From: Azolla caroliniana
Taxonomy: Eukaryota > Plantae > Polypodiophyta
NCBI GenBank assembly: GCA_043228905.1
Contig: JBHGNT010000021.1
Location: 7,564,001 to 7,628,000 of the forward strand
Reading direction: 5' to 3'
Length of the DNA: 64,000 nt
Shown: positions 1 to 64,000 of the stretch, one piece after another
How positions within the stretch are numbered: position 1 is the stretch's first letter
Layout: the number at the start of each line of letters is the position of its first letter
The notes under the pieces: model-generated
Told to the model about the DNA's origin: nothing
The model's database searches: none
The model's input: only the letters and a program-made list of their open reading frames with translations
Made by a program: the position numbers and the translations under genes

Positions 1-393
1 CAGATTAGTTGTGAAGGGATTTTGACAAGAATATGGCGTCGACTTTGACGAAATCTTTTCACTAGTGGTGAAAATGACAACCCTTTGTTTCATGCTCGGC
101 ATCGTGGCTGCTGACAACTTGGAGCTGATTCAGCTAGATGTAAAAACGACATTTCTCCACGGTGACCTATAGGAGGAAATCTATATGGAGCAGCCGAAAG
201 GCTTTGTCGCATCCTATCAGGAACATCTAGTCTGCTGACTCAGGAAGAGTCTATACAGCTTGAAACAGGCACCCCGACAGTGGTACAAGAAGTTCGACGA
301 ATTCATCCAGTCGGTCGGCTTCTCCAAGAGCGATGAGGACCACTGTCTCTTCACCAAAACAGCTCAAGACGGGTCTCCCATCTTCCTCATCAT
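1..393 (+). pseudogene. Copia reverse transcriptase fragment with in-frame stops
   Basis: Reads RLVVKGF*QEYGVDFDEIFS...LIQLDVKTTFLHGDL*EEIYMEQPKGF...LKQAPRQWYKKFD...GSPIFLII and stops just before YVDD, where the gypsy LTR begins. Confidence 0.9.
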
Positions 394-887
394 TGTTGTC
401 CATAGGCCAAAAATAGAAATTAGTTAAATATAATACGCCGGAAGTAAGGCGAGTAGGTAAGGGAGAATTAGGTAAAACGCTGAGTTTCGAGCCTCACAGT
501 TAGCCGACCGCTCGGCGCTGTATGAAGGAAAAGAAGTATTTAAACCGAGGTCTGCGTACCTCGGCAGGAGAGGGATATCCAGAGCCTAGGCAAGGTCGTT
601 ACATAGATATAAAAGCTTTGTAAGGCTACCCGATGTGGGCCGTTGTTTTTTTGTAAACATCGCTAACGATTATAGTAATACATATCTATTTGCTCTTATT
701 GTTTTCATCTGTGTGTCATCATTTCTAAGGTCTCAACTACGTATACGACCCGGGCTCTATTCCGGGTATGCTCTTCGTGTTCTTCCCTTAACGACACCCC
801 GTGCACAACAAGTCTTCACGATTATACTTCCCTTGATACCGATAGCTCATAGGCATATTGAAGGTGTTTCCGGCAGAACGGTTAACA
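394..887 (+). repeat. 5' LTR of the degenerate gypsy element
   Basis: TGTT...AACA ends and a TATAAAA at ~608. Followed after 5 nt by TGGCATGCCC, the same PBS-like motif as in the element at 8893. Confidence 0.75.
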
Positions 888-1212
888 CAATTTGGCATGC
901 CCAATTACAGCTGTGAGATCACAGCGAACTACGTTGAAGACAACCTTCAGCCGCCATTACGACGCCCAATCACATTAAGTGGTTTCGGTCATCTGGCCGA
1001 TGCCCTGAGCCAGTCGAAGGCACTTCCGACTCGGCGGTCACTGACCAGTCCTTCCCAGAAACATCGGAGGCTCACCGGTTGCCATCCTTGCCACCTGCTA
1101 CTCGGTCGTGAGTCGAGTCCACACCAACCTCCCCACCAAGTCCTCCAAAGGTCACCCACCCTAACCCTAACCCTTTTCTCGCTTTTTACCGGAAGACTCC
1201 GAATTAGATACC

Positions 1213-3220
1213 ATGTCATATCCCTACCCACGATACACTGACAGCCCCGACGCGGAGTCGCATCTTCGTGCCTTCGTGTCCACCTGGCAGGCCAACCACT
1301 CAACCCAGCGCCTCTCGCCTCCCGAAATCGAGGCCTCAAAAAATGCCGAGTTTACGCTATCCCTCGATGGACAAGCTGCGCGATGGTATTCTGGCCTCGA
1401 CACAGGGGAGTTTGGCACCTTCCACGACGTTCACACACAGTTCCTAGAATTGTTCCATCGCAAGGTGCCCAAACAAGAATTGCTTCGGCAGTTCTTCTCC
1501 ATGCGACAAGAACCGCACGAGACGGTCGCATAGTTCACGATCCGGTTCCGGGATCTCTACAGACAAGTGGCTGACGATGTCTCTGCACAACACATTCCAG
1601 ACGTATTCCTGTCCAGCCTACGAGAGCCTCTACGAATGACTCTTGCACTTACTAATTTTGACAACCAAACGATCGAGCAAGTCATAGCGCGCGTCCTCTC
1701 CCTCGATCGGATTTAGCAAAGCACAACTTTCACTATGAGTTCACTGCAAAGCGCCCTTCCCTAGGAGGACAATCGCTTCCGCCATGCCCTCCAATGCACA
1801 GTTGATTCGGGATCGGGCCATCTGGCCCTTGAATGTCCTCACCGACCACTGTGTCTGATCTGCCAGTCCCGATCCCACACTGTTGAACACTATGAATACA
1901 ATATGCTCAACCGCACAACGACGGCTCCGGTTCGCCAGATCGAGCCTCGGGATACATACTCTCATCAGGACGAGCGCCAATCCTATCGGAACCAGGATAA
2001 CCAATGACTGCGATCGCCGGATAGACGGCGCCGTAACAACGATTATCATTGGGACGACGACCGTTACCGAAACGACAACCAACGGAGATCGGACGACCAC
2101 TGTGATCGCTATCACGATGACCACTACCGGGCAAACGACGATTATGATCGCAATGAAGAGGATCGGGATGACCGTTACGATCAGAGAAATTTCCGTAATG
2201 ATCGACGCAACTCTCACCGAGGATCGCGCAATAACCGAAGGAATAACGACAACCAAGCTGCCAAAGAATGGATGGATACGGCCAACAAAAACAATGTGGT
2301 GCGGATGCACACGGAAATGGGAGACGCGACCATCGGAGCAACACAGTCCTCGGCTCCAGCCACGACGGCAGAAGATGACCAGCTGTGGGACGCCCTTACC
2401 AGTTCCAGGATCTGCTTACCTCTGATAAACTCTTACCACTCATGCCGCATTTTGGGGACACCTTGGCTTCACTCACGGCCAACAACCATTCCACCGCACC
2501 ACCTGTGCACCTGGCCAAGCCAGGAACGGGTCCACCTCTCATGGATGCGCAAAATCCAGCCATAAAAATTATGATTAAAGGGAAGGACCTACACGGGTGC
2601 ATAATCGACGGCGGCTCTGGCGTGAATGTCATCAGCGAGGCTACCTGTCGTAAACTCAGCATGAATCAATGGGAACCTTGCTCCTTTTCACTTCAGACGG
2701 CCGACACACGATCAGTTTGCCCCATCGGATTAATCCGCCACCTCGACTTTACTCTAGGACGCCACATGTTCACTATTTCGGCCATTGGCTTACCCAATGT
2801 TACTGGGCAGACCATGGTTGCGCACAGCCAATATCAAACAACATTGGCAGCGCAACATGATCTCGTTTCGCCGAGGAAAGACCAAGGTCCGGATCATAAC
2901 CGAAGAACGCGTAACCACGTCCCACAACACTTCGCCGTTATACGCGGAAGGGGTGCACATGCTCGACAGATTAGCCGATGACGAGGTGGACGATTTCCTA
3001 GAAGACCATCCCATACCTCTCTTCGAAATCGACGCCATGTCGGCCATCGGCACACCTCTAGACGAGGATGAGCCCGATCCCACCACCGTTGCCGAATTAC
3101 GACACGCTCGGGACGCTTTTGAACGTGAACTCGCCATCTCCCAATGCGTGAAGGCATCGACGCTCGAAACACTGAACCTCGGTTCAGACGAAACCCCTCG
3201 GACCCTACAGATTGCTAATA
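1213..3220 (+). pseudogene. gypsy gag-protease pseudogene
   Basis: MSYPYPRYTDSPDAESHLRAF...AEFTLSLDG aligns with gag of the 9407 ORF. Aspartic protease DGGS motif in ORF 2385-2981. Broken by stops and frameshifts. Confidence 0.85.
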
Positions 3221-3245
3221 GGGTGAAAGCATACGAGTGGAAACA
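3221..3245 (+). repeat. Left terminal inverted repeat
   Basis: Reverse complement of 26570-26594 with 2 mismatches. Confidence 0.92.
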
Positions 3246-3573
3246 ATTAGCTATGTCCTTGACATAGCTAATTAGCTATGCAAAAAGCTACCATTGATAA
3301 ATAGTCATTTTAGTAAAAAGCCATCATTAATAAATTAAGTATGCAAAAAACTACCATTGAAAATACTAGAGTGTTTTAATTACATATGTAAATGAGTGCC
3401 ATAAATGTGCAACATAAATTGATGTGTGCACCATAAATGTGTACCATAAATTATATATCGAATTCCTAGGTCCATTATGCATGATCCTTTGCCACATCAC
3501 GTAGGCCATCTCTAGTTGAGTACTGTGGGTTAGTTGCTACCACTGTTGCTAAACCCTATCGAGTCCACCTGCC

Positions 3574-4260
3574 GCCACTCTACACTGAGGGGCCGCTACT
3601 GTGCGTTCCAAGCATCATCAAAGAGCTGCTCAATCTGACGGGGTTCTCTTCTCTGTGACACTCTACACTCAGGGGCCACTACTGTGCATTCCAAGCATCA
3701 TCAAAGAGCTGTTCAATCTGACGGGGTTCTCTTCTCTGTGCCACTCTACACTCAGGGGCCATTACTGTGCGTTCCAAGCATCATCAAAGAGCTGTTCAAT
3801 CTGAGGGGGTTCTCTTCTCTGTGCCACTCTACACTCAGGGGCCATTACTGTGCGTTCCAAGCATCATCAAAGAGCTGTTCAATCTGACGGGGTTCTCTTC
3901 TCTGTGCCACTCTACACTCAGGGGCCGCTGCTGTGCGTTCCAAGCATCATCAAAGAGCTGTTCAATCTGACGGGGTTCTCTTCTCTTTGCCACTCTACAC
4001 TCAGGGGCTGCTACTGTGCGTTCCAAGCATAATCAAAGAGCTATTCAATCTGACGGGGTTCTCTTCTCTTTTCCACTCTCACTCAGGGGCCGCTACTGTG
4101 CGTTTCAAGCATCATTGGTAACTGTTCAATCTGACGGGGTTCTCTTCTCTATGCCACTCTATTCTCAAGTGCCTTCTATGTGCGTTTCAAGCATCATCGG
4201 TAACTGTTCAATCTGACGGGGTTCTCTCCTCCATTGCCATCATTCTATACTCAGTTGCCA
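3574..4260. repeat. 83-bp tandem minisatellite (about 8 units, decaying rightwards) upstream of the transposase
   Basis: Unit GCCACTCTACACTCAGGGGCC...GGGGTTCTCTTCTCTGT. The ORF-track echoes start every 83 bp (3601, 3684, 3767, 3850, 3933, 4016). Confidence 0.95.
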
Positions 4261-4562
4261 CTACTGTCCAGTCCCGGATTGCTTCCACATTTCGATTTGA
4301 CGGAGTTCACTCATCCAACGGCAACATTCTACACTCAGTTGTTGCCATTGGTCGGTCTTGGATCGCCTCCTCAACTGTTGGATCCAACGGAGTGAAATCC
4401 TCTACTGTTCGGTCTTGGATTGCAATAACTTTTCTGTCTATTGATTATCTTGTGTATTGTTGTGTCTAATCTTGTGTATTGTGTGGAATATTTTTGTGTA
4501 TTGTTGTTGCCCATAGCCATCTTTAATACTTGTTTTCTTTTCTGGAAATTTAGGGTTTTAAC

Positions 4563-7500
4563 ATGTCCAGCCAAATGGAAGGGGAAGAAGGGTGTTTAGA
4601 ATTACCCCTCAATGATCATAAGGATAGGGATGATGTTATCAGGACACAACAAGCCATACGAAACTATTGGGCAGAAAAAAAAAGGAAACATCGTCAATTG
4701 TTGAAGGATACGAAAGCCACACTCAGTAAAGGTAAGGATAGTTTAGCTGAGAATGTAAGTAATGTGACTACCATCATAGAGAGAAAGGTTGTAGACTATT
4801 TCAATGTTCAAACCAAGCACATCAGCAATGAAGAAAAGAAGGTAGTACTTTATGGAATATGTAATGATCCATCGATAAAGGACTTAGTTGATTGTGATGG
4901 TCTTAATGCAAACATATCATCTATTTTAGTAAATAATCTTCGTAATAGTTTCGTATCCATGAGTAGGTCAGAAGATGATCTTGTCTTAAAAAGGTCTAGT
5001 CTAATGATGTTACTTAATAGTGATGTTGACGATATAAACATCAGTGAACTATCTAAGGTAATTGGTGTTAGTAGAAAAACAGTGTACAATACAATGAACC
5101 GTATAATTTCCTCGGGTGAAGGAACTAGTCTACTAAAGCTAACTACAAGATGTAAGCCAATGACACCCATAACATTTGAAATCAAGGATGTAATCACAAT
5201 GTTTTGGACTAATGAGAGTAGGGTTTCACCCAATAAAAAGGATTTATGCAGGAAACGTGTTGGAAGAAATCAATACGAGGAGCATCCCATTCATCTTCTT
5301 GATGTACCTCAGGTATTTACATTTATCTCAACATTTGTTTTGACTCTACTCGGAAAGTTAATTAGCTCAGTTAGCAGAAAAGCTAATTAGCTTATCAGTT
5401 ACATTTACCTCAGTTAGCTACTAGGATCGCTACTACATAGGTAACTAGCTACTCTCAATAGTTACTACCATGATAGCTAATTAGCTATTCTCAATAGCTA
5501 ATTTAGGTACTACCAGATAATTAGCTGTACTGTTAGCTAGTTAGCTATCATGGTAGCTAGTTAGCTATTTCGTTATTACCAGCTAATTAGCTACTAGGAA
5601 AGCTAATTAGCTACCATGATAGCTAATTAGCTACTATGATAGCTACTACATAGGTAACTGGCTACTCTCAATAGCTACTACCATGATAGCTAATTAGTTA
5701 TTCTCAATAGCTAATTTAGGTACTACCAGATAATTAGTTGTACTGGAAGCTAGTTAGCTATCATGGTAGCTAGTTTGTTATTTCGTTATTACCAGCTAAT
5801 TAGCTACTAGGAAAGCTAATTAGCTACCATGATAGCTAATTAGCCACCGTGATAGCTAATTAGCTACTAGACCAGCTAATTTGCTACCATGATAGCTAAT
5901 TAGTCAGGATAGCTAATTAGCCACCATTATAGCTAATTAGCTACTAGACCAGCTAATTAGCTACCATGATAGCTAATTAGTTACTATGACAGCTAATTAG
6001 CCACCATGATAGCTAATTAGTTAGGATAGCTAATTAGCCACCATTATAGCTAATTAGCTACTAGACCAGCTAATTAGCTACCATGATAGCTAATTAGTTA
6101 CTAGGACAGCTAATTAGCCACCATGATAGCTAATTAGCTACCCTGATAGCTAATTAGTTAGGATAGCTAATTAGCCACCATATAGCTAATTAGCTACTAG
6201 ACCAGCTAATTAGCTACCATGATAGCTAATTAGTTACTAGGACAACTAATTAGCCACCATGATAGCTAATTAGCTACCATGATAGCTAATTAGCTACTAG
6301 ACCAACTAATTAGCTACCATGATAGCTAATTAGTTACTAGGAAAGCTAATTAGCCACCATTATAACTAATTAGCTACTAGACCAGCTAATTAGCTACCAT
6401 GATAGCTAATTAGCTACTAGACCAGCTAATTAGCTACCATGATAGCTAATTAGTTACTAGGAAAGCTAATTAGCCACCATGATAGCTAATTAGCTACTAG
6501 ACCAGCTAATTAGCTACCATGATAGCTAATTAGTTACTAGGAAAGCTAATTAGCCACCATGATAGCTAATTAGCTACTAGAGCAGCTAATTAGCTACCAT
6601 GATAGCTAATTAGCTACTAGGACAACTAATTAGCTACTAGGACAGCTAATTAGCTACCATGATAGCTAATTAGCTACTACGACAGCTAATTAGCTACCAT
6701 GATAGCTAATTAGCTACTAGAATAGCTAATTAGCTACTAGAATAGCTAATTAGCTACCATGATAGCTAATTAGCTACTACGACAGCTAATTAGCTACCAT
6801 GATAGCTAATTAGCTACTAGGACAACTAATTAGCTACTAGGACAACTAATTAGCTACCATGATAGCAAATTAGCTACTAGGACAACTAATTAGCTACCAT
6901 GATAGCAAATTAGCTACTAGGACAGCTAATTAGCTACCATTATAGCTAACTAGCTACTAGAATAGCTAATTAGCTACTAGGATAGTTCGCTAGTTACGAG
7001 AATAACTAATTCCCCTTTATTACGCAGGTCGATTTATTTATTAGGTTCAAACGAATGCATCCAACTATCAAAGTTCAACTACGAACATTCGAGTCTCTTA
7101 AGCCACACTTTGTGAGACGCTTAAAGGATCGATACACATGTTGTTGCATTTACCATGTACAGATGGGTTTTCTGAAGGACTCTGTTAATCTACTACGTCA
7201 CCATAGCGCATCCCTAACTAATAAAGTTTGCACATGTGGGTGCCCAATCTGTCGATCAAGCCCGCAAGAGGAGTGTAAATCATCTGAGCACGTTATCTCT
7301 TCCATGAGTTATTTATTAGATTCAATATTGTGTCCGAGAGAAACTGACGCTATCTTCCATATTCATAAATGTGTCATGGGTGTTTATGTCAAGATTGTGG
7401 CCCTACTAGATTTAGGTGGTGTCCAAATGAATTGAGTAGTGAAATATTGATCTCTGTGAAGTTATTTGAGTCAATGAACACCAATTTCGAAGGAAAGGTG

Positions 7501-8871
7501 TGTAAAAGAAAGGATCTAGTTCGGAAGATGCTTAAACCAAGGGATTTGGTGTCTCTGTTTGTATTATCTCTAGGAAAGTTCATTAAACACAACTTCATTT
7601 ATTCATGGCAGGCCCATCAGTTTAAGACTTGCATATCTGATTTCCCAAATGATGTAGTAGTCTCAGTAGTAGATTTCGCAGAGAATTATACTTTCAAGCA
7701 GCAGAATGAAATTCAATCTATGCATTGGTGTTCAGTTCAGGTAACCATTTTTGTGCACATAACATATTTTCGAGTTTCAGGTGATGTTAAAAAAGTAATT
7801 CATTTCTTTATTTCCGATGATAAGAAGCATGATACCTTGTTCGTCCAACACTGTTTTAAGTTACATTGGCAGTGGTTATTAGCTCAACGTTTGGAGCTTA
7901 CTCAACATTGGGTCTGGTCTGACGGAGCTGCGTCACAATTCAAGGCTCGACGTCCATTTTATTTTGTGGGGAGGTATCCTGCTATAACAGGTTTGGAGAT
8001 GAGATGGAATTTTTTTGGGTCTGGCCATGGTAAAGGTGAACATGATGGTGCAGGGGCTGTTATAAAGCGGGCACTTACCCATGAACAACTAAAGACAGAT
8101 GGTGTGCACATGAATTGTGCATCACATGTAGTTGAATTTTTAAGAACAAATATGTCAACGAGTGCCACAGGTGTTTATTCCTCGCAAGTCCGAGATATCA
8201 AACGTGAATTTTGGGAAGTGAAGATAGATGAAGTAAATAGGGAGAAGACCTGGGAGTGCCAAGGAATTCCCGAATTGCGATCTCTGCATGATGTTCGCGG
8301 TTATTCCAGGTTGGATGGTCATTGTATTGCGGTTAGAGAATTGACTTGTTTTTGCTTCCATTGTGTGCAGGGAAATTGGAGATATTGTCTAAACAAAGCA
8401 TACATTCAGAATTGGGAGTATCACACTCTGAATGATAAGGAAGCAGTTGATGGAGAAACAGGGCAGAATGCTGACTTCACATATGAGGGACTTGGAGATA
8501 CTTTGAGTGATGTCCTGAACGTTGGGGATAACTTCGCTGTAAATGCTGAAGAAGGCAATTCAGAGGGTGTTGATTTCTATATATTAAAGTGCACGGTTAG
8601 TAAACAGTGTGCAAGGCAGAATATTGTAGATGCATGGGGAAATTTTGTATCTGCCGAGACATTCTACATCGAAGGCATTTTTTATGCAAAACTAGATGAC
8701 TACGAATATGTGTACAGGCTGTTAGAAGACAAACCAGCGGCGTATATGTACTCTCATTTGGTCAGGTGTATCAACGTCCCAATGTCAGAATACAATAACT
8801 GCTCCGGTTTATACACTGTTGGTGCTAATGTGTATGAATGTATTTACAATAGTATGCCATGGAATTTGTAG
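4563..8871 (+). CDS. Sola2-like DDD transposase; two exons (4563-5312, 7028-8871) with one frameshift near 7380
   Basis: A GT-AG intron at 5313-7027 joins ...LLDVPQ|VDLFIRFKRMHP in frame. Cys cluster CCCIYH...CTCGCPIC. Catalytic-type motifs VVDFAENY, WSDGAASQFK and GHGKGEHDGAGAVIKR. C-terminal CFCFHC. Confidence 0.8.
5355..7010. repeat. Array of the palindrome TAGCTAATTAGCTA with short variable spacers, filling the transposase intron
   Basis: ~20-bp period, with spacers such as CCATGA, CTAGGA and CTAGAC. Confidence 0.95.
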
Positions 8872-8892
8872 CTACAAGTAGCACTTACCATG

Positions 8893-9347
8893 TGTTACCC
8901 GGACCCGGACAGTCAGTTTTACCGAACAAGTGGGAAAGCGTCGAAAACGGAGTCGGTTCGGATCGACTGTTCGGATCAATGACTCAGCAGTGAACAAAGA
9001 GAACTAAGTTAGTTAGATAATTTTGTAATTCTTGATAGTAAGTAGGAATAGTTCTTGATGAGAAAAGGCCTTCGGTATACCTATAAAAGGGAACCGAAGG
9101 CATTGTAAGATGGTCGTTTATTTAGTAATATAAGTTTAAGTTAGGAATATCATGTACGGATTTTGTGTTCTTTCTATTGTCTATGTTGTTAAGTGCAATC
9201 TTCCTAATTTATAACTAAGTAACGATCACGGTAATTACCGATTAATATAGTATATTTCCGTTCGTAAAACACAATTCCTTGTTAGAACGTTGAGTAGCGA
9301 CGTTCACTCTTCTGTATCGGTAGTAGTTAGTAATTAGCCGATTAACA
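8893..9347 (+). repeat. 5' LTR
   Basis: TGTTA...TAACA, direct repeat of 14026-14480. Confidence 0.95.
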
Positions 9348-9406
9348 CAGAAGAAATTTGGCATGCCCGGTTACATCTGCAATTAAGCAGAGAACAAATC
9401 GAATGG

Positions 9407-12262
9407 ATGTCGTATGAAGAGGAGACATCAGTCGGTTGTAAGCGCCCTCGTACAAGGTTAGTTACGAAGGCAGTGCAGGAAGCGTTCATTGCGCAAGAAC
9501 AGCCGGAATCAAGCACAAAGTGGTCAAAACTTCCTGACTTATCCGATCAATTACCTTCAGACGAAAAACAGACGGAAGAGGTATCGTTTTACGACATTTG
9601 GGACGATATGCCTTATACTTATTCTAAGTTCCGGGAAGGAACAGATGCGGAAGCACATGTTAGGGATTTCTTAACGACATGGGAGATTAACCATGGAGCT
9701 CAGCGATTGTCGGCAGATGCCGAAGATAAGTCAAAAATCGCTGAGTTCGTCTTATCATTAGAAGGATATTCCGCCAATTGGTTTGCGCAGAACGGTCTTC
9801 AAGGATTTCCATCCTTTGAAGTGTTAACTAGTAAATTTTTACAATTATTTCATCAACAAATTCCGCAGAAGGATTTGATTGCGCAATTTTATGCGTTATA
9901 TCAAGAAAAAAATGAAACAGTATCTCAGTTTGTGATACGATTTCAGAACTTACAGCTTCAGATTTCAAGGCCGATTCCGGATAATGAATTAAAAGAAGTC
10001 TTTCTAGAAGCTGTAAAAGAACCATTAAGGACGACATTGAAAGTGTTCGATTTTCGAAATCAGACTATCGAACAAGTAATTGATAAAGCAATAGAAATGG
10101 GTCGACCACCGGTCAATGTTCAGAGTATGGACATGTCGGCATTACAACGTACATTACCAACAATAGAGGAGTTACAATTTCGTCAAGCAGTTCAATGCAC
10201 CACTTGTTTAAATACGGGGCATTCGGCAATTGAATGTACGTTAAGAACACATTGTACAATATGTCATTCAAAATTACATTCAGTAGAACAATGTGAATAT
10301 AATCTGCTTAATAAAACTACGGCGTCAGTACGACAAATTTTTACTGACAATGGTTACCAAAATAACACTAATCTGTTCAATGGTTATCAAAATAATAATT
10401 TTTCACAAAATCAGCAAAATGTACAACAAAATCCAACTTTTCAACAAAATCCGGTTCTACAGCCAAATCAGATCTTTTCACAACAAAATATTCAACCCAC
10501 TCAAGTAACTCAAGCATTTCAACCAGGTTTTGCTCAATCCAACCCACCATTCGTACAGAATCCGAATCAATATTTTCAACAAAATAATCAAAGTTTCCAA
10601 CAAGGTAACCCACCATTTCAAGGGTTTCAACAGAACTGTCCGAATGTGCAACCGAATTCTGCATTTCAACCAAATCCGGCATTTCAACCGGGTAATATGA
10701 CCTTTCAACATAATACTCAAACCGTTCCACAAAATAATCAAATGTTTCAACAGAATAATTTTCCGCCAAATCAGGAGTTCGGGATAACACAAAATGTAGC
10801 ACAACCAAATGATAATACCGAACAATTTAGGCAGAATCGGTATAAAAATAAGAAATTTTACAAACCAAAAGCTACACGTCAATTCCAACAAAACCCGAGT
10901 GGTAATGAAGAGCAACAATTTAATAACGGCCAATTTGCACATGGAGAGACCGGTGGAACATTTGTACCCACTTGTTATATTTGTCGTCAACTAGGCCATT
11001 ATGCTAATCAATGTCCGGTTAAAGGAAAGGGTCCAGCAGTTAATATGGTAATACCGGAAGTTCAGCAAGTAACGACACGCAGCAAAAGCAAACAATCAGA
11101 GTGGGAAATTCAGGAAGAAGTTCGGAAGGCGGCAAAAGAATGGGTTGACGAAGCAAATCAAAGTAATGTGAATCGAATGTTACAAGACAATAACATTGAC
11201 CAGAACATCGCTGTACAACAGTCATTGGGGAATAAGGAACAGGAAGAAACTTGGAAACTGTTGGCTGATTGCCAAGTGTCATTGCCACTTACGGGCTTAC
11301 TTAAGTTAGTACCAAGGTTTACAGAAAAAGTGGCAGCATTAATTGCATATAAAGGTTCCGAACAAATAGCAGTACACTACAATCAGCCAAGTAATAACCC
11401 TTCGTGCCCTAGCTCGCCCAAACTCTGTTTTTCTGATTTTCATCGCTACAGAAGCTGTGCAGATCTCCAACTGTCATCGACAAGTGATTCAGAACAAGCA
11501 AACACAGAAGTCATGCCGATTCCTGTGTCTGAAGAACTGCGACTGTGGCTTTATGAGAGAAACTTACAAGGTTTCATCAAAGTAGCAGAAGCGGAACCTC
11601 ATCCGCAGGCGGAAGAATTGGTACAACAATTAGACATCACCAAGGTCACCACAAAGAAAATACGAAATGCATTACAGATGCCAAGAGGAGGCTTTGAGGC
11701 AGTTAAAAAACCTTCATCAGAAGCATTCCAATCGTATTTCGGGGAATCCTCACCCTCGGCAAAAGCATATCAGACTTATGGAGGTCGGGATGAGTTTTTC
11801 CATGAAGTGGCTAGATTTTTACTAGAGGTGGGATTTGTCAGTCCCCGTTTTTATTGTATGCCGAAAAAAAGGGTTGGGTTTATCATAGCCGCATACGAAA
11901 AAGAGGATTTCAACTGGCCACTATTGTCGGGGGAAGCTCTGAGAGAGCAGCTACAAGGGGTAAAAACAGGAAAACCAATGAAGCAAATTTTTGGTCGTTG
12001 GCTATCGGTATTGTTTCCGATTCAAGAATCGGAAACTCCTGTTCAGTCAAGAAGACCACCGATAGTACAAGCACCTCGAAGACACCGACAGGTAGTACAT
12101 GAAGAATGGATAGAGGAAGAATCGGCACATGCCGATAATATACAAACGGATATTCCTCAGTCGGAACCACCAAGACCAGAGAATTCCGAAAACAGGCAAC
12201 CAGCAGCCGAACAAGAAACAGTTGACCATTTGATAAACAAGCAGCAGCCGACAGAAAATTGA
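9407..12262 (+). CDS. Gag (capsid-like region, Cys/His knuckles, Q/N-rich linker) fused in frame to the N-terminal part of the accessory ORF
   Basis: 951-aa ORF with CCHC knuckles CTTCLNTGHSAIEC and CYICRQLGHYANQC. From M at 11513 it aligns with the extra ORF of the older gypsy (29936 onward). Confidence 0.8.
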   Translation: MSYEEETSVGCKRPRTRLVTKAVQEAFIAQEQPESSTKWSKLPDLSDQLPSDEKQTEEVSFYDIWDDMPYTYSKFREGTDAEAHVRDFLTTWEINHGAQRLSADAEDKSKIAEFVLSLEGYSANWFAQNGLQGFPSFEVLTSKFLQLFHQQIPQKDLIAQFYALYQEKNETVSQFVIRFQNLQLQISRPIPDNELKEVFLEAVKEPLRTTLKVFDFRNQTIEQVIDKAIEMGRPPVNVQSMDMSALQRTLPTIEELQFRQAVQCTTCLNTGHSAIECTLRTHCTICHSKLHSVEQCEYNLLNKTTASVRQIFTDNGYQNNTNLFNGYQNNNFSQNQQNVQQNPTFQQNPVLQPNQIFSQQNIQPTQVTQAFQPGFAQSNPPFVQNPNQYFQQNNQSFQQGNPPFQGFQQNCPNVQPNSAFQPNPAFQPGNMTFQHNTQTVPQNNQMFQQNNFPPNQEFGITQNVAQPNDNTEQFRQNRYKNKKFYKPKATRQFQQNPSGNEEQQFNNGQFAHGETGGTFVPTCYICRQLGHYANQCPVKGKGPAVNMVIPEVQQVTTRSKSKQSEWEIQEEVRKAAKEWVDEANQSNVNRMLQDNNIDQNIAVQQSLGNKEQEETWKLLADCQVSLPLTGLLKLVPRFTEKVAALIAYKGSEQIAVHYNQPSNNPSCPSSPKLCFSDFHRYRSCADLQLSSTSDSEQANTEVMPIPVSEELRLWLYERNLQGFIKVAEAEPHPQAEELVQQLDITKVTTKKIRNALQMPRGGFEAVKKPSSEAFQSYFGESSPSAKAYQTYGGRDEFFHEVARFLLEVGFVSPRFYCMPKKRVGFIIAAYEKEDFNWPLLSGEALREQLQGVKTGKPMKQIFGRWLSVLFPIQESETPVQSRRPPIVQAPRRHRQVVHEEWIEEESAHADNIQTDIPQSEPPRPENSENRQPAAEQETVDHLINKQQPTEN

Positions 12263-12277
12263 CAACAAACAGAGAAG

Positions 12278-13981
12278 ATGCGACAAAGGACAAGGGTTAA
12301 ACAAAAGGCTAATCGGCAATTCCAACCAGAAAACAGTGATGGGTCAGCACCGAAAAGGCAACGCACAAAGGAAAATTCGAATACGCCTGTAGTAGCAGAA
12401 GTAATAAAACTAGGGAATGAGAGCGTTTCGACACAACCTCAACAAGGACAATCTTCAAAAGTAGCAATTCGGGAAGCACATGGGTGCTTGGATATTCCAC
12501 CAGCAGCACATGAATTAGCTGCCATTTTACAGTTCGGAACTTCATACGAACTAGTTGAATGGTTGGCTAAAAGATTGACAGAAGTATCAGAACGGCTGGC
12601 TCAAGAACATAATGACCGAATAATGATACAGAAGGCCTTACGAGGAGTGTTGGAACCTCAAGAAAAAGCAGAGATAGAGAAAATCGGCCGGAAAAGAAAT
12701 GCACAGAATGGAGGGGAGGCTATTGAAATGCCACCATTACATGAAGCACTGGTCGAAATTCATAGAGAATATGAAACGGCACGCAAAGCAACCAGTGATA
12801 TGGCTGAAAGATACAAAAGTGTATCAGCATCGGCGGAGGTGCTGAAACATCAGTTTTGTAACATACAGGCAGAAAATAAAGAACTAAAAGAAAGTCTAAA
12901 CAAATGGGAAACACAGGCACGGCCTATGGCGTCGGAGTCAGAATGGCAGCAGAAATTGGAGGACGCTGAGAAAGCACGTCAAGCAGAAACAACAAGGGCC
13001 AACAATGCTGTATTTCGAACTACAGAATTAGAAAAACAAATAGAAACCATTCAGAATGGCCAATACAAACTTCTCGAAGAAAAAAATCAATTAATAAACG
13101 AATTACAGAAAAATCTAGAAGAAGCTAAGACGGCCAATCATACATATACCGAACAAATTGAGGAATTCGAAAGGTATATAGTGTCACAGGAAAGTCAATT
13201 GACAGAAAAAGAGCGGAGTCTTGAAGAAGTCAACAGAAGAATTACGGAACACCAGGAGGAATGGAGCAAAGAGAAATCGGCATTCGAACAACAACTGAAC
13301 GAAATTCGGAAGATATCGGAACAAAGGCGGCTGGACATATATGTAGTCGAATCCAAACTAATGCGGGCTGAAAGTGAAAACCGAGCCACTATTACGGATT
13401 TACGGAAAGAGTTGCAAACCACTCAATACGTCGCAAGCATCACTAAGGACAAAGTGCAGCACATCATAGGGAAACATCGAAACCTAGCAAAGAAAATGAT
13501 CGATGAATCCCTTGCGCAAGGATGGAAGTTATGGACGGCACAAGCGGCGGAATTACAGTTATTGCGTGCCGACAAAAATAACCGTCAGGTCCAAGGTGCA
13601 GGTTTTTTTAAAATGGCACAAAAGGATATTGACAATATCCAAGAGGATATCATGAAAGATATGGACGAAATTGCGGCATTTTACAGAGAAGAAATTCAAC
13701 GTATTATGCAAGAATTCGACAAAAATGATATAGGCACTTCCGTCCAGTTGGATAAAATCGAAGCCGAAAGAACCAGCAAGACTCCTGGTCTTCAAGCTCC
13801 CGGAAGAAGTGAACCAGAGCAGCCAACCGAATCACAACATTCAAAACCTGCTCCGAATGACGACTGTGACACAGATGAAGATGAAGATGAAGAGGAAGAT
13901 ATAGATGGAATACATCCAAGGCCAGAAGAGCCTTCGATTTTTGATATTCTGAACGATTCGGATGAAGAGCTACAAGAATAG
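12278..13981 (+). CDS. Coiled-coil accessory protein of the LTR element, function unknown
   Basis: 567-aa E/K/Q-rich ORF in the same frame as the 9407 ORF, separated by one TGA. WKLWTAQAAELQLLRA matches WQEWSAQSADLHILRA in ORF 31678. Acidic tail. Confidence 0.75.
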   Translation: MRQRTRVKQKANRQFQPENSDGSAPKRQRTKENSNTPVVAEVIKLGNESVSTQPQQGQSSKVAIREAHGCLDIPPAAHELAAILQFGTSYELVEWLAKRLTEVSERLAQEHNDRIMIQKALRGVLEPQEKAEIEKIGRKRNAQNGGEAIEMPPLHEALVEIHREYETARKATSDMAERYKSVSASAEVLKHQFCNIQAENKELKESLNKWETQARPMASESEWQQKLEDAEKARQAETTRANNAVFRTTELEKQIETIQNGQYKLLEEKNQLINELQKNLEEAKTANHTYTEQIEEFERYIVSQESQLTEKERSLEEVNRRITEHQEEWSKEKSAFEQQLNEIRKISEQRRLDIYVVESKLMRAESENRATITDLRKELQTTQYVASITKDKVQHIIGKHRNLAKKMIDESLAQGWKLWTAQAAELQLLRADKNNRQVQGAGFFKMAQKDIDNIQEDIMKDMDEIAAFYREEIQRIMQEFDKNDIGTSVQLDKIEAERTSKTPGLQAPGRSEPEQPTESQHSKPAPNDDCDTDEDEDEEEDIDGIHPRPEEPSIFDILNDSDEELQE

Positions 13982-14025
13982 GCGTGGGTTCGCTGGACAA
14001 GGTCCTGGCCCACGGACGTGCCAAG

Positions 14026-14480
14026 TGTTACCCGGACCCGGACAGTCAGTTTTACCGAACAAGTGGGAAAGCGTCGAAAACGGAGTCGGTTCGGATCGAC
14101 TGTTCGGATCAATGACTCAGCAGTGAACAAAGAGAACTAAGTTAGTTAGATAATTTTGTAATTCTTGATAGTAAGTAGGAATAGTTCTTGATGAGAAAAG
14201 ACCTTCGGTATACCTATAAAAGGGAACCGAAGGCATTGTAAGATGGTCGTTTATTTAGTAATATAAGTTTAAGTTAGGAATATCATGTACGGATTTTGTG
14301 TTCTTTCTATTGTCTATGTTGTTAAGTGCAATCTTCCTAATTTATAACTAAGTAACGATCACGGTAATTACCGATTAATATAGTATATTTCCGTTCGTAA
14401 AACACAATTCCTTGTTAGAACGTTGAGTAGCGACGTTCACTCTTCTGTATCGGTAGTAGTTAGTAATTAGCCGATTAACA
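14026..14480 (+). repeat. 3' LTR
   Basis: Direct repeat of 8893-9347, followed by TSD CCATG. Confidence 0.95.
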
Positions 14481-14811
14481 CCATGTTCTCTTGTAAAACA
14501 AACATGTATTTCGCGAAAACAGTTAAATAAATTCGTTTGGAATCAATTTCTTGTATACAGTCTGCTTTCTGTGCTTCTTTCTCAATAAAATCATGTCTTT
14601 TTTGTTAAGTTTTAAGTTATAAGTTATAGCGAAATAGTCATCAGTAGCTAATTAGCTGTACAAATGCAGCTAATTAGCTGTCAATAGCTAAATAGTCATC
14701 AATAGCATGAAATCAACAATCTGCAACATATTCCTCAAATTACACAGTAGATAAGTACAATGGGAACAAGTAATTAAATTCTTCATTGAATAATGCCATC
14801 TCTTTACATAT

Positions 14812-15867
14812 TTATAAATTACCATTGGAAATGTCTACAAATCTCCTATAAACAGCTAAGCTCTTGCTAGTCAGTGGAACGAGTCTACATATATTATCCG
14901 CATATTGAGCTCGGTATGGAGTCCACAACCATGCACCTAGTTGGCAGCTCACTATTTGCACCAGGTACTGTTCAGGCATTTCCTCGGGTAGAATGAGACA
15001 GCATCTCCGAATATTGAAGTAGTGTCGGAAATGTTCTGTATCCAAAATCAATGTATTGTCGGCATTATATTCAGGCCAAGTAGCCCAAAAATCAGAAAGT
15101 CTCTTGAATCTTGCAGCTTCCATTTGCTCACAATTTTCTCGTGCCCATTGACCTTTAAAACGACTTCGCCATTTTGGGAAGAATCTTGCCAAACACTTCC
15201 ACACATCTGATTTTGGTTTTTCACTCCAAATAAACAAATCAAAGTATTCCACAGCCCACTCTAGAAACTGATTTGTGTCCCTCCTTGGCTGCATATATCT
15301 CACACTCATCAAGACTTTATCAAGCTCCAAGATCAAGTCTCTTCTTTCGACTTCTAGTGGTTTAGGTTTCCATTCTTGAAACTGAGCCGCTATTACACCA
15401 TTTTCTGGTAGGATACGATCAATCTCAATCAGCTCAGGTTCGGCTGACACAACTGGTGTCCTTTTCCTCTTTAAACCCCTAGTCGACTGTGTTGGGCCTA
15501 GCTTCACATTCTGGTGCTCTTGTTTTGTCGACTTAGTTATCAATCCTTGGATTACCTCAGTGCATGTAGCTACTGATCTGCTCGATATCAGTCCACTGGT
15601 ATCACATGCTGCATCTACCTGCAACACCAAGTCATCCGTGCTACATGCTTGATCAACTTGTGTGACCAGATCACTTGTGTCAGTTGCTACATCTACTTTC
15701 AAGATGGGGCCCTTTAAACATGCCGCAACATCAACAGTATCCACACTGCCATTGGCCTTACGAGCAATAGAATCAAACCCTTTAGACTCTGCAACATCAG
15801 AAAACACCAACATATTCACACTCACAAAGTAACTAATAGTCTCACAAAACAATATCCTGAACATCAA
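14812..15867 (-). CDS. Transposon-borne FCP1/SCP (NIF, HAD-fold) phosphatase-like protein with a degenerate active site; 5' structure uncertain
   Basis: LILELDKVL (cf. LVLDLDETL), RRDTNQFLEWAVEYFDLFIWS (cf. RPxxxxFLxxxxxxFExxIWT) and NTLILD. Probable splice acceptor near 15789. Confidence 0.6.
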   Translation of the reverse strand: MMFRILFCETISYFVSVNMLVFSDVAESKGFDSIARKANGSVDTVDVAACLKGPILKVDVATDTSDLVTQVDQACSTDDLVLQVDAACDTSGLISSRSVATCTEVIQGLITKSTKQEHQNVKLGPTQSTRGLKRKRTPVVSAEPELIEIDRILPENGVIAAQFQEWKPKPLEVERRDLILELDKVLMSVRYMQPRRDTNQFLEWAVEYFDLFIWSEKPKSDVWKCLARFFPKWRSRFKGQWARENCEQMEAARFKRLSDFWATWPEYNADNTLILDTEHFRHYFNIRRCCLILPEEMPEQYLVQIVSCQLGAWLWTPYRAQYADNICRLVPLTSKSLAVYRRFVDISNGNL

Positions 15868-16037
15868 AGAGTTTCAGTCATAGAACAACACTCTTCAAAT
15901 TATCTTGGAAAAACATCATAGAGTTCCATTACATAATGTGGATCAAGCAACAACCAATCTGAGGTTTTACTTGTCCAACAGGATAGTAAAACTTCATAAA
16001 ACCCTAGCAAAATCCCTAAGCTAACAATCATATCCAA

Positions 16038-17441
16038 CTAAACAGTATTTCGCTCCACTACGTCTGGGCCCCTTGACCGAGTAACTGGTCTTGTTCCCGA
16101 TCGTGGCCCCTTCTTCAGCCTTTTTCTGGTTGGTTCCCCATTTAGCCTTGCTTCTTTCACCCAATGCGCAAGTGTGTCCTCCTCCGACAACCTTCCCATC
16201 GCCTCAGCAGCTAATTGCACATCAGCCGTTTCTTGAACTAGCTTTTCAAGTACAGAGGGATCTGTTTGGACATTTTCAGTAGTTGGGCTCGGTGGGGTGG
16301 AATCAAGGTCTTGAGACTCGAAGAAATGTTGCATCAAGTGTTCATAAACACTGTTGTTGTGAACCTCAGTTTTACATGTTGTTTCCACTATTTCACGGCA
16401 TTTCACATCGTTGCCTAATTCAGTACACTGTTCCAAAAGAATAGGGTGCAGCTGATCTGAAGGAGATGTGATAGCAGGACTCTTACTTTCAGCCACATTG
16501 GTAGTAGTATCCTCATCTGTTGCAGCATCATCAGCACCAGACACATCATGTGCCGTCCTTAATCCACAAGATTCTACAATAACATGACAGTTATTTAGGA
16601 TAGCTAATTAGCTACTTTACTAAACTATGGTAGAAGCTAGGATAGCTAATTAGCTAGTACGATAGCTAATTAGCTAGTATGATAGCTAATTAGGTACTTT
16701 ACTCAACTATGGTAGTAGTTAGGATAGCTAATTAGCTACTTTACTCAAGTATGGTAGTAGCTAGGATAGCTAATTAGCTACTTTACTCAACTATGGTAGT
16801 AGCTAGGATAGCTAATTAGCTACTTTACTAACTATGGTAGTAGCTAGGATAGCTAATTAGCTACTTTACTAACTATGGTAGTAGCTAGGATAGCTAATTA
16901 GCTACAATGAAAGCTAATTAGCTACTTTCTCAACTATGTAGTAGCTAGGATAGCTTATTAGCTACTAGGACAACTAATTAGCTGCCAGTAGCTAATTAGC
17001 TACTAGGACAGCTTATTAGCTACTTTACACAACTATGGCAGTAGCTAATTAGCTACTATGATAGCTAATTAGCTAGTAGGATAGCTAATTAGTTGCCAGT
17101 AGCTAATTAGCTACTAGGATAGCTAATTCGCTAGTACGATAGCTAATTAGTTGCCAGCAGCTAATTAGCTAGTAGGATAGCTAATTAGCTACTAGGATAG
17201 CTAATTAGTTACCAGTAGCTAATTAGCTAGTAGGATAGCTAATTAGCTTTTTTACACAACTATGGTACTAGCTAATTAGCTAGTAGGATAGCTAATTAGC
17301 TACTAGGATAGCTGTCAGGAACTCTATTAAGGCAGAGAAGGAATTAGTACTAAAAGAAGGATTAGTACTATTGTTGGGGAATAGTACTAAGACAGAGAAG
17401 GATTAGTACTATGAGAGGTGTCGAACTTTGAGAGAAGGAAT

Positions 17442-17504
<63 letters not shown>

Positions 17505-20500
17505 GTGATGCGAAAGATATATGTATTATATGACGGAAGATATACAACAGTAGTTAGAAGGCTTAAGACTGGCGTTGAACCGATTTGGTTCGAACTAATG
17601 CCTTGCGCCTCCTTTTATAGTGTCTTCAGGAATACTCCTGAAGTTTCTAGAATGTTCCAGAGAAATCTGGAATATACATCAATTTCCCAATAAAACCTAA
17701 ATGAAAATAATATCCTTCAAATTACAATTCATACCCTAATGGTAAAGTCTCGACCCGTGTAACAAAAGGTTATGGGTTCGAGTCTAGTTATGACACTATC
17801 CCCCCTTTAAAACGACGAGTTTCACGAGTCGTTTTGGATTGAGGACCCGGTTTCTCGGGATATCGTCGATGGAAGTCTTCTAGAAGAGCACAAGCATTGG
17901 TCACATTCTCGATCGGTTCCCAAGTACGCTCGCTGGGACTATATCCTAGCCAATCGACTAGATAGTAGAGCTTGTTGCGAACAATCTTGGAATCGAGGAT
18001 GGCAGCGACCTCATACTCAGGTCCATCTTCGAGCTCGATAGGAGGTGGAGGTTGTATAGTACGTCCTGGGATAGTGCTCTCGTGATAGGGTTCGAGGAGA
18101 GAACTATGAAACACCGGGTGTATCCGAAGTTGCGGAGGTAGCTCGAGACGAAAAGCGACATCATTAATCTTCCCGATAATACGGAAAGGACCTAATCGCC
18201 GATAATCCAACTTCTCACATGGGCGAGTAGTCTTGATGTGTCGTCGTAGCAGCCACACCCGATCTCCAATGTTAAAACTGGATGGAAGTCGATGACGATC
18301 TGCGTAGTCCTTGTGTGATTGTTGAGCTTGCTGGAGTTGAGTAGATAAATCCGCTTGTATCTTGCGCAACCGCTCCAAACGATCCTCCGCGCAAGGATTT
18401 GTGGACACTTCTGGGGTTTCAAGGACACACCACCGGGGATGATATCCCGTATAAGCGTAGAATGGCGTGACTTTAGTCGATGCGTGGATAGCGTTATTAT
18501 AGGCAAATTCGGCGAACTGAAGAATATCTGCCCAGTCATTCTGATGATAGTTGAGAAAGCACCGCAGATACTGCTCCAGTGTTTGATTTGTTCGTTCGGC
18601 TTGACCGTCGGTTTGTGGGTGGTAGCCGGAGGAGAGGTTACAAGTGACCTTCAGCATTTTAAAAAGGTGCTTCCAGAATTTTGACACAAACTGGGGTCCA
18701 CGATCGCTGATGATATTATCAGGGAGTCCATGATGCCGACATACTTCCCGCATGACAATTTCGGCGGTGTCTTCACTAGATATTTCTTTAGTACATGGTA
18801 AGAAATGAGCCATCTTCGTATATCGATCCACCACTGTGAGAATCGCACTGAATCCCTTAGAGACTGGAAGATCTGTAATGAAGTCAAGAGCAATGGATTG
18901 CCATGGCTTGCTCGGAATTGGTAATGGTTCTAATAAACCATATGGATGATGTCTTGGCATTTTCGCTCTGCAGCATGTATCGCAAGTCCGAACAAAATCT
19001 TCGACAAATTGTCGCATACGGGGCCACCAGAATGATCGTTGTACTAAATCTAATGTTTTAGTACTACCAAAATGTCCTGCTGTATATGTGTCATGGCAGT
19101 TTTGTACTACTCGAAGGCGGCAAGAACCATTAGGAACATACAAAAGTTCTTTAAAGAAGAGTAATCCATCACAGTATTTGAATTGCCGATAATCCGTACC
19201 TGGTGATTGTGATTGTGAACATGACGCTCGAGAGGGGTCAATTTGTGCTAGTATAGCTTGGGCGAAAGCGTCAGTCTTCAAGTCCTCACGTATAGTATTG
19301 GTAATGTCGGAATCCACGGGCATGTCAAAGACCTGTGCTGCTTGCAGTCGTGCTGGACCCAAGATTACTTGCTTCTGGTTATCGAAAGCTGGCTCACCGG
19401 GACGTGGTGTTAGATACGAACGCCGTGATAATGCATCTGCCTTCCCTTAGTGCTTCCCCGGACGATATGTAATTTTGAAGTCGAAGCGTGTGAGGAAGTG
19501 GGCCCACCGAGCTTGATGTCGATTCAGTACACGAGCATCTTGAAAGTAGGCAAGGTTCTTGTGGTCACTGAATACAGTGACCTGATGAGGAGATCCCTCC
19601 AGGAAATGCCTCCATTGCATAAAAGAATCAACTATTGCTAATAGCTCTTTATCATGAATTTCGTAGTTGATTTCGGCGGCGTCAAACTTACGGGAGTGGA
19701 AAGCCACAGGATGTAGCTTCTCGTCGTTACCCTGTTGTGACAGAATGCTCCCCAATGCGAAATCCGATGCATCAGCTTCGATAATGAATGGTTTTTCCGG
19801 ATCCACATGACCTAAAATTGGAGCTGATGTAAACGCCTTCTTAAGACTCTCGAAAGCCATGTCCGTCTCTTTAGACCAAATGAATGATTGTCCCTTCCTG
19901 GTGAGCTGTGTGAGAGGCAGCACAATTTTTGAGTAATTTTGTATGAACTTCCGGTAGAAATTTGCAAAGCCTAGGAAGCATTGCACATCCCGCACCGAAC
20001 GCGGAGTGTGCCATTCTATCACCGTTTTGACCTTGGCTGGGTCCATAGATATGCCTTCTGAGGAGATGACATAGCCGAGAAACTCCACTTGGTTGCACCC
20101 GAAACTACATTTCTCTAACTTTGCATACAGACCATGTTCTCGAAGTCGTTTTAGTACTAATAGTACATGAGAATCATGTTCTTCTTGGGTCTTTGAATAA
20201 ACCAGTAGATCATCCAAATATATGATCAAAAAATCATCCAAGAGATCTCGAAATATATCATTCGCCATGTGCTGGAAGACTGCCGGCGCATTAGTGAGTC
20301 CGAACGGCATGACCGTATACTCGAAGTGCCCATATCTGGTGCGAAACGCGGTCTTCCATTCATCTCCTGGTCGGATCCGTACGAGGTTATAGGCTCCTCG
20401 TAAGTCTATCTTCGTGAAGAACCTGGCACCGTTGATCCGTTCTAAAAGACTTGAGATAAGGGGAAGAGCATACCTATTTCTTACTGTGACCTTATTCAAG

Positions 20501-22759
20501 CCACGGTAATCTACAACGAGTCGAAGCGAGCCATCTTTTTTCTTGACGAAGAAAATGGGTGCGCCAGCTGGAGATTTCGAATGCCGAATGAAACCGTTCT
20601 CCAAATTCTCCTCTATATAGGCTCGAAGGACTTCTAGCTCGGTTGGTGACAAATTGTAGATCGGCCCCCATGGCGGCTCTTTTCCCGGTTGTAAGTCGAT
20701 GGCGCAGTCGTACGGCCGATGATGAGGAAGTGTGTTGGCTTGTACTTTATCGAACACATCAGCATACTGACGATACTTCTCGGGAAGTTGAACGGTGGAC
20801 TCCTCTTTGGTGGTGCTGGAGGGTTGTACTGATATTGCAAAGAGAAACATTTCCTCCTTGCGCCCTTCCTCACGCAACTGACGTAGCGAAATGGTTGCAA
20901 CCTTCTGGGTAGATCCTTGGGTTTGTCGCAACCGGATTTCCCTTGTCCTCCAATCTATGTCTGGGTCATGTAACTCGAACCATGGTAATCCTAAAACTAT
21001 GGGATGTTCTGGAATACTAATAATATTAAATGATACTACACATGTTAAGTTATCTAGGACAATATTAACGGGTTCCGACTCTTCTATGATATTACCAGAA
21101 GCAATGGGACGACCATCAATGACTACTACTGAGGCTGGACATGGGAGCTTTCTGAGAGATATCTGATGAGCTCGGGCAAAATTCCTATCCATGAAGCAAG
21201 AATTAGCTCCGGAATCTAGAAGGGCTAAGGTATGTACTGGAGGGGTACTTTTAGTACTAACTGCTACTTGGGCTACGAACACATCACTAACTTGCTTAGA
21301 GGGAATGGAACCACTAATGGGCTGCACAGATCTAGGGCTGTCCAACCAAACGGCTCCTATTTTGGCTGGACTTAGTCGTTTAACTCTTCTTCTAATTGGC
21401 TAAGGACATCAAATTTGTTTGCGAGATTCAGACTATTAGTACTATTAGGACTATTATGACTATGAGGATTATCAGAGATTCCTACTGAAATAGACTCGGG
21501 TTTAGTATAGTCAGAACTAACAATGACTTGGTTTACCTGCCTTCTTGGTCTATGGGGACAGTTTATCGCGATATGCCCTGGTCCACCGCAATAAAGGCAT
21601 AATCGGTTTGTTCGGCGTCGTTGCTTTTCCTCCTCCGATAGCGGCCCACGACGACGTGTAGTGTCAATTTCCATTGGAGTTGGAGTACTTACTGGAGGCG
21701 CATTATGTGACTCCCTTTGAAAGGGTTTCGCTACCACTGAGGCATAGGTAGGCTCGGATCTTGCCCTCGGCATCTGAAATTGTCGTTCCGAACGTCGCTC
21801 GAAGAGGCGGTTGTCACATCTGACCGCTCGACTGATTGCTTCTGTTAATGATTTTGGCTCTTCAGGGAAAGTCAAGAGTAAATCCTTGACATCGTTGCGT
21901 AGACCATAGCGGAACTGCTCCATCAATGCTTGATCATCCCAGGGGATATCGGCGGCGAGTAGGCGGAAATCTGCAGCATATGCGGAGGCTGGACGGTCAC
22001 CTTGGCGTAATCGCCGGATTTTGTTGATTGCAGTCCTTATGCTGTCAGTATCTCCAAAACATGCTTTAAACTCACTTATGAATTCTTCAAAATTATTTAG
22101 TACTGGAGATTCCTTTTCTAGTAGCGGAGCGAACCATGCTAATGCTGAGCCATTTAACAACGTGCCTACTAAACCCACTCGTGATGCATCGGTGGGATAT
22201 CGGGACGGATGCATTTGAATAACTAACCGTACCTGGTTAAGGAACCCTCTAAACTGCGATCGCGTTCCATCGAACTTCGTGGGAAGGCCAATCTTGGGTT
22301 CTTTATGAATCCCTTGTGCTCCGTGCCCTTGTTGTTGCATTGCTACGATGGTTGCTTCGAGTTGTTGCACGCGTAACGCAAGTTCCCCATGCTGTTGTTG
22401 CGTTTGCTGCTTTTCTAAGGAAATTTGCTGAAGATCCCCCAACAAGCGTTGATTTTCTTGTTCCAAAGCATGAAACTTCTCTTTCAAGCATTGAAATTCC
22501 GAGAAAACGGATTGATACTCTTCAGCGCTAACGGTGGCCATGGGATGAAGGAAAAGGGAAATAAGAGACTAGTAGGAAAGGAGGGAGACAGAAGGAAGAG
22601 GGAGACTAGTAGACCAAAATCGGTTCAAACTGTCAGGAACTCTATTAAGGCAGAGAAGGAATTAGTACTAAAAGAAGGATTAGTACTATTGTTGGGGAAT
22701 AGTACTAAGACAGAGAAGGATTAGTACTATGAGAGGTGTCGAACTTTGAGAGAAGGAAT

Positions 22760-22804
<45 letters not shown>

Positions 22805-25800
22805 GTGATGCGAAAGATATATGTATTATATGACGGAAGATATACAACAGTAGTTAGAAGGCTTAAGACTGGCGTTGAACCGATTTGGTTCGAACTAATG
22901 CCTTGCGCCTCCTTTTATAGTGTCTTCAGGAATACTCCTGAAGTTTCTAGAATGTTCCAGAGAAATCTGGAATATACATCAATTTCCCAATAAAACCTAA
23001 ATGAAAATAATATCCTTCAAATTACAATTCATACCCTAATGGTAAAGTCTCGACCCGTGTAACAAAAGGTTATGGGTTCGAGTCTAGTTATGACAATAGC
23101 TAATTAGCTGCTAGTAGCTAATTAGCTACTTTACACAACTATGGCAGTAGCTAATTAGTTACTAGGATAGCTAATTAGTTGCCAGTGGCTAATTAGCTAG
23201 TAGGATAGCTAATTAGCTTTTTTACACAACTATGGTACTAGCTAATTAGCTAGTACCATAGCTACTAGGATAGCTAATTAGCTAGTAGGATAGCTTATTA
23301 GCTACTTTACACAACTATGGTAGTAGCTAGGATAGCTAATTAGCTACTATGGTAACTAATTAGCTACTTTACTCAACTATGGTAGTAGCTAGGATAGCTA
23401 ATTAGCTACTTTACGCAACTATGGTAGTAGCTAGGATAGCTAATTAGCTACTTTACTAACTATGGTAGTAGCTAGGATAGCTAATTAGCTACTTTACTAA
23501 CTATGGTGGTAGCTAGGATAGCTAATTAGCTACTTTCTCAACTATGTAGTAGCTAGGATAGCTTATTAGCTACTAGGACAACTAATTAGCTGCCAGTAGC
23601 TAATTAGCTACTAGGATAGCTAATTAGCTGCCAGTAGCTAATTAGCTACTAGGATAGCTTATTAGCTACTTTACACAACTATGTCAGTAGCTAATTAGCT
23701 AGTAGGATAGCTAATTAGTTGCCAGTAGCTAATTAGCTACTAGGATAGCTAATTCGCTAGTAGGATAGCTAATTAGTTGCGAGTAGCTAATTAGCTAGTA
23801 GGATAGCTAATTAGCTTTTTTACACAACTATGGTACTAGCTAATTAGCTAGTACCATAGCTAATTAGCTACTAGGATAGCTTATTAGCTACTTTACACAA
23901 CTATGGCAGTAGCTAATTAGTTACTAGGATAACTAATTAGTTGCCAGTGGCTAATTAGCTAGTAGGATAGCTATTTAGCTTTTTTACAGAACTATGGTAC
24001 TAGCTAATTAGCTAGTACCATAGCTAATTAGCTACTAGGATAGCTAATTAGCTAGTAGCTCATTAGCTGCCAGTAGCTAATTAGCTAGTAGGATAGCTAA
24101 TTAGAAAAGACTAAGCTTATTAGCTACAGTATGGTATACCTGTTAGTTTTCTCCACTCATTTGGTAGAGTTGTACTGCAATCTCCCAAACAGAATGCAGC
24201 AATTCGACAGGCATGTTGAAAACAAAGCAGATGGTATGTGTGGTTGCATGGTTGTAGGTGAACCAACAAAGACGCAGTTTTGTCCTCCACACCTAACCCG
24301 CAAGCGATGCAACGTGCTTGAACTGTCAATAAATCATTTTCTGGTTCTACTTCATTTGGTAAGGGAGCAAGAATGTCCAGGTCCAAATCCTGTCTGGTCC
24401 TTACCATTCCCTCCACAAAATGTAGCTTCTTCTTAAGGCAGCTAACTACCTGTTCTTGATGAATGTATTGTTCCTTCAACGCAACAGAGAAATTTACCGA
24501 TTAATTATTCTTGTTGTTGAAAGATACACCAACTTTGCTCAGGAATCGTTAACTTACTTGAAGCTTATCCAAATTGTAATCTGCAACAGTATTTACACCT
24601 AGAAGGTCCAGGTTCATTGAAAGAACCTGGATCTCTATTTGCAGTTCTATTTTACGCTGGGGATCCAGTGGCCCCTCTAATTCAAGCTCCTGTTGCGCAA
24701 CCTATTCCAGATAATGCTTGATTAGCACATTTTACTCGTTATTTATAACACAATCACATACCAGCAAAACAATAGTTACCTGAATCTTATTTCTAATTGT
24801 TGTAATAGCAGAAGGAACTTTGCTCTCCATTGCAGAAGCCATTGTGGCTTTCTCTAAATCAGTCTTAAAAAATGTCAATGTCTCACAGGCTTCATGGACA
24901 TTTTTTAGCATATAGCTAACCAATGTCTCACCTGTATCATCGACATTGGCTTTCCTTGGGTGTCGGTGTGGTGTATGCCCCCGGTCTTGCTGGGAGTCGG
25001 CAGTTGCATCAACAGCTGCCATGCTCCAAAATCTGTCTATTTTTTGTGCCAAGGTCCCCATCTTTCGGCATCTTTTTACCGATGCCTCACCATAGACTCC
25101 CCAAGCTACCCTATACATTTCAGGGTCTCTAGATTCCTTCGTTGTTTTGCAGTACTCATATGCAAATGCTCTAGCAAATGAAACTGACAACTCATTGTTG
25201 ACTGGGATCTCCTGATGAACTTTCTGGTGCAGTCTCATGCAGTCATCGTACAAGTCGGCTCGTACATGCTTCAGCTTGACCTTGCCTTTGACTCTAGGCA
25301 CTGTATATACTGTCATCCAGTCTATATCACTGATCAATTTATCACTTAGGACAGCAGGGTCAACACCCTCGAGTGACAGACCATAGGTGTTGTGGAAGTC
25401 CTCCTTTGTCTCGCAAAATTTTGCGAAGTTTAGCACTCTCGTATACGGAAGAACGAGCCATCTGAAATATCATTTCAGAAATCAGAAATAGTGCAAAATC
25501 AGAATATGTGAGAATCAAAAACCCCAATCAACAACAACAAATATGGTGCAAAATCTTTAACTTAGCAAATCAGAAACCCTAATCATAATTTGTATTCAGA
25601 AATTTGAAATCAGAAACCCTAATCAAAATCTGTAATCAGAAGTTTGAAATCAGAAACCCTAATCAAAATCTGTAATCAGAAGTTTGTAACCAGAAACCTT
25701 ATTCAGAAATTCTAATCAGAAATTTATAATCAAAAACCCTAATCAGAAATTTCAATCAGAAACCCTAATCAAAAATTTCAATCACAAACCCTAATCAAAA

Positions 25801-26343
25801 ATCCTAAGCAGAAATTTATAAACAAAAACCCTATTCAGAAATTCTAATTTGTAATCAAAATTTGTAACCAGAAACCCTATTCAGAAATTCTAATCAGAAA
25901 TTTATAATCAAAAACCCTAATCAGAAATTTCAATCACAAACCCTAATCAGAAATTTCAATCACAAACCCTAATCAAAAATTCTAATAAGAAATTTATAAA
26001 CAAAAACCCTAATCAGAAATTTCAATCAGAAACCCCAATCATCACTAAAGACAGGATTAAACACAAAAAAAGTAATATAAACACACCTGTTGCTACTCCC
26101 CGATTTGCGAGACATCCTTGTATGGGACTCCAAGGACTTCGCCCTATTCGATTTTGGGGAAATATGAATCGGCACCAAAGTTCAGACAGTAGTCAAAAAG
26201 AAAAAACAAATGTTTGGGGTTTCTGTAACTGAAACATACCTGGACGATGATCGAGCGGGTTCTGTGTTGTAGCTCTCAATCTGCAATGTCGATTTTTTGC
26301 TGTTGCGGGAGCTACGTCTGCGTTCGTGCTCTGAGTACTCCAT
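16038..26343 (-). CDS. Transposon-borne multi-exon accessory gene: unknown N-terminal domain, coiled coil, RING-like finger, acidic tail with a basic NLS-like end
   Basis: Proposed exons 26343-26240, 25461-24780, 24701-24558, ~24473-24140 and 16573-16038 splice in frame at GT-AG sites. RING-like motif CIACG...QPCNHTYHLLCFQHAC...C. Confidence 0.6.
16595..17312. repeat. TAGCTAATTAGCTA array, left part (intron of the RING-like gene)
   Basis: Same palindrome, with longer higher-order spacers such as CTTTACTCAACTATGGTAGTAGCTAGGA. Confidence 0.95.
17313..17795 (-). repeat. 3' LTR of the chromovirus
   Basis: 483 bp, repeat of 22631-23095, adjacent to the PPT. Confidence 0.95.
17788..21384 (-). CDS. 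Pol (protease-RT-RNase H-integrase-chromodomain), interrupted by a TAA at 19447-19449
   Basis: Motifs LLDSGA, YLDD, EADASD, the integrase HHCC zinc finger, SDRGPQF, GQAER and chromodomain YEVAAILDS...YLVDWLGY...TWEP. The stop falls in YRPGKH*GKADAL. Confidence 0.92.
21372..22541 (-). CDS. Gag of the chromovirus
   Basis: 389 aa with PTKFDG, LRQG, PMEID and the knuckle CLYCGGPGHIAINC. Confidence 0.93.
   Translation of the reverse strand: MATVSAEEYQSVFSEFQCLKEKFHALEQENQRLLGDLQQISLEKQQTQQQHGELALRVQQLEATIVAMQQQGHGAQGIHKEPKIGLPTKFDGTRSQFRGFLNQVRLVIQMHPSRYPTDASRVGLVGTLLNGSALAWFAPLLEKESPVLNNFEEFISEFKACFGDTDSIRTAINKIRRLRQGDRPASAYAADFRLLAADIPWDDQALMEQFRYGLRNDVKDLLLTFPEEPKSLTEAISRAVRCDNRLFERRSERQFQMPRARSEPTYASVVAKPFQRESHNAPPVSTPTPMEIDTTRRRGPLSEEEKQRRRTNRLCLYCGGPGHIAINCPHRPRRQVNQVIVSSDYTKPESISVGISDNPHSHNSPNSTNSLNLANKFDVLSQLEEELND
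22631..23095 (-). repeat. 5' LTR of the chromovirus
   Basis: 465 bp, with minus-strand TATA (CTATAAAAGG) at 22911-22920. Confidence 0.95.
23096..24125. repeat. TAGCTAATTAGCTA array, right part (same intron, split by the chromovirus)
   Basis: Continues the array across the ATAGC TSD. Confidence 0.95.
25570..26040. repeat. AAACCCTAATCAGAAATT-type minisatellite (telo-box-like) in the first intron of the accessory gene
   Basis: Many copies of (C)AGAAACCCTAATC with roughly 26-39 bp spacing. Confidence 0.85.
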
Positions 26344-26569
26344 CTGCGTTCAAAATCAGACTTAGGCTAAACAGGAAATTGATGACATTGAAGTCGACCT
26401 TAGATGATGGTGATATTCCCCAAGTTCCACTACGTCTGAAAGAGAAGTTCAAATATTTGAGTTTTTTCATAAATTAGTTTTTCAAATATTTGATTTTCCC
26501 ACAAAAAAGACTAGCTAAACAAATAGCTAATTAGCTATGGCCATTTTAGTAGCTAATTAGCTATAATAG

Positions 26570-26594
26570 TGTTTCCACTCGCATGCTTTTACCC
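26570..26594 (-). repeat. Right terminal inverted repeat
   Basis: TGTTTCCACTCGCATGCTTTTACCC, followed by TSD AATA. Confidence 0.92.
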
Positions 26595-29326
26595 AATAAC
26601 TTACCAGCCGGCGAACGAGCAACCCTCATCCACTTACTCACCGATTACTAGGATGTATTCGCATGGTCTTAGACGGATATGAAGGGTTTGGACCCACAAT
26701 ACTACCAACACCAGATCCACCTTCTCCCGGACGCTCGGTCAGTTCAGCAAAGACGATACCGGATGAACCCCAATTATGCGGCTAAGGTCAAGGAAGAAAT
26801 AGACAAGCTCCTCTGAGTCGGGTTCATACGACTGGTAAAACGCACCACATGGTTAAGCCCAATCATAGTCGTCCCCACGAAAAACGGGAAAGTCCAAGTC
26901 TGTGTGGACTACCGCAAGCTTAATGTTGCAACGGTCACGGATGGATTCCCTCTCCCGTTCACGGATAGTGTTCTCGACACGGTGGCAGGTCACGAATGCT
27001 ACAACTTTCTAGACGGGTTTAGTGGGTACAACCAAATCAGAATGAACCCGGATGATCAAGAGAAAACAACATTTTTCGCGGAATGGGGTGTTTTCATGGG
27101 AGAAGTCATGATGTTCGGTTTAAAAACAGCGTCGGCTACGTTCCAGCGCATCATCACCGAAATTTTTAACGAGTATTTCCCAACGTTCATGCAAGTCTTT
27201 CTCAACGACTCCGTCGTATATGGACAGCGACTGGAACACATGACTCAGTTACGCCTCTGTCTTGATCGATGTCGCCAAGCTCGGTTAAGTTTAAACCCGG
27301 CAAAGTGTGCATTCTTGGTCACAAGCGGCAACCTACTCGGACACATTGTCAGTCAAGAAGGTATCACCATGAACCCGGATAAAGTACAAGCCATCCTAAA
27401 ATCCCCGGCACCCTCGAACGCAAAAGGCCTCAACCGATTTCTGGGACAAATCAGATGGCACAGCCGGATGTTACGCCACCTGGTCGATTTCGCAACAACA
27501 CTACACGCGGCGGTGCATCGACTCCCCTTTCAATGGACTTCAATTGAGGATGAGGCTTTCCAAGGATTGAAATTAATGCTTTCGCATGCCCCGGTTGTAC
27601 AGCCACCGAGATGGTCGGAACCTTTTCACGTCTTCGTGGACGCATCAGATATTGCCATCGGGAGCGCACTTATGCAATGCACGCCCCCAAATTGGTATCG
27701 GCCAGTGTATTATGCTAGCCGACGTCTCTTGGCCGCGGAAAAGAACTATTCAACCACCGAACAGGAGGCCCTCGGTATGATCTACAACATCAGTAAATTT
27801 CGGCATTACCTCTTAGGTCGAAAATTCACCTTTCACGTCGATCACTCGGCCCTACTCTACCTGGTTAATAAACAAGCCCTGACAAGTCGACTGGCTCGAT
27901 GGATGCTCCTATTACAAGAGTTTGATTTTCATATACAACATCGACCCGGAGTTCAACACGCCATCGCCGATTACCTAAGCCGCCTCGTGTCCGGAGACCC
28001 TATCGAGCCCACGTATGACGATCTACCCGATGCCTGCTTATTTCATCTCGCAACGCTAATCGACGACAAAGAAGATGAATGGATCACGGAGATGACCCAT
28101 TTCCTTAGTATTGGCTTGCCTCCCGACCACATGGCCCTCGATGTACGGAAACGACTCGCAATACGTAGCCGCAACTTTTGTCTAGTTTCCGACATCCTCT
28201 ATCACAAAGGCTCGGACGGAATATGGCGTCGGGCCATTCAACAATTCCAGAAGAAGGCCATCCTCCAAGAGGCCCACCTCGGAATCGTCGGCGGACACTA
28301 CGCCGGAGAGTCCACGGCAAGGAAAGTATGGCAGAGTGGTTTATGGTGGCCTACCACGAAAAAGGATGCCCACGAGATCTGCCGATAGTGCGACTCGTGC
28401 CAATGGTTGGGACACCCGATGGAACAAGCTCGAATGCCACACCAACCCATTCTTCCATTGGAACCATTTCAAAAATGGGGGTTAGATTTTGTGGTACCCT
28501 TCAAACTGGCCGCGGCCTGAACCGGTAATAAGTATATCATCGTCGCCACGGACTACTGCACAAAATGGGCGAGGCAAAGGCTTTATGAGACAACACGGCA
28601 GCATCCATGGCCAAATTCGTGTACGAACATCTTTGGTGCCGTTATGGATGCCCAATTGAGCTCGTTAGTGACCACGGTGGGCACTTTATAAACCATATAA
28701 TACGCGAGCTTACGACTCACTACGCAGTGGTACATAAGAAAAGCACACCATACTACCCGAAGGCAAACGGATTGGCAGAATTGACTAACAAAATTCTCCA
28801 AACAATCCTAAAGAAGATCGTCAACAAGAACCGCACCGATTGGGATGACAAGCTCCAGAGTGCACTATGGGTTTACCGCACGACATTGAAAACGAGCATT
28901 CAATCCACCCCCTTTCGGATGGCTTTTGGTCTAGAAGCCGTTATGCCCATCGAGTTCCAAGTCCTGAGTCCCCGAGTGCAAGTTAAAGCACACCTACCCG
29001 AGGCCCAATCCGAATAATTGAGGCTGGAACAACTCCTCGAACTTGGCGAGGACCGAGTAGCGAGCATGGCCCAACTTGAACAACGCCAGCGCCAACGGAA
29101 AGCCTTTGTGGACCGACATCGGAAAGGATTGGAACAAGAACTGACCATAGGCAAACCGGTCCTTGTTTTCCAGACACGACTCGGTGCTATGCTAGGAAAG
29201 TTACGATTTCGATGGACCGGCCCCTTCTGGATTATTGACGAGTTTAACGGCACATTCCAGCTCGGCACCCTCGCCGGGGAAATAGTCAAAAGCTGGGTGA
29301 ATGGATTCCAACTACAATCGTACTAA
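26595..29326 (+). pseudogene. gypsy pol pseudogene (RT, RNase H, integrase)
   Basis: DYRKLN, LDGFSGYNQI, decayed FLND, VDASD, HVDHSAL, GGHYAG, SDHGGHF and WTGPF, with several stops and frameshifts. Confidence 0.92.
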
Positions 29327-29935
29327 GGAAATACCCCAGCCAACCCTTTCGCCGAGTCTCACGGCACGGACGTGGCCACGAAGGAGGCCACGCATCCCCC
29401 TGGGTAAGGACCCACCAGCATTCCAAAGTAGACATTAGGTAGGATTAGGCATAGTTTTAGCAATTAGTTAGTTCCACCTACACCGCCTACCACCTCACCC
29501 AAATCACGTCAGGTTAGAGGCCCCCATTAGTCACTTTCACATTCACTTAAGTATTTAAATGCACATGCACAGCACCCAAGGCACAACACTAACTCCCTAG
29601 GACACGTGGTCATAATATCCTATTATGGCATCCACGCCCAAGAATCTCCAGGCTCCTCTTCATGCACAAAACCCTAGGCGTTCGCTAAAAAACTGTTACC
29701 TAAGCCCACTCCACACACAGACGTTTTCTTGCACACCCAACATTCATCGCTTCCAACCTCTCAAACTTCCTCTCGCTCTCAGCGCGTTCATCGCTCCCAC
29801 CGCTCTTTCTCACAAGCCCTCTCTTGCCCTCGTAGCCCCGTTGTTGCATCACAACCATCTCCTTCCCTCACTCTGTCTCAGCCTGGTGGAATCCTCCTTC
29901 CCCAATCTTCCACACAGTAGAACCCCGAGTCCAGT

Positions 29936-32871
29936 ATGCCTCTTGCAGCTTCACAGGAAACCCGCTCCTGGCTTCAGGAATGAGGCTTGGGTGGTTATTT
30001 AAAGGTGATCGATACCCCAGCGCACCCTGATGCCCAAGCGGTCGCACGACGTATCCACCCAGACACAGTCACCAACAATATGATTCGTGTTGCCTTGGAC
30101 CTGAAACGAGGAGGTGACCATGAGGTGGAGATTCCCCCTTCCACGACCCTGAAGGAATACTTTGGTGCGTATTCCATATCTAGTAAAGCCTACCGCACCT
30201 ACGGTGGATCCAACAAGGCATTCGGGGAACTCACTCGCATCCTAATGGAGTAAGCATTCGTGCATACCAACCCTACCAGTATGCCACAGAGCAAAGCGAC
30301 GATCATCATCAGTGCTTACGAGGGAAATAAAATCGACTGGGGAATCATCACAGGCGAAGGAATCAGGGCGGCACTCGAATCCTTCCAAACCGGTAAGCGT
30401 CTGTTGCTTGTGATCAACCACTTCCTTACAGTCCTCTACCCACCTCCTTCGGTTTCCCCTCATCGCATCCTGATCTCTCCGCCACCACCATGGAAATAAC
30501 ACAGGCAAATTTTGAAGATAACTCGGGAAGAATGGGAAGGATCCTCGTCTTCTCCACCTCCCCTAGGCGTTCGGCACCCCCCTTCCGCCTTAGCCCCACC
30601 CCCACCAAAAACACAAAGACAGCGGGCGGTGACAGCAACCTGTGTCGAATGGGATGAGGCCGAGGAGGCCATCCCCGAGGAAGTCACCATACGCTAGACA
30701 CCACCAAGGACAGCAATGACCTCTCCTCAACCGAGCCCACGACCCACCAGCCAGCAACCCTCAGCCATCCGGCAGTAGAAGAGGAAACAGGCCGAGGAGC
30801 CAACACCACCGACCCCGGACGCGTAGGACCATCCGCCAAAAAGACGCCATATCATTCGAGAGGCAACATAGAAATCGAAGGCGACCAACGGCAGAAATCA
30901 AAAGAGGCTAGCCCCCCCTCCACGGACATAGTACCAGCGGAGTCATGGCTCCAAGTCGGAACGATTGAGCATGGCCAAACCACGCAGATATAAGAGGAGG
31001 AAGTCCTCGGGTACAAAGATCTCCCTGCGGAGGCATACGAGTTCAGTGCCCTACTTCGACTAGGCACAACTTACGAGTTAATGGATTTCCTCGTGCGCGC
31101 CCAAGTAGCTATCGCCGCTCGTATGGCCGAGGAGCATGCCGAAACAAAGATGATCCAACGCACGCTAATGGGTGAAATCGAACCTCACGAGGATCGAGCC
31201 TTACAAAAGATAGGACAGAAGAAGCAAGTACAGAATGCTTCGCTTCTCATGGAACTACCGGATCTTAACATGGCCTTAGTCGAGGCATATCGCAATCTAC
31301 ACCACACTACTCAGGCAGCGAAGGACATGGCCTGACGTATCAAAACGGCGCATCATCAAGACAAACGGGCTACCAACCTATGGCAAGTTGCCGAGGAGAA
31401 ACTGGCGACACTCACGCAGCAACAACCGCCCTTAATCCTCCCTGCGCCGAGTGAAGTTGTCTCACCAGCCACTCTTCCGAACCCGAGCCTGAGTGCTGAA
31501 GGTACCGTAGCACACAAAGACGACACCGCCCACCCCACGGTAGCCACGGCCGAGGCCAGCACAATGACAGAATCGGTACAGGCAAGTGAGCCATCGTCAC
31601 GGGCAGATATCAGCCCGCACCCCCAAACCAGCCACACCTCGACACAAACGCCACCACCTCCGGAAGTCATGGAATGAGTGACACAAACAGACAAGGAGTC
31701 CTCGGCACAACTTCAGCAAGCGGCAACCCAGACAGGGCCTCCCCTTAGGGACTACCAGGAGGAGCTTCACGCCCAGATCGTGTTGGCTGAAATGGCCGAA
31801 CAACATCACAACAACATTCTTGGCCAGCAACGAGAACAAGTTGCGAGCCGCGAAGCGGACCTCAAGCGTTTGCTTGTTGAAAGGTCGGTTGCGCTTGAAA
31901 CAGGAGAACGAATGGTGATGACCCTCCAAGTCTCGATCACTGAGGCTAAGGAACGTTTCATCAAAGAAACCGAGCGGAATAACCAACGAGAACAAGAGCT
32001 CTTTGCCGACAACCAGGAATTACGTCGTCATCAACGAGCCTTCCAGGACATGGCCAACGAACACATGCAGAAGTGGAGGATCTCGGAGGAGCAACGAGCA
32101 AAAATTTCCGATGCATATCACCAGCTACAATCCAAGCACATCGTCGTCAAAGAACAACACCGGGACACTTGGCAACTGGGATGGGACGAAACTATAGTTC
32201 AGCTCACCAACCGTTATGAGCAGACCATCGCGCTCATCACAGAAAAAGCAAAAGATAATCAAGCTACATTAGCACTCTTCACCCACAAGACCCATGAAGA
32301 AGCCAAGGCCGCAAGGGAGGCACTGGAAGTTCATCGCGTGAGCATCGGCATGGACGATACCAAAATCAAGACCCTAATCCACAAGTATCGCCAACAATTC
32401 ACCACGAAGATCAAGGAAACGCTTGACCCTATTTGGCAGGAGTGGTCAGCCCAATCCGCGGACCTACACATACTACGCGCGAATGCCGAGAACCGACGGA
32501 AGGAGGGCCGAGGGTTGTACAAGATGGATGACACTAGCATCCAGTCCCTCCGTGAGGACTTAACGGAAGAATATCATAGCTTGGCAACATCCCACACCGC
32601 GGCCATCGAGCAACTCTTGGAGGAATTCAACGACGATCTAATGGTGTTTCGTTTAGAGGCCGAAGCGTACGAGGAAGAACGACTCGCTACCGGGAGTCAC
32701 AGAGCTCCCACAAACACCGAGCAAGGAACCGCGTCACTCCCCACAGCAGCTAGACCGGAGGAGTCTGCTCCTACCGACGTTCACATCCCACCGGAACCAC
32801 AGACTATAACCTCAACCCTGCCTGCATCGGTCCCAACAGAGGAGGGCACACACGCCAACACCGCCAATAAC
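29936..32871 (+). pseudogene. Extra 3' ORF of the degenerate gypsy
   Basis: MPLAASQETRSWLQE*GLGGYLK...YFGAYSISSKAYRTYGG aligns with MPIPVSEELRLWLYERNLQGFIK...YFGESSPSAKAYQTYGG of the 8893 element. Confidence 0.8.
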
Positions 32872-33271
32872 CCGGCAAGACACATCCTCGGTATAAAGAT
32901 TAGTCGGCATCGCGATACAGGACAACTTTTCTTGTCTCAAACTGACTACATCGAACATGTCTGGGAACGCTTCAACATGCACTCAGCCAAGTCTGCTTCG
33001 ACCCCGCTCCCCATTAACCTTCGGTTGTCTCAACGAAACTGCCCGACATCCTGTCCGAAGGGGGAAGATATGAAGTCGGTACTGTATGCACCGGCAATCG
33101 GCTCCCTAATGTACGCAATGGTCACAACACGGCCTGATATTTCTCACGCCATAGGAGTCGTCAGCAGATTCATGCACAACCCAAGCCGATCGCACTAGAA
33201 TGCAGTCAAGCATGTGTTCTGATATCTAGCTGGCACAAAAGACCACGACATTCTTTTTGGCCCGAACTCAA

Positions 33272-36200
33272 TGTTGGAAGCAATGTCGTCTGTGCGGAAG
33301 ATCAAGAAGCATTCGATTCCTGTTTATTCCCTGCGTATGACAGTTTGTAGGTCGTTGCACAGAGAGAGAGAGAGACACAAAAGACTCTATATTTCATAAA
33401 CAAGAATACAACAACCAACCACACAAAGAGGTTACAAGGTCACTATATATAGTGACCGACTTAGGGCAACTGCCCTTTATGCTAATTACATAAATGGCCA
33501 AAACGGGATGGTGTGAATACGTCCATTATACACAGGTATTCGACACTCCCCCGTAATGGGCGTATACATGGGTTATCTAAGATTACAGGTATAGTCTTAG
33601 GTTCTCGGACATATCAGCTTTGTTCGAGTCGGCAGGGTCCGAAGGCAGAAGACCGAACTGGTCGGGTCGGAACAGTTGAAGCCGATCATTAAGGAACTGA
33701 TGTCGGTTGTCGGGAACCATCCTGCTCTGTGTCCGGCTCTAACCGGACTGGTTTGTCGTTACGCCCATCTGATGCCGAAGAGACCGAAAACGGTCTGCCG
33801 AAAGACACTTGGTCATTCCATCTGCGACATTGTCGGTTGTGGATATTTTCTCTAGACCGATTTTCCCTGAAATGACGCAGTCCCGAACGAAGTGATATCG
33901 AACATCGATATGTTTGGAGGCGTTGTGGTGAACCGGATTTTTCGACAAGGCAACAGCACCTTGACTGTCGCTGTAGACAACTGGAGCCGAGTCATGTTCG
34001 ACTTGTCGAAACGTGTGCGCCAGCCGACCGAGCCACAAAGCTTCTTTTGCTGCGTCGGACGCAGCTACATATTCTGCTTCGGTCGTTGAGGTCGCTGTGC
34101 ACTCCTGAAGTTTCGACTTCCACGAGATTGCTCCATTGCCGAATTTGAAGCAGTATCCGGTTGTTGATTTCCGACTGTCTATACAGCCGGCGAAGTCCGA
34201 GTCGGTGTAACCGACTACGCCTGAGGTTCGGTTCGGACCGAAAAGAATGCCGTGATCTTTTGTGCCAGCCAGATATCTGAACACATGCTTGACTGCGTTC
34301 CAATGCGATCGGCCAGGATTGTGCATAAATCTGCTAACGACTCCTACGGCATGAGAGATGTCAGGCCGTGTCGCGACCATCAGGTACATAAGGGAGCCGA
34401 CTGCCGGTGCATACGGTACTGACTTCATATCTTCCCCCTCCGAACCGGATGTCGGGCAGTCTCGCTGAGAGAGCCGAAGATTCATAGGGAGTGGGGTTGA
34501 AGCAGATTTGGCTGATTGCATGTTGAAGCGTTCCAAGACACGTCCGATATAGTCGGTCTGAGACAAAAAAAGATGTCGTTTATCGCGATGCCGACTAATC
34601 TTCATGCCAAGGATGTGTCGTGCCGGACCGAGGTCCTTCATGGCAAACTTCAACCGCAGTTGCCGAACGAGATCGGCAAGTTCGCCCGCGTGGCGGCCAG
34701 AAATTAGCATGTCGTCCACGTAAATGATGAGGAAGATGGGTGATCCATCTTGAGCTGTATTGGTGAAGAGACAATGGTCCTCATCGCTTTTGGAGAAGCC
34801 GATCGATTGGATGAAGTCGTCGAACTTCTTGTACCATTGTCGCGGTGCCTGTTTGAGGCCGTATAGACTCTTCCTGAGTCGGCAGACTAGATGTTCTTGG
34901 CCAGTTGCCACGAAGCCTTTTGGCTGCTCCATATAAATTTCCTCCTCGAGATCACCATGGAGGAAGGCTGTTTTGACATCTAGCTGAATCAGCTCCAAGT
35001 TGTCGGCTGCCACGACGCCGAGCAGAAAACGAAGGGTTGTCATTTTCACCACTGGTGAAAAAATCTCGTCGAAGTCGACGCCATATTCTTGTCGGAAGCC
35101 CTTCGCAACTAATCTGGCCTTGTACTTTGGGGTGGTCGAATCAGACGTCTCTTTTAGTCGATAAACCCACTTGCAAGGAAGAGCACGTCGGTTCCTAGGT
35201 AATTCGACCAGATCCCAAGTCTTGTTTGCACGGATGGAGTGCATTTCCGACTCCATCGCCAGATGCCAGGTGGCCGAATCGACAGATGTCGATGCTTCTT
35301 CGTAAGACGTCGGTTCGCCGGCGTCGGTGAAGAAAATTCCAGGAGAATACCTCTCCGGAGGTTGCGACAGTCTCTCGGATCGTCGAGGTATGATTGGACT
35401 GGTCGCATCGGGTATCGAGGTCGGATGGTCCGAAACCGAATCATTCGGCTGTGCCGAGTCAGAGTTGTCCGAGTCGGTAGGATAAGGTTCAGCTACCCGT
35501 GAAGCTGACCGTGTGTTAAGAGCGGGGCCTTCTTGAAGGGTCGGCACATCGGAGAATGTTACCCTTCGGACTTCGATCGGTTTTTCGACTGATGGATTCA
35601 TAGCCGACTCGTTGAACACAACGTCCGAACTTCGAACGATTTGTCTGCGTTCGGGGTCCCAGAGTCGGTATCCCATTTCGCCGTCTGATCCATATCCAAG
35701 GAAAATGCATTTCCTGGACCGAGGTGCAAGTTTTCGGCGATCATCTTTCGGAATAAGGGCGTACGCCTCGCATCCGAAGATCCTCAGCTTGTCGTAATTC
35801 GGCTTGCTGCCGATCCATAGTTCCTGAGGAATTTGAAGTCCTAGAGGTCTACTTGGCGACATATTGATTATGTGTACTGCCGTGAGTAGAGCCTCTGCCC
35901 AGAAGCCATCCGACAGTCCGGAGTGTTGGAGCATGGAAACTATCCTTTCTTGGATTGTCCGATTCATTCGTTCTGCAATCCCGTTTTGCTCCGGACTGTG
36001 TGGTGCCGTAAATTCATGTCGGATGCCGCGTTGTCGGCAGAATTTGACGAATTCGTCGGATTTGAACTCTCCCCCATTATCGGTCCGAAGGCATTTCAGC
36101 TTTCGGTCGGTTTGATTTTCTACCATAGCGAGCCAATCGGTGAAGATCGAGAAGACACGATCTTTGGTGCGAATTGGATAAGCCCACACCTTTCGAGTCG

Positions 36201-38598
36201 AGTCGTCAATAAAAGTGACGAAGTAAGAGGCACCGCCTAGAGACTGATGCGGCATTGGGCCACAGACGTCCGAATGGACTAGATCGAGAGGTCTCGTTTC
36301 TCTTGGTGCGGATGTCGGGTGTGATGCGGCTGCTTGTTTGCCATACTGGCAATGCTCGCAGAATTGATGGTCCGAGAAGGAGAGTTTGGGGATGTATCCG
36401 GCTCTGGATAGGTGCGTGATGCCGGCCTTGCTGAGGTGTCCTAATCTTCGGTGCCATAGTGATGACACAGGAATATCCACCAAAAACAGGTTACCCTCTC
36501 TGAGTGTAACATGTAACGGATACAAGGAGTGTATCTTAGGTCCTCTAGCAAGCAGGAGGTTCCCCTTGTGGAGTGTCCACCCTCCCGAAGAAAACCCGGC
36601 ACGAATGCCGTCTTCATCTAGTTGTCCGACTGAGATCAATGGCCTTGAGAGCTCGGGTACATGTCGGACATTGTGGAGTACAAGTGTTGAGCCACCTGCA
36701 AGGTTGAGCTCTACTGTGCCGATTCCGATGATGTCACAGTGTTGCGAGTTACCGACTCGAACTGAGTCGGAGTGACGGATCGTATATTGCCGAAATTGGG
36801 ATCGATGAGGAGTCACGTGAAATGACGCGCCCGAATCTAAGAGCCATGTGCTCGACTCTTCAGTCGTGAGTAGAACTTCTGATCCGACTGGATTTTCGAT
36901 TGATAGTATATTCGGGTCGTCTGGTAGCACATCAGCTGAGAAGCTGACGTAGTTGACCTCCTCATGCCGGCCACTCTTCTTGTTGTTCTTGTTCTTGAGT
37001 GCGCGGCAGTCGGCTTTGATGTGTCCGGGTTTCTTGCAATAGTTGCAGATTCGGTTATCCCGTGACTGGCTCCGTCTTCGCTGATTGTTCGGCGGTCGTG
37101 AGGAATCTCTTCCTCGTATGTTCGATCGGTCTGTCGAACCTTGTACTACGTAAGCGTCGTCTGTTGAGTCTTTGGCAAAAGACTTTCTCCGAGCTGCTTC
37201 GGTCAGAATTGCGCTCGTGACTTCGGAGTATTTGACAGCCGTGGTTGACGCGTTGCACACGGTTGTGACGAAAGTTTCCCATGATGAGGGAAGGCTACTC
37301 ATGAGTATCATTGCTCTGAGTTCATCCTCGATTGCCGTCCCCTGTGACGAGATTTGGGAGCTTATGCTTTCGTACTCATTGAGGTGTGCTTGAACCGAAT
37401 CGGACTCTTTCATCCGCAAGTTGTAGAGGCGCCGGATCAGAAACATCTTTGTTGCGGCGACCTTCTTTTCGTAAGTGTCCGACAGTGTTTTCCACAGTTC
37501 GAATGCTGTCGTACACGATTGCACTGTGAAGTATACTGATTCCGATAGGTGCATCCGAATCGTGGCGCGGACGATTCTGTCCAGCTTTTGCCACTCAATT
37601 GGTTTGTATCCATCTGGAGGTTCTTCATTTTCGATGGGATCGATCTGCCCCTTGACTATGAGATAGTCCTGCATTTGTTCCTTCCAGAAGTTGAAGTTCG
37701 ATCCATCGAACTTTCGTAGACTCATTTCTGACGAGCCGGATGTTGATGCCATCAAATTCGGTTTCAGTTGACGAAGCTCGGTTCGAAGTTGACTACGAAC
37801 CTTGTTGGAGTGCAGCCGGTTGGCTCACCCGATATCGTTCTAGTCAGATTTGAACCCGAGTCGGTTCGGCTTCGGAACTTGCTCGAATTGACTTCGGTAG
37901 CTTGAGGGACAGAACCGACTGGTCTTCCCGAATGTTGCCGAGTCGGAGCCTGGTTCGTTTCGGATATATATGCCGAGTACCGATTATTAAAACCGATTAT
38001 CTGAACCGATTTTGCTTCGGTTGACTGCAGCGACGAGAGAGACGGATCCGACTGATCCTCCCGAATGTCGATCAGCCAGATGAAGCACGAATTTGGGTTG
38101 TTGTCAGAGTTGCACAAGGGGATTTCACCTCAAGCGGTTACGATCACGGGGAGCGGAGTACAACCTGCTGGCTTACTCCAAACAAAGATGATCTAACGCG
38201 ATGAGATGCAAACCTGGTTTTTCTTCTTCTTCTCTCTTCTTTGAATGACGCAGGAAACCGAATGCAGAGACGACGGCCGACAGCGGATTGAGGGACCGAC
38301 TACTGTGCAGGCTCTGATACCAGATGTTGGAAGCAATGTCGTCTGTGCGGAAGATCAAGAAGCATTCGATTCCTGTTTATTCCCTGCGTATGACAGTTTG
38401 TAGGTCGTTGCACAGAGAGAGAGAGAGACACAAAAGACTCTATATTTCATAAACAAGAATACAACAACCAACCACACAAAGAGGTTACAAGGTCACTATA
38501 TATAGTGACCGACTTAGGGCAACTGCCCTTTATGCTAATTACATAAATGGCCAAAACGGGATGGTGTGAATACGTCCATTATACACAGGTATTCGACA
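33272..38598 (-). mobile_element. Intact young Ty1/copia retrotransposon (Tnt1/Tork-like)
   Basis: 274-bp LTRs at 33272-33545 and 38325-38598 look identical. TSD CTCAA. PBS TGGTATCAGAGC (tRNA-iMet) at 38311-38322. PPT at 33546-33552. Confidence 0.97.
33739..37755 (-). CDS. Copia gag-pol polyprotein
   Basis: Uninterrupted 1338 aa: CNYCKKPGHIKADC, WLLDSGAS, integrase HSDVCGP and TDNGGEF, RT YVDD, RNase H TDSDFAG. Confidence 0.97.
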   Translation of the reverse strand: MMASTSGSSEMSLRKFDGSNFNFWKEQMQDYLIVKGQIDPIENEEPPDGYKPIEWQKLDRIVRATIRMHLSESVYFTVQSCTTAFELWKTLSDTYEKKVAATKMFLIRRLYNLRMKESDSVQAHLNEYESISSQISSQGTAIEDELRAMILMSSLPSSWETFVTTVCNASTTAVKYSEVTSAILTEAARRKSFAKDSTDDAYVVQGSTDRSNIRGRDSSRPPNNQRRRSQSRDNRICNYCKKPGHIKADCRALKNKNNKKSGRHEEVNYVSFSADVLPDDPNILSIENPVGSEVLLTTEESSTWLLDSGASFHVTPHRSQFRQYTIRHSDSVRVGNSQHCDIIGIGTVELNLAGGSTLVLHNVRHVPELSRPLISVGQLDEDGIRAGFSSGGWTLHKGNLLLARGPKIHSLYPLHVTLREGNLFLVDIPVSSLWHRRLGHLSKAGITHLSRAGYIPKLSFSDHQFCEHCQYGKQAAASHPTSAPRETRPLDLVHSDVCGPMPHQSLGGASYFVTFIDDSTRKVWAYPIRTKDRVFSIFTDWLAMVENQTDRKLKCLRTDNGGEFKSDEFVKFCRQRGIRHEFTAPHSPEQNGIAERMNRTIQERIVSMLQHSGLSDGFWAEALLTAVHIINMSPSRPLGLQIPQELWIGSKPNYDKLRIFGCEAYALIPKDDRRKLAPRSRKCIFLGYGSDGEMGYRLWDPERRQIVRSSDVVFNESAMNPSVEKPIEVRRVTFSDVPTLQEGPALNTRSASRVAEPYPTDSDNSDSAQPNDSVSDHPTSIPDATSPIIPRRSERLSQPPERYSPGIFFTDAGEPTSYEEASTSVDSATWHLAMESEMHSIRANKTWDLVELPRNRRALPCKWVYRLKETSDSTTPKYKARLVAKGFRQEYGVDFDEIFSPVVKMTTLRFLLGVVAADNLELIQLDVKTAFLHGDLEEEIYMEQPKGFVATGQEHLVCRLRKSLYGLKQAPRQWYKKFDDFIQSIGFSKSDEDHCLFTNTAQDGSPIFLIIYVDDMLISGRHAGELADLVRQLRLKFAMKDLGPARHILGMKISRHRDKRHLFLSQTDYIGRVLERFNMQSAKSASTPLPMNLRLSQRDCPTSGSEGEDMKSVPYAPAVGSLMYLMVATRPDISHAVGVVSRFMHNPGRSHWNAVKHVFRYLAGTKDHGILFGPNRTSGVVGYTDSDFAGCIDSRKSTTGYCFKFGNGAISWKSKLQECTATSTTEAEYVAASDAAKEALWLGRLAHTFRQVEHDSAPVVYSDSQGAVALSKNPVHHNASKHIDVRYHFVRDCVISGKIGLEKISTTDNVADGMTKCLSADRFRSLRHQMGVTTNQSG

Positions 38599-39089
38599 CT
38601 CAACCTCAAGCGTAGTCGGTTATACCGACTCGGACTTCGCCGGCTGCGTGGACAACCGGAAATCAACAACCGGATATTGCTTCAAATTCGGCAATGGAGA
38701 AATCTCGTGGAAGTCGAAACTCCAGGAATGCACAGCCACCTCAACGACCAAAGCAGAATATGTAGCCGCGTCTGACGCGGCAAAAGAAGCCTTGTGGCTC
38801 GGTTGGCTAGCGCACACGTTTCGACAAGTCGACTCCGACTCGGCCCTAGTTGTCTACAGCGATAGTCAGGGTGTTGTTGCTTTGTCAAAGAATCTGGTTC
38901 ACCACAACGCCTCCTAGCATATCGACGTTCGATATCACTTAGTTTGGGACTGCGTCATTTCAGGGAAAATCGGTCTCGAGAAAATATCCACAACCGATAA
39001 TGTCGCAGACGGAATGACCAAGTGTCTTTCGGCGGATCGTTTCCGGTCCCTTCGGCACCAGATGGGCGTAACGAAAAATCGATCTGGTT
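38599..39089 (+). pseudogene. RNase H end of the old copia
   Basis: DSDFAGCVDNRKSTTGYCF...KHIDVRYH-like sequence, continuing from 33271. Confidence 0.9.
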
Positions 39090-39286
39090 AAAGTTGGACA
39101 CATAGCACAAGACGGTTTCGGACAACAGACATTGGTTCTTTGAGGATCGGCTTCAGCTATTCCTACCCGGCCGGTTCAGGCTTCAGTCTTTGGATCCTGC
39201 CGACTTGAACAAAACAGATATGTCCGACAACCTCGTACATACCTATAACTTTAGTATAACCCATGTATACGCCCATTATGGGGGAG

Positions 39287-39479
39287 TGTCGAATACGAGT
39301 GTATAATGACCGTCCGTATTCACACTGTTCTTTTGACATCCCAAGTTTGGGCTATTTCTGTAAATAGCATAAACAGCAGTTGCCCTAAGATAGTCACTAT
39401 ATAAAGTGACTTTGTAACCTTTAGTTAAGGTTGGTTGTTATTTTGTAACTGTTGCTATTGAGAAATATAACGCTTCTTT

Positions 39480-39557
<78 letters not shown>

Positions 39558-39640
39558 TTTATTGCTCATTCGCATACGCAGGTTCTTCACCATCACAAAT
39601 GTTGTTTGCTCTTCCGCACTGATGACCTTGTTCCCCAACA
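39287..39640 (+). repeat. 3' LTR of the old copia, with an expanded (CT)n tract
   Basis: Similar to the young copia LTR. (CT)n at ~39482-39554. Confidence 0.85.
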
Positions 39641-40220
39641 AGGAGGAACTGAGATTGCCATGGCGAGGAAAGCCGAAGGCCGGACGGAAGTTGCACAGAA
39701 GCCGACATCAGAAGCCGGACAATGCCGAAAACAACGCCGGATGTCGAACGCCTCACACTTGAGCTTGAGGGGGCGTGTTAAGAGATCAAGCTCAACCTAG
39801 TTTAGTTTGTTAGTCAACACATGTAACTTAGTAGTTACCTAGATAGAATCTAGTTAGTGTGTTGACCATAAATCCTTAAATAGGATTTTGTACTTGAGTG
39901 GGATACATTGTACATCCACCACTCCATGCTCATTTAATATAGGACTTACACGTTGTACCTATATTCTCCTAGCACATTTGCACCTTTGCACATGAAACCT
40001 ATATATACCTCATTGAAGGTATTTTTGTATTTGATGATAGTTGATGATACTTACCTTTTAATATACTTTATCATCCCCCATCTTGTTTTTGTGTTCATAA
40101 GTGTACTTCTCTGTCTCCTCCTCTCGCGCACACATACACGCACATATCACTTAATCTTCTGCTACGTAATCACATAATTAGGTAATAATTATTCCTTAAC
40201 TAATTACCTAATCCTTAACA
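39641..40220 (+). mobile_element. 3' end of a further (outermost) LTR retrotransposon, probably copia: PPT and LTR 39776-40220
   Basis: AGCTTGAGGGGGCG is followed immediately by TGTTAAG...CTTAACA (7-bp inverted ends). The partner LTR is not in the window. Confidence 0.65.
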
Positions 40221-40839
40221 ATCCTATTATCGGGTCCTTCATAGTCACCTCCACCACATTGTCATTTTCAGAGTTAGTAGAAAAAGAGGCCAGTTGTGAT
40301 AATTTGGTCAAAGAAAGGAAAGAGGAGTCCCAAACCACCTAACCATCCCCTAGCAATAGTATGAGATGGACCCAAACCTCCTCAGTGGCCCATACCATCT
40401 AGGATTGATGTGAGTTGTACCATGGGTTCTACTAGGATCACATATGCTAACACGAGCCATAGCCACACTATTATAGTCTCAACATAAGTCAATCCCCCCT
40501 AATAAGAAGATAGCTAGCCTTCTTATATACACAGAAACCTTAGGCCCTTGTGTGTTCACGCTAGACTACTTATGTAAGTCATAACATACTTAATAGTTAC
40601 CCCACACCATAGAATTGAATATTACAATTCATACCCTCATTAACCCACATTTATTCAGGCTAAGATTAGGGAAAACTACGGGAAAAATATTTCTCATGAT
40701 CAGTTATGATTATGCATGTAACAGTTGTAAAGCTTAATATACGTTAGACTAAAGACAATCGAATACTTGTTGAGACTATGGATGATATTAAATGAAATTA
40801 TACAACTACACGACTTGACTCAAACTATTATGTTGTCTC

Positions 40840-41760
40840 CAGGGGCAAGAAGTCGGCCATCTATGATTGTGGCGGATGTTAGATAATGTAGTGGTTCCAA
40901 TAATGTATTATGTGTGAAGACAAAGTCTCAGTCCACGAAGCAAGAGTTGGCTCCTAACTTTACGAGAGCAAAGGCATAGACACTATGACACCTAAAGGTA
41001 CTAAGTTCAAGTTTTGCCGCAAAAAACCAAACTTAATTCGATGAAATGGAACCATTATTTTAGATTGAGTCTACAAATATTAGGTTATCCAACCTAATGA
41101 CTCCTATTTTGGTTGGATTTACTCATTTAACACCATCTAATTGGTTGAGCACTTCAAACTAATTTGATAGTTTAGGATTACTGAGGTTACTGTATGAGAA
41201 TTAAGATAAGATTTAGAACTAGTCGTTTCTTGTTTAATTTGATGTCTAGGTCCATGGGGAAAATTAATCGCACTACATTTCTGACGTAGATGGCCTGCTC
41301 GATGTCATTGTTTTATAACTTCCATTAAGGGTCCTCAACGACGTGCAATATCAATCTCCATTGGAGTAAGGCCACCTAATTGATTAGGTATAAACTCTTA
41401 CATGTTCTAGATGATGGTTGTAGTACCATTGACACATATGTTTGGTCTGATCTAGGACATGACCATTGTTGACACTTGGAATGTTGCTTGATTACGTGAC
41501 TTTCACATCGTGCAACTTCACTAATCACATCATCTTCATGAAATGTAAGTAGGTCATTCACATCATTATCAAGTCCTCAAATTTGATCCATCAATGGCTC
41601 TTCGTCCCAAAGGAAGTCACAAGCTTCAACTACATAGGCCAAAGTTGGGTGATCTCCTTGTCATAACCTTTGAATCTTATTGATGTCAGTCCTCATACTA
41701 TTCATATCTCCAAAACAAGCTTGAAATTCCTTAATAAACTCATCAAAATGATCTAATAAA
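40840..41760 (-). pseudogene. Decayed Tcn1-like chromovirus gag/protease remnant
   Basis: Reads FDEFIKEFQACFGDMNSMRTDINKIQRL*QGD..., TPMEIDIARR*GPL and IIDGR, matching gag and pol of the 17313-23095 element. Confidence 0.75.
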
Positions 41761-42309
41761 CCAAGTTAGAGTTATACCAGTAAATATGGTTCCAAGGGAT
41801 ATAGGGAGGATGCTACAACGAGGGTTTCCTAATTATTTAAACGGAAGCAATGTGTTGTGTGATTTGCCCATTGCCAACAAATGATGGGAGTTATGAATAA
41901 AGGATCATACCTTTTATTCATGCACAAGCGTAAGCACACCCTTAGCACACTTAAATTTCATACATATTATATCTATCTAAAGAAGCTAAAGTGATACAAA
42001 ACCCTATTTGTTCACAAAAACACAATGCTCTTTTCTTCTTCTATCTCCCACTTTTTACTTCTACAGCTTTTGTTCTTGGCATGCTACTCCATCACTCCTT
42101 TCAAACTCATACTAGAGCATAGAAAACACATAAAACACTCATACATTAAAAATGCCAAATGGCAAAACCCCTTGAAGTGAACTATTCAATTTTAGGCCCC
42201 ACCCCAACTACAAAAAATGTAAATAACCAACCACAATTGGGGAAGAGTCCAAAGGTAGAAATAAAGACCATTGCGTAGAAATAACTCTCTTTACATTAAC
42301 AATCAACAA

Positions 42310-42790
42310 CGATTCGGTTCAGTTCAAGGGTGTTAAAACCTATTTAAAACCTAACTGTTTAAAAAAAAATAACTTGAACCGAGCCACAAAACTATTTAAA
42401 CCAAACCGTTGCAAAAAAAAAAATCAAACCATTAAACCGTTAAAACCACAATTTCATGGTTCAGTTTCAATTTTCAAGTTAGGTCAAATTTTAAATTTTA
42501 AATCAAGACTTTTTCTTTTTTCAAAATTTTAAACATGTTTACTAAAATATGAGAATTAGGCTTAAAAATGAAAAGATTGTTTAAAACAATATTAAAAATA
42601 ATAATATATTGAGAACCCTAAACCATCAAACCGTTTAAATCACCGTTTACAACCGTCTAAACCAAACCAAACCATTCACCCCCCAAACTGAATTGAACCA
42701 TTAAAAATACTTGAACTTAGAACCAAACCAAACAGTTTAAACCGCTGTTAAGCCATGGTTTCACGGTTCAGGTCGGTTGCCAATTGTTAC
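42310..42790. mobile_element. Possible non-autonomous DNA transposon (MITE) remnant
   Basis: AT-rich core with clustered AAACC(G)/CGGTT motifs at both ends. No clear TIR or TSD found. Confidence 0.35.
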
Positions 42791-44183
42791 TTTGAATGTT
42801 ATTTACGCTTGTTTTAACCTAGTTTTAGCACAAAGTTTTACTGTTTATGATATAAACATCCAACGTTTCTAATCATTTTTATTTAAATATGAAATAATTT
42901 AATACAATAATAAAGGCTTTTAAATGTCTCATTTTTTATTTACTAATAAAATAAATACAGGTTTATCAATAAGCTTCAATAATAAAGAGATAATATTTTA
43001 TAAACCTTGCCAACATGTGAGACATTCTTCGTCAAATATACATTCCATACCAATACCCACGGATAATGATAACGGAGTGTAACATCAGCTACAATTTTAG
43101 CAGATCATGCTCACAAGGTTGTGTTAAACCTGTGGCAATATCTTCTTGCGTTGCTGAAAGAATCTCAACCAGAGGGAGAAGATCATATATGTATTGCACG
43201 ATGTACAAGATACATAATCCTGTAACAAGATGTTATAAGACATAGGCAAACCTTGTTACAAGATGTTGGAATAACTCAGCTCCACTTTTTCCATAAACTT
43301 TCATCATATAGCTACAAAAAATCAGCTCTCAACAATCGATAATCACAACCAACATTATCAAAATAATTTCATACCAAAATCATACATCGTTGAGTTTTTT
43401 ACTGTGGAAGAGCTGAAAACATTCACTCAGCAAACAAAGAAAAATGAAACTTGCACATACCACAACCAATAGGTATTGAAACTTATTCTTATTCTTACAT
43501 GTCAAGAAGCCCCAAATATCCACTGGTGAAGTAATGGTGCAGAAACCGAAGGCTTGCATTGCAAAATCCTCAGGACAATATAAACATCAACCATTCCATG
43601 AGGGCTTGTTATGAGGACAATGGATTCCAGATCAATTTTCTAGATTCAAATGTAATTGAATACAAAAGATAAACTAATATCATTAGTAAAGGAAAGGGCA
43701 GAAAAACTGGCATCGTTACAATACCATCTCGGCTTAATCCTTACAAACTTTCCTGTCCTTGATTCACATATTGCCAAAACTTTATATGGCATTATATGTT
43801 AACTATTAGCCTCCTTACCTTTACTCCCAATTTTTTTTATCAGCAAGGAAGGTGAGAATACTTTCAGCAAGTTGCCGGACCAACAATATACAGCTTTTCC
43901 CAACAAGAGCAATTATTATATATATATAAAGGCTGTTGGAAAAGGCCTCATTGAAAATATTAATATATATAGATAGATAGATAGATATAGATATAGATCT
44001 TGTAGGATAAGCAAGGATAATCTAAACAGCTTTCCACTACCCCCTTCTACCCATCAAGCTGCACTTGGTTGCAGTGTAAAAAAGAAAAATGATTACAAAA
44101 GGCCCTCTTTCCTTCGCAAAAAAGACCCACAATTGCACTTGAACAGAAAAAGGCTGAGCATTTTTGGCTTTCATTAAGCAACT

Positions 44184-47100
44184 CTACGAAACAGTGCGTC
44201 CATAACTCACTGATGCTAAGTAAAGATTCTTAGACCACTTCTCCTGCACAATCAACCAATTTAAATCATATTAGTAAAATAAATAATGATAAAACAGAAA
44301 AACATCAAAACATCTCTAATTTCTTGGATATCTTCTGGAATGCCCCTTGTTACAACATAATAAATAGGTGCTAGAATATCTTCACATTTGTACAGCTTAA
44401 GTGAGGTAAATTTTTAACAGCGGCCAATCTGGTAAATATCCAGAAAGATTAGGGGTATTCCTAAAACAGTAATATACGGGTTAAAAACAAAAATAGTATG
44501 CACGTGCATTATACAGAAACACATATATGCATTAAAAAGAAAACACAATATGTCCATTTAACCCAACTAGTAAGCAACTTAATCCCAAACCTTGACATGT
44601 GTGCTTGGGAAAGCAGAGGTACGAAGAGTTTCTTGAGTCTCATCAGATGGTTTTTTCTTAGGTACGCTTAGAATGAAAGCTGCTTGCTCCCATGTAGCAG
44701 CAGTTGCTGTGATGCGATAACCATTATCCCATCGATGGTGGATACCTTCACTTGGGTATAGAAAATCTAACTCGACAACCTGGGTTGCAACGGAATATAG
44801 ATAGAAACTCAACACCATATACTTCTAGATATGAAACAGATGGAGATATTAGTGCATATAATAGAAACACATGAAAAAATAAAAACACTCACTTGTTCAC
44901 TAAATCCTGCGTTTCTTGACATAACAACACCCCAGCGGCTTGCAGCAGCAGCCATAGATGTTACATAGAACCCCTCCTTCCACTTCTTGTTAATCCATTT
45001 GAAAGGAAACGAGTCACTAACTTTATATGATTGTTGTGTGTACTGTGTTCCTGTATAAAGAAAAAAGTAAGAAAAAAGTCAGGCTCTATGTTGCAGCAAT
45101 AAATATGTTTCTCAAAAATACAGTTTTGTTTGAGAAATAAAACAATTCACGAAAGGCATCGTATTCTGACCTTTTGACATAATGACCAATGAATTCCCAT
45201 TGTTGGCTCCAGCAATTGCACTTATATAGAAGTTTTTCTCCCACTGTTCCATTATCCATTCCTGTAAGTACAGACAGCACCAATCAGTAACAAAACAAGT
45301 TCCTGGATGACAATACAATTAGACTTGCATGGAATATCAAGAAAGTTTATATTAATAGATAAAGACTAGCTAGAAAAAGAACCTTGTGCAAGAAATATTG
45401 GGAAAGTTCATAGACTTGTGCAGAAAAGCCAGTCCCAGCATCCATGATGAGTGCCCATAAGTTATTACATGATGCTATACTGCTGATGTACAAACCATCT
45501 TCATTTCCTTTTTCAATGTGTTGGTCAAGCCGATTATCAGCAACATTATAATGATATCTGTTCCATGTACCAAATCAATCCATAATGATCAGAAGTACTT
45601 TACTAGATGCACAACATCCATCAATATTTACCTTTATTTTATGCATAGTTTCACTGGCATAGTTTACCTTTGTTTCATGGGCTGGCGTGCATTATACACA
45701 CTAATCCACTGAGTGGCTGGCATCCCTAACCGGACCTTCTTTCTAGGTTGATCATCTTCATCTTCCGGAATCAATCTAGTTCGTTTCTGACCAACCTAAT
45801 GCAAAAAAAGACAATGAAATTTTATATCAACAAAGTAATGTAAAGACAAGGAAAGACAACATTTATCAGTAAACAAGTCAAAAACGACAGTAGTAAAAGT
45901 TCAAGTTTAAACCTTTTGGGCCCCGTCTGTATTGACTGGCCTCAAAGTTGGATTAAGACCAATTATGCCATCAAAAAGTGAAACAAGTTTCGCATAATCA
46001 GGTTCCTCGTCAAATTTCATGTTAACAACTGTCTCAAGAAAGATTTTGAAAGGAGGTGGACAAAAACAACACAACATCTCTGGTGAAGTTGACATTTTTT
46101 TCTTACAAACCAGAAAGCTTCTATTATCACCCTGTAAAGGACCAAAAAATATGCAATTATTTTATTGTGTGGTCACACTTAATATAGCAATATCTACTGG
46201 CTTCAATTACAACGAAAACAATTTTGTTTCAGAAACATATTAGTGATTGGTCCTTAGAAGAGAAGATTGCAAAAGCATGCATAAGTTTCAGTAGAAGCTA
46301 CTTTATCATTGAATTACACAAGGTGTTAATAATGTCAACGTTCAGTGGATCTCTTTCAAGTGACTTTTCCAGTTGAGTTGTAAATCATCATTGCTATAAT
46401 TGAGTTATAAACCATCAAATAGATCAAGGACATTTATAATTTCAATTCTAGTTCCTTAATCTTTCAAGAATGGAATTTCTGTAGATTTATGATTATGCAT
46501 AAAATTTGGAAGATTAGGATTAGCGTCAAAAGGAGTAATTTTTAAAACCATAGTTCTTACTCTTTTAATTTTAGAGAAATATCGGTTTATTCCTTTAGAT
46601 CCCTTAATTTTTATGATGCCACCTTGCTGACTATGAGCATAGATAATAACATTAAAGCGATTGTTAGCTTGATGAACCTGGTATCCTTGCCAAGGTAAGC
46701 GTCCCCTCAGCAGAAATATAAGCATATATGCCAGGGACTCGAGATCATCCCTTCGACTCCCAGTCCGACCTAAATGGGCATGCACACTTGCATATCGAAC
46801 AGTCCCTCTGAGTTGAATATGTTGGCAAAGTGATCAGTAAAAACCGTTTAAACAAGTTACATAATGCAGTAAAGTTGAAAAATATAAGACCTGAAAACAT
46901 CTGGCTTCTGATCATAGTCAAGATGTTGCCCTGTAGAAACATCTCTCCACTTCGTAGCTGTATAAAAATAAATACCAAAATTGAGCAAACTTCCCAAATC
47001 ATATGACAGAACTGAAACACTAGATTATATTCTTTGACACTAACCTAGCCCGAGGTCTATAAGGAAAAGTTTTTTCTCTTCAACTGATCCTGGAAGTCCA

Positions 47101-49170
47101 AGCAAGAAATTCTCGGGTTTGACATCACCGTGTACATATCTAGAAACATAGACCCATTCATGCATATCATTAAGAAGTAAGGCTAGGTAAATATCGCGTA
47201 TGAAAATTAAGAGCACATGCGATCCTATATGCTTGAATACTGTGTAAATCAAGAAACCCCTGATTACATCCAATAAATGAACTTACCCTCTATTGTGCAC
47301 CTTTTCCAAGATCGATAATGCTTCAACAGCAATGCAAGCAACCATCTCAGTGGACATCCTGTAAATTTCAGCACCTATTAATACACTCTCTTTCCCAAAC
47401 CCTTAAACTACAATACAAAGTTCATGTGCTACTGGACTTACGTTTGGCCCGTAGAATTCCATAGGTCCCATAAACTTGGTCCAAGCATGTCCATTACCTA
47501 GCAAAACAATATACAAAATCGTCATCATGACCAGCAATCTAACGCATAGATCTAACTCTATAACTGGAGAGCAATTACCATCACATAGTAATCGCCTTGC
47601 CGACCTTTATAATGAACTCGAGGAACACCATGACTGCCACCTAAAGTGCTGCATACGACCACAGTGACATTACATAAACATCCTGCCTCCCTCTTATTAA
47701 CATATGGCATTCATTAACAATAAACTTACGTGTACACTTGCCACTCATATGGTGGACCAAAGCTGCAACCTTTACTATTTCGATGCTCAAATTTCAATGC
47801 AACCTGCCCATGATGAACCAAAAATGCCCAGTTTAAAAACAAAAGCAGCGCTTTTACAGCCAAACTGTATAATGTGAACAGATATCTTGCAGTTCATACT
47901 CAATAACAACTACTAAATTTTCATAAAGATTTACAATATCCATTACCTCAATAGCATGAGGCCCTGTTCTCTCAGTTCCACCATTGATTCTTCGCCCTAT
48001 GTATACTTGCCCAAAACCTCCCTTTCCAAGCTTCCTTTCCAATTTATAAACAGGGGAAGTTCCTACTTGCACCTGTTGGATCCATTACACCAACATGGGC
48101 AATAAAACATGACTAAAAAACTTGAAGTTTTCAAGAGATAACGTACAATGATCCCCTCAAGTAACCAACAGTACCATACAAAAAATTGACTCAACGGAAA
48201 CAACAGAACAATAACTGAAAGACATCAACCAAAAATTGATAGTAAAAAAGTTCCAACATTCTTCATGTAAAGAGAGACGCAGCAACCACTAGACCTCCAA
48301 CAAACTCAGCAACAAAAACATGCCCAATCAAAAGTTAGACTTCTTCATGGAAACAAGAAATAACAAATACTAACCCTCATTTCATTGGAATATCGAGAGA
48401 TACAAACACTATGGAACAAGGGATGACAAAGACTACAAAAACAAGACATGATACAGTATGGAAACAGTGTAGTACAAACATTGTGGAGACCAGGGATAAC
48501 AAAACACTATGACGTCACTACACTCAGGAAACAGAACACTATAGAAACATAAGATGATAGTAACAATGGAATTAAGAGACAGCAAACAAGAGAAAACAAA
48601 GGCACTAACTCGTTCAGGAAGAGGAGCCGTGGATTGGTCATCGTCAGCTCCAGGAACTTTTTCTGCACTCTCCGCATCCATCTTCTTCACTTGTTCTTGA
48701 TGGTTTTCCACAGGTATAATTTTAGCAGGCTCCTGTGTATTGATTTTCGCAAGAGCAAGAGCTTTGACTAATTGAGGCTCCTCCGGCACAGGCCGAGCTT
48801 TGGATACTCTTAGATTCCTCTTCTTTTTCTCCTTCTCCTTCTCCTTCTCCTTCTGTTGCTTCTTTTTTCCTTTAGTACTAGTAATTCTCAGAGCCGACGC
48901 TTTGCTCTCTTTCAGATCAGTGTGAACAGGGGTAGATGATCGTTCCTTGTGCAATGCTGATGTCACCTTTGCTGCAGCTCTTGTACTAATAGGTGATGAC
49001 GGTAAGGCTTTCTTTGCGGCGGCACGAGTTCGAGTCTCTGGTCGATCAGTAGTGGGAGCACAAGGTTTTCTGTTTGATTTCTGAGGTGATCTTTTCTCTA
49101 TATTTCGCTCATCTGTTAAATTTAGAGCTTCTTGTGGAGAATGGCACGCCCCACTGCGCAGTTCTGGCAT
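44184..49170 (-). CDS. HD16: Plant-specific casein kinase 1-like protein (MUT9-like kinase / PPK / EL1-HD16 family), about 16 coding exons
   Basis: Starts MPELRSG. Contains [53 protein letters not shown] and the C-terminal repeats [13 protein letters not shown] and [13 protein letters not shown]. Ends [23 protein letters not shown] introns. The symbol is family-level only. Confidence 0.93.
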
Positions 49171-52100
49171 CCTGCACCCATGCACGCCCACCTCGGGACA
49201 GAAAACCCTAACCCTAAAACTGGTACCGCGTCGAATTTCCTAGCTTTGACAACCCTGAAATAGACCTGGCCCTAAAAAACGAGACTACACCATAACCCTG
49301 AAACTGGCAATAAACCCTAACCCTATTCCTCAAGCGACCCTAACCCTGCAAATTTGTGGATAAAATCAAAGGAAATAGGAGGATTTACCTGCGAATCTGG
49401 GCAGCACCAGGGATGGAGAGAAAAGAAGGATCGTTAGAAACTAGGGTTAACGGATGTGGGACGACATCGATGCGACTGTTTCTGCCTTCATCTTTCTCTT
49501 TTCTCTTCTCTCTCTCTCTCTCTGTTTCTCTTGTCTCTGTTTCTCTCCATCTATCTGTCTTCTTCTAATCCTCTTCTTTCTACCTTAATTTTCCTTCAGC
49601 ACAACTAATCCCCTGCCTTAATCCCCTTTTTGCCTTCTTAATCACTTATCACCCCTTAACTACTCCTTAATCACCTCTCATTCTTTTATCAGAGGATGGC
49701 ATTCCCTTGATGAGACACTACACGCGCGACTTGTCATGCCCACCTAGTGGCCGCCACTCTTTCTGTCAAATCATCAAATGAAATCTCTACCCTTGCATGC
49801 ACCTTGGCGTCCATTTGTATTCCTATGGTACCTACTTAACCCTCTCAAGGAACATATCATCAGACTGTCGTTTGTGTTAATACGCTTCAATGCAAATTTG
49901 TTACTAGATGGCATCAATATAAGTGCCCCCACAAATGTTTGGAGTCAATAACGATTATGAACCAATTTGTCGGGGATACATTTATCCAAAATACAATTGG
50001 CATGTGAGCCTAAGTTAATGAGCCACAATAGTATACCATGAGTTTGCCATAGGAAAGATGTCCTATTAGCTAACGTGACATGTGTCTATGTAGCCCGCAC
50101 TTCCTTTTCGAGAGCCTATTAATGAATATAGTAAACACTTTGACCCTCTTTTACCATCAATTGCAATTTGTATCATAAGATAGTTAGTTTTGTATTCCAA
50201 AAAAAGAATTAGGTGGGCCAACAATGAATGTTGATCATTTGGAAGATGTGCTACTTGCATGGGGATGCCAAATTCAATGATACTCTAGCATGCAAGATAG
50301 AATATCAACCACTATGAGTTAAATTACCTTAGTTGGGCAATGTAAGTTGTGTTCAAAGACTTCATACATTACCAATTACTTCCATGAAAGAATATTTATC
50401 TCATATATTAGTATTACCAAGTGCTTCCATATACCCACCTAAATCAATCCTAGGATTAAGAGTTTATGCTTTTCCATCCTACAATCATCTCCAATATGTT
50501 TTTTGAATTTTCAATCCAAGTTTAAGTAAGGGACACTTTTCTAGTGGTGCAAAATACTTTCACCTTTTAAGGATTTTCAACCTCACTTGTGTGATTTGTT
50601 CCATTCCAAGAGGCCCCAAACTCAAAAAATATTAGCTTTATTCATATAGACCCAACTAAGCATATTGCACAAACATTGCCTTCCAACAATATTATATTAA
50701 GACTGAAATTAGACATCCCCACAAATTATTGCCCATCTACTTACAACCTGACCTTATTCATAGTTTTAAATTCACCTAGGCAGTGTAAAGCTTGTGCTTT
50801 GCAACATTGAAGTGTTCACATCTCAAGCAACGGGTTTGATACTACCTAATTCACTTTTCCTATACTTCCTAGTTCTATTTTTCTTTTACACATTTCTTCT
50901 CAATGCCATGTCACATTTGTCATCTCTATCACCTTCCACTTCTATAGTTTCTTCCATTTCCTCATACATATTTACATTCTAATGCCATATTGCAGTACAT
51001 TGTCCCTACCACCTTACACTGTTTCTATACTTTCTTCTATTCTCCTCTTACAGATTTATTTTCTATGACATTTTGCAATACATTGTCTGTCATGGCACCT
51101 TTCAATTAAAATTTGTTATCAACTCTATACAATGCTGTAAGATTTGCTGCTTCACTCTAACCCATAGAGTGAGTGTCACTCATAGAGTTAAATACAAGGC
51201 AATAGATAAAAGATCAATATTCAAGAGCATCTTTTGATGTGGAGATATTACCATATAGATTGCAATGAATGTCAACAAGGAGAGTGAAGACATGCAATAA
51301 CCACAAATGAGCAAACAAGAAAACACAATGATTCACAATACATGTAAACATTGGGCACACAACATCCAACCAAACTAGAATAAATGAATGCAAACAACTT
51401 CGCTAGACCCAAAGTTGCATGGAGATCAAACGACATTAAACATCATCATTCCAACCATGGTCACTTTCCGCAAGGCTAACTGAATACTAATCTAAAAGAA
51501 CATCTAAGTGGAGACATGAGAAAAGATAACCTTTCCCACAAATATTAAGCTTTACTAGAATTACTTCTTGATCTCCAAGAAATGTACAAGGGCATTATTG
51601 GTAAGAAACCAACTATAGCCAACTATGGAAGACAACTGCAATGATTCGCCATCATCGAAGAAGTTCCCACACTAAAAAAATTGAATCATACAAATACAAT
51701 TAGCTCAACCTTGTTGGGGGTTAAAGGCCACAAGGATTCTCCAAACGCACTTTGACCTTTTCTAGCTATAGCTCTTATCAACAGATTTCTGGTAGATATT
51801 TTAATAATCTGTACACGCGTTAGGATCAGTGGATATTTTAATAATCTTTACAAGCGTTAGCATTGGGGGGTAAAGGCTACAAGGATTCTCCAAGCGCCCT
51901 TTGACCTTTCCTACTTGTAGCTCGTCCACAGATTTCTAGTAGATATTTGGTATCTCAGCTTAAAAAGGTAGTATACAACGAAGATGCTGACTTAATGAGG
52001 CTAAACTAAGAAACATAAAAAAAGGCTAAATCTCAGCTTTACCAACCAGCCATTGGGGATGATAATGTGGAGTCACAACAGGCTGAAAATCATGATGAGA

Positions 52101-52949
52101 CCCATGGTGATGTTGCCAAACAAAAATATGAAGAAAACTAAAATCCTGCTGCCTACATACAGATAATGTAGGTGAGTAATTCACAAACATTGACTTTAGA
52201 AGATTTTGTGAGTTACACGTATAAAGAGGGTGGTAACAACGTATAAAGAGGGTGGTAACAACACAATATAACCCATCTTCTAATGGCTTACCTGAAAGAT
52301 ATAATCGGACATTATGTGAGAAGGTGAGATGCATGCTGTCCAGTTAAACCTCCCTCATCACTTCTGTGTAGAGGCTATTAAAACTGTAGTACATATATAA
52401 AATGGATACCCTCACAGCATTGTAAGGTGGCATCACCGAGGAGGTTTGGTCTGGAAAATCAGGTCATATGCCTGTCTGCACATTTTTTATTGTGATGCAT
52501 TTGTGCACATTCGACATGAGCTTCAGAATAAACAGAATCCAATGTCCATTAAGAGCATTGTTTAAAATGATTGTTCACAGCTCAGATGTTGAATATTGCT
52601 GTGCCTCTAAGAAACATATCAAAAAGTTTAAACTACATCATAACCAACCGGCCGTTGGTGATGATAATGTGCCTCAGGTGGAACCACAAAGAGCTGAAAA
52701 TCATGATGAGCCTGTAGTAATGTTGCCAAAAAATGATCAGAAGCCATTACATGCACGTGAAGACCATCAGCAGCCAACAAAAAATGCTGCAAAATAGGGT
52801 TGTCAATGATGGATAGCAGACTAATGTTGAAGATTTTGGGATCCTTGATGTACATCCCATGCCTGATACGTAAATCATTGAGAGAGGTCTACAAGATTAA
52901 GGAGAACTTTACAAAGATATGACCCTTCCTTGCAGTACATTAAGTTGAC

Positions 52950-54335
52950 TCGTGACAGTGAACTCTTATGCAAGCAAAAGAGTGTGGGAGCTTGCAATGC
53001 AAGATGCAAATGATGGCCCTGTTTGAGTTGCCAGAGTGCAAGAATTACACTCCTAATAGGTGGGCGTAAAAAATCAAGACTATGGATGGAAAACCCATGT
53101 ACAAAGCAAGGTCAATCGCAAAAGGCTATGTACAAGCAAATGGCATTGACTTTCAGCAGGCATTCTCACATGTGGTCAACACAACCACCTTGTGGACTTT
53201 GCATGCAGCTCATCACTTGGAGGCGTATGGATGTAAAAACTACTTTCTTGCATAGTAGCATTGAAGAAGATTTATGTATGGAACTAGATGGGCTTGTGAT
53301 TCCTGGTGAGGAAAATTTAGAGTGCAAACTCACGAGTCTGTATTGGCTGAATCAAGCTCCCAGACATGGTACAAAATATTTGATGCTTTTATATCATCAT
53401 ATTTGAGTAAAAAGGAGCCATGCAGATCAATTGACTTCACATAGAAAGGGAAGTAGATGGCCAGCCCCATTGGTTCAGAACTACATGTAGATGAGACGCT
53501 TACTCTAGTAAAAAGGAAAGAACTCTTAATGCACTTAAAGACCAGTTAAAATCAGCATTTTCCATGAAAGCTTTAGGAAAACTAAATAATTTGGGTATGA
53601 GGACAAAGAAGCATGGGATAGGCAACGATGGCTGCTTTTATGTACCCCAAGCAAAGTACATTGAAAGGTTCAATACAAATGATATAAAAGCAAGTGTACC
53701 TTTGCAACAACTTGTCGAGTTGCGCAAAAAAGACTGGCTAAAAGAGGATGTAGCAACCAATTCAATGAAGGCTGTACTGTAGCCTTCAGCTCGTGGTTCT
53801 TTGATATATGCTATGGTTGCTAAGAGACTAGATATTGCACATGTCATGGGAGTTGTTGGCAGATTCATGGCTAATCTGGGCAAGGCACATTGGGAAGCCA
53901 TCAAGTCAATTATGAGATATTTGAAGCGGACAAAGTAAATGACTATAGTCCATTGAAATACATGGATTATGTGACTCTAATATTGCAGGTGATGTGATAT
54001 GTATTTAAACTTGCCGGTCGTGCAATTTCATGGTGTTCCAGATTGCAGAGGAATGTTGCATTATCTACTACTGAGGCTTAATATGTTTCATCAACCGAGG
54101 CTTCCAAATAAGCCATATGGTAGTCATAGCCAGAGTGCCATATCTTTCACTAAGAATGCCATGTTCCGTGTACGCACAAAACACATTGATGTGCAATATG
54201 ACTTCCTTGTGGAGATACTTGAGAATGGCCTGTTTGTTGATCAAAGTCAGTACATCACAGAGTCCTGCATATGGTCTTGCTAAGTGCTTCCCAAAGGCAC
54301 ATCAATATTGTATAGAGATGATGGAAGATAAGTAA
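52950..54335 (+). pseudogene. Highly decayed copia RT/RNase H remnant
   Basis: Fragments YKARSIAKGY, MDVKTTFLHSSIEE, QAPR, GSLIYAMVA, HWEAIK and RTKHIDVQY occur in shifting frames. LTR-like TGTTGG starts near 51712 and 54370. Confidence 0.8.
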
Positions 54336-55098
54336 CTTCATGGAGCCTTCATGCCCTTTTAGTCAGAAGTTGTTGGCGGATAAAAACCCAAGGACTTTTA
54401 TCATGTACATTTTGACCTTTCCCCCTAGAAGTTCTTTATCTGAAGCTTTCTAGAGATATTTTACTTACCTATACAAGCATTATACTTGGTCATTGGCCAT
54501 TTTTAACCTGTTCACACTGCCCAAGTGACCCAAGTGCCCTCTTCAATTTACGAATTCCCCATAACCGTAGATTTGGGGTTTGAAATTGTATAATCTCTCT
54601 CAGCTTGCATCATCATCTGTCTCTCTCACTCACTTACACCTAGTTTATCTCCCACTATCACAAATACTTCCCTTGCTTTGGAGACCCCTCCATTCTGGGT
54701 CAACTATGCTAGAGATCTTTCGTAGACGAAGTTAGAATATATCTGACTTGAGAATCTTGCATGTGTAGATGGCAAGATTCTTTGGTCCTGTCTTATTCTA
54801 TTTCTATTTACTTTTTTACTTGGTTACGTTTATTTTGGTTGTTGTTCTCAAATCTCTACAGGATATTTTGCCTCGTGAAAGACATTAATAAATCTCTCTC
54901 TCTATGAGACAACATTTGATATAATCTCTACAGGATATTTTGCCTCGTGAAACTCTCTCTCTTTTTCTCTCGTAATTAGCTTACCCTATTGGTAAGTTGT
55001 TACACTACAAGCCACTATGTCTTGGGTTCGAAACCCAATTTTACTCACCTCTCTATTATATACTTCATACATATCTCTTAATTCACTAGATACCACTG

Positions 55099-55167
55099 TG
55101 GAATGTAGGGGTTGAACCCATGACCTCCTGGTCTCCATTGGGCAACCTTACCAACTGAGCTACATCC
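55099..55167 (-). mobile_element. tRNA-derived (SINE-like) head with Pol III A and B boxes
   Basis: Minus strand GGATGTAGCTCAGTTGGTAAGG...GGGTTCAACCCC. No convincing anticodon stem. Confidence 0.5.
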
Positions 55168-56804
55168 ATCTAGGCTCTCTCTCTCAAACATAGTCTAGGC
55201 TCGCTACCTTTCATACCTCCAAATCATATGGCTGCTACCTTTCACAAACATAGACATGTTGCTACAACTAGGCAACAAAAGTTTTGGGTACCTCTCCCAA
55301 TGTTACATCATCATGTAGTGATGAGGAACTCCGAGTTTCCTTTCATGTATTATTATTTATTAATCTAACCAATAACAATGTGAAGAATTCGTGCTTCTCT
55401 CTCTCAAAGGAATCTGGCTCCAATGTCAAGATATGCACACAGTTACTAAGAGAAGAGTGCTTGAATAATGAATTTGTGGAAAGAGCTCTCAAATACTAGG
55501 ACTTGTCAAACCTTGGTATCAAAGGATGTTGACATCATAACTCCCAAACAAACCATAACTACTAAGATATTCAACCTGAAATAGTGGACAAGTGGAAAAC
55601 AAAGCACAGATTATACCCTTCATCCATGATTTTAGATAGACAAAAAAGACGAATAGGTCAACATGATGGCAACAAATGAAGCACTTTATTTATGGCTTTC
55701 TCTCCAAGTGGCAACAGTGTTGAAAGCATGCTGGCATGCAAATGAAGAAGCATCAAGGATCTGCAAAGAACAAAAACCATTATACTTTAGATACAACGAT
55801 CCATCGACATGGATGTGGTCCATGTGGACATTCATGAGCTCTCTAACAAGACTGCCAAGTTGTCCTGGCAAAATGTATACATTCCTAGTAGACAATATCC
55901 CATATTTTTTAATGTCTATAATCAAATCTACTTTTCAGAACAATAATAGGCACATCTAAATAGAAACTATATTAGGTAAAAAGCATCGTTTAAGGCCTTA
56001 CTAAGTTTACAAGACATTTTGTAACAAGTAATTCTGAAGTTAAAAAAGTTTAGTTTGAGGCATTACCAAGTCAAAAAGCCATTTTGAAAAGCAATCAGAT
56101 CTGCTTCTACCAAGTAGTGATGGAGCTACTAGCAGCTCTATGTACTTACAGTATTATTAGCAATCCCCCTTGATTGTCTTTCAAAGTAACACTCAGAAAC
56201 CAACTATTCAAAGCAACTATTGGAGAGCTAAATATGCCATTATTTGTCCTCTAAAGACAAGCCTTAGTTAGCGTTGCGTCTTATAGCAAAGAATTAGCAC
56301 CACTAACATGAAGCCACCTTAGATCTTCAATGAGATACAAAGTCCAAATAGCAAAAAGAAATTTGCCGCACTTGGGTGAAGCAAAGGATACTTATGGACC
56401 ACACCAATATGTAAAACTTTTGTAAAGATTAAGCATAATCGTCCAATGTATGGGACATATTTTGCCCTTCTTAGGAAATGACACTTTTTCTGACCAAGCA
56501 TATCGATATAATTTTGAGATAAATCAAGTATATACAGTTCCCAACTGCTTTTCCCATATCCAACCGGAGAAACACTTCTCATCCTTGTGAATATTTTTAT
56601 TTTCTAATCTAGAATTTACTTTAATCTTACCAAGGTTTTGCCAGTATGAGGTATGCTTTTCACTCATCAGAAGGGAAAATAATATACACGCTCAAGGTTG
56701 CTAACAAAATCATCATGTGGATACATGTTTCTTCGCAGGGCCTTCTTTGTTCCAAATTTATCTCTCACCTTTTTGTTGCTTGCTAGGAACAAGGTTGTTC
56801 TCTT

Positions 56805-59800
56805 TCATGCCTTTTTTGCTTTTGACAAAGCAGCCTCTCTCTCAGCAGCTTGCTTCGCCAATCTTTCTTGCCTCTCCTTCTTCTTATCAGCCTTCTGAGC
56901 TTTGGCTTCCTTCTGTTGCCACATATACAAGAAGACATGAGAAAGTTTAACCAGCAACAAAACAAAGAGCAGACAAAGTAGATTCTTCGAGTACTTTCAT
57001 AAAGAATAGAGAGACCTTAGCATTAGCTTTCACATCTGGCTGCACAATGACTGGAGATTGTTTATCAGCAGGTGCTGCTGATGCTTTTTTCACATTAGAC
57101 TTTTTCTTCTCATTTTCCTGTGCTTTAATATAAGGCTTGATCTTCTCTTGCACCACTTTTTCCATTGTCTTTTGTCTCCATTCTTTAGTCCATGCAGCAG
57201 TTAGTATCTGCTCAATAAGGTCATCACGCATCTTCACAAGTGACCTAATTTCCTCACTTGGAAGATCTTTTGCCGCCTCTATATCACCCCCATACAACTT
57301 CTCTAACACATATTTGTTTGTTTCCTACATTGATTGAGATCAAAGTTTGTTATCATCAAAAGTACAATTCCAGAATATCTTCTAGTAGCCTTACAGTGTA
57401 ATGTATTGATCTTATATATATGCCTTAAAAGGATCAAAGTTGATTAATATAGAACAAATGCAAAAGCTTACAGTCCATTCGACTGGCCTAGGTGGTACTT
57501 CTAGCGATTCCACCTCAGCCTCAACTGCTTGAAATGATTTATAATAGGGTATATCTTGAATAACAGTTGGATCTCTCTTAGCTCTTTCTGCATCAATAAA
57601 ATATAATGCCTGCGTTGCATTCCAAATAACATAGCAAAAAGGTTTAAGATAAACAAAATAACAATGTGCCAGTAGTAATGTCCTCTACATAAGTTGCAAA
57701 GGTTTAACTATATCCCTTTCCTAATACATTATACCCTTTCAAAAGAGTAACTCACTTGTTGCAATTTCTCCCATCCTGGCTTTCTCATAGCAACTTCCTC
57801 TCGAATCACCTCATAATCTCGGTATCTCTAATCAAAAGACCATTGTGAATGAGACAACTTTCATAGGGACAAGCTATAACTGAATTACGCCCATACATAC
57901 ATAATATTTAGACATCAATCTTGCTTTCACATCATCGTCATATTTTATGCCACTCTCGATTTCATCCCGTTCGTACAGTAAGAATGCTGCTAGAGAAGGA
58001 TCATGCACAGTCTCACGTATTATATCATTCTGCATGAAGAGTCAACATCTTAAAATGGTGAGAACCTTCCAATCACATGACCTGGAGTGTTGGTTGACAG
58101 AAAACCCTGAACAATTTTCTTGTACCTCTAGTGGTGGAGTAATTTTACGACGAACATCCCATGTTTTCCAAGGCACATCCATTAACTGCAAAAAAGAAAC
58201 AAAGTAACACATTTTCCATCTCAAAATTCTTTTTAAAAATGCTGAATGGAAATGAACTTATACATTTTCAAATGAGATTCTCGGAGTAGCAGGGAATCCA
58301 TTGCATTCATGGCATGTTGACTCCCCCTACAAAGTAGTCAAGCCATGTTAGCCTTCATATTAAGGATATGATGATATGCCTTGATGTTAGGCCTATCTTA
58401 ACATAGAGAAAATTGCTTAATACCGTTCCATGGCATTCTGGGCATTTCTTGTAAGGTAGAGGATATCCAGCATTATATCCAGCAGGATAATGAATTATTT
58501 CTTCATTCCCCTCAAGAAGATCAGTCACCAAACTTCCAACTGTGCCTGGTGTAGCACTGTCCAGATAAAGAAGCTCATCAAATAAATCCCCAAAACCTGC
58601 TCTTTCAACTATTACCACGGATTTTTTCCATTTCAATCCTCTATTTTTATAATAAAACAGGGCTTATAATAACTGCATCCATGTATGCACTAATTCTTAA
58701 GTACCGAAATTAAAAAACAGACATGGCCAAATCCTAACACAATCGTTTGTATTGAAGCGGTAACAAATGAGCAAAGTAGGACTAGAAAGCCAAAAATAAT
58801 ATTTTGAAAAGGACATTTACCTACATGCTTACTACATTAATCATGATTAACTATTATTTGATGAAGAAAAATAAGGTATCAGGATAATAACTTTAATTTA
58901 TAATACAAGCAGCAGTTGTAATTGCATATAGCCAGGATATTACATGCCAGGTGACATCAAGCCACTAATGAAAAGCATCAAAATGCAGGATAAAGCAAAG
59001 ACTATACAGAACTTAATCAAACAATACAAGTTCCAAAGAATGTGGCATTGTACAAGGAGAAAATAAGTAACTGTTCAAATTAGGCGCATAAATGGATAAA
59101 GCTCTTCAGAAATAACAAATCACCAAATGATCTAATGATGATAAGAGGAGGAACGAAAATGCTCAATGGAGACCACTCCTCTATGCATAATCTACCAAAA
59201 AGCCATTGTGCAGGTTAAGCTAAAATCTACATGTCCAGCAAGTTTATTACAGACATCAGGCATGAGAGCTTATTGAACATTGTTACCTTGAGTACCTAAA
59301 ATTAACATTACCAGATGGATTGATTAAGTATAGACATTACTCACTTTCATCGTCAAAAGAATCATGAGTAAATTTGTTATGAGAAAAGGCTCCAGCATTA
59401 AAGTTTAGATAAGCTAACATTTAGGCATTTTGTAGAGGATTGATTGCATACATTTTGATATTGTATCCTTCTGGATATAAGAGCATGTGAAGTAGTGATA
59501 ACCATATAAGTAGAAGGAAACATACGTGGAAAATGTAGAGGTGCTGTATTGCACATCTCCTGTGCCTGAACACATTTTGCATCGCAGGGATCCCCATCCA
59601 CAACAGGTCTTGCAATCGCTGAAAATTCTCCAAATATAATAGTTTCAGTCATTAAAAACTTCAGAACCAAAAATACTGACCTCATTACATCAGGGAACAG
59701 AACGTTTTAAGATATAAGACCAACGAATCTTCAGTTCTTCCACAACACATCAAATCATATCAGCAAAAACAAGGAATTTCAGGACATTTTGAATTCCAAC

Positions 59801-62800
59801 ATGACACTAAAACTCAAAACATGCCAAACACCTGCTGCCATATAAAGGCATTACCTACTATCATATCGCCAAACACAAAGAAATTATCTAGCTTCAAATT
59901 TCCAAATCATCCATAAACCTAATCTTCCATCCAGCCTTTTATAACCGATGCCTTATGCAGCTAGATAACATTTCTACTTCAATTATGCTAAGATACAATC
60001 CTGCATGTTTTTTTCTTTGACGATGTGATCTATCCAAAGGATAAATATAATAGTTTTATTTTATGGTAGGCCTGTTTCTAGAAAATATTCAACACAATGT
60101 TATTTATTCTTCGTAAGGAAGGCTAGATAAATGTCTTGATAGTGAAATGAATGCCACTCTACCTTGATGAATGAACCTTCGAAACCAATTCAGAAGTGAT
60201 AGCAAATGTCCCAACAGCTGCAAGCCCCTGAATAATTTAAGATTTTAAGATATGCAATTCACTTGAGTGCAGAGCAGTTTATAAAAGCTTTGTGAATCAC
60301 TTGAGTTCTTCACTTTATTTGCAGAAGCATCTTTATAAAGCCTTTGTAGGAGGACTTTGTATGCTAAGATAGATGAGTCTTAAATTATGATAGTACTTTG
60401 TAAAACCAAAATATTTGGGGGTACGCATGAGAGAGAAAGATAAAATGAAAATGAAAAGAGGTAGACGTATAACAAAACACAAACCCAAAAAATGTACATG
60501 TGTTAAAAATTATAGATAAACTTTATTATTTTCTTTTGAGACCAAATATGACCTATGGGACTAAAAGTGAAACATTTTCTCATAGTATGAGCAGAATTAA
60601 GTAGAAACTCTTGATATTCAAGAACTTTACTACTGAACATTGCAATTGAGAGTGCACATTGTGAGAGGGAGAGAAATTTCTGTAGGAAGTGGACCAGATT
60701 GACAATGTGTGGAAAGAAAGAAAACTCAGATGTTGTCAAAGGCAGAGCATTGTATCAAAGTGTGAAGCTCAGACTGCAGAACTTGATCAAGGCAGAATAT
60801 TCTCAATTACAACTATATAAAAAGTGTTGCCATACCTTTGCATGGCAGCACAATGAATTCGCTAATGGCGTAAAACAACAAAGTTCCATATTTAATATCG
60901 TTATCGATTACTGTGGGCATGTCTCTTTTCGCAGCATGTATTTTATTGTAGCCAGCAGGTTTATATCTAAAATTGTGAACCTGTTCTATTATTGTCTCAT
61001 ACATTTTTAATACTTATAGAACTTGTTTTCACCATAGAAATACAAGTGAGACATTAATAAAACAACAAAGTTCCATATTTAATGGCGTAAAACAACAAAG
61101 TTCCATATTTAATATCGTTATCGATTACTGTGGGCATGTCTCTTTTCGCAGCATGTATTTTATTGTAGCCAGCAGGTTTATATCTAAAATTGTGAACCTG
61201 TTCTATTATTGTCTCATACATTTTTAATACTTATAGAACTTGTTTTCACCATAGAAATACAAGTGAGACATTAATAAAAAAATCATCTTCACCATTTTGT
61301 GTGTAAGAATCAGATGTTCATTAGGCAGCTTTGATGTTAGAGAAAACAGTGTTATTCAATGGGAGTAGACATGTCAGTAACTTGCAAGCCATAGGTTTGA
61401 AACAACTATTGAAATGCAATCTGTTTTCATTCAGGAAAAAACTAAAGAACCATGCATAAATTTTTGACTCTAGTTTTCACACAATCCAATCTTCAAAAAA
61501 TGCCACATCATCGAAAAAAGTAATGTCTTCTCTGTGTTTCAGATTAATGTAGAAAAATATCACATATCCAGTGCTACACAACCTTCTACTTTGCTGCTCC
61601 GTGCTGAACTTATCCTGTAACTACCCATATTGTACACTACTTTACCATGACAAATCCTCCCCTATCGTATAGAAAACATGAACATACATGCTATTATTTC
61701 TATGATGTTTGAGGAGACCTGCTTGTAGCTTTGACCTTTCAGACACTGTCTCTTTTTCTAGAGACAACAAATGCGTATATTCAGCACACATCAAACTTTC
61801 ATCTTATGAAGAGATATGTACTATAAAATAATATAATGTTAAAGATTCCAAGTTTTGAATATTTCTGGGTGAATGAAAGAAAATCTAGACTGCATGAAGG
61901 TCATGTAAGGAAGTATGAATTTCTCATGCAGTGTAAATGATGCTATGAGTTGTGCATAAAGAAAAGGTGAAATTGCATGCATCAACATTCATATCAAGTA
62001 CCCCCATGTACAAAATCTATTCCACTGAGTTTCTGTCACTTATCATGAGAGTATTGGGTGGCAAGCGAAGAACTCAAGAATTTGAGTTAGATAATCCAAT
62101 TCAAAAGCTAAGCTAATATGAGCCCATATGCAAAGTTATGATGATAACCCCAAAAGTGGTTATCTTTGATGTTCCGTATCAATACATGGTAACTCAAATA
62201 CATAAGCTATCAATGTCAATTCAGCAAAGGGATTACATAGTGAGCACAGATTATTTCCCAAAGATAGAATTTTATTTCAATTCAATCAGTTCTCCTCCAA
62301 AATGAAGAAAGGCCAACAGAATCATCAACAGCTATATATAAGAATGACATATGTCATTCATTGAGATTCCAACCATAATATGTTGCATTTCAATCCATCA
62401 GGGGAGCATAATTTATCAATTTGACTTAATCATAGAAATACATAAAAAGCCTCAGCAAAGGACGGGTTTTTTATCAACTATGTGAGTAATTATCAGCAGA
62501 GAACGTCTAATTTATGAAAGCATTGAAAAGTGATGAAATTTTTCATGCAAAAATAGAGTTTTCAATCAATGAAGTCAATTATGCATATGTATAGTTTATT
62601 GCCCCACTCATCTAAGAACGATGTGTGTCCTTCAGCTAGCCATATATCATGTTGTCCATCAATGAAGAGCGCCTAATTTATCGACTCCCCTCTAAGTATA
62701 GAAAGATATAAAATCATAAGCAAGAACAAAGTTTTGGATCAATTAAATCTATTACGTAAGTAGCTACCAGAGTCTGAATATTATAACATTACTCTACACA

Positions 62801-63481
62801 AGAATGGCATGTGTCATTCATCCAACCATATGCCAATAAAAGAAAGCATACATAATTTACGATAGAAATTTGGATAAAAGAGGCCATCTCAATACAAAAG
62901 CAATCATAAGCATCATTAATAATAACAAGGAAGCAGATGTTCACAATGAATTTCTTTGTTTGAAGATTGGACAACTACATCACTTGCATGTACAAAAGCA
63001 TTACGCTCACAAAGTCAGGATCCATTATATTTGATGCTTTGAAATTCTTGATGACAAAATATGAAATTGATGTATATGTATATAATTCGAGAAACAATCA
63101 TTCCTAAAACACGAAAAATAAAAACAGGCGAGTGGATAAGGCTGAGTATGAGTATGAGTATGAGAACGAGATAGAATGCATAATTCAAGAGCAAAACAAA
63201 GGGGGGCAGGCAGGAAGGAAACAAAATACAAGCACACCGCAGACATTAGAAAAGCAAAAGCAGGGAACAGCAAGAAAATCAAACTAGCCAAAAATAGAGA
63301 AAGGGCCAAGGAAGGCACGAACCGCAACAGTGAAGGATGCGCCTGCCGTGACGAGGCCAGGTAGACCGAAACCTCGGAGGGCATTGTCGCGGAAGTCATA
63401 GACTGCATCATGAGCTGCTTCGCGAAACACAGACCCCACATCAGACACAGTCCTGCGGAGGGCCCCCAAGAACTTCTCCAT
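56805..63481 (-). CDS. EMB2737: EMB2737-like protein with a DnaJ-type cysteine-rich (CxxCxGxG) zinc finger, about 11 exons
   Basis: Exon translations ALRGFGLP, GLAAVGTFAI, DCKTCCGWGSLRCKMCSGTG, PLPYKKCPECHGT, GESTCHECN, MDVPWK, HDPSLA...YDDDVK, RKPGWEKLQ, DPTVIQDIPYYK, PPRP and ILTAAWTKEWRQ follow the motif order I recall for Arabidopsis EMB2737. Start codon and last exon are approximate. Confidence 0.75.
60864..61279. repeat. ~200-bp tandem duplication in intron 1 of the EMB2737-like gene
   Basis: 60864-~61060 repeats at 61081-~61279, with a short internal copy as filler. Confidence 0.9.
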
Positions 63482-63814
63482 GAAAACCTTGGAATGCAGC
63501 ACCACCAAGAATGGCTACTCAACAACAACAACAACAACAGTCTCTCTCTCACTCTCACTCACACTCACTCTCTGTGTACTGTGTCTGTGTCTGTGTCTGT
63601 GTGTGTTCCAAATCCTCACATAAATCCTGCTCTCTGTGTCTGTGTCTGTGTCTGTGTGTGTTCCAAATCCTCACATAAATCCTGCTCTCTCTCTGCTATG
63701 CCATGCTATGCTATATCTATATCCCCTTCCAATGGAACACTATCTTTTCTATAGACTGCATATACTGTACTACTGTACAATGTACATACCCACCATCATC
63801 AACTTCTCGGTGGT

Positions 63815-63900
63815 GGTGTCCGGTGTCCGGCCCCAATATCCGGTGTCCAACCTAGTGTCCGGTGTCCGCCCTAGTGTCTGGTGTCCGCAACCGGACATCT
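63815..63900. repeat. Cluster of GGTGTCC/CCGGACA motifs, possibly a subterminal region of a DNA transposon
   Basis: About seven GTGTCC copies and one inverted copy within ~85 bp. Confidence 0.45.
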
Positions 63901-64000
63901 CTCCAACTCAACCCGTTTCCCACTGTTAACAATACCCGTCAAAGGTAACTAGTGCTTAGTTGCACTAAACTAGTCTTAAGATCTTCCTCCTCTCCATGTT

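Follow-up and report, generated by a model that had tools for sequence, protein, structure and literature searches.

Structure of the locus

The stretch of DNA that we analysed, 64 kb in length and referred to below as the window, contains an autonomous-type, Sola2-like DDD cut-and-paste element of a fern-like genome that is now inactivated and that has two facing transcription units within 12 kb. The first unit is the transposase gene, composed of an HTH exon, an intron filled with palindromes and a catalytic exon. The second unit comprises a RING-like coiled-coil ORF and an NIF/FCP1-like ORF with a degenerate active site, with a second palindrome array between the two. The features, in window coordinates, are as follows.

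3217-3220: left copy of the TSD, AATA
3221-3245, plus strand: left TIR, 25 bp, starting GGG
3246-3279: subterminal half-site and one full copy of AGCTAATTAGCT, directly after the left TIR
3574-4231: 83-bp tandem array, 8 copies with 92% matches, upstream of the transposase start
4563-5312, plus strand: transposase exon 1, 250 codons with weak HTH matches, ending at the donor CAG/GTATTT
5313-7027, plus strand: predicted phase-0 GT..AG intron, holding the entire palindrome array of 20-bp period (5381-6985)
7028-8871, plus strand: transposase exon 2, with a Cys-rich region, the DDD catalytic core and a C-terminal domain
8893-14480, plus strand: first nested LTR retrotransposon, gag only, TSD CCATG; foreign to the Sola2-type element
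14641-14706: small cluster of palindromes in the gap between the convergent 3' ends of the two units
14812-15867, minus strand: NIF/FCP1-like ORF, 351 aa, intact
16038-16544, minus strand: 168-aa ORF upstream of the NIF ORF
16596-17312: second palindrome array, left part
17313-23095, minus strand: second nested element, a Ty3/gypsy chromovirus with a chromodomain, TSD ATAGC; foreign to the Sola2-type element
23096-24104: second palindrome array, right part
24120-25463, minus strand: RING-like gene remnant, with a conserved N-domain, a coiled-coil region and then C-x2-C..C-x-H-x2-H-x2-C..C
25567-26041: 13/40-bp array upstream of the RING-like gene, with 10 telo-box-like copies of AAACCCTAA
26512-26569: subterminal palindromes, two full and one degenerate, directly inside the right TIR
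26570-26594, minus strand: right TIR
26595-26598: right copy of the TSD, AATA

The two TIRs (GGGTGAAAGCATACGAGTGGAAACA at 3221-3245 on the plus strand and GGGTAAAAGCATGCGAGTGGAAACA at 26570-26594 on the minus strand) are identical at 23 of their 25 positions, give the element GGG...CCC ends and are the only TIR matches in the 64 kb, with 0 expected by chance. The element lies in the pol gene of a gypsy retrotransposon. With the flanks read separately and not as a joined sequence, the left one runs to ...ETPRTLQIAN plus one base, and the right one continues, after two bases, with LPAGERATLIHLLTDY, a stop, DVFAWS, a second stop and TDMKGLDP, leading into a match to RT/RNase H/integrase. A duplication of 1, 4 or 7 bp is required for the gypsy frame to close; the one observed is of 4 bp, and with one AATA removed the pol frame continues through. 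Insertion into the gypsy pol gene was accompanied by this 4-bp duplication, and the two LTR retrotransposons came later. The first of them (455-bp LTRs, 99.6% identical) is located 16 bp past the transposase stop codon, its LTR starting 21 bp past the stop, and the second (LTRs 96.3% identical) splits the second palindrome array. What remains as the element's own DNA is 23,374 - 5,593 - 5,788 = 11,993 bp.

Much of this layout had been proposed in a preliminary description of the window. The 25-bp TIRs starting GGG and the AATA TSD were found as it claimed, its precise interruption of a gypsy reading frame was borne out by the flank readings and the 4-bp arithmetic, and its figure of about 12 kb after subtraction of two nested LTR elements agrees with our count. 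The accessory ORFs that it called convergent are present on the minus strand, facing the transposase, and its three kinds of internal array correspond to the 83-bp unit, the 20-bp palindrome and the 13/40-bp repeat. The 83-bp array may possibly consist of promoter repeats. An Rfam search of the element gave no matches.

The transposase and its superfamily

Exon 1 was assigned to the transposase because its last ~45 residues directly precede the catalytic core in the Calypogeia protein P0077 and in the uninterrupted proteins P0144 and P0154. Within exon 2, the ORF at 7369-8871 contains DFAENY, SDGAASQFK and GHGKGEHDG, and all of 18 relatives share the catalytic residues D206, D289 and D330. Compared with two intact relatives, P0001 and L002, exon 2 is frameshifted by an insertion of 2 bp near 7381-7384. 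For the spliced transposase of the preliminary description, two exons and a phase-0 GT..AG intron are predicted by homology; the reading frame is broken here. The exon joins, and the treatment of the RING-like and NIF-like ORFs as one gene or two, rest on homology and on the automatic Adiantum gene models P0136 and P0138. A search of sequencing runs gave no RNA run that contains the stretch; the one run that does contain it consists of short DNA-like contigs, and three runs over 14482-16595 yielded short contigs only, with one weak 184-bp joint.

The transposase family is eukaryote-wide, with 14,546 cluster representatives, including sequences from Lineus, Priapulus, Pecten and Calypogeia. The structural model of the transposase (pLDDT 79) has the core order beta1-3/alpha/beta4/alpha/beta5 that is expected of an RNase H-like fold, and the best PDB rows in Foldseek, none of them significant (all with E > 0.001), are all RNase H-like nucleases: NurA, retroviral integrases, a terminase nuclease, EndoV, Piwi and Hermes.

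According to the preliminary description, which proposed that the element belongs there, Sola2 termini follow the rule 5'-GRG; the papers that define Sola are reportedly those of Bao, Jurka and Kapitonov in 2009 and of Yuan and Wessler in 2011. The AT-rich 4-bp TSD, the G-purine-G ends and the three Asp blocks of the window element all agree with published Sola2. In a by-eye comparison with two published sequences, Sola2_DFa-2 and Sola2_PPa-1, the blocks DFAENY / WSDG..QFK / GHGKGEHD were found to be collinear with their MDFKEN / WSDGAKHFK / YHGKSDVD (PMC3627910), at a spacing of D-82-D-40-D here versus D-86-D-42-D in published Sola2 transposases. The dictyostelid Sola2 elements (DFa, PPa) have AT-rich 4-bp TSDs, and the ends of DFa-2 and DFa-3 read GAG...CTC in a partly garbled machine-read text (PMC3627910). 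Placement in Sola2, rather than in Sola1 or Sola3, is supported by the by-eye match to two published sequences, not by a phylogeny.

A match to another superfamily, which the preliminary description had named as a check on its reading, was absent from the Pfam profile search of the transposase, which returned neither DDE_Tnp_4 nor Plant_tran nor any other transposase family. This result, the gypsy frame that requires a duplication of 1, 4 or 7 bp, the agreement of the motif blocks with published Sola2 transposases and the absence of a Myb-like second gene from the element led us to reject an identity as, for example, a PIF/Harbinger element with an accidental 4-bp duplication; the GGG ends and two-gene layout that also occur in that superfamily speak for such an identity, which we regard as extremely improbable. 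That the element is a Sola2-type transposon with the architecture given above is, in our judgement, highly likely. The premise that Sola2 is known mainly from animals and protists, as compact single-gene elements, proved too narrow: repeat tables for C-fern and records from Physcomitrella already include Sola, and among dictyostelids there are Sola2 elements of 10-14 kb in which a second gene, Fanzor1 (TnpB-like), is present (PMC3627910).

Accessory genes

The NIF/FCP1-like ORF of the window matched the Pfam family NIF (PF03031) with 30.0 bits, against a cut-off of 21.8, and its counterparts at three related loci scored 38.2 (L001), 34.9 (L006) and 33.4 bits (L007). Its motif I reads LILELDKVL, and the catalytic DxDx(T/V) is absent; the window family has ELDKV at this motif, and D(M/L/I)NGV is found in L001, L004 and Adiantum. 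Judging from these residues, we take the protein to be a likely pseudo-phosphatase, or else a modified enzyme, and describe it as NIF-like, not as an active CTD phosphatase. The 168-aa ORF upstream, which is kept in L002 (87% identical), is probably an exon of the same unit. Relatives of the window NIF ORF amounted to five matches, namely four near-identical ORFs and a 200-aa fragment; P0123, the one that was checked, adjoins a transposase.

The RING-like gene of the window has four in-frame stops and no ATG. The copy in the window is inactivated, its transposase disrupted by the 2-bp insertion and its RING gene by the stop codons. Among 13 fern proteins, 11 conserve the RING pattern C-x2-C...C-x-H-x2-H-x2-C...C-x4-C, and the liverwort has the canonical form of the pattern, which closes with C-x2-C. 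Pfam matches to RING families were below thresholds (E 1e-3 to 0.2). The model of the protein was poor (pLDDT 55), VIA-align and Foldseek matched the coiled coil only, and a search of the N-domain against the ESM Atlas gave no usable match. Automatic Adiantum gene models list such ORFs as host proteins; fern genome annotation is affected, transposon ORFs being presented there as host genes.

Recurrence among relatives

Four further contigs, from three assemblies, show the same gene order; their transposases are ~52% identical to those of the window family, and their palindrome is GGTAGCTACC. The complete order (RING, array, NIF and then the facing transposase) was found in L001, L006 and L007, and the part with HTH exon, array and catalytic exon in L005. 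L002, a close copy of the window element with an intact transposase, has the NIF and facing-transposase part. In a liverwort relative, a gene with N-domain and RING faces the transposase.

Between families, dN/dS was 0.22-0.27 for RING, 0.19-0.29 for NIF and 0.09-0.17 for the transposase; between the window element and L002, it was 0.23 for the transposase, 0.53 for NIF and ~1 for the HTH exon. The values of 0.19-0.29 for the accessory genes in the sister families indicate purifying selection. Despite their different palindrome, the sister families have retained the order of the genes, the positions of the arrays and the capacity to code for the proteins.

RING and NIF are both common host domains, gene capture is frequent in plant transposons, and the RING gene is broken in the window copy, all of which would fit an origin of the two genes as fragments captured from the host (Pack-type cargo) that do nothing for the element. 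Such cargo is hard to reconcile with an order and orientation that are identical in four families from at least four assemblies, with pN far below pS between families, with a liverwort RING gene that also faces a transposase, and with the small set of NIF relatives described above, in which the one that was checked adjoins a transposase. We consider this explanation very improbable, and a one-off gene capture, against which the preliminary description had wanted its proposal checked, was rejected on the recurring order (L001, L006, L007), on purifying selection (dN/dS well below 1) and on the liverwort RING gene. The same description had suggested an undescribed lineage with dedicated accessory proteins. 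The structure does recur in relatives, and in the literature searched we found no paper with a Sola2 element that combines RING/NIF genes and palindrome arrays.

Palindrome arrays

All 83 copies of the palindrome AGCTAATTAGCT in the 64-kb window lie inside the element, where they are located beside both ends, in the transposase intron and in the spacer between the RING-like and NIF ORFs. The intron array (5381-6985) holds 36 exact copies of the 12-mer, or about 70 units by TRF. The TAGCTA core has a density of 18/kb in the DNA that belongs to the element, against 0 within the nested LTR elements and 0.17/kb outside, and it adjoins both TIRs in the window element as well as in L001. In L001, L005, L006 and L007, GGTAGCTACC takes the place of AGCTAATTAGCT, with arrays at the same two positions. 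Since the arrays are found there despite the replacement of the motif, they would have persisted, or been built anew, as the motif turned over. Palindrome arrays are missing from L003, the liverwort locus, and from L004, which is more distant, and L003 also lacks an NIF gene; arrays and NIF are therefore dispensable in the wider lineage.

The arrays could be neutral by-products, that is, subterminal transposase-binding sites that were amplified by slippage or unequal exchange and then tolerated, with only the proteins being of importance. The length of the intron array, which differs much between close copies (~1.6 kb in the window versus ~0.7 kb in L002), would be expected under neutrality, as would the lack of arrays in L003 and L004, and tandem repeats are frequent in large plant DNA transposons. 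Neutral amplification accounts less readily for arrays at the same two positions in two families with a replaced motif (AGCTAATTAGCT versus GGTAGCTACC), for the strict spacing of 20 bp, or about two helical turns, in 27 of 44 intervals, and for the different repeats, free of the palindrome, that the other non-coding parts hold. We regard neutrality as unlikely, and on balance we favour the arrays as candidate binding platforms.

Proposed mechanism

The best overall explanation, which we consider probable, is that of a dead Sola2-type element whose arrays serve as a family-specific protein-binding platform that works with the accessory module. The palindrome would be a putative site for a dimeric DNA-binding protein that the element itself encodes, the HTH domain of the transposase being the most likely candidate. 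Palindromes at the ends would mark the element for transposition, and the arrays would act as a dense platform, specific to the family, on which transposase gathers along the non-coding parts of the element's own copies. The RING and NIF proteins may be recruited to the arrays via the transposase or directly, and the purpose of the platform may be the control of the expression or chromatin state of the element's own copies, similar to VANC. The dN/dS of ~1 for the HTH exon between the window element and L002, the array-free loci L003 and L004 and the sub-threshold RING matches speak against this explanation.

That the accessory module counteracts silencing is a tentative proposal, which we hold to be less likely than not. 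Somewhat less likely again is its most specific version, a self-targeting chromatin module in fern Sola2, in which a RING-like ubiquitin ligase and a catalytically altered Pol II-CTD-phosphatase-like protein would be recruited, through a domain that binds the palindrome, to the arrays in the element's introns and spacers, so that only copies of the element's own family are protected or tuned. Such a module would be convergent with VANC and built from different parts, with motif turnover (AGCTAATTAGCT versus GGTAGCTACC) around the shared TAGCTA core.

Another reading of the same parts is negative autoregulation or control of copy number: dozens of sites in the intron and in the accessory unit would be occupied by transposase, which would block elongation or would be titrated away from the ends, and turnover of the transposase would be the task of the RING protein. 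The arrays do lie within transcription units and not upstream of them, a RING-like E3 could target a protein of the element, and repression through own sites is known for Spm TnpA. Nothing found here distinguishes autoregulation from a platform or from anti-silencing, and a pure titration sink would leave the conserved phosphatase-like gene unexplained; we think autoregulation improbable.

Sola is among the least studied of the cut-and-paste superfamilies and, in plants, has so far appeared only as lines in repeat tables. The lineage described here, found in ferns and partly also in a liverwort, keeps two extra proteins under purifying selection as well as family-specific arrays of palindromes that resemble binding sites, inside the element's own genes. 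It may represent a second, independent system, beside VANDAL/VANC, for studying how the copies of a transposon are recognised by the element itself and how it handles host silencing, and it offers test material in the form of a pair of motifs, a pair of candidate proteins and natural families in which the specificity is swapped.

Comparison with known systems

VANDAL21/VANC of Arabidopsis, from the Mutator superfamily, shares with the present element a TIR transposon with an extra conserved gene (PMC5735166, PMC10398659) and short tandem motifs in non-coding regions that differ between related families (PMC5735166). VANC binds such family-specific tandem motifs in the non-coding parts of VANDAL21 (PMC5735166), and transposases can regulate their own copies sequence-specifically (preprint 10.64898/2026.08.24.746577). 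The superfamily is a different one, however, the accessory proteins have no sequence relation, and the motif here is palindromic. The likeness is a functional analogy only and not membership: the layout alone is comparable, and VANC binding and demethylation are a VANDAL feature.

With the Sola2 elements of dictyostelids, the window element shares the AT-rich 4-bp TSD, short TIRs with G-purine-G ends, and a transposase of ~860-890 aa with the blocks DF.EN / WSDG...FK / HGK...D, whose order and spacing are the same; dictyostelid elements, too, can reach 10-14 kb and have a second gene. The second gene is Fanzor1 in those elements, whereas here it is a RING-like and NIF-like unit, palindrome or intron-borne arrays are not reported there, and the hosts are amoebae, not land plants.

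In En/Spm (CACTA), TnpA binds many short subterminal 12-bp repeats, with roles in both regulation and transposition, and represses Spm by binding its own sites. The likeness lies in the short repeats near the ends, many of which are bound by a protein of the element there and which are palindromes here. TnpA has been linked to transposases (preprint 10.64898/2026.08.24.746577). The repeats of En/Spm are subterminal, whereas the arrays of the fern element are kb-long and lie in an intron, and TnpA is transposase-derived, while the extra genes here are RING-like and NIF-like.

Element boundaries and nested insertions

Terminal inverted repeats (TIRs) and nested LTR retrotransposons of the element
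3221-3245, plus strand: left TIR, GGGTGAAAGCATACGAGTGGAAACA
8893-14480: first nested LTR retrotransposon; LTRs 99.6% identical; TSD CCATG; gag present, pol absent
17313-23095, minus strand: second nested LTR retrotransposon, a chromodomain gypsy; LTRs 96.3% identical; TSD ATAGC
26570-26594, minus strand: right TIR, a near-perfect inverted copy of the left TIR (23/25)

Searching the 64-kb window for the TIR returned two matches, one at each end of the element, against a chance expectation of 0, and AATA lies on either side as a target-site duplication; the coordinates in the preliminary description (3221-26594) proved exact. The flanks, translated separately, read as parts of one pol, so that the interruption of a gypsy reading frame proposed there also holds: the left flank ends in ...ETPRTLQIAN with one base left over, and the right, from its third base, gives LPAGERATLIHLLTDY*DVFAWS*TDMKGLDP followed by RT, RNase H and integrase matches. 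The frame is restored only if the duplication is 1, 4 or 7 bp, and the duplication observed is 4 bp. The interrupted host is thus an already decayed Ty3/gypsy pol. This host covers 1-3220 and 26599-~30000, with two in-frame stops immediately past the insertion point (...TDY*DVFAWS*).

The first nested retrotransposon sits 16 bp past the transposase stop codon, and the second interrupts an array of the element's palindrome, AGCTAATTAGCT. With both subtracted, the element's own DNA amounts to 11,993 bp, matching the earlier estimate of about 12 kb, and the three kinds of internal tandem array noticed at that stage are real and all present in the element. The first retrotransposon is young and non-autonomous; it carries an ORF of 951 aa (gag/zinc-knuckle) and another, of 567 aa, with unassigned function, and no protease, RT or integrase was found within 8893-14480.

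Transposase gene and assignment to Sola2

The motifs DFAENY, SDGAASQFK and GHGKGEHDG all lie in ORF 7369-8871, for which no Pfam match was found. A word-indexed search gave 144 transposase relatives, including Cryptomeria, Taxus, Calypogeia, Riccia and Klebsormidium, and a profile of 18 sequences retrieved 14,546 cluster representatives, including Lineus, Priapulus and Pecten. The related protein P0001 is 96% identical to the window transposase and 99% identical to contig L002. Comparison with these two revealed a 2-bp insertion near 7381-7384, which splits the frame into ORFs 7055-7435 and 7369-8871.

ORF 4563-5390, which has weak helix-turn-helix (HTH) matches, is, on comparative grounds, the first exon of the transposase gene. 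Its final ~45 residues (FW..SR.SPNKKD..R.R.G.NQY..H) stand immediately N-terminal to the core in the Calypogeia gene model P0077, as they do in two proteins with no interruption, P0144 and P0154. A predicted donor (CAG|GTATTT, 5312/5313) and a predicted acceptor (...TTACGCAG|, 7027/7028) would join the exon frames in phase 0 to give a product of ~863 aa, close to the ~860 aa previously proposed; the exons were searched singly.

The assignment to Sola2 was made by eye, by setting motif blocks against two Sola2 transposases printed in the supplement of PMC3627910. In Sola2_DFa-2 the blocks are, in order, ...VLMDFKENIALG..., ...HFDVFSDVLNHCSSYVIHSIKL..., ...FFWSDGAKHFKS... and ...QYHGKSDVDRHF...; the window transposase has ...SVVDFAENYTFK..., ...HFFISDDKKHDTLFVQHCFKL..., ...WVWSDGAASQFKA... 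and ...GSGHGKGEHDGAG... in identical order and at similar spacing (D-86-D-42-D published versus D-82-D-40-D here). In the predicted structure (pLDDT 79), strands and helices follow one another as in an RNase H-like core, and the top PDB rows were all RNase H-like nucleases, none of them significant. The Sola2 elements described in PMC3627910 combine short TIRs and GAG...CTC ends with AT-rich TSDs of 4 bp, and their length, with a second gene aboard, extends to 10-14 kb. Sola elements in plants are already on record in Physcomitrella, C-fern repeat tables and a 1007-genome survey.

Accessory RING/NIF unit

Accessory unit, in minus-strand order from the right end
25567-26041: 13/40-bp array with ten AAACCCTAA motifs
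25463-24120, minus strand: RING-like gene remnant
24104-23096 and 17312-16596: palindrome array, between the RING remnant and the 168-aa ORF
16544-16038, minus strand: 168-aa ORF
15867-14812, minus strand: 351-aa ORF, NIF domain exceeding the Pfam threshold

Proteins of the RING-like family, to which Adiantum nelumboides gene models belong, consist of an N-domain of ~130 aa that is strongly conserved (...EVPKRGSKVKC...FTSVYQEPP.NYGMEVTKAFA.GFLYE...), a coiled coil and the Cys/His pattern C-x2-C...C-x-H-x2-H-x2-C...C-x4-C. The window copy has four in-frame stops and lacks a start codon. Motif I of the NIF-like protein is noncanonical (ELDKV in the window family; D.NGV in L001, L004 and Adiantum), so the protein is probably not an ordinary phosphatase. 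All RING ORFs lose similarity just past a likely splice donor, short conserved coding blocks sit between the palindrome array and the NIF ORF, and the automatic Adiantum models P0136 and P0138 fuse RING and NIF parts; the two may form a single gene.

Parts of this unit are publicly annotated in A. nelumboides as host 'hypothetical proteins' (P0138, P0136, P0130); P0138 starts with a weak TNP-like RNase H N-terminal match and by appearance is likely a chimeric model. At locus L001, the RING N-terminus is made of 27- and 57-bp coding repeats (17037-17271; KEEKPSRVQ...) that its sister families lack. Upstream of the RING gene, the array's ten copies of AAACCCTAA, which resembles the plant telo-box, span 25574-26004, and a single TTAGGGTTT lies at 4550-4558, 4 bp ahead of the transposase ATG; both may be promoter elements.

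Palindrome arrays

All 83 copies of AGCTAATTAGCT in the window fall within the element. For the core, TAGCTA, the counts are 216 in the 12 kb proper to the element, 7 across the remaining 40.6 kb of the window, and 0 within the nested retrotransposons (11.4 kb). The palindrome is found at five sites: against the inner edge of each TIR; within the transposase intron, where 27 of 44 intervals measure 20 bp; at 14641-14706, where the two 3' ends face each other; and in the spacer from RING to NIF. In both promoter-side regions other repeats take its place. As an alternative to a functional role, the arrays could reflect neutral repeat growth.

Recurrence and selection

The anatomy of the element is conserved across families. 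In a close copy from a different assembly (L002), the HTH exon, the intron array and an intact transposase are faced by the 168-aa and NIF ORFs. L001, 12.4 kb long (TIR GGGTATATGCATGAATAGGTGG; flanks TCCA/TTCA, alike at three of four bases), preserves the whole gene order with a transposase 52% identical. Its palindrome differs, being GGTAGCTACC, and likewise adjoins both TIRs; the array positions recur with this motif in L005, L006 and L007, and AGCTAATTAGCT and GGTAGCTACC have the TAGCTA core in common. A further TAGCTA-rich cluster in L007 (5037-5587), between the NIF and transposase 3' ends, is the counterpart of window 14641-14706.

The accessory genes are under purifying selection: between families pN is far below pS, and dN/dS, with dS partly saturated, ranges over 0.22-0.27 in RING, 0.19-0.29 in NIF and 0.09-0.17 in the transposase.

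In the liverwort locus L003, HTH and core are contiguous, and the facing gene encodes the N-domain and a canonical RING (hhalign E 8e-5 and 2e-4); NIF and palindrome arrays are absent from this locus, and the arrays also from L004. From this distribution, RING looks like the old partner, and NIF and the arrays like later additions in fern families. In L004, a more distant relative (transposase 38% identical), the segments 2017-2748 and 5360-6301 hold a NIF-like ORF, which is encoded in the same direction 7 kb upstream, and, adjoining it, an ORF with a weak DUF7869 match; the layout may be rearranged here, or the ORFs may belong to an element next door.

A literature search found no paper in which Sola2 is paired with RING, with NIF or with arrays of this kind, in keeping with the earlier suggestion that this large structure with accessory genes may be undescribed.

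Proposed role of the arrays

The palindrome is short and perfect, adjoins both ends and is family-specific in sequence, as would be expected where a dimeric DNA-binding protein encoded by the element itself attaches. The obvious candidate binder is the transposase HTH exon; a second is the N-domain of the RING protein. On this view the arrays would draw the binder in large numbers, together with its partners, to non-coding parts of the element. That they form such a binding platform is the reading we favor, with some reservation; alternatively, they might serve negative autoregulation. That the module on this platform acts in counter-silencing is a tentative suggestion, made by analogy. The closest functional parallel to the proposed loading is VANC, the anti-silencing protein of the Arabidopsis Mutator-superfamily transposon VANDAL21 (PMC5735166), and the case is made in a recent preprint (10.64898/2026.08.24.746577) that it is the transposase itself that switches on its own copies.
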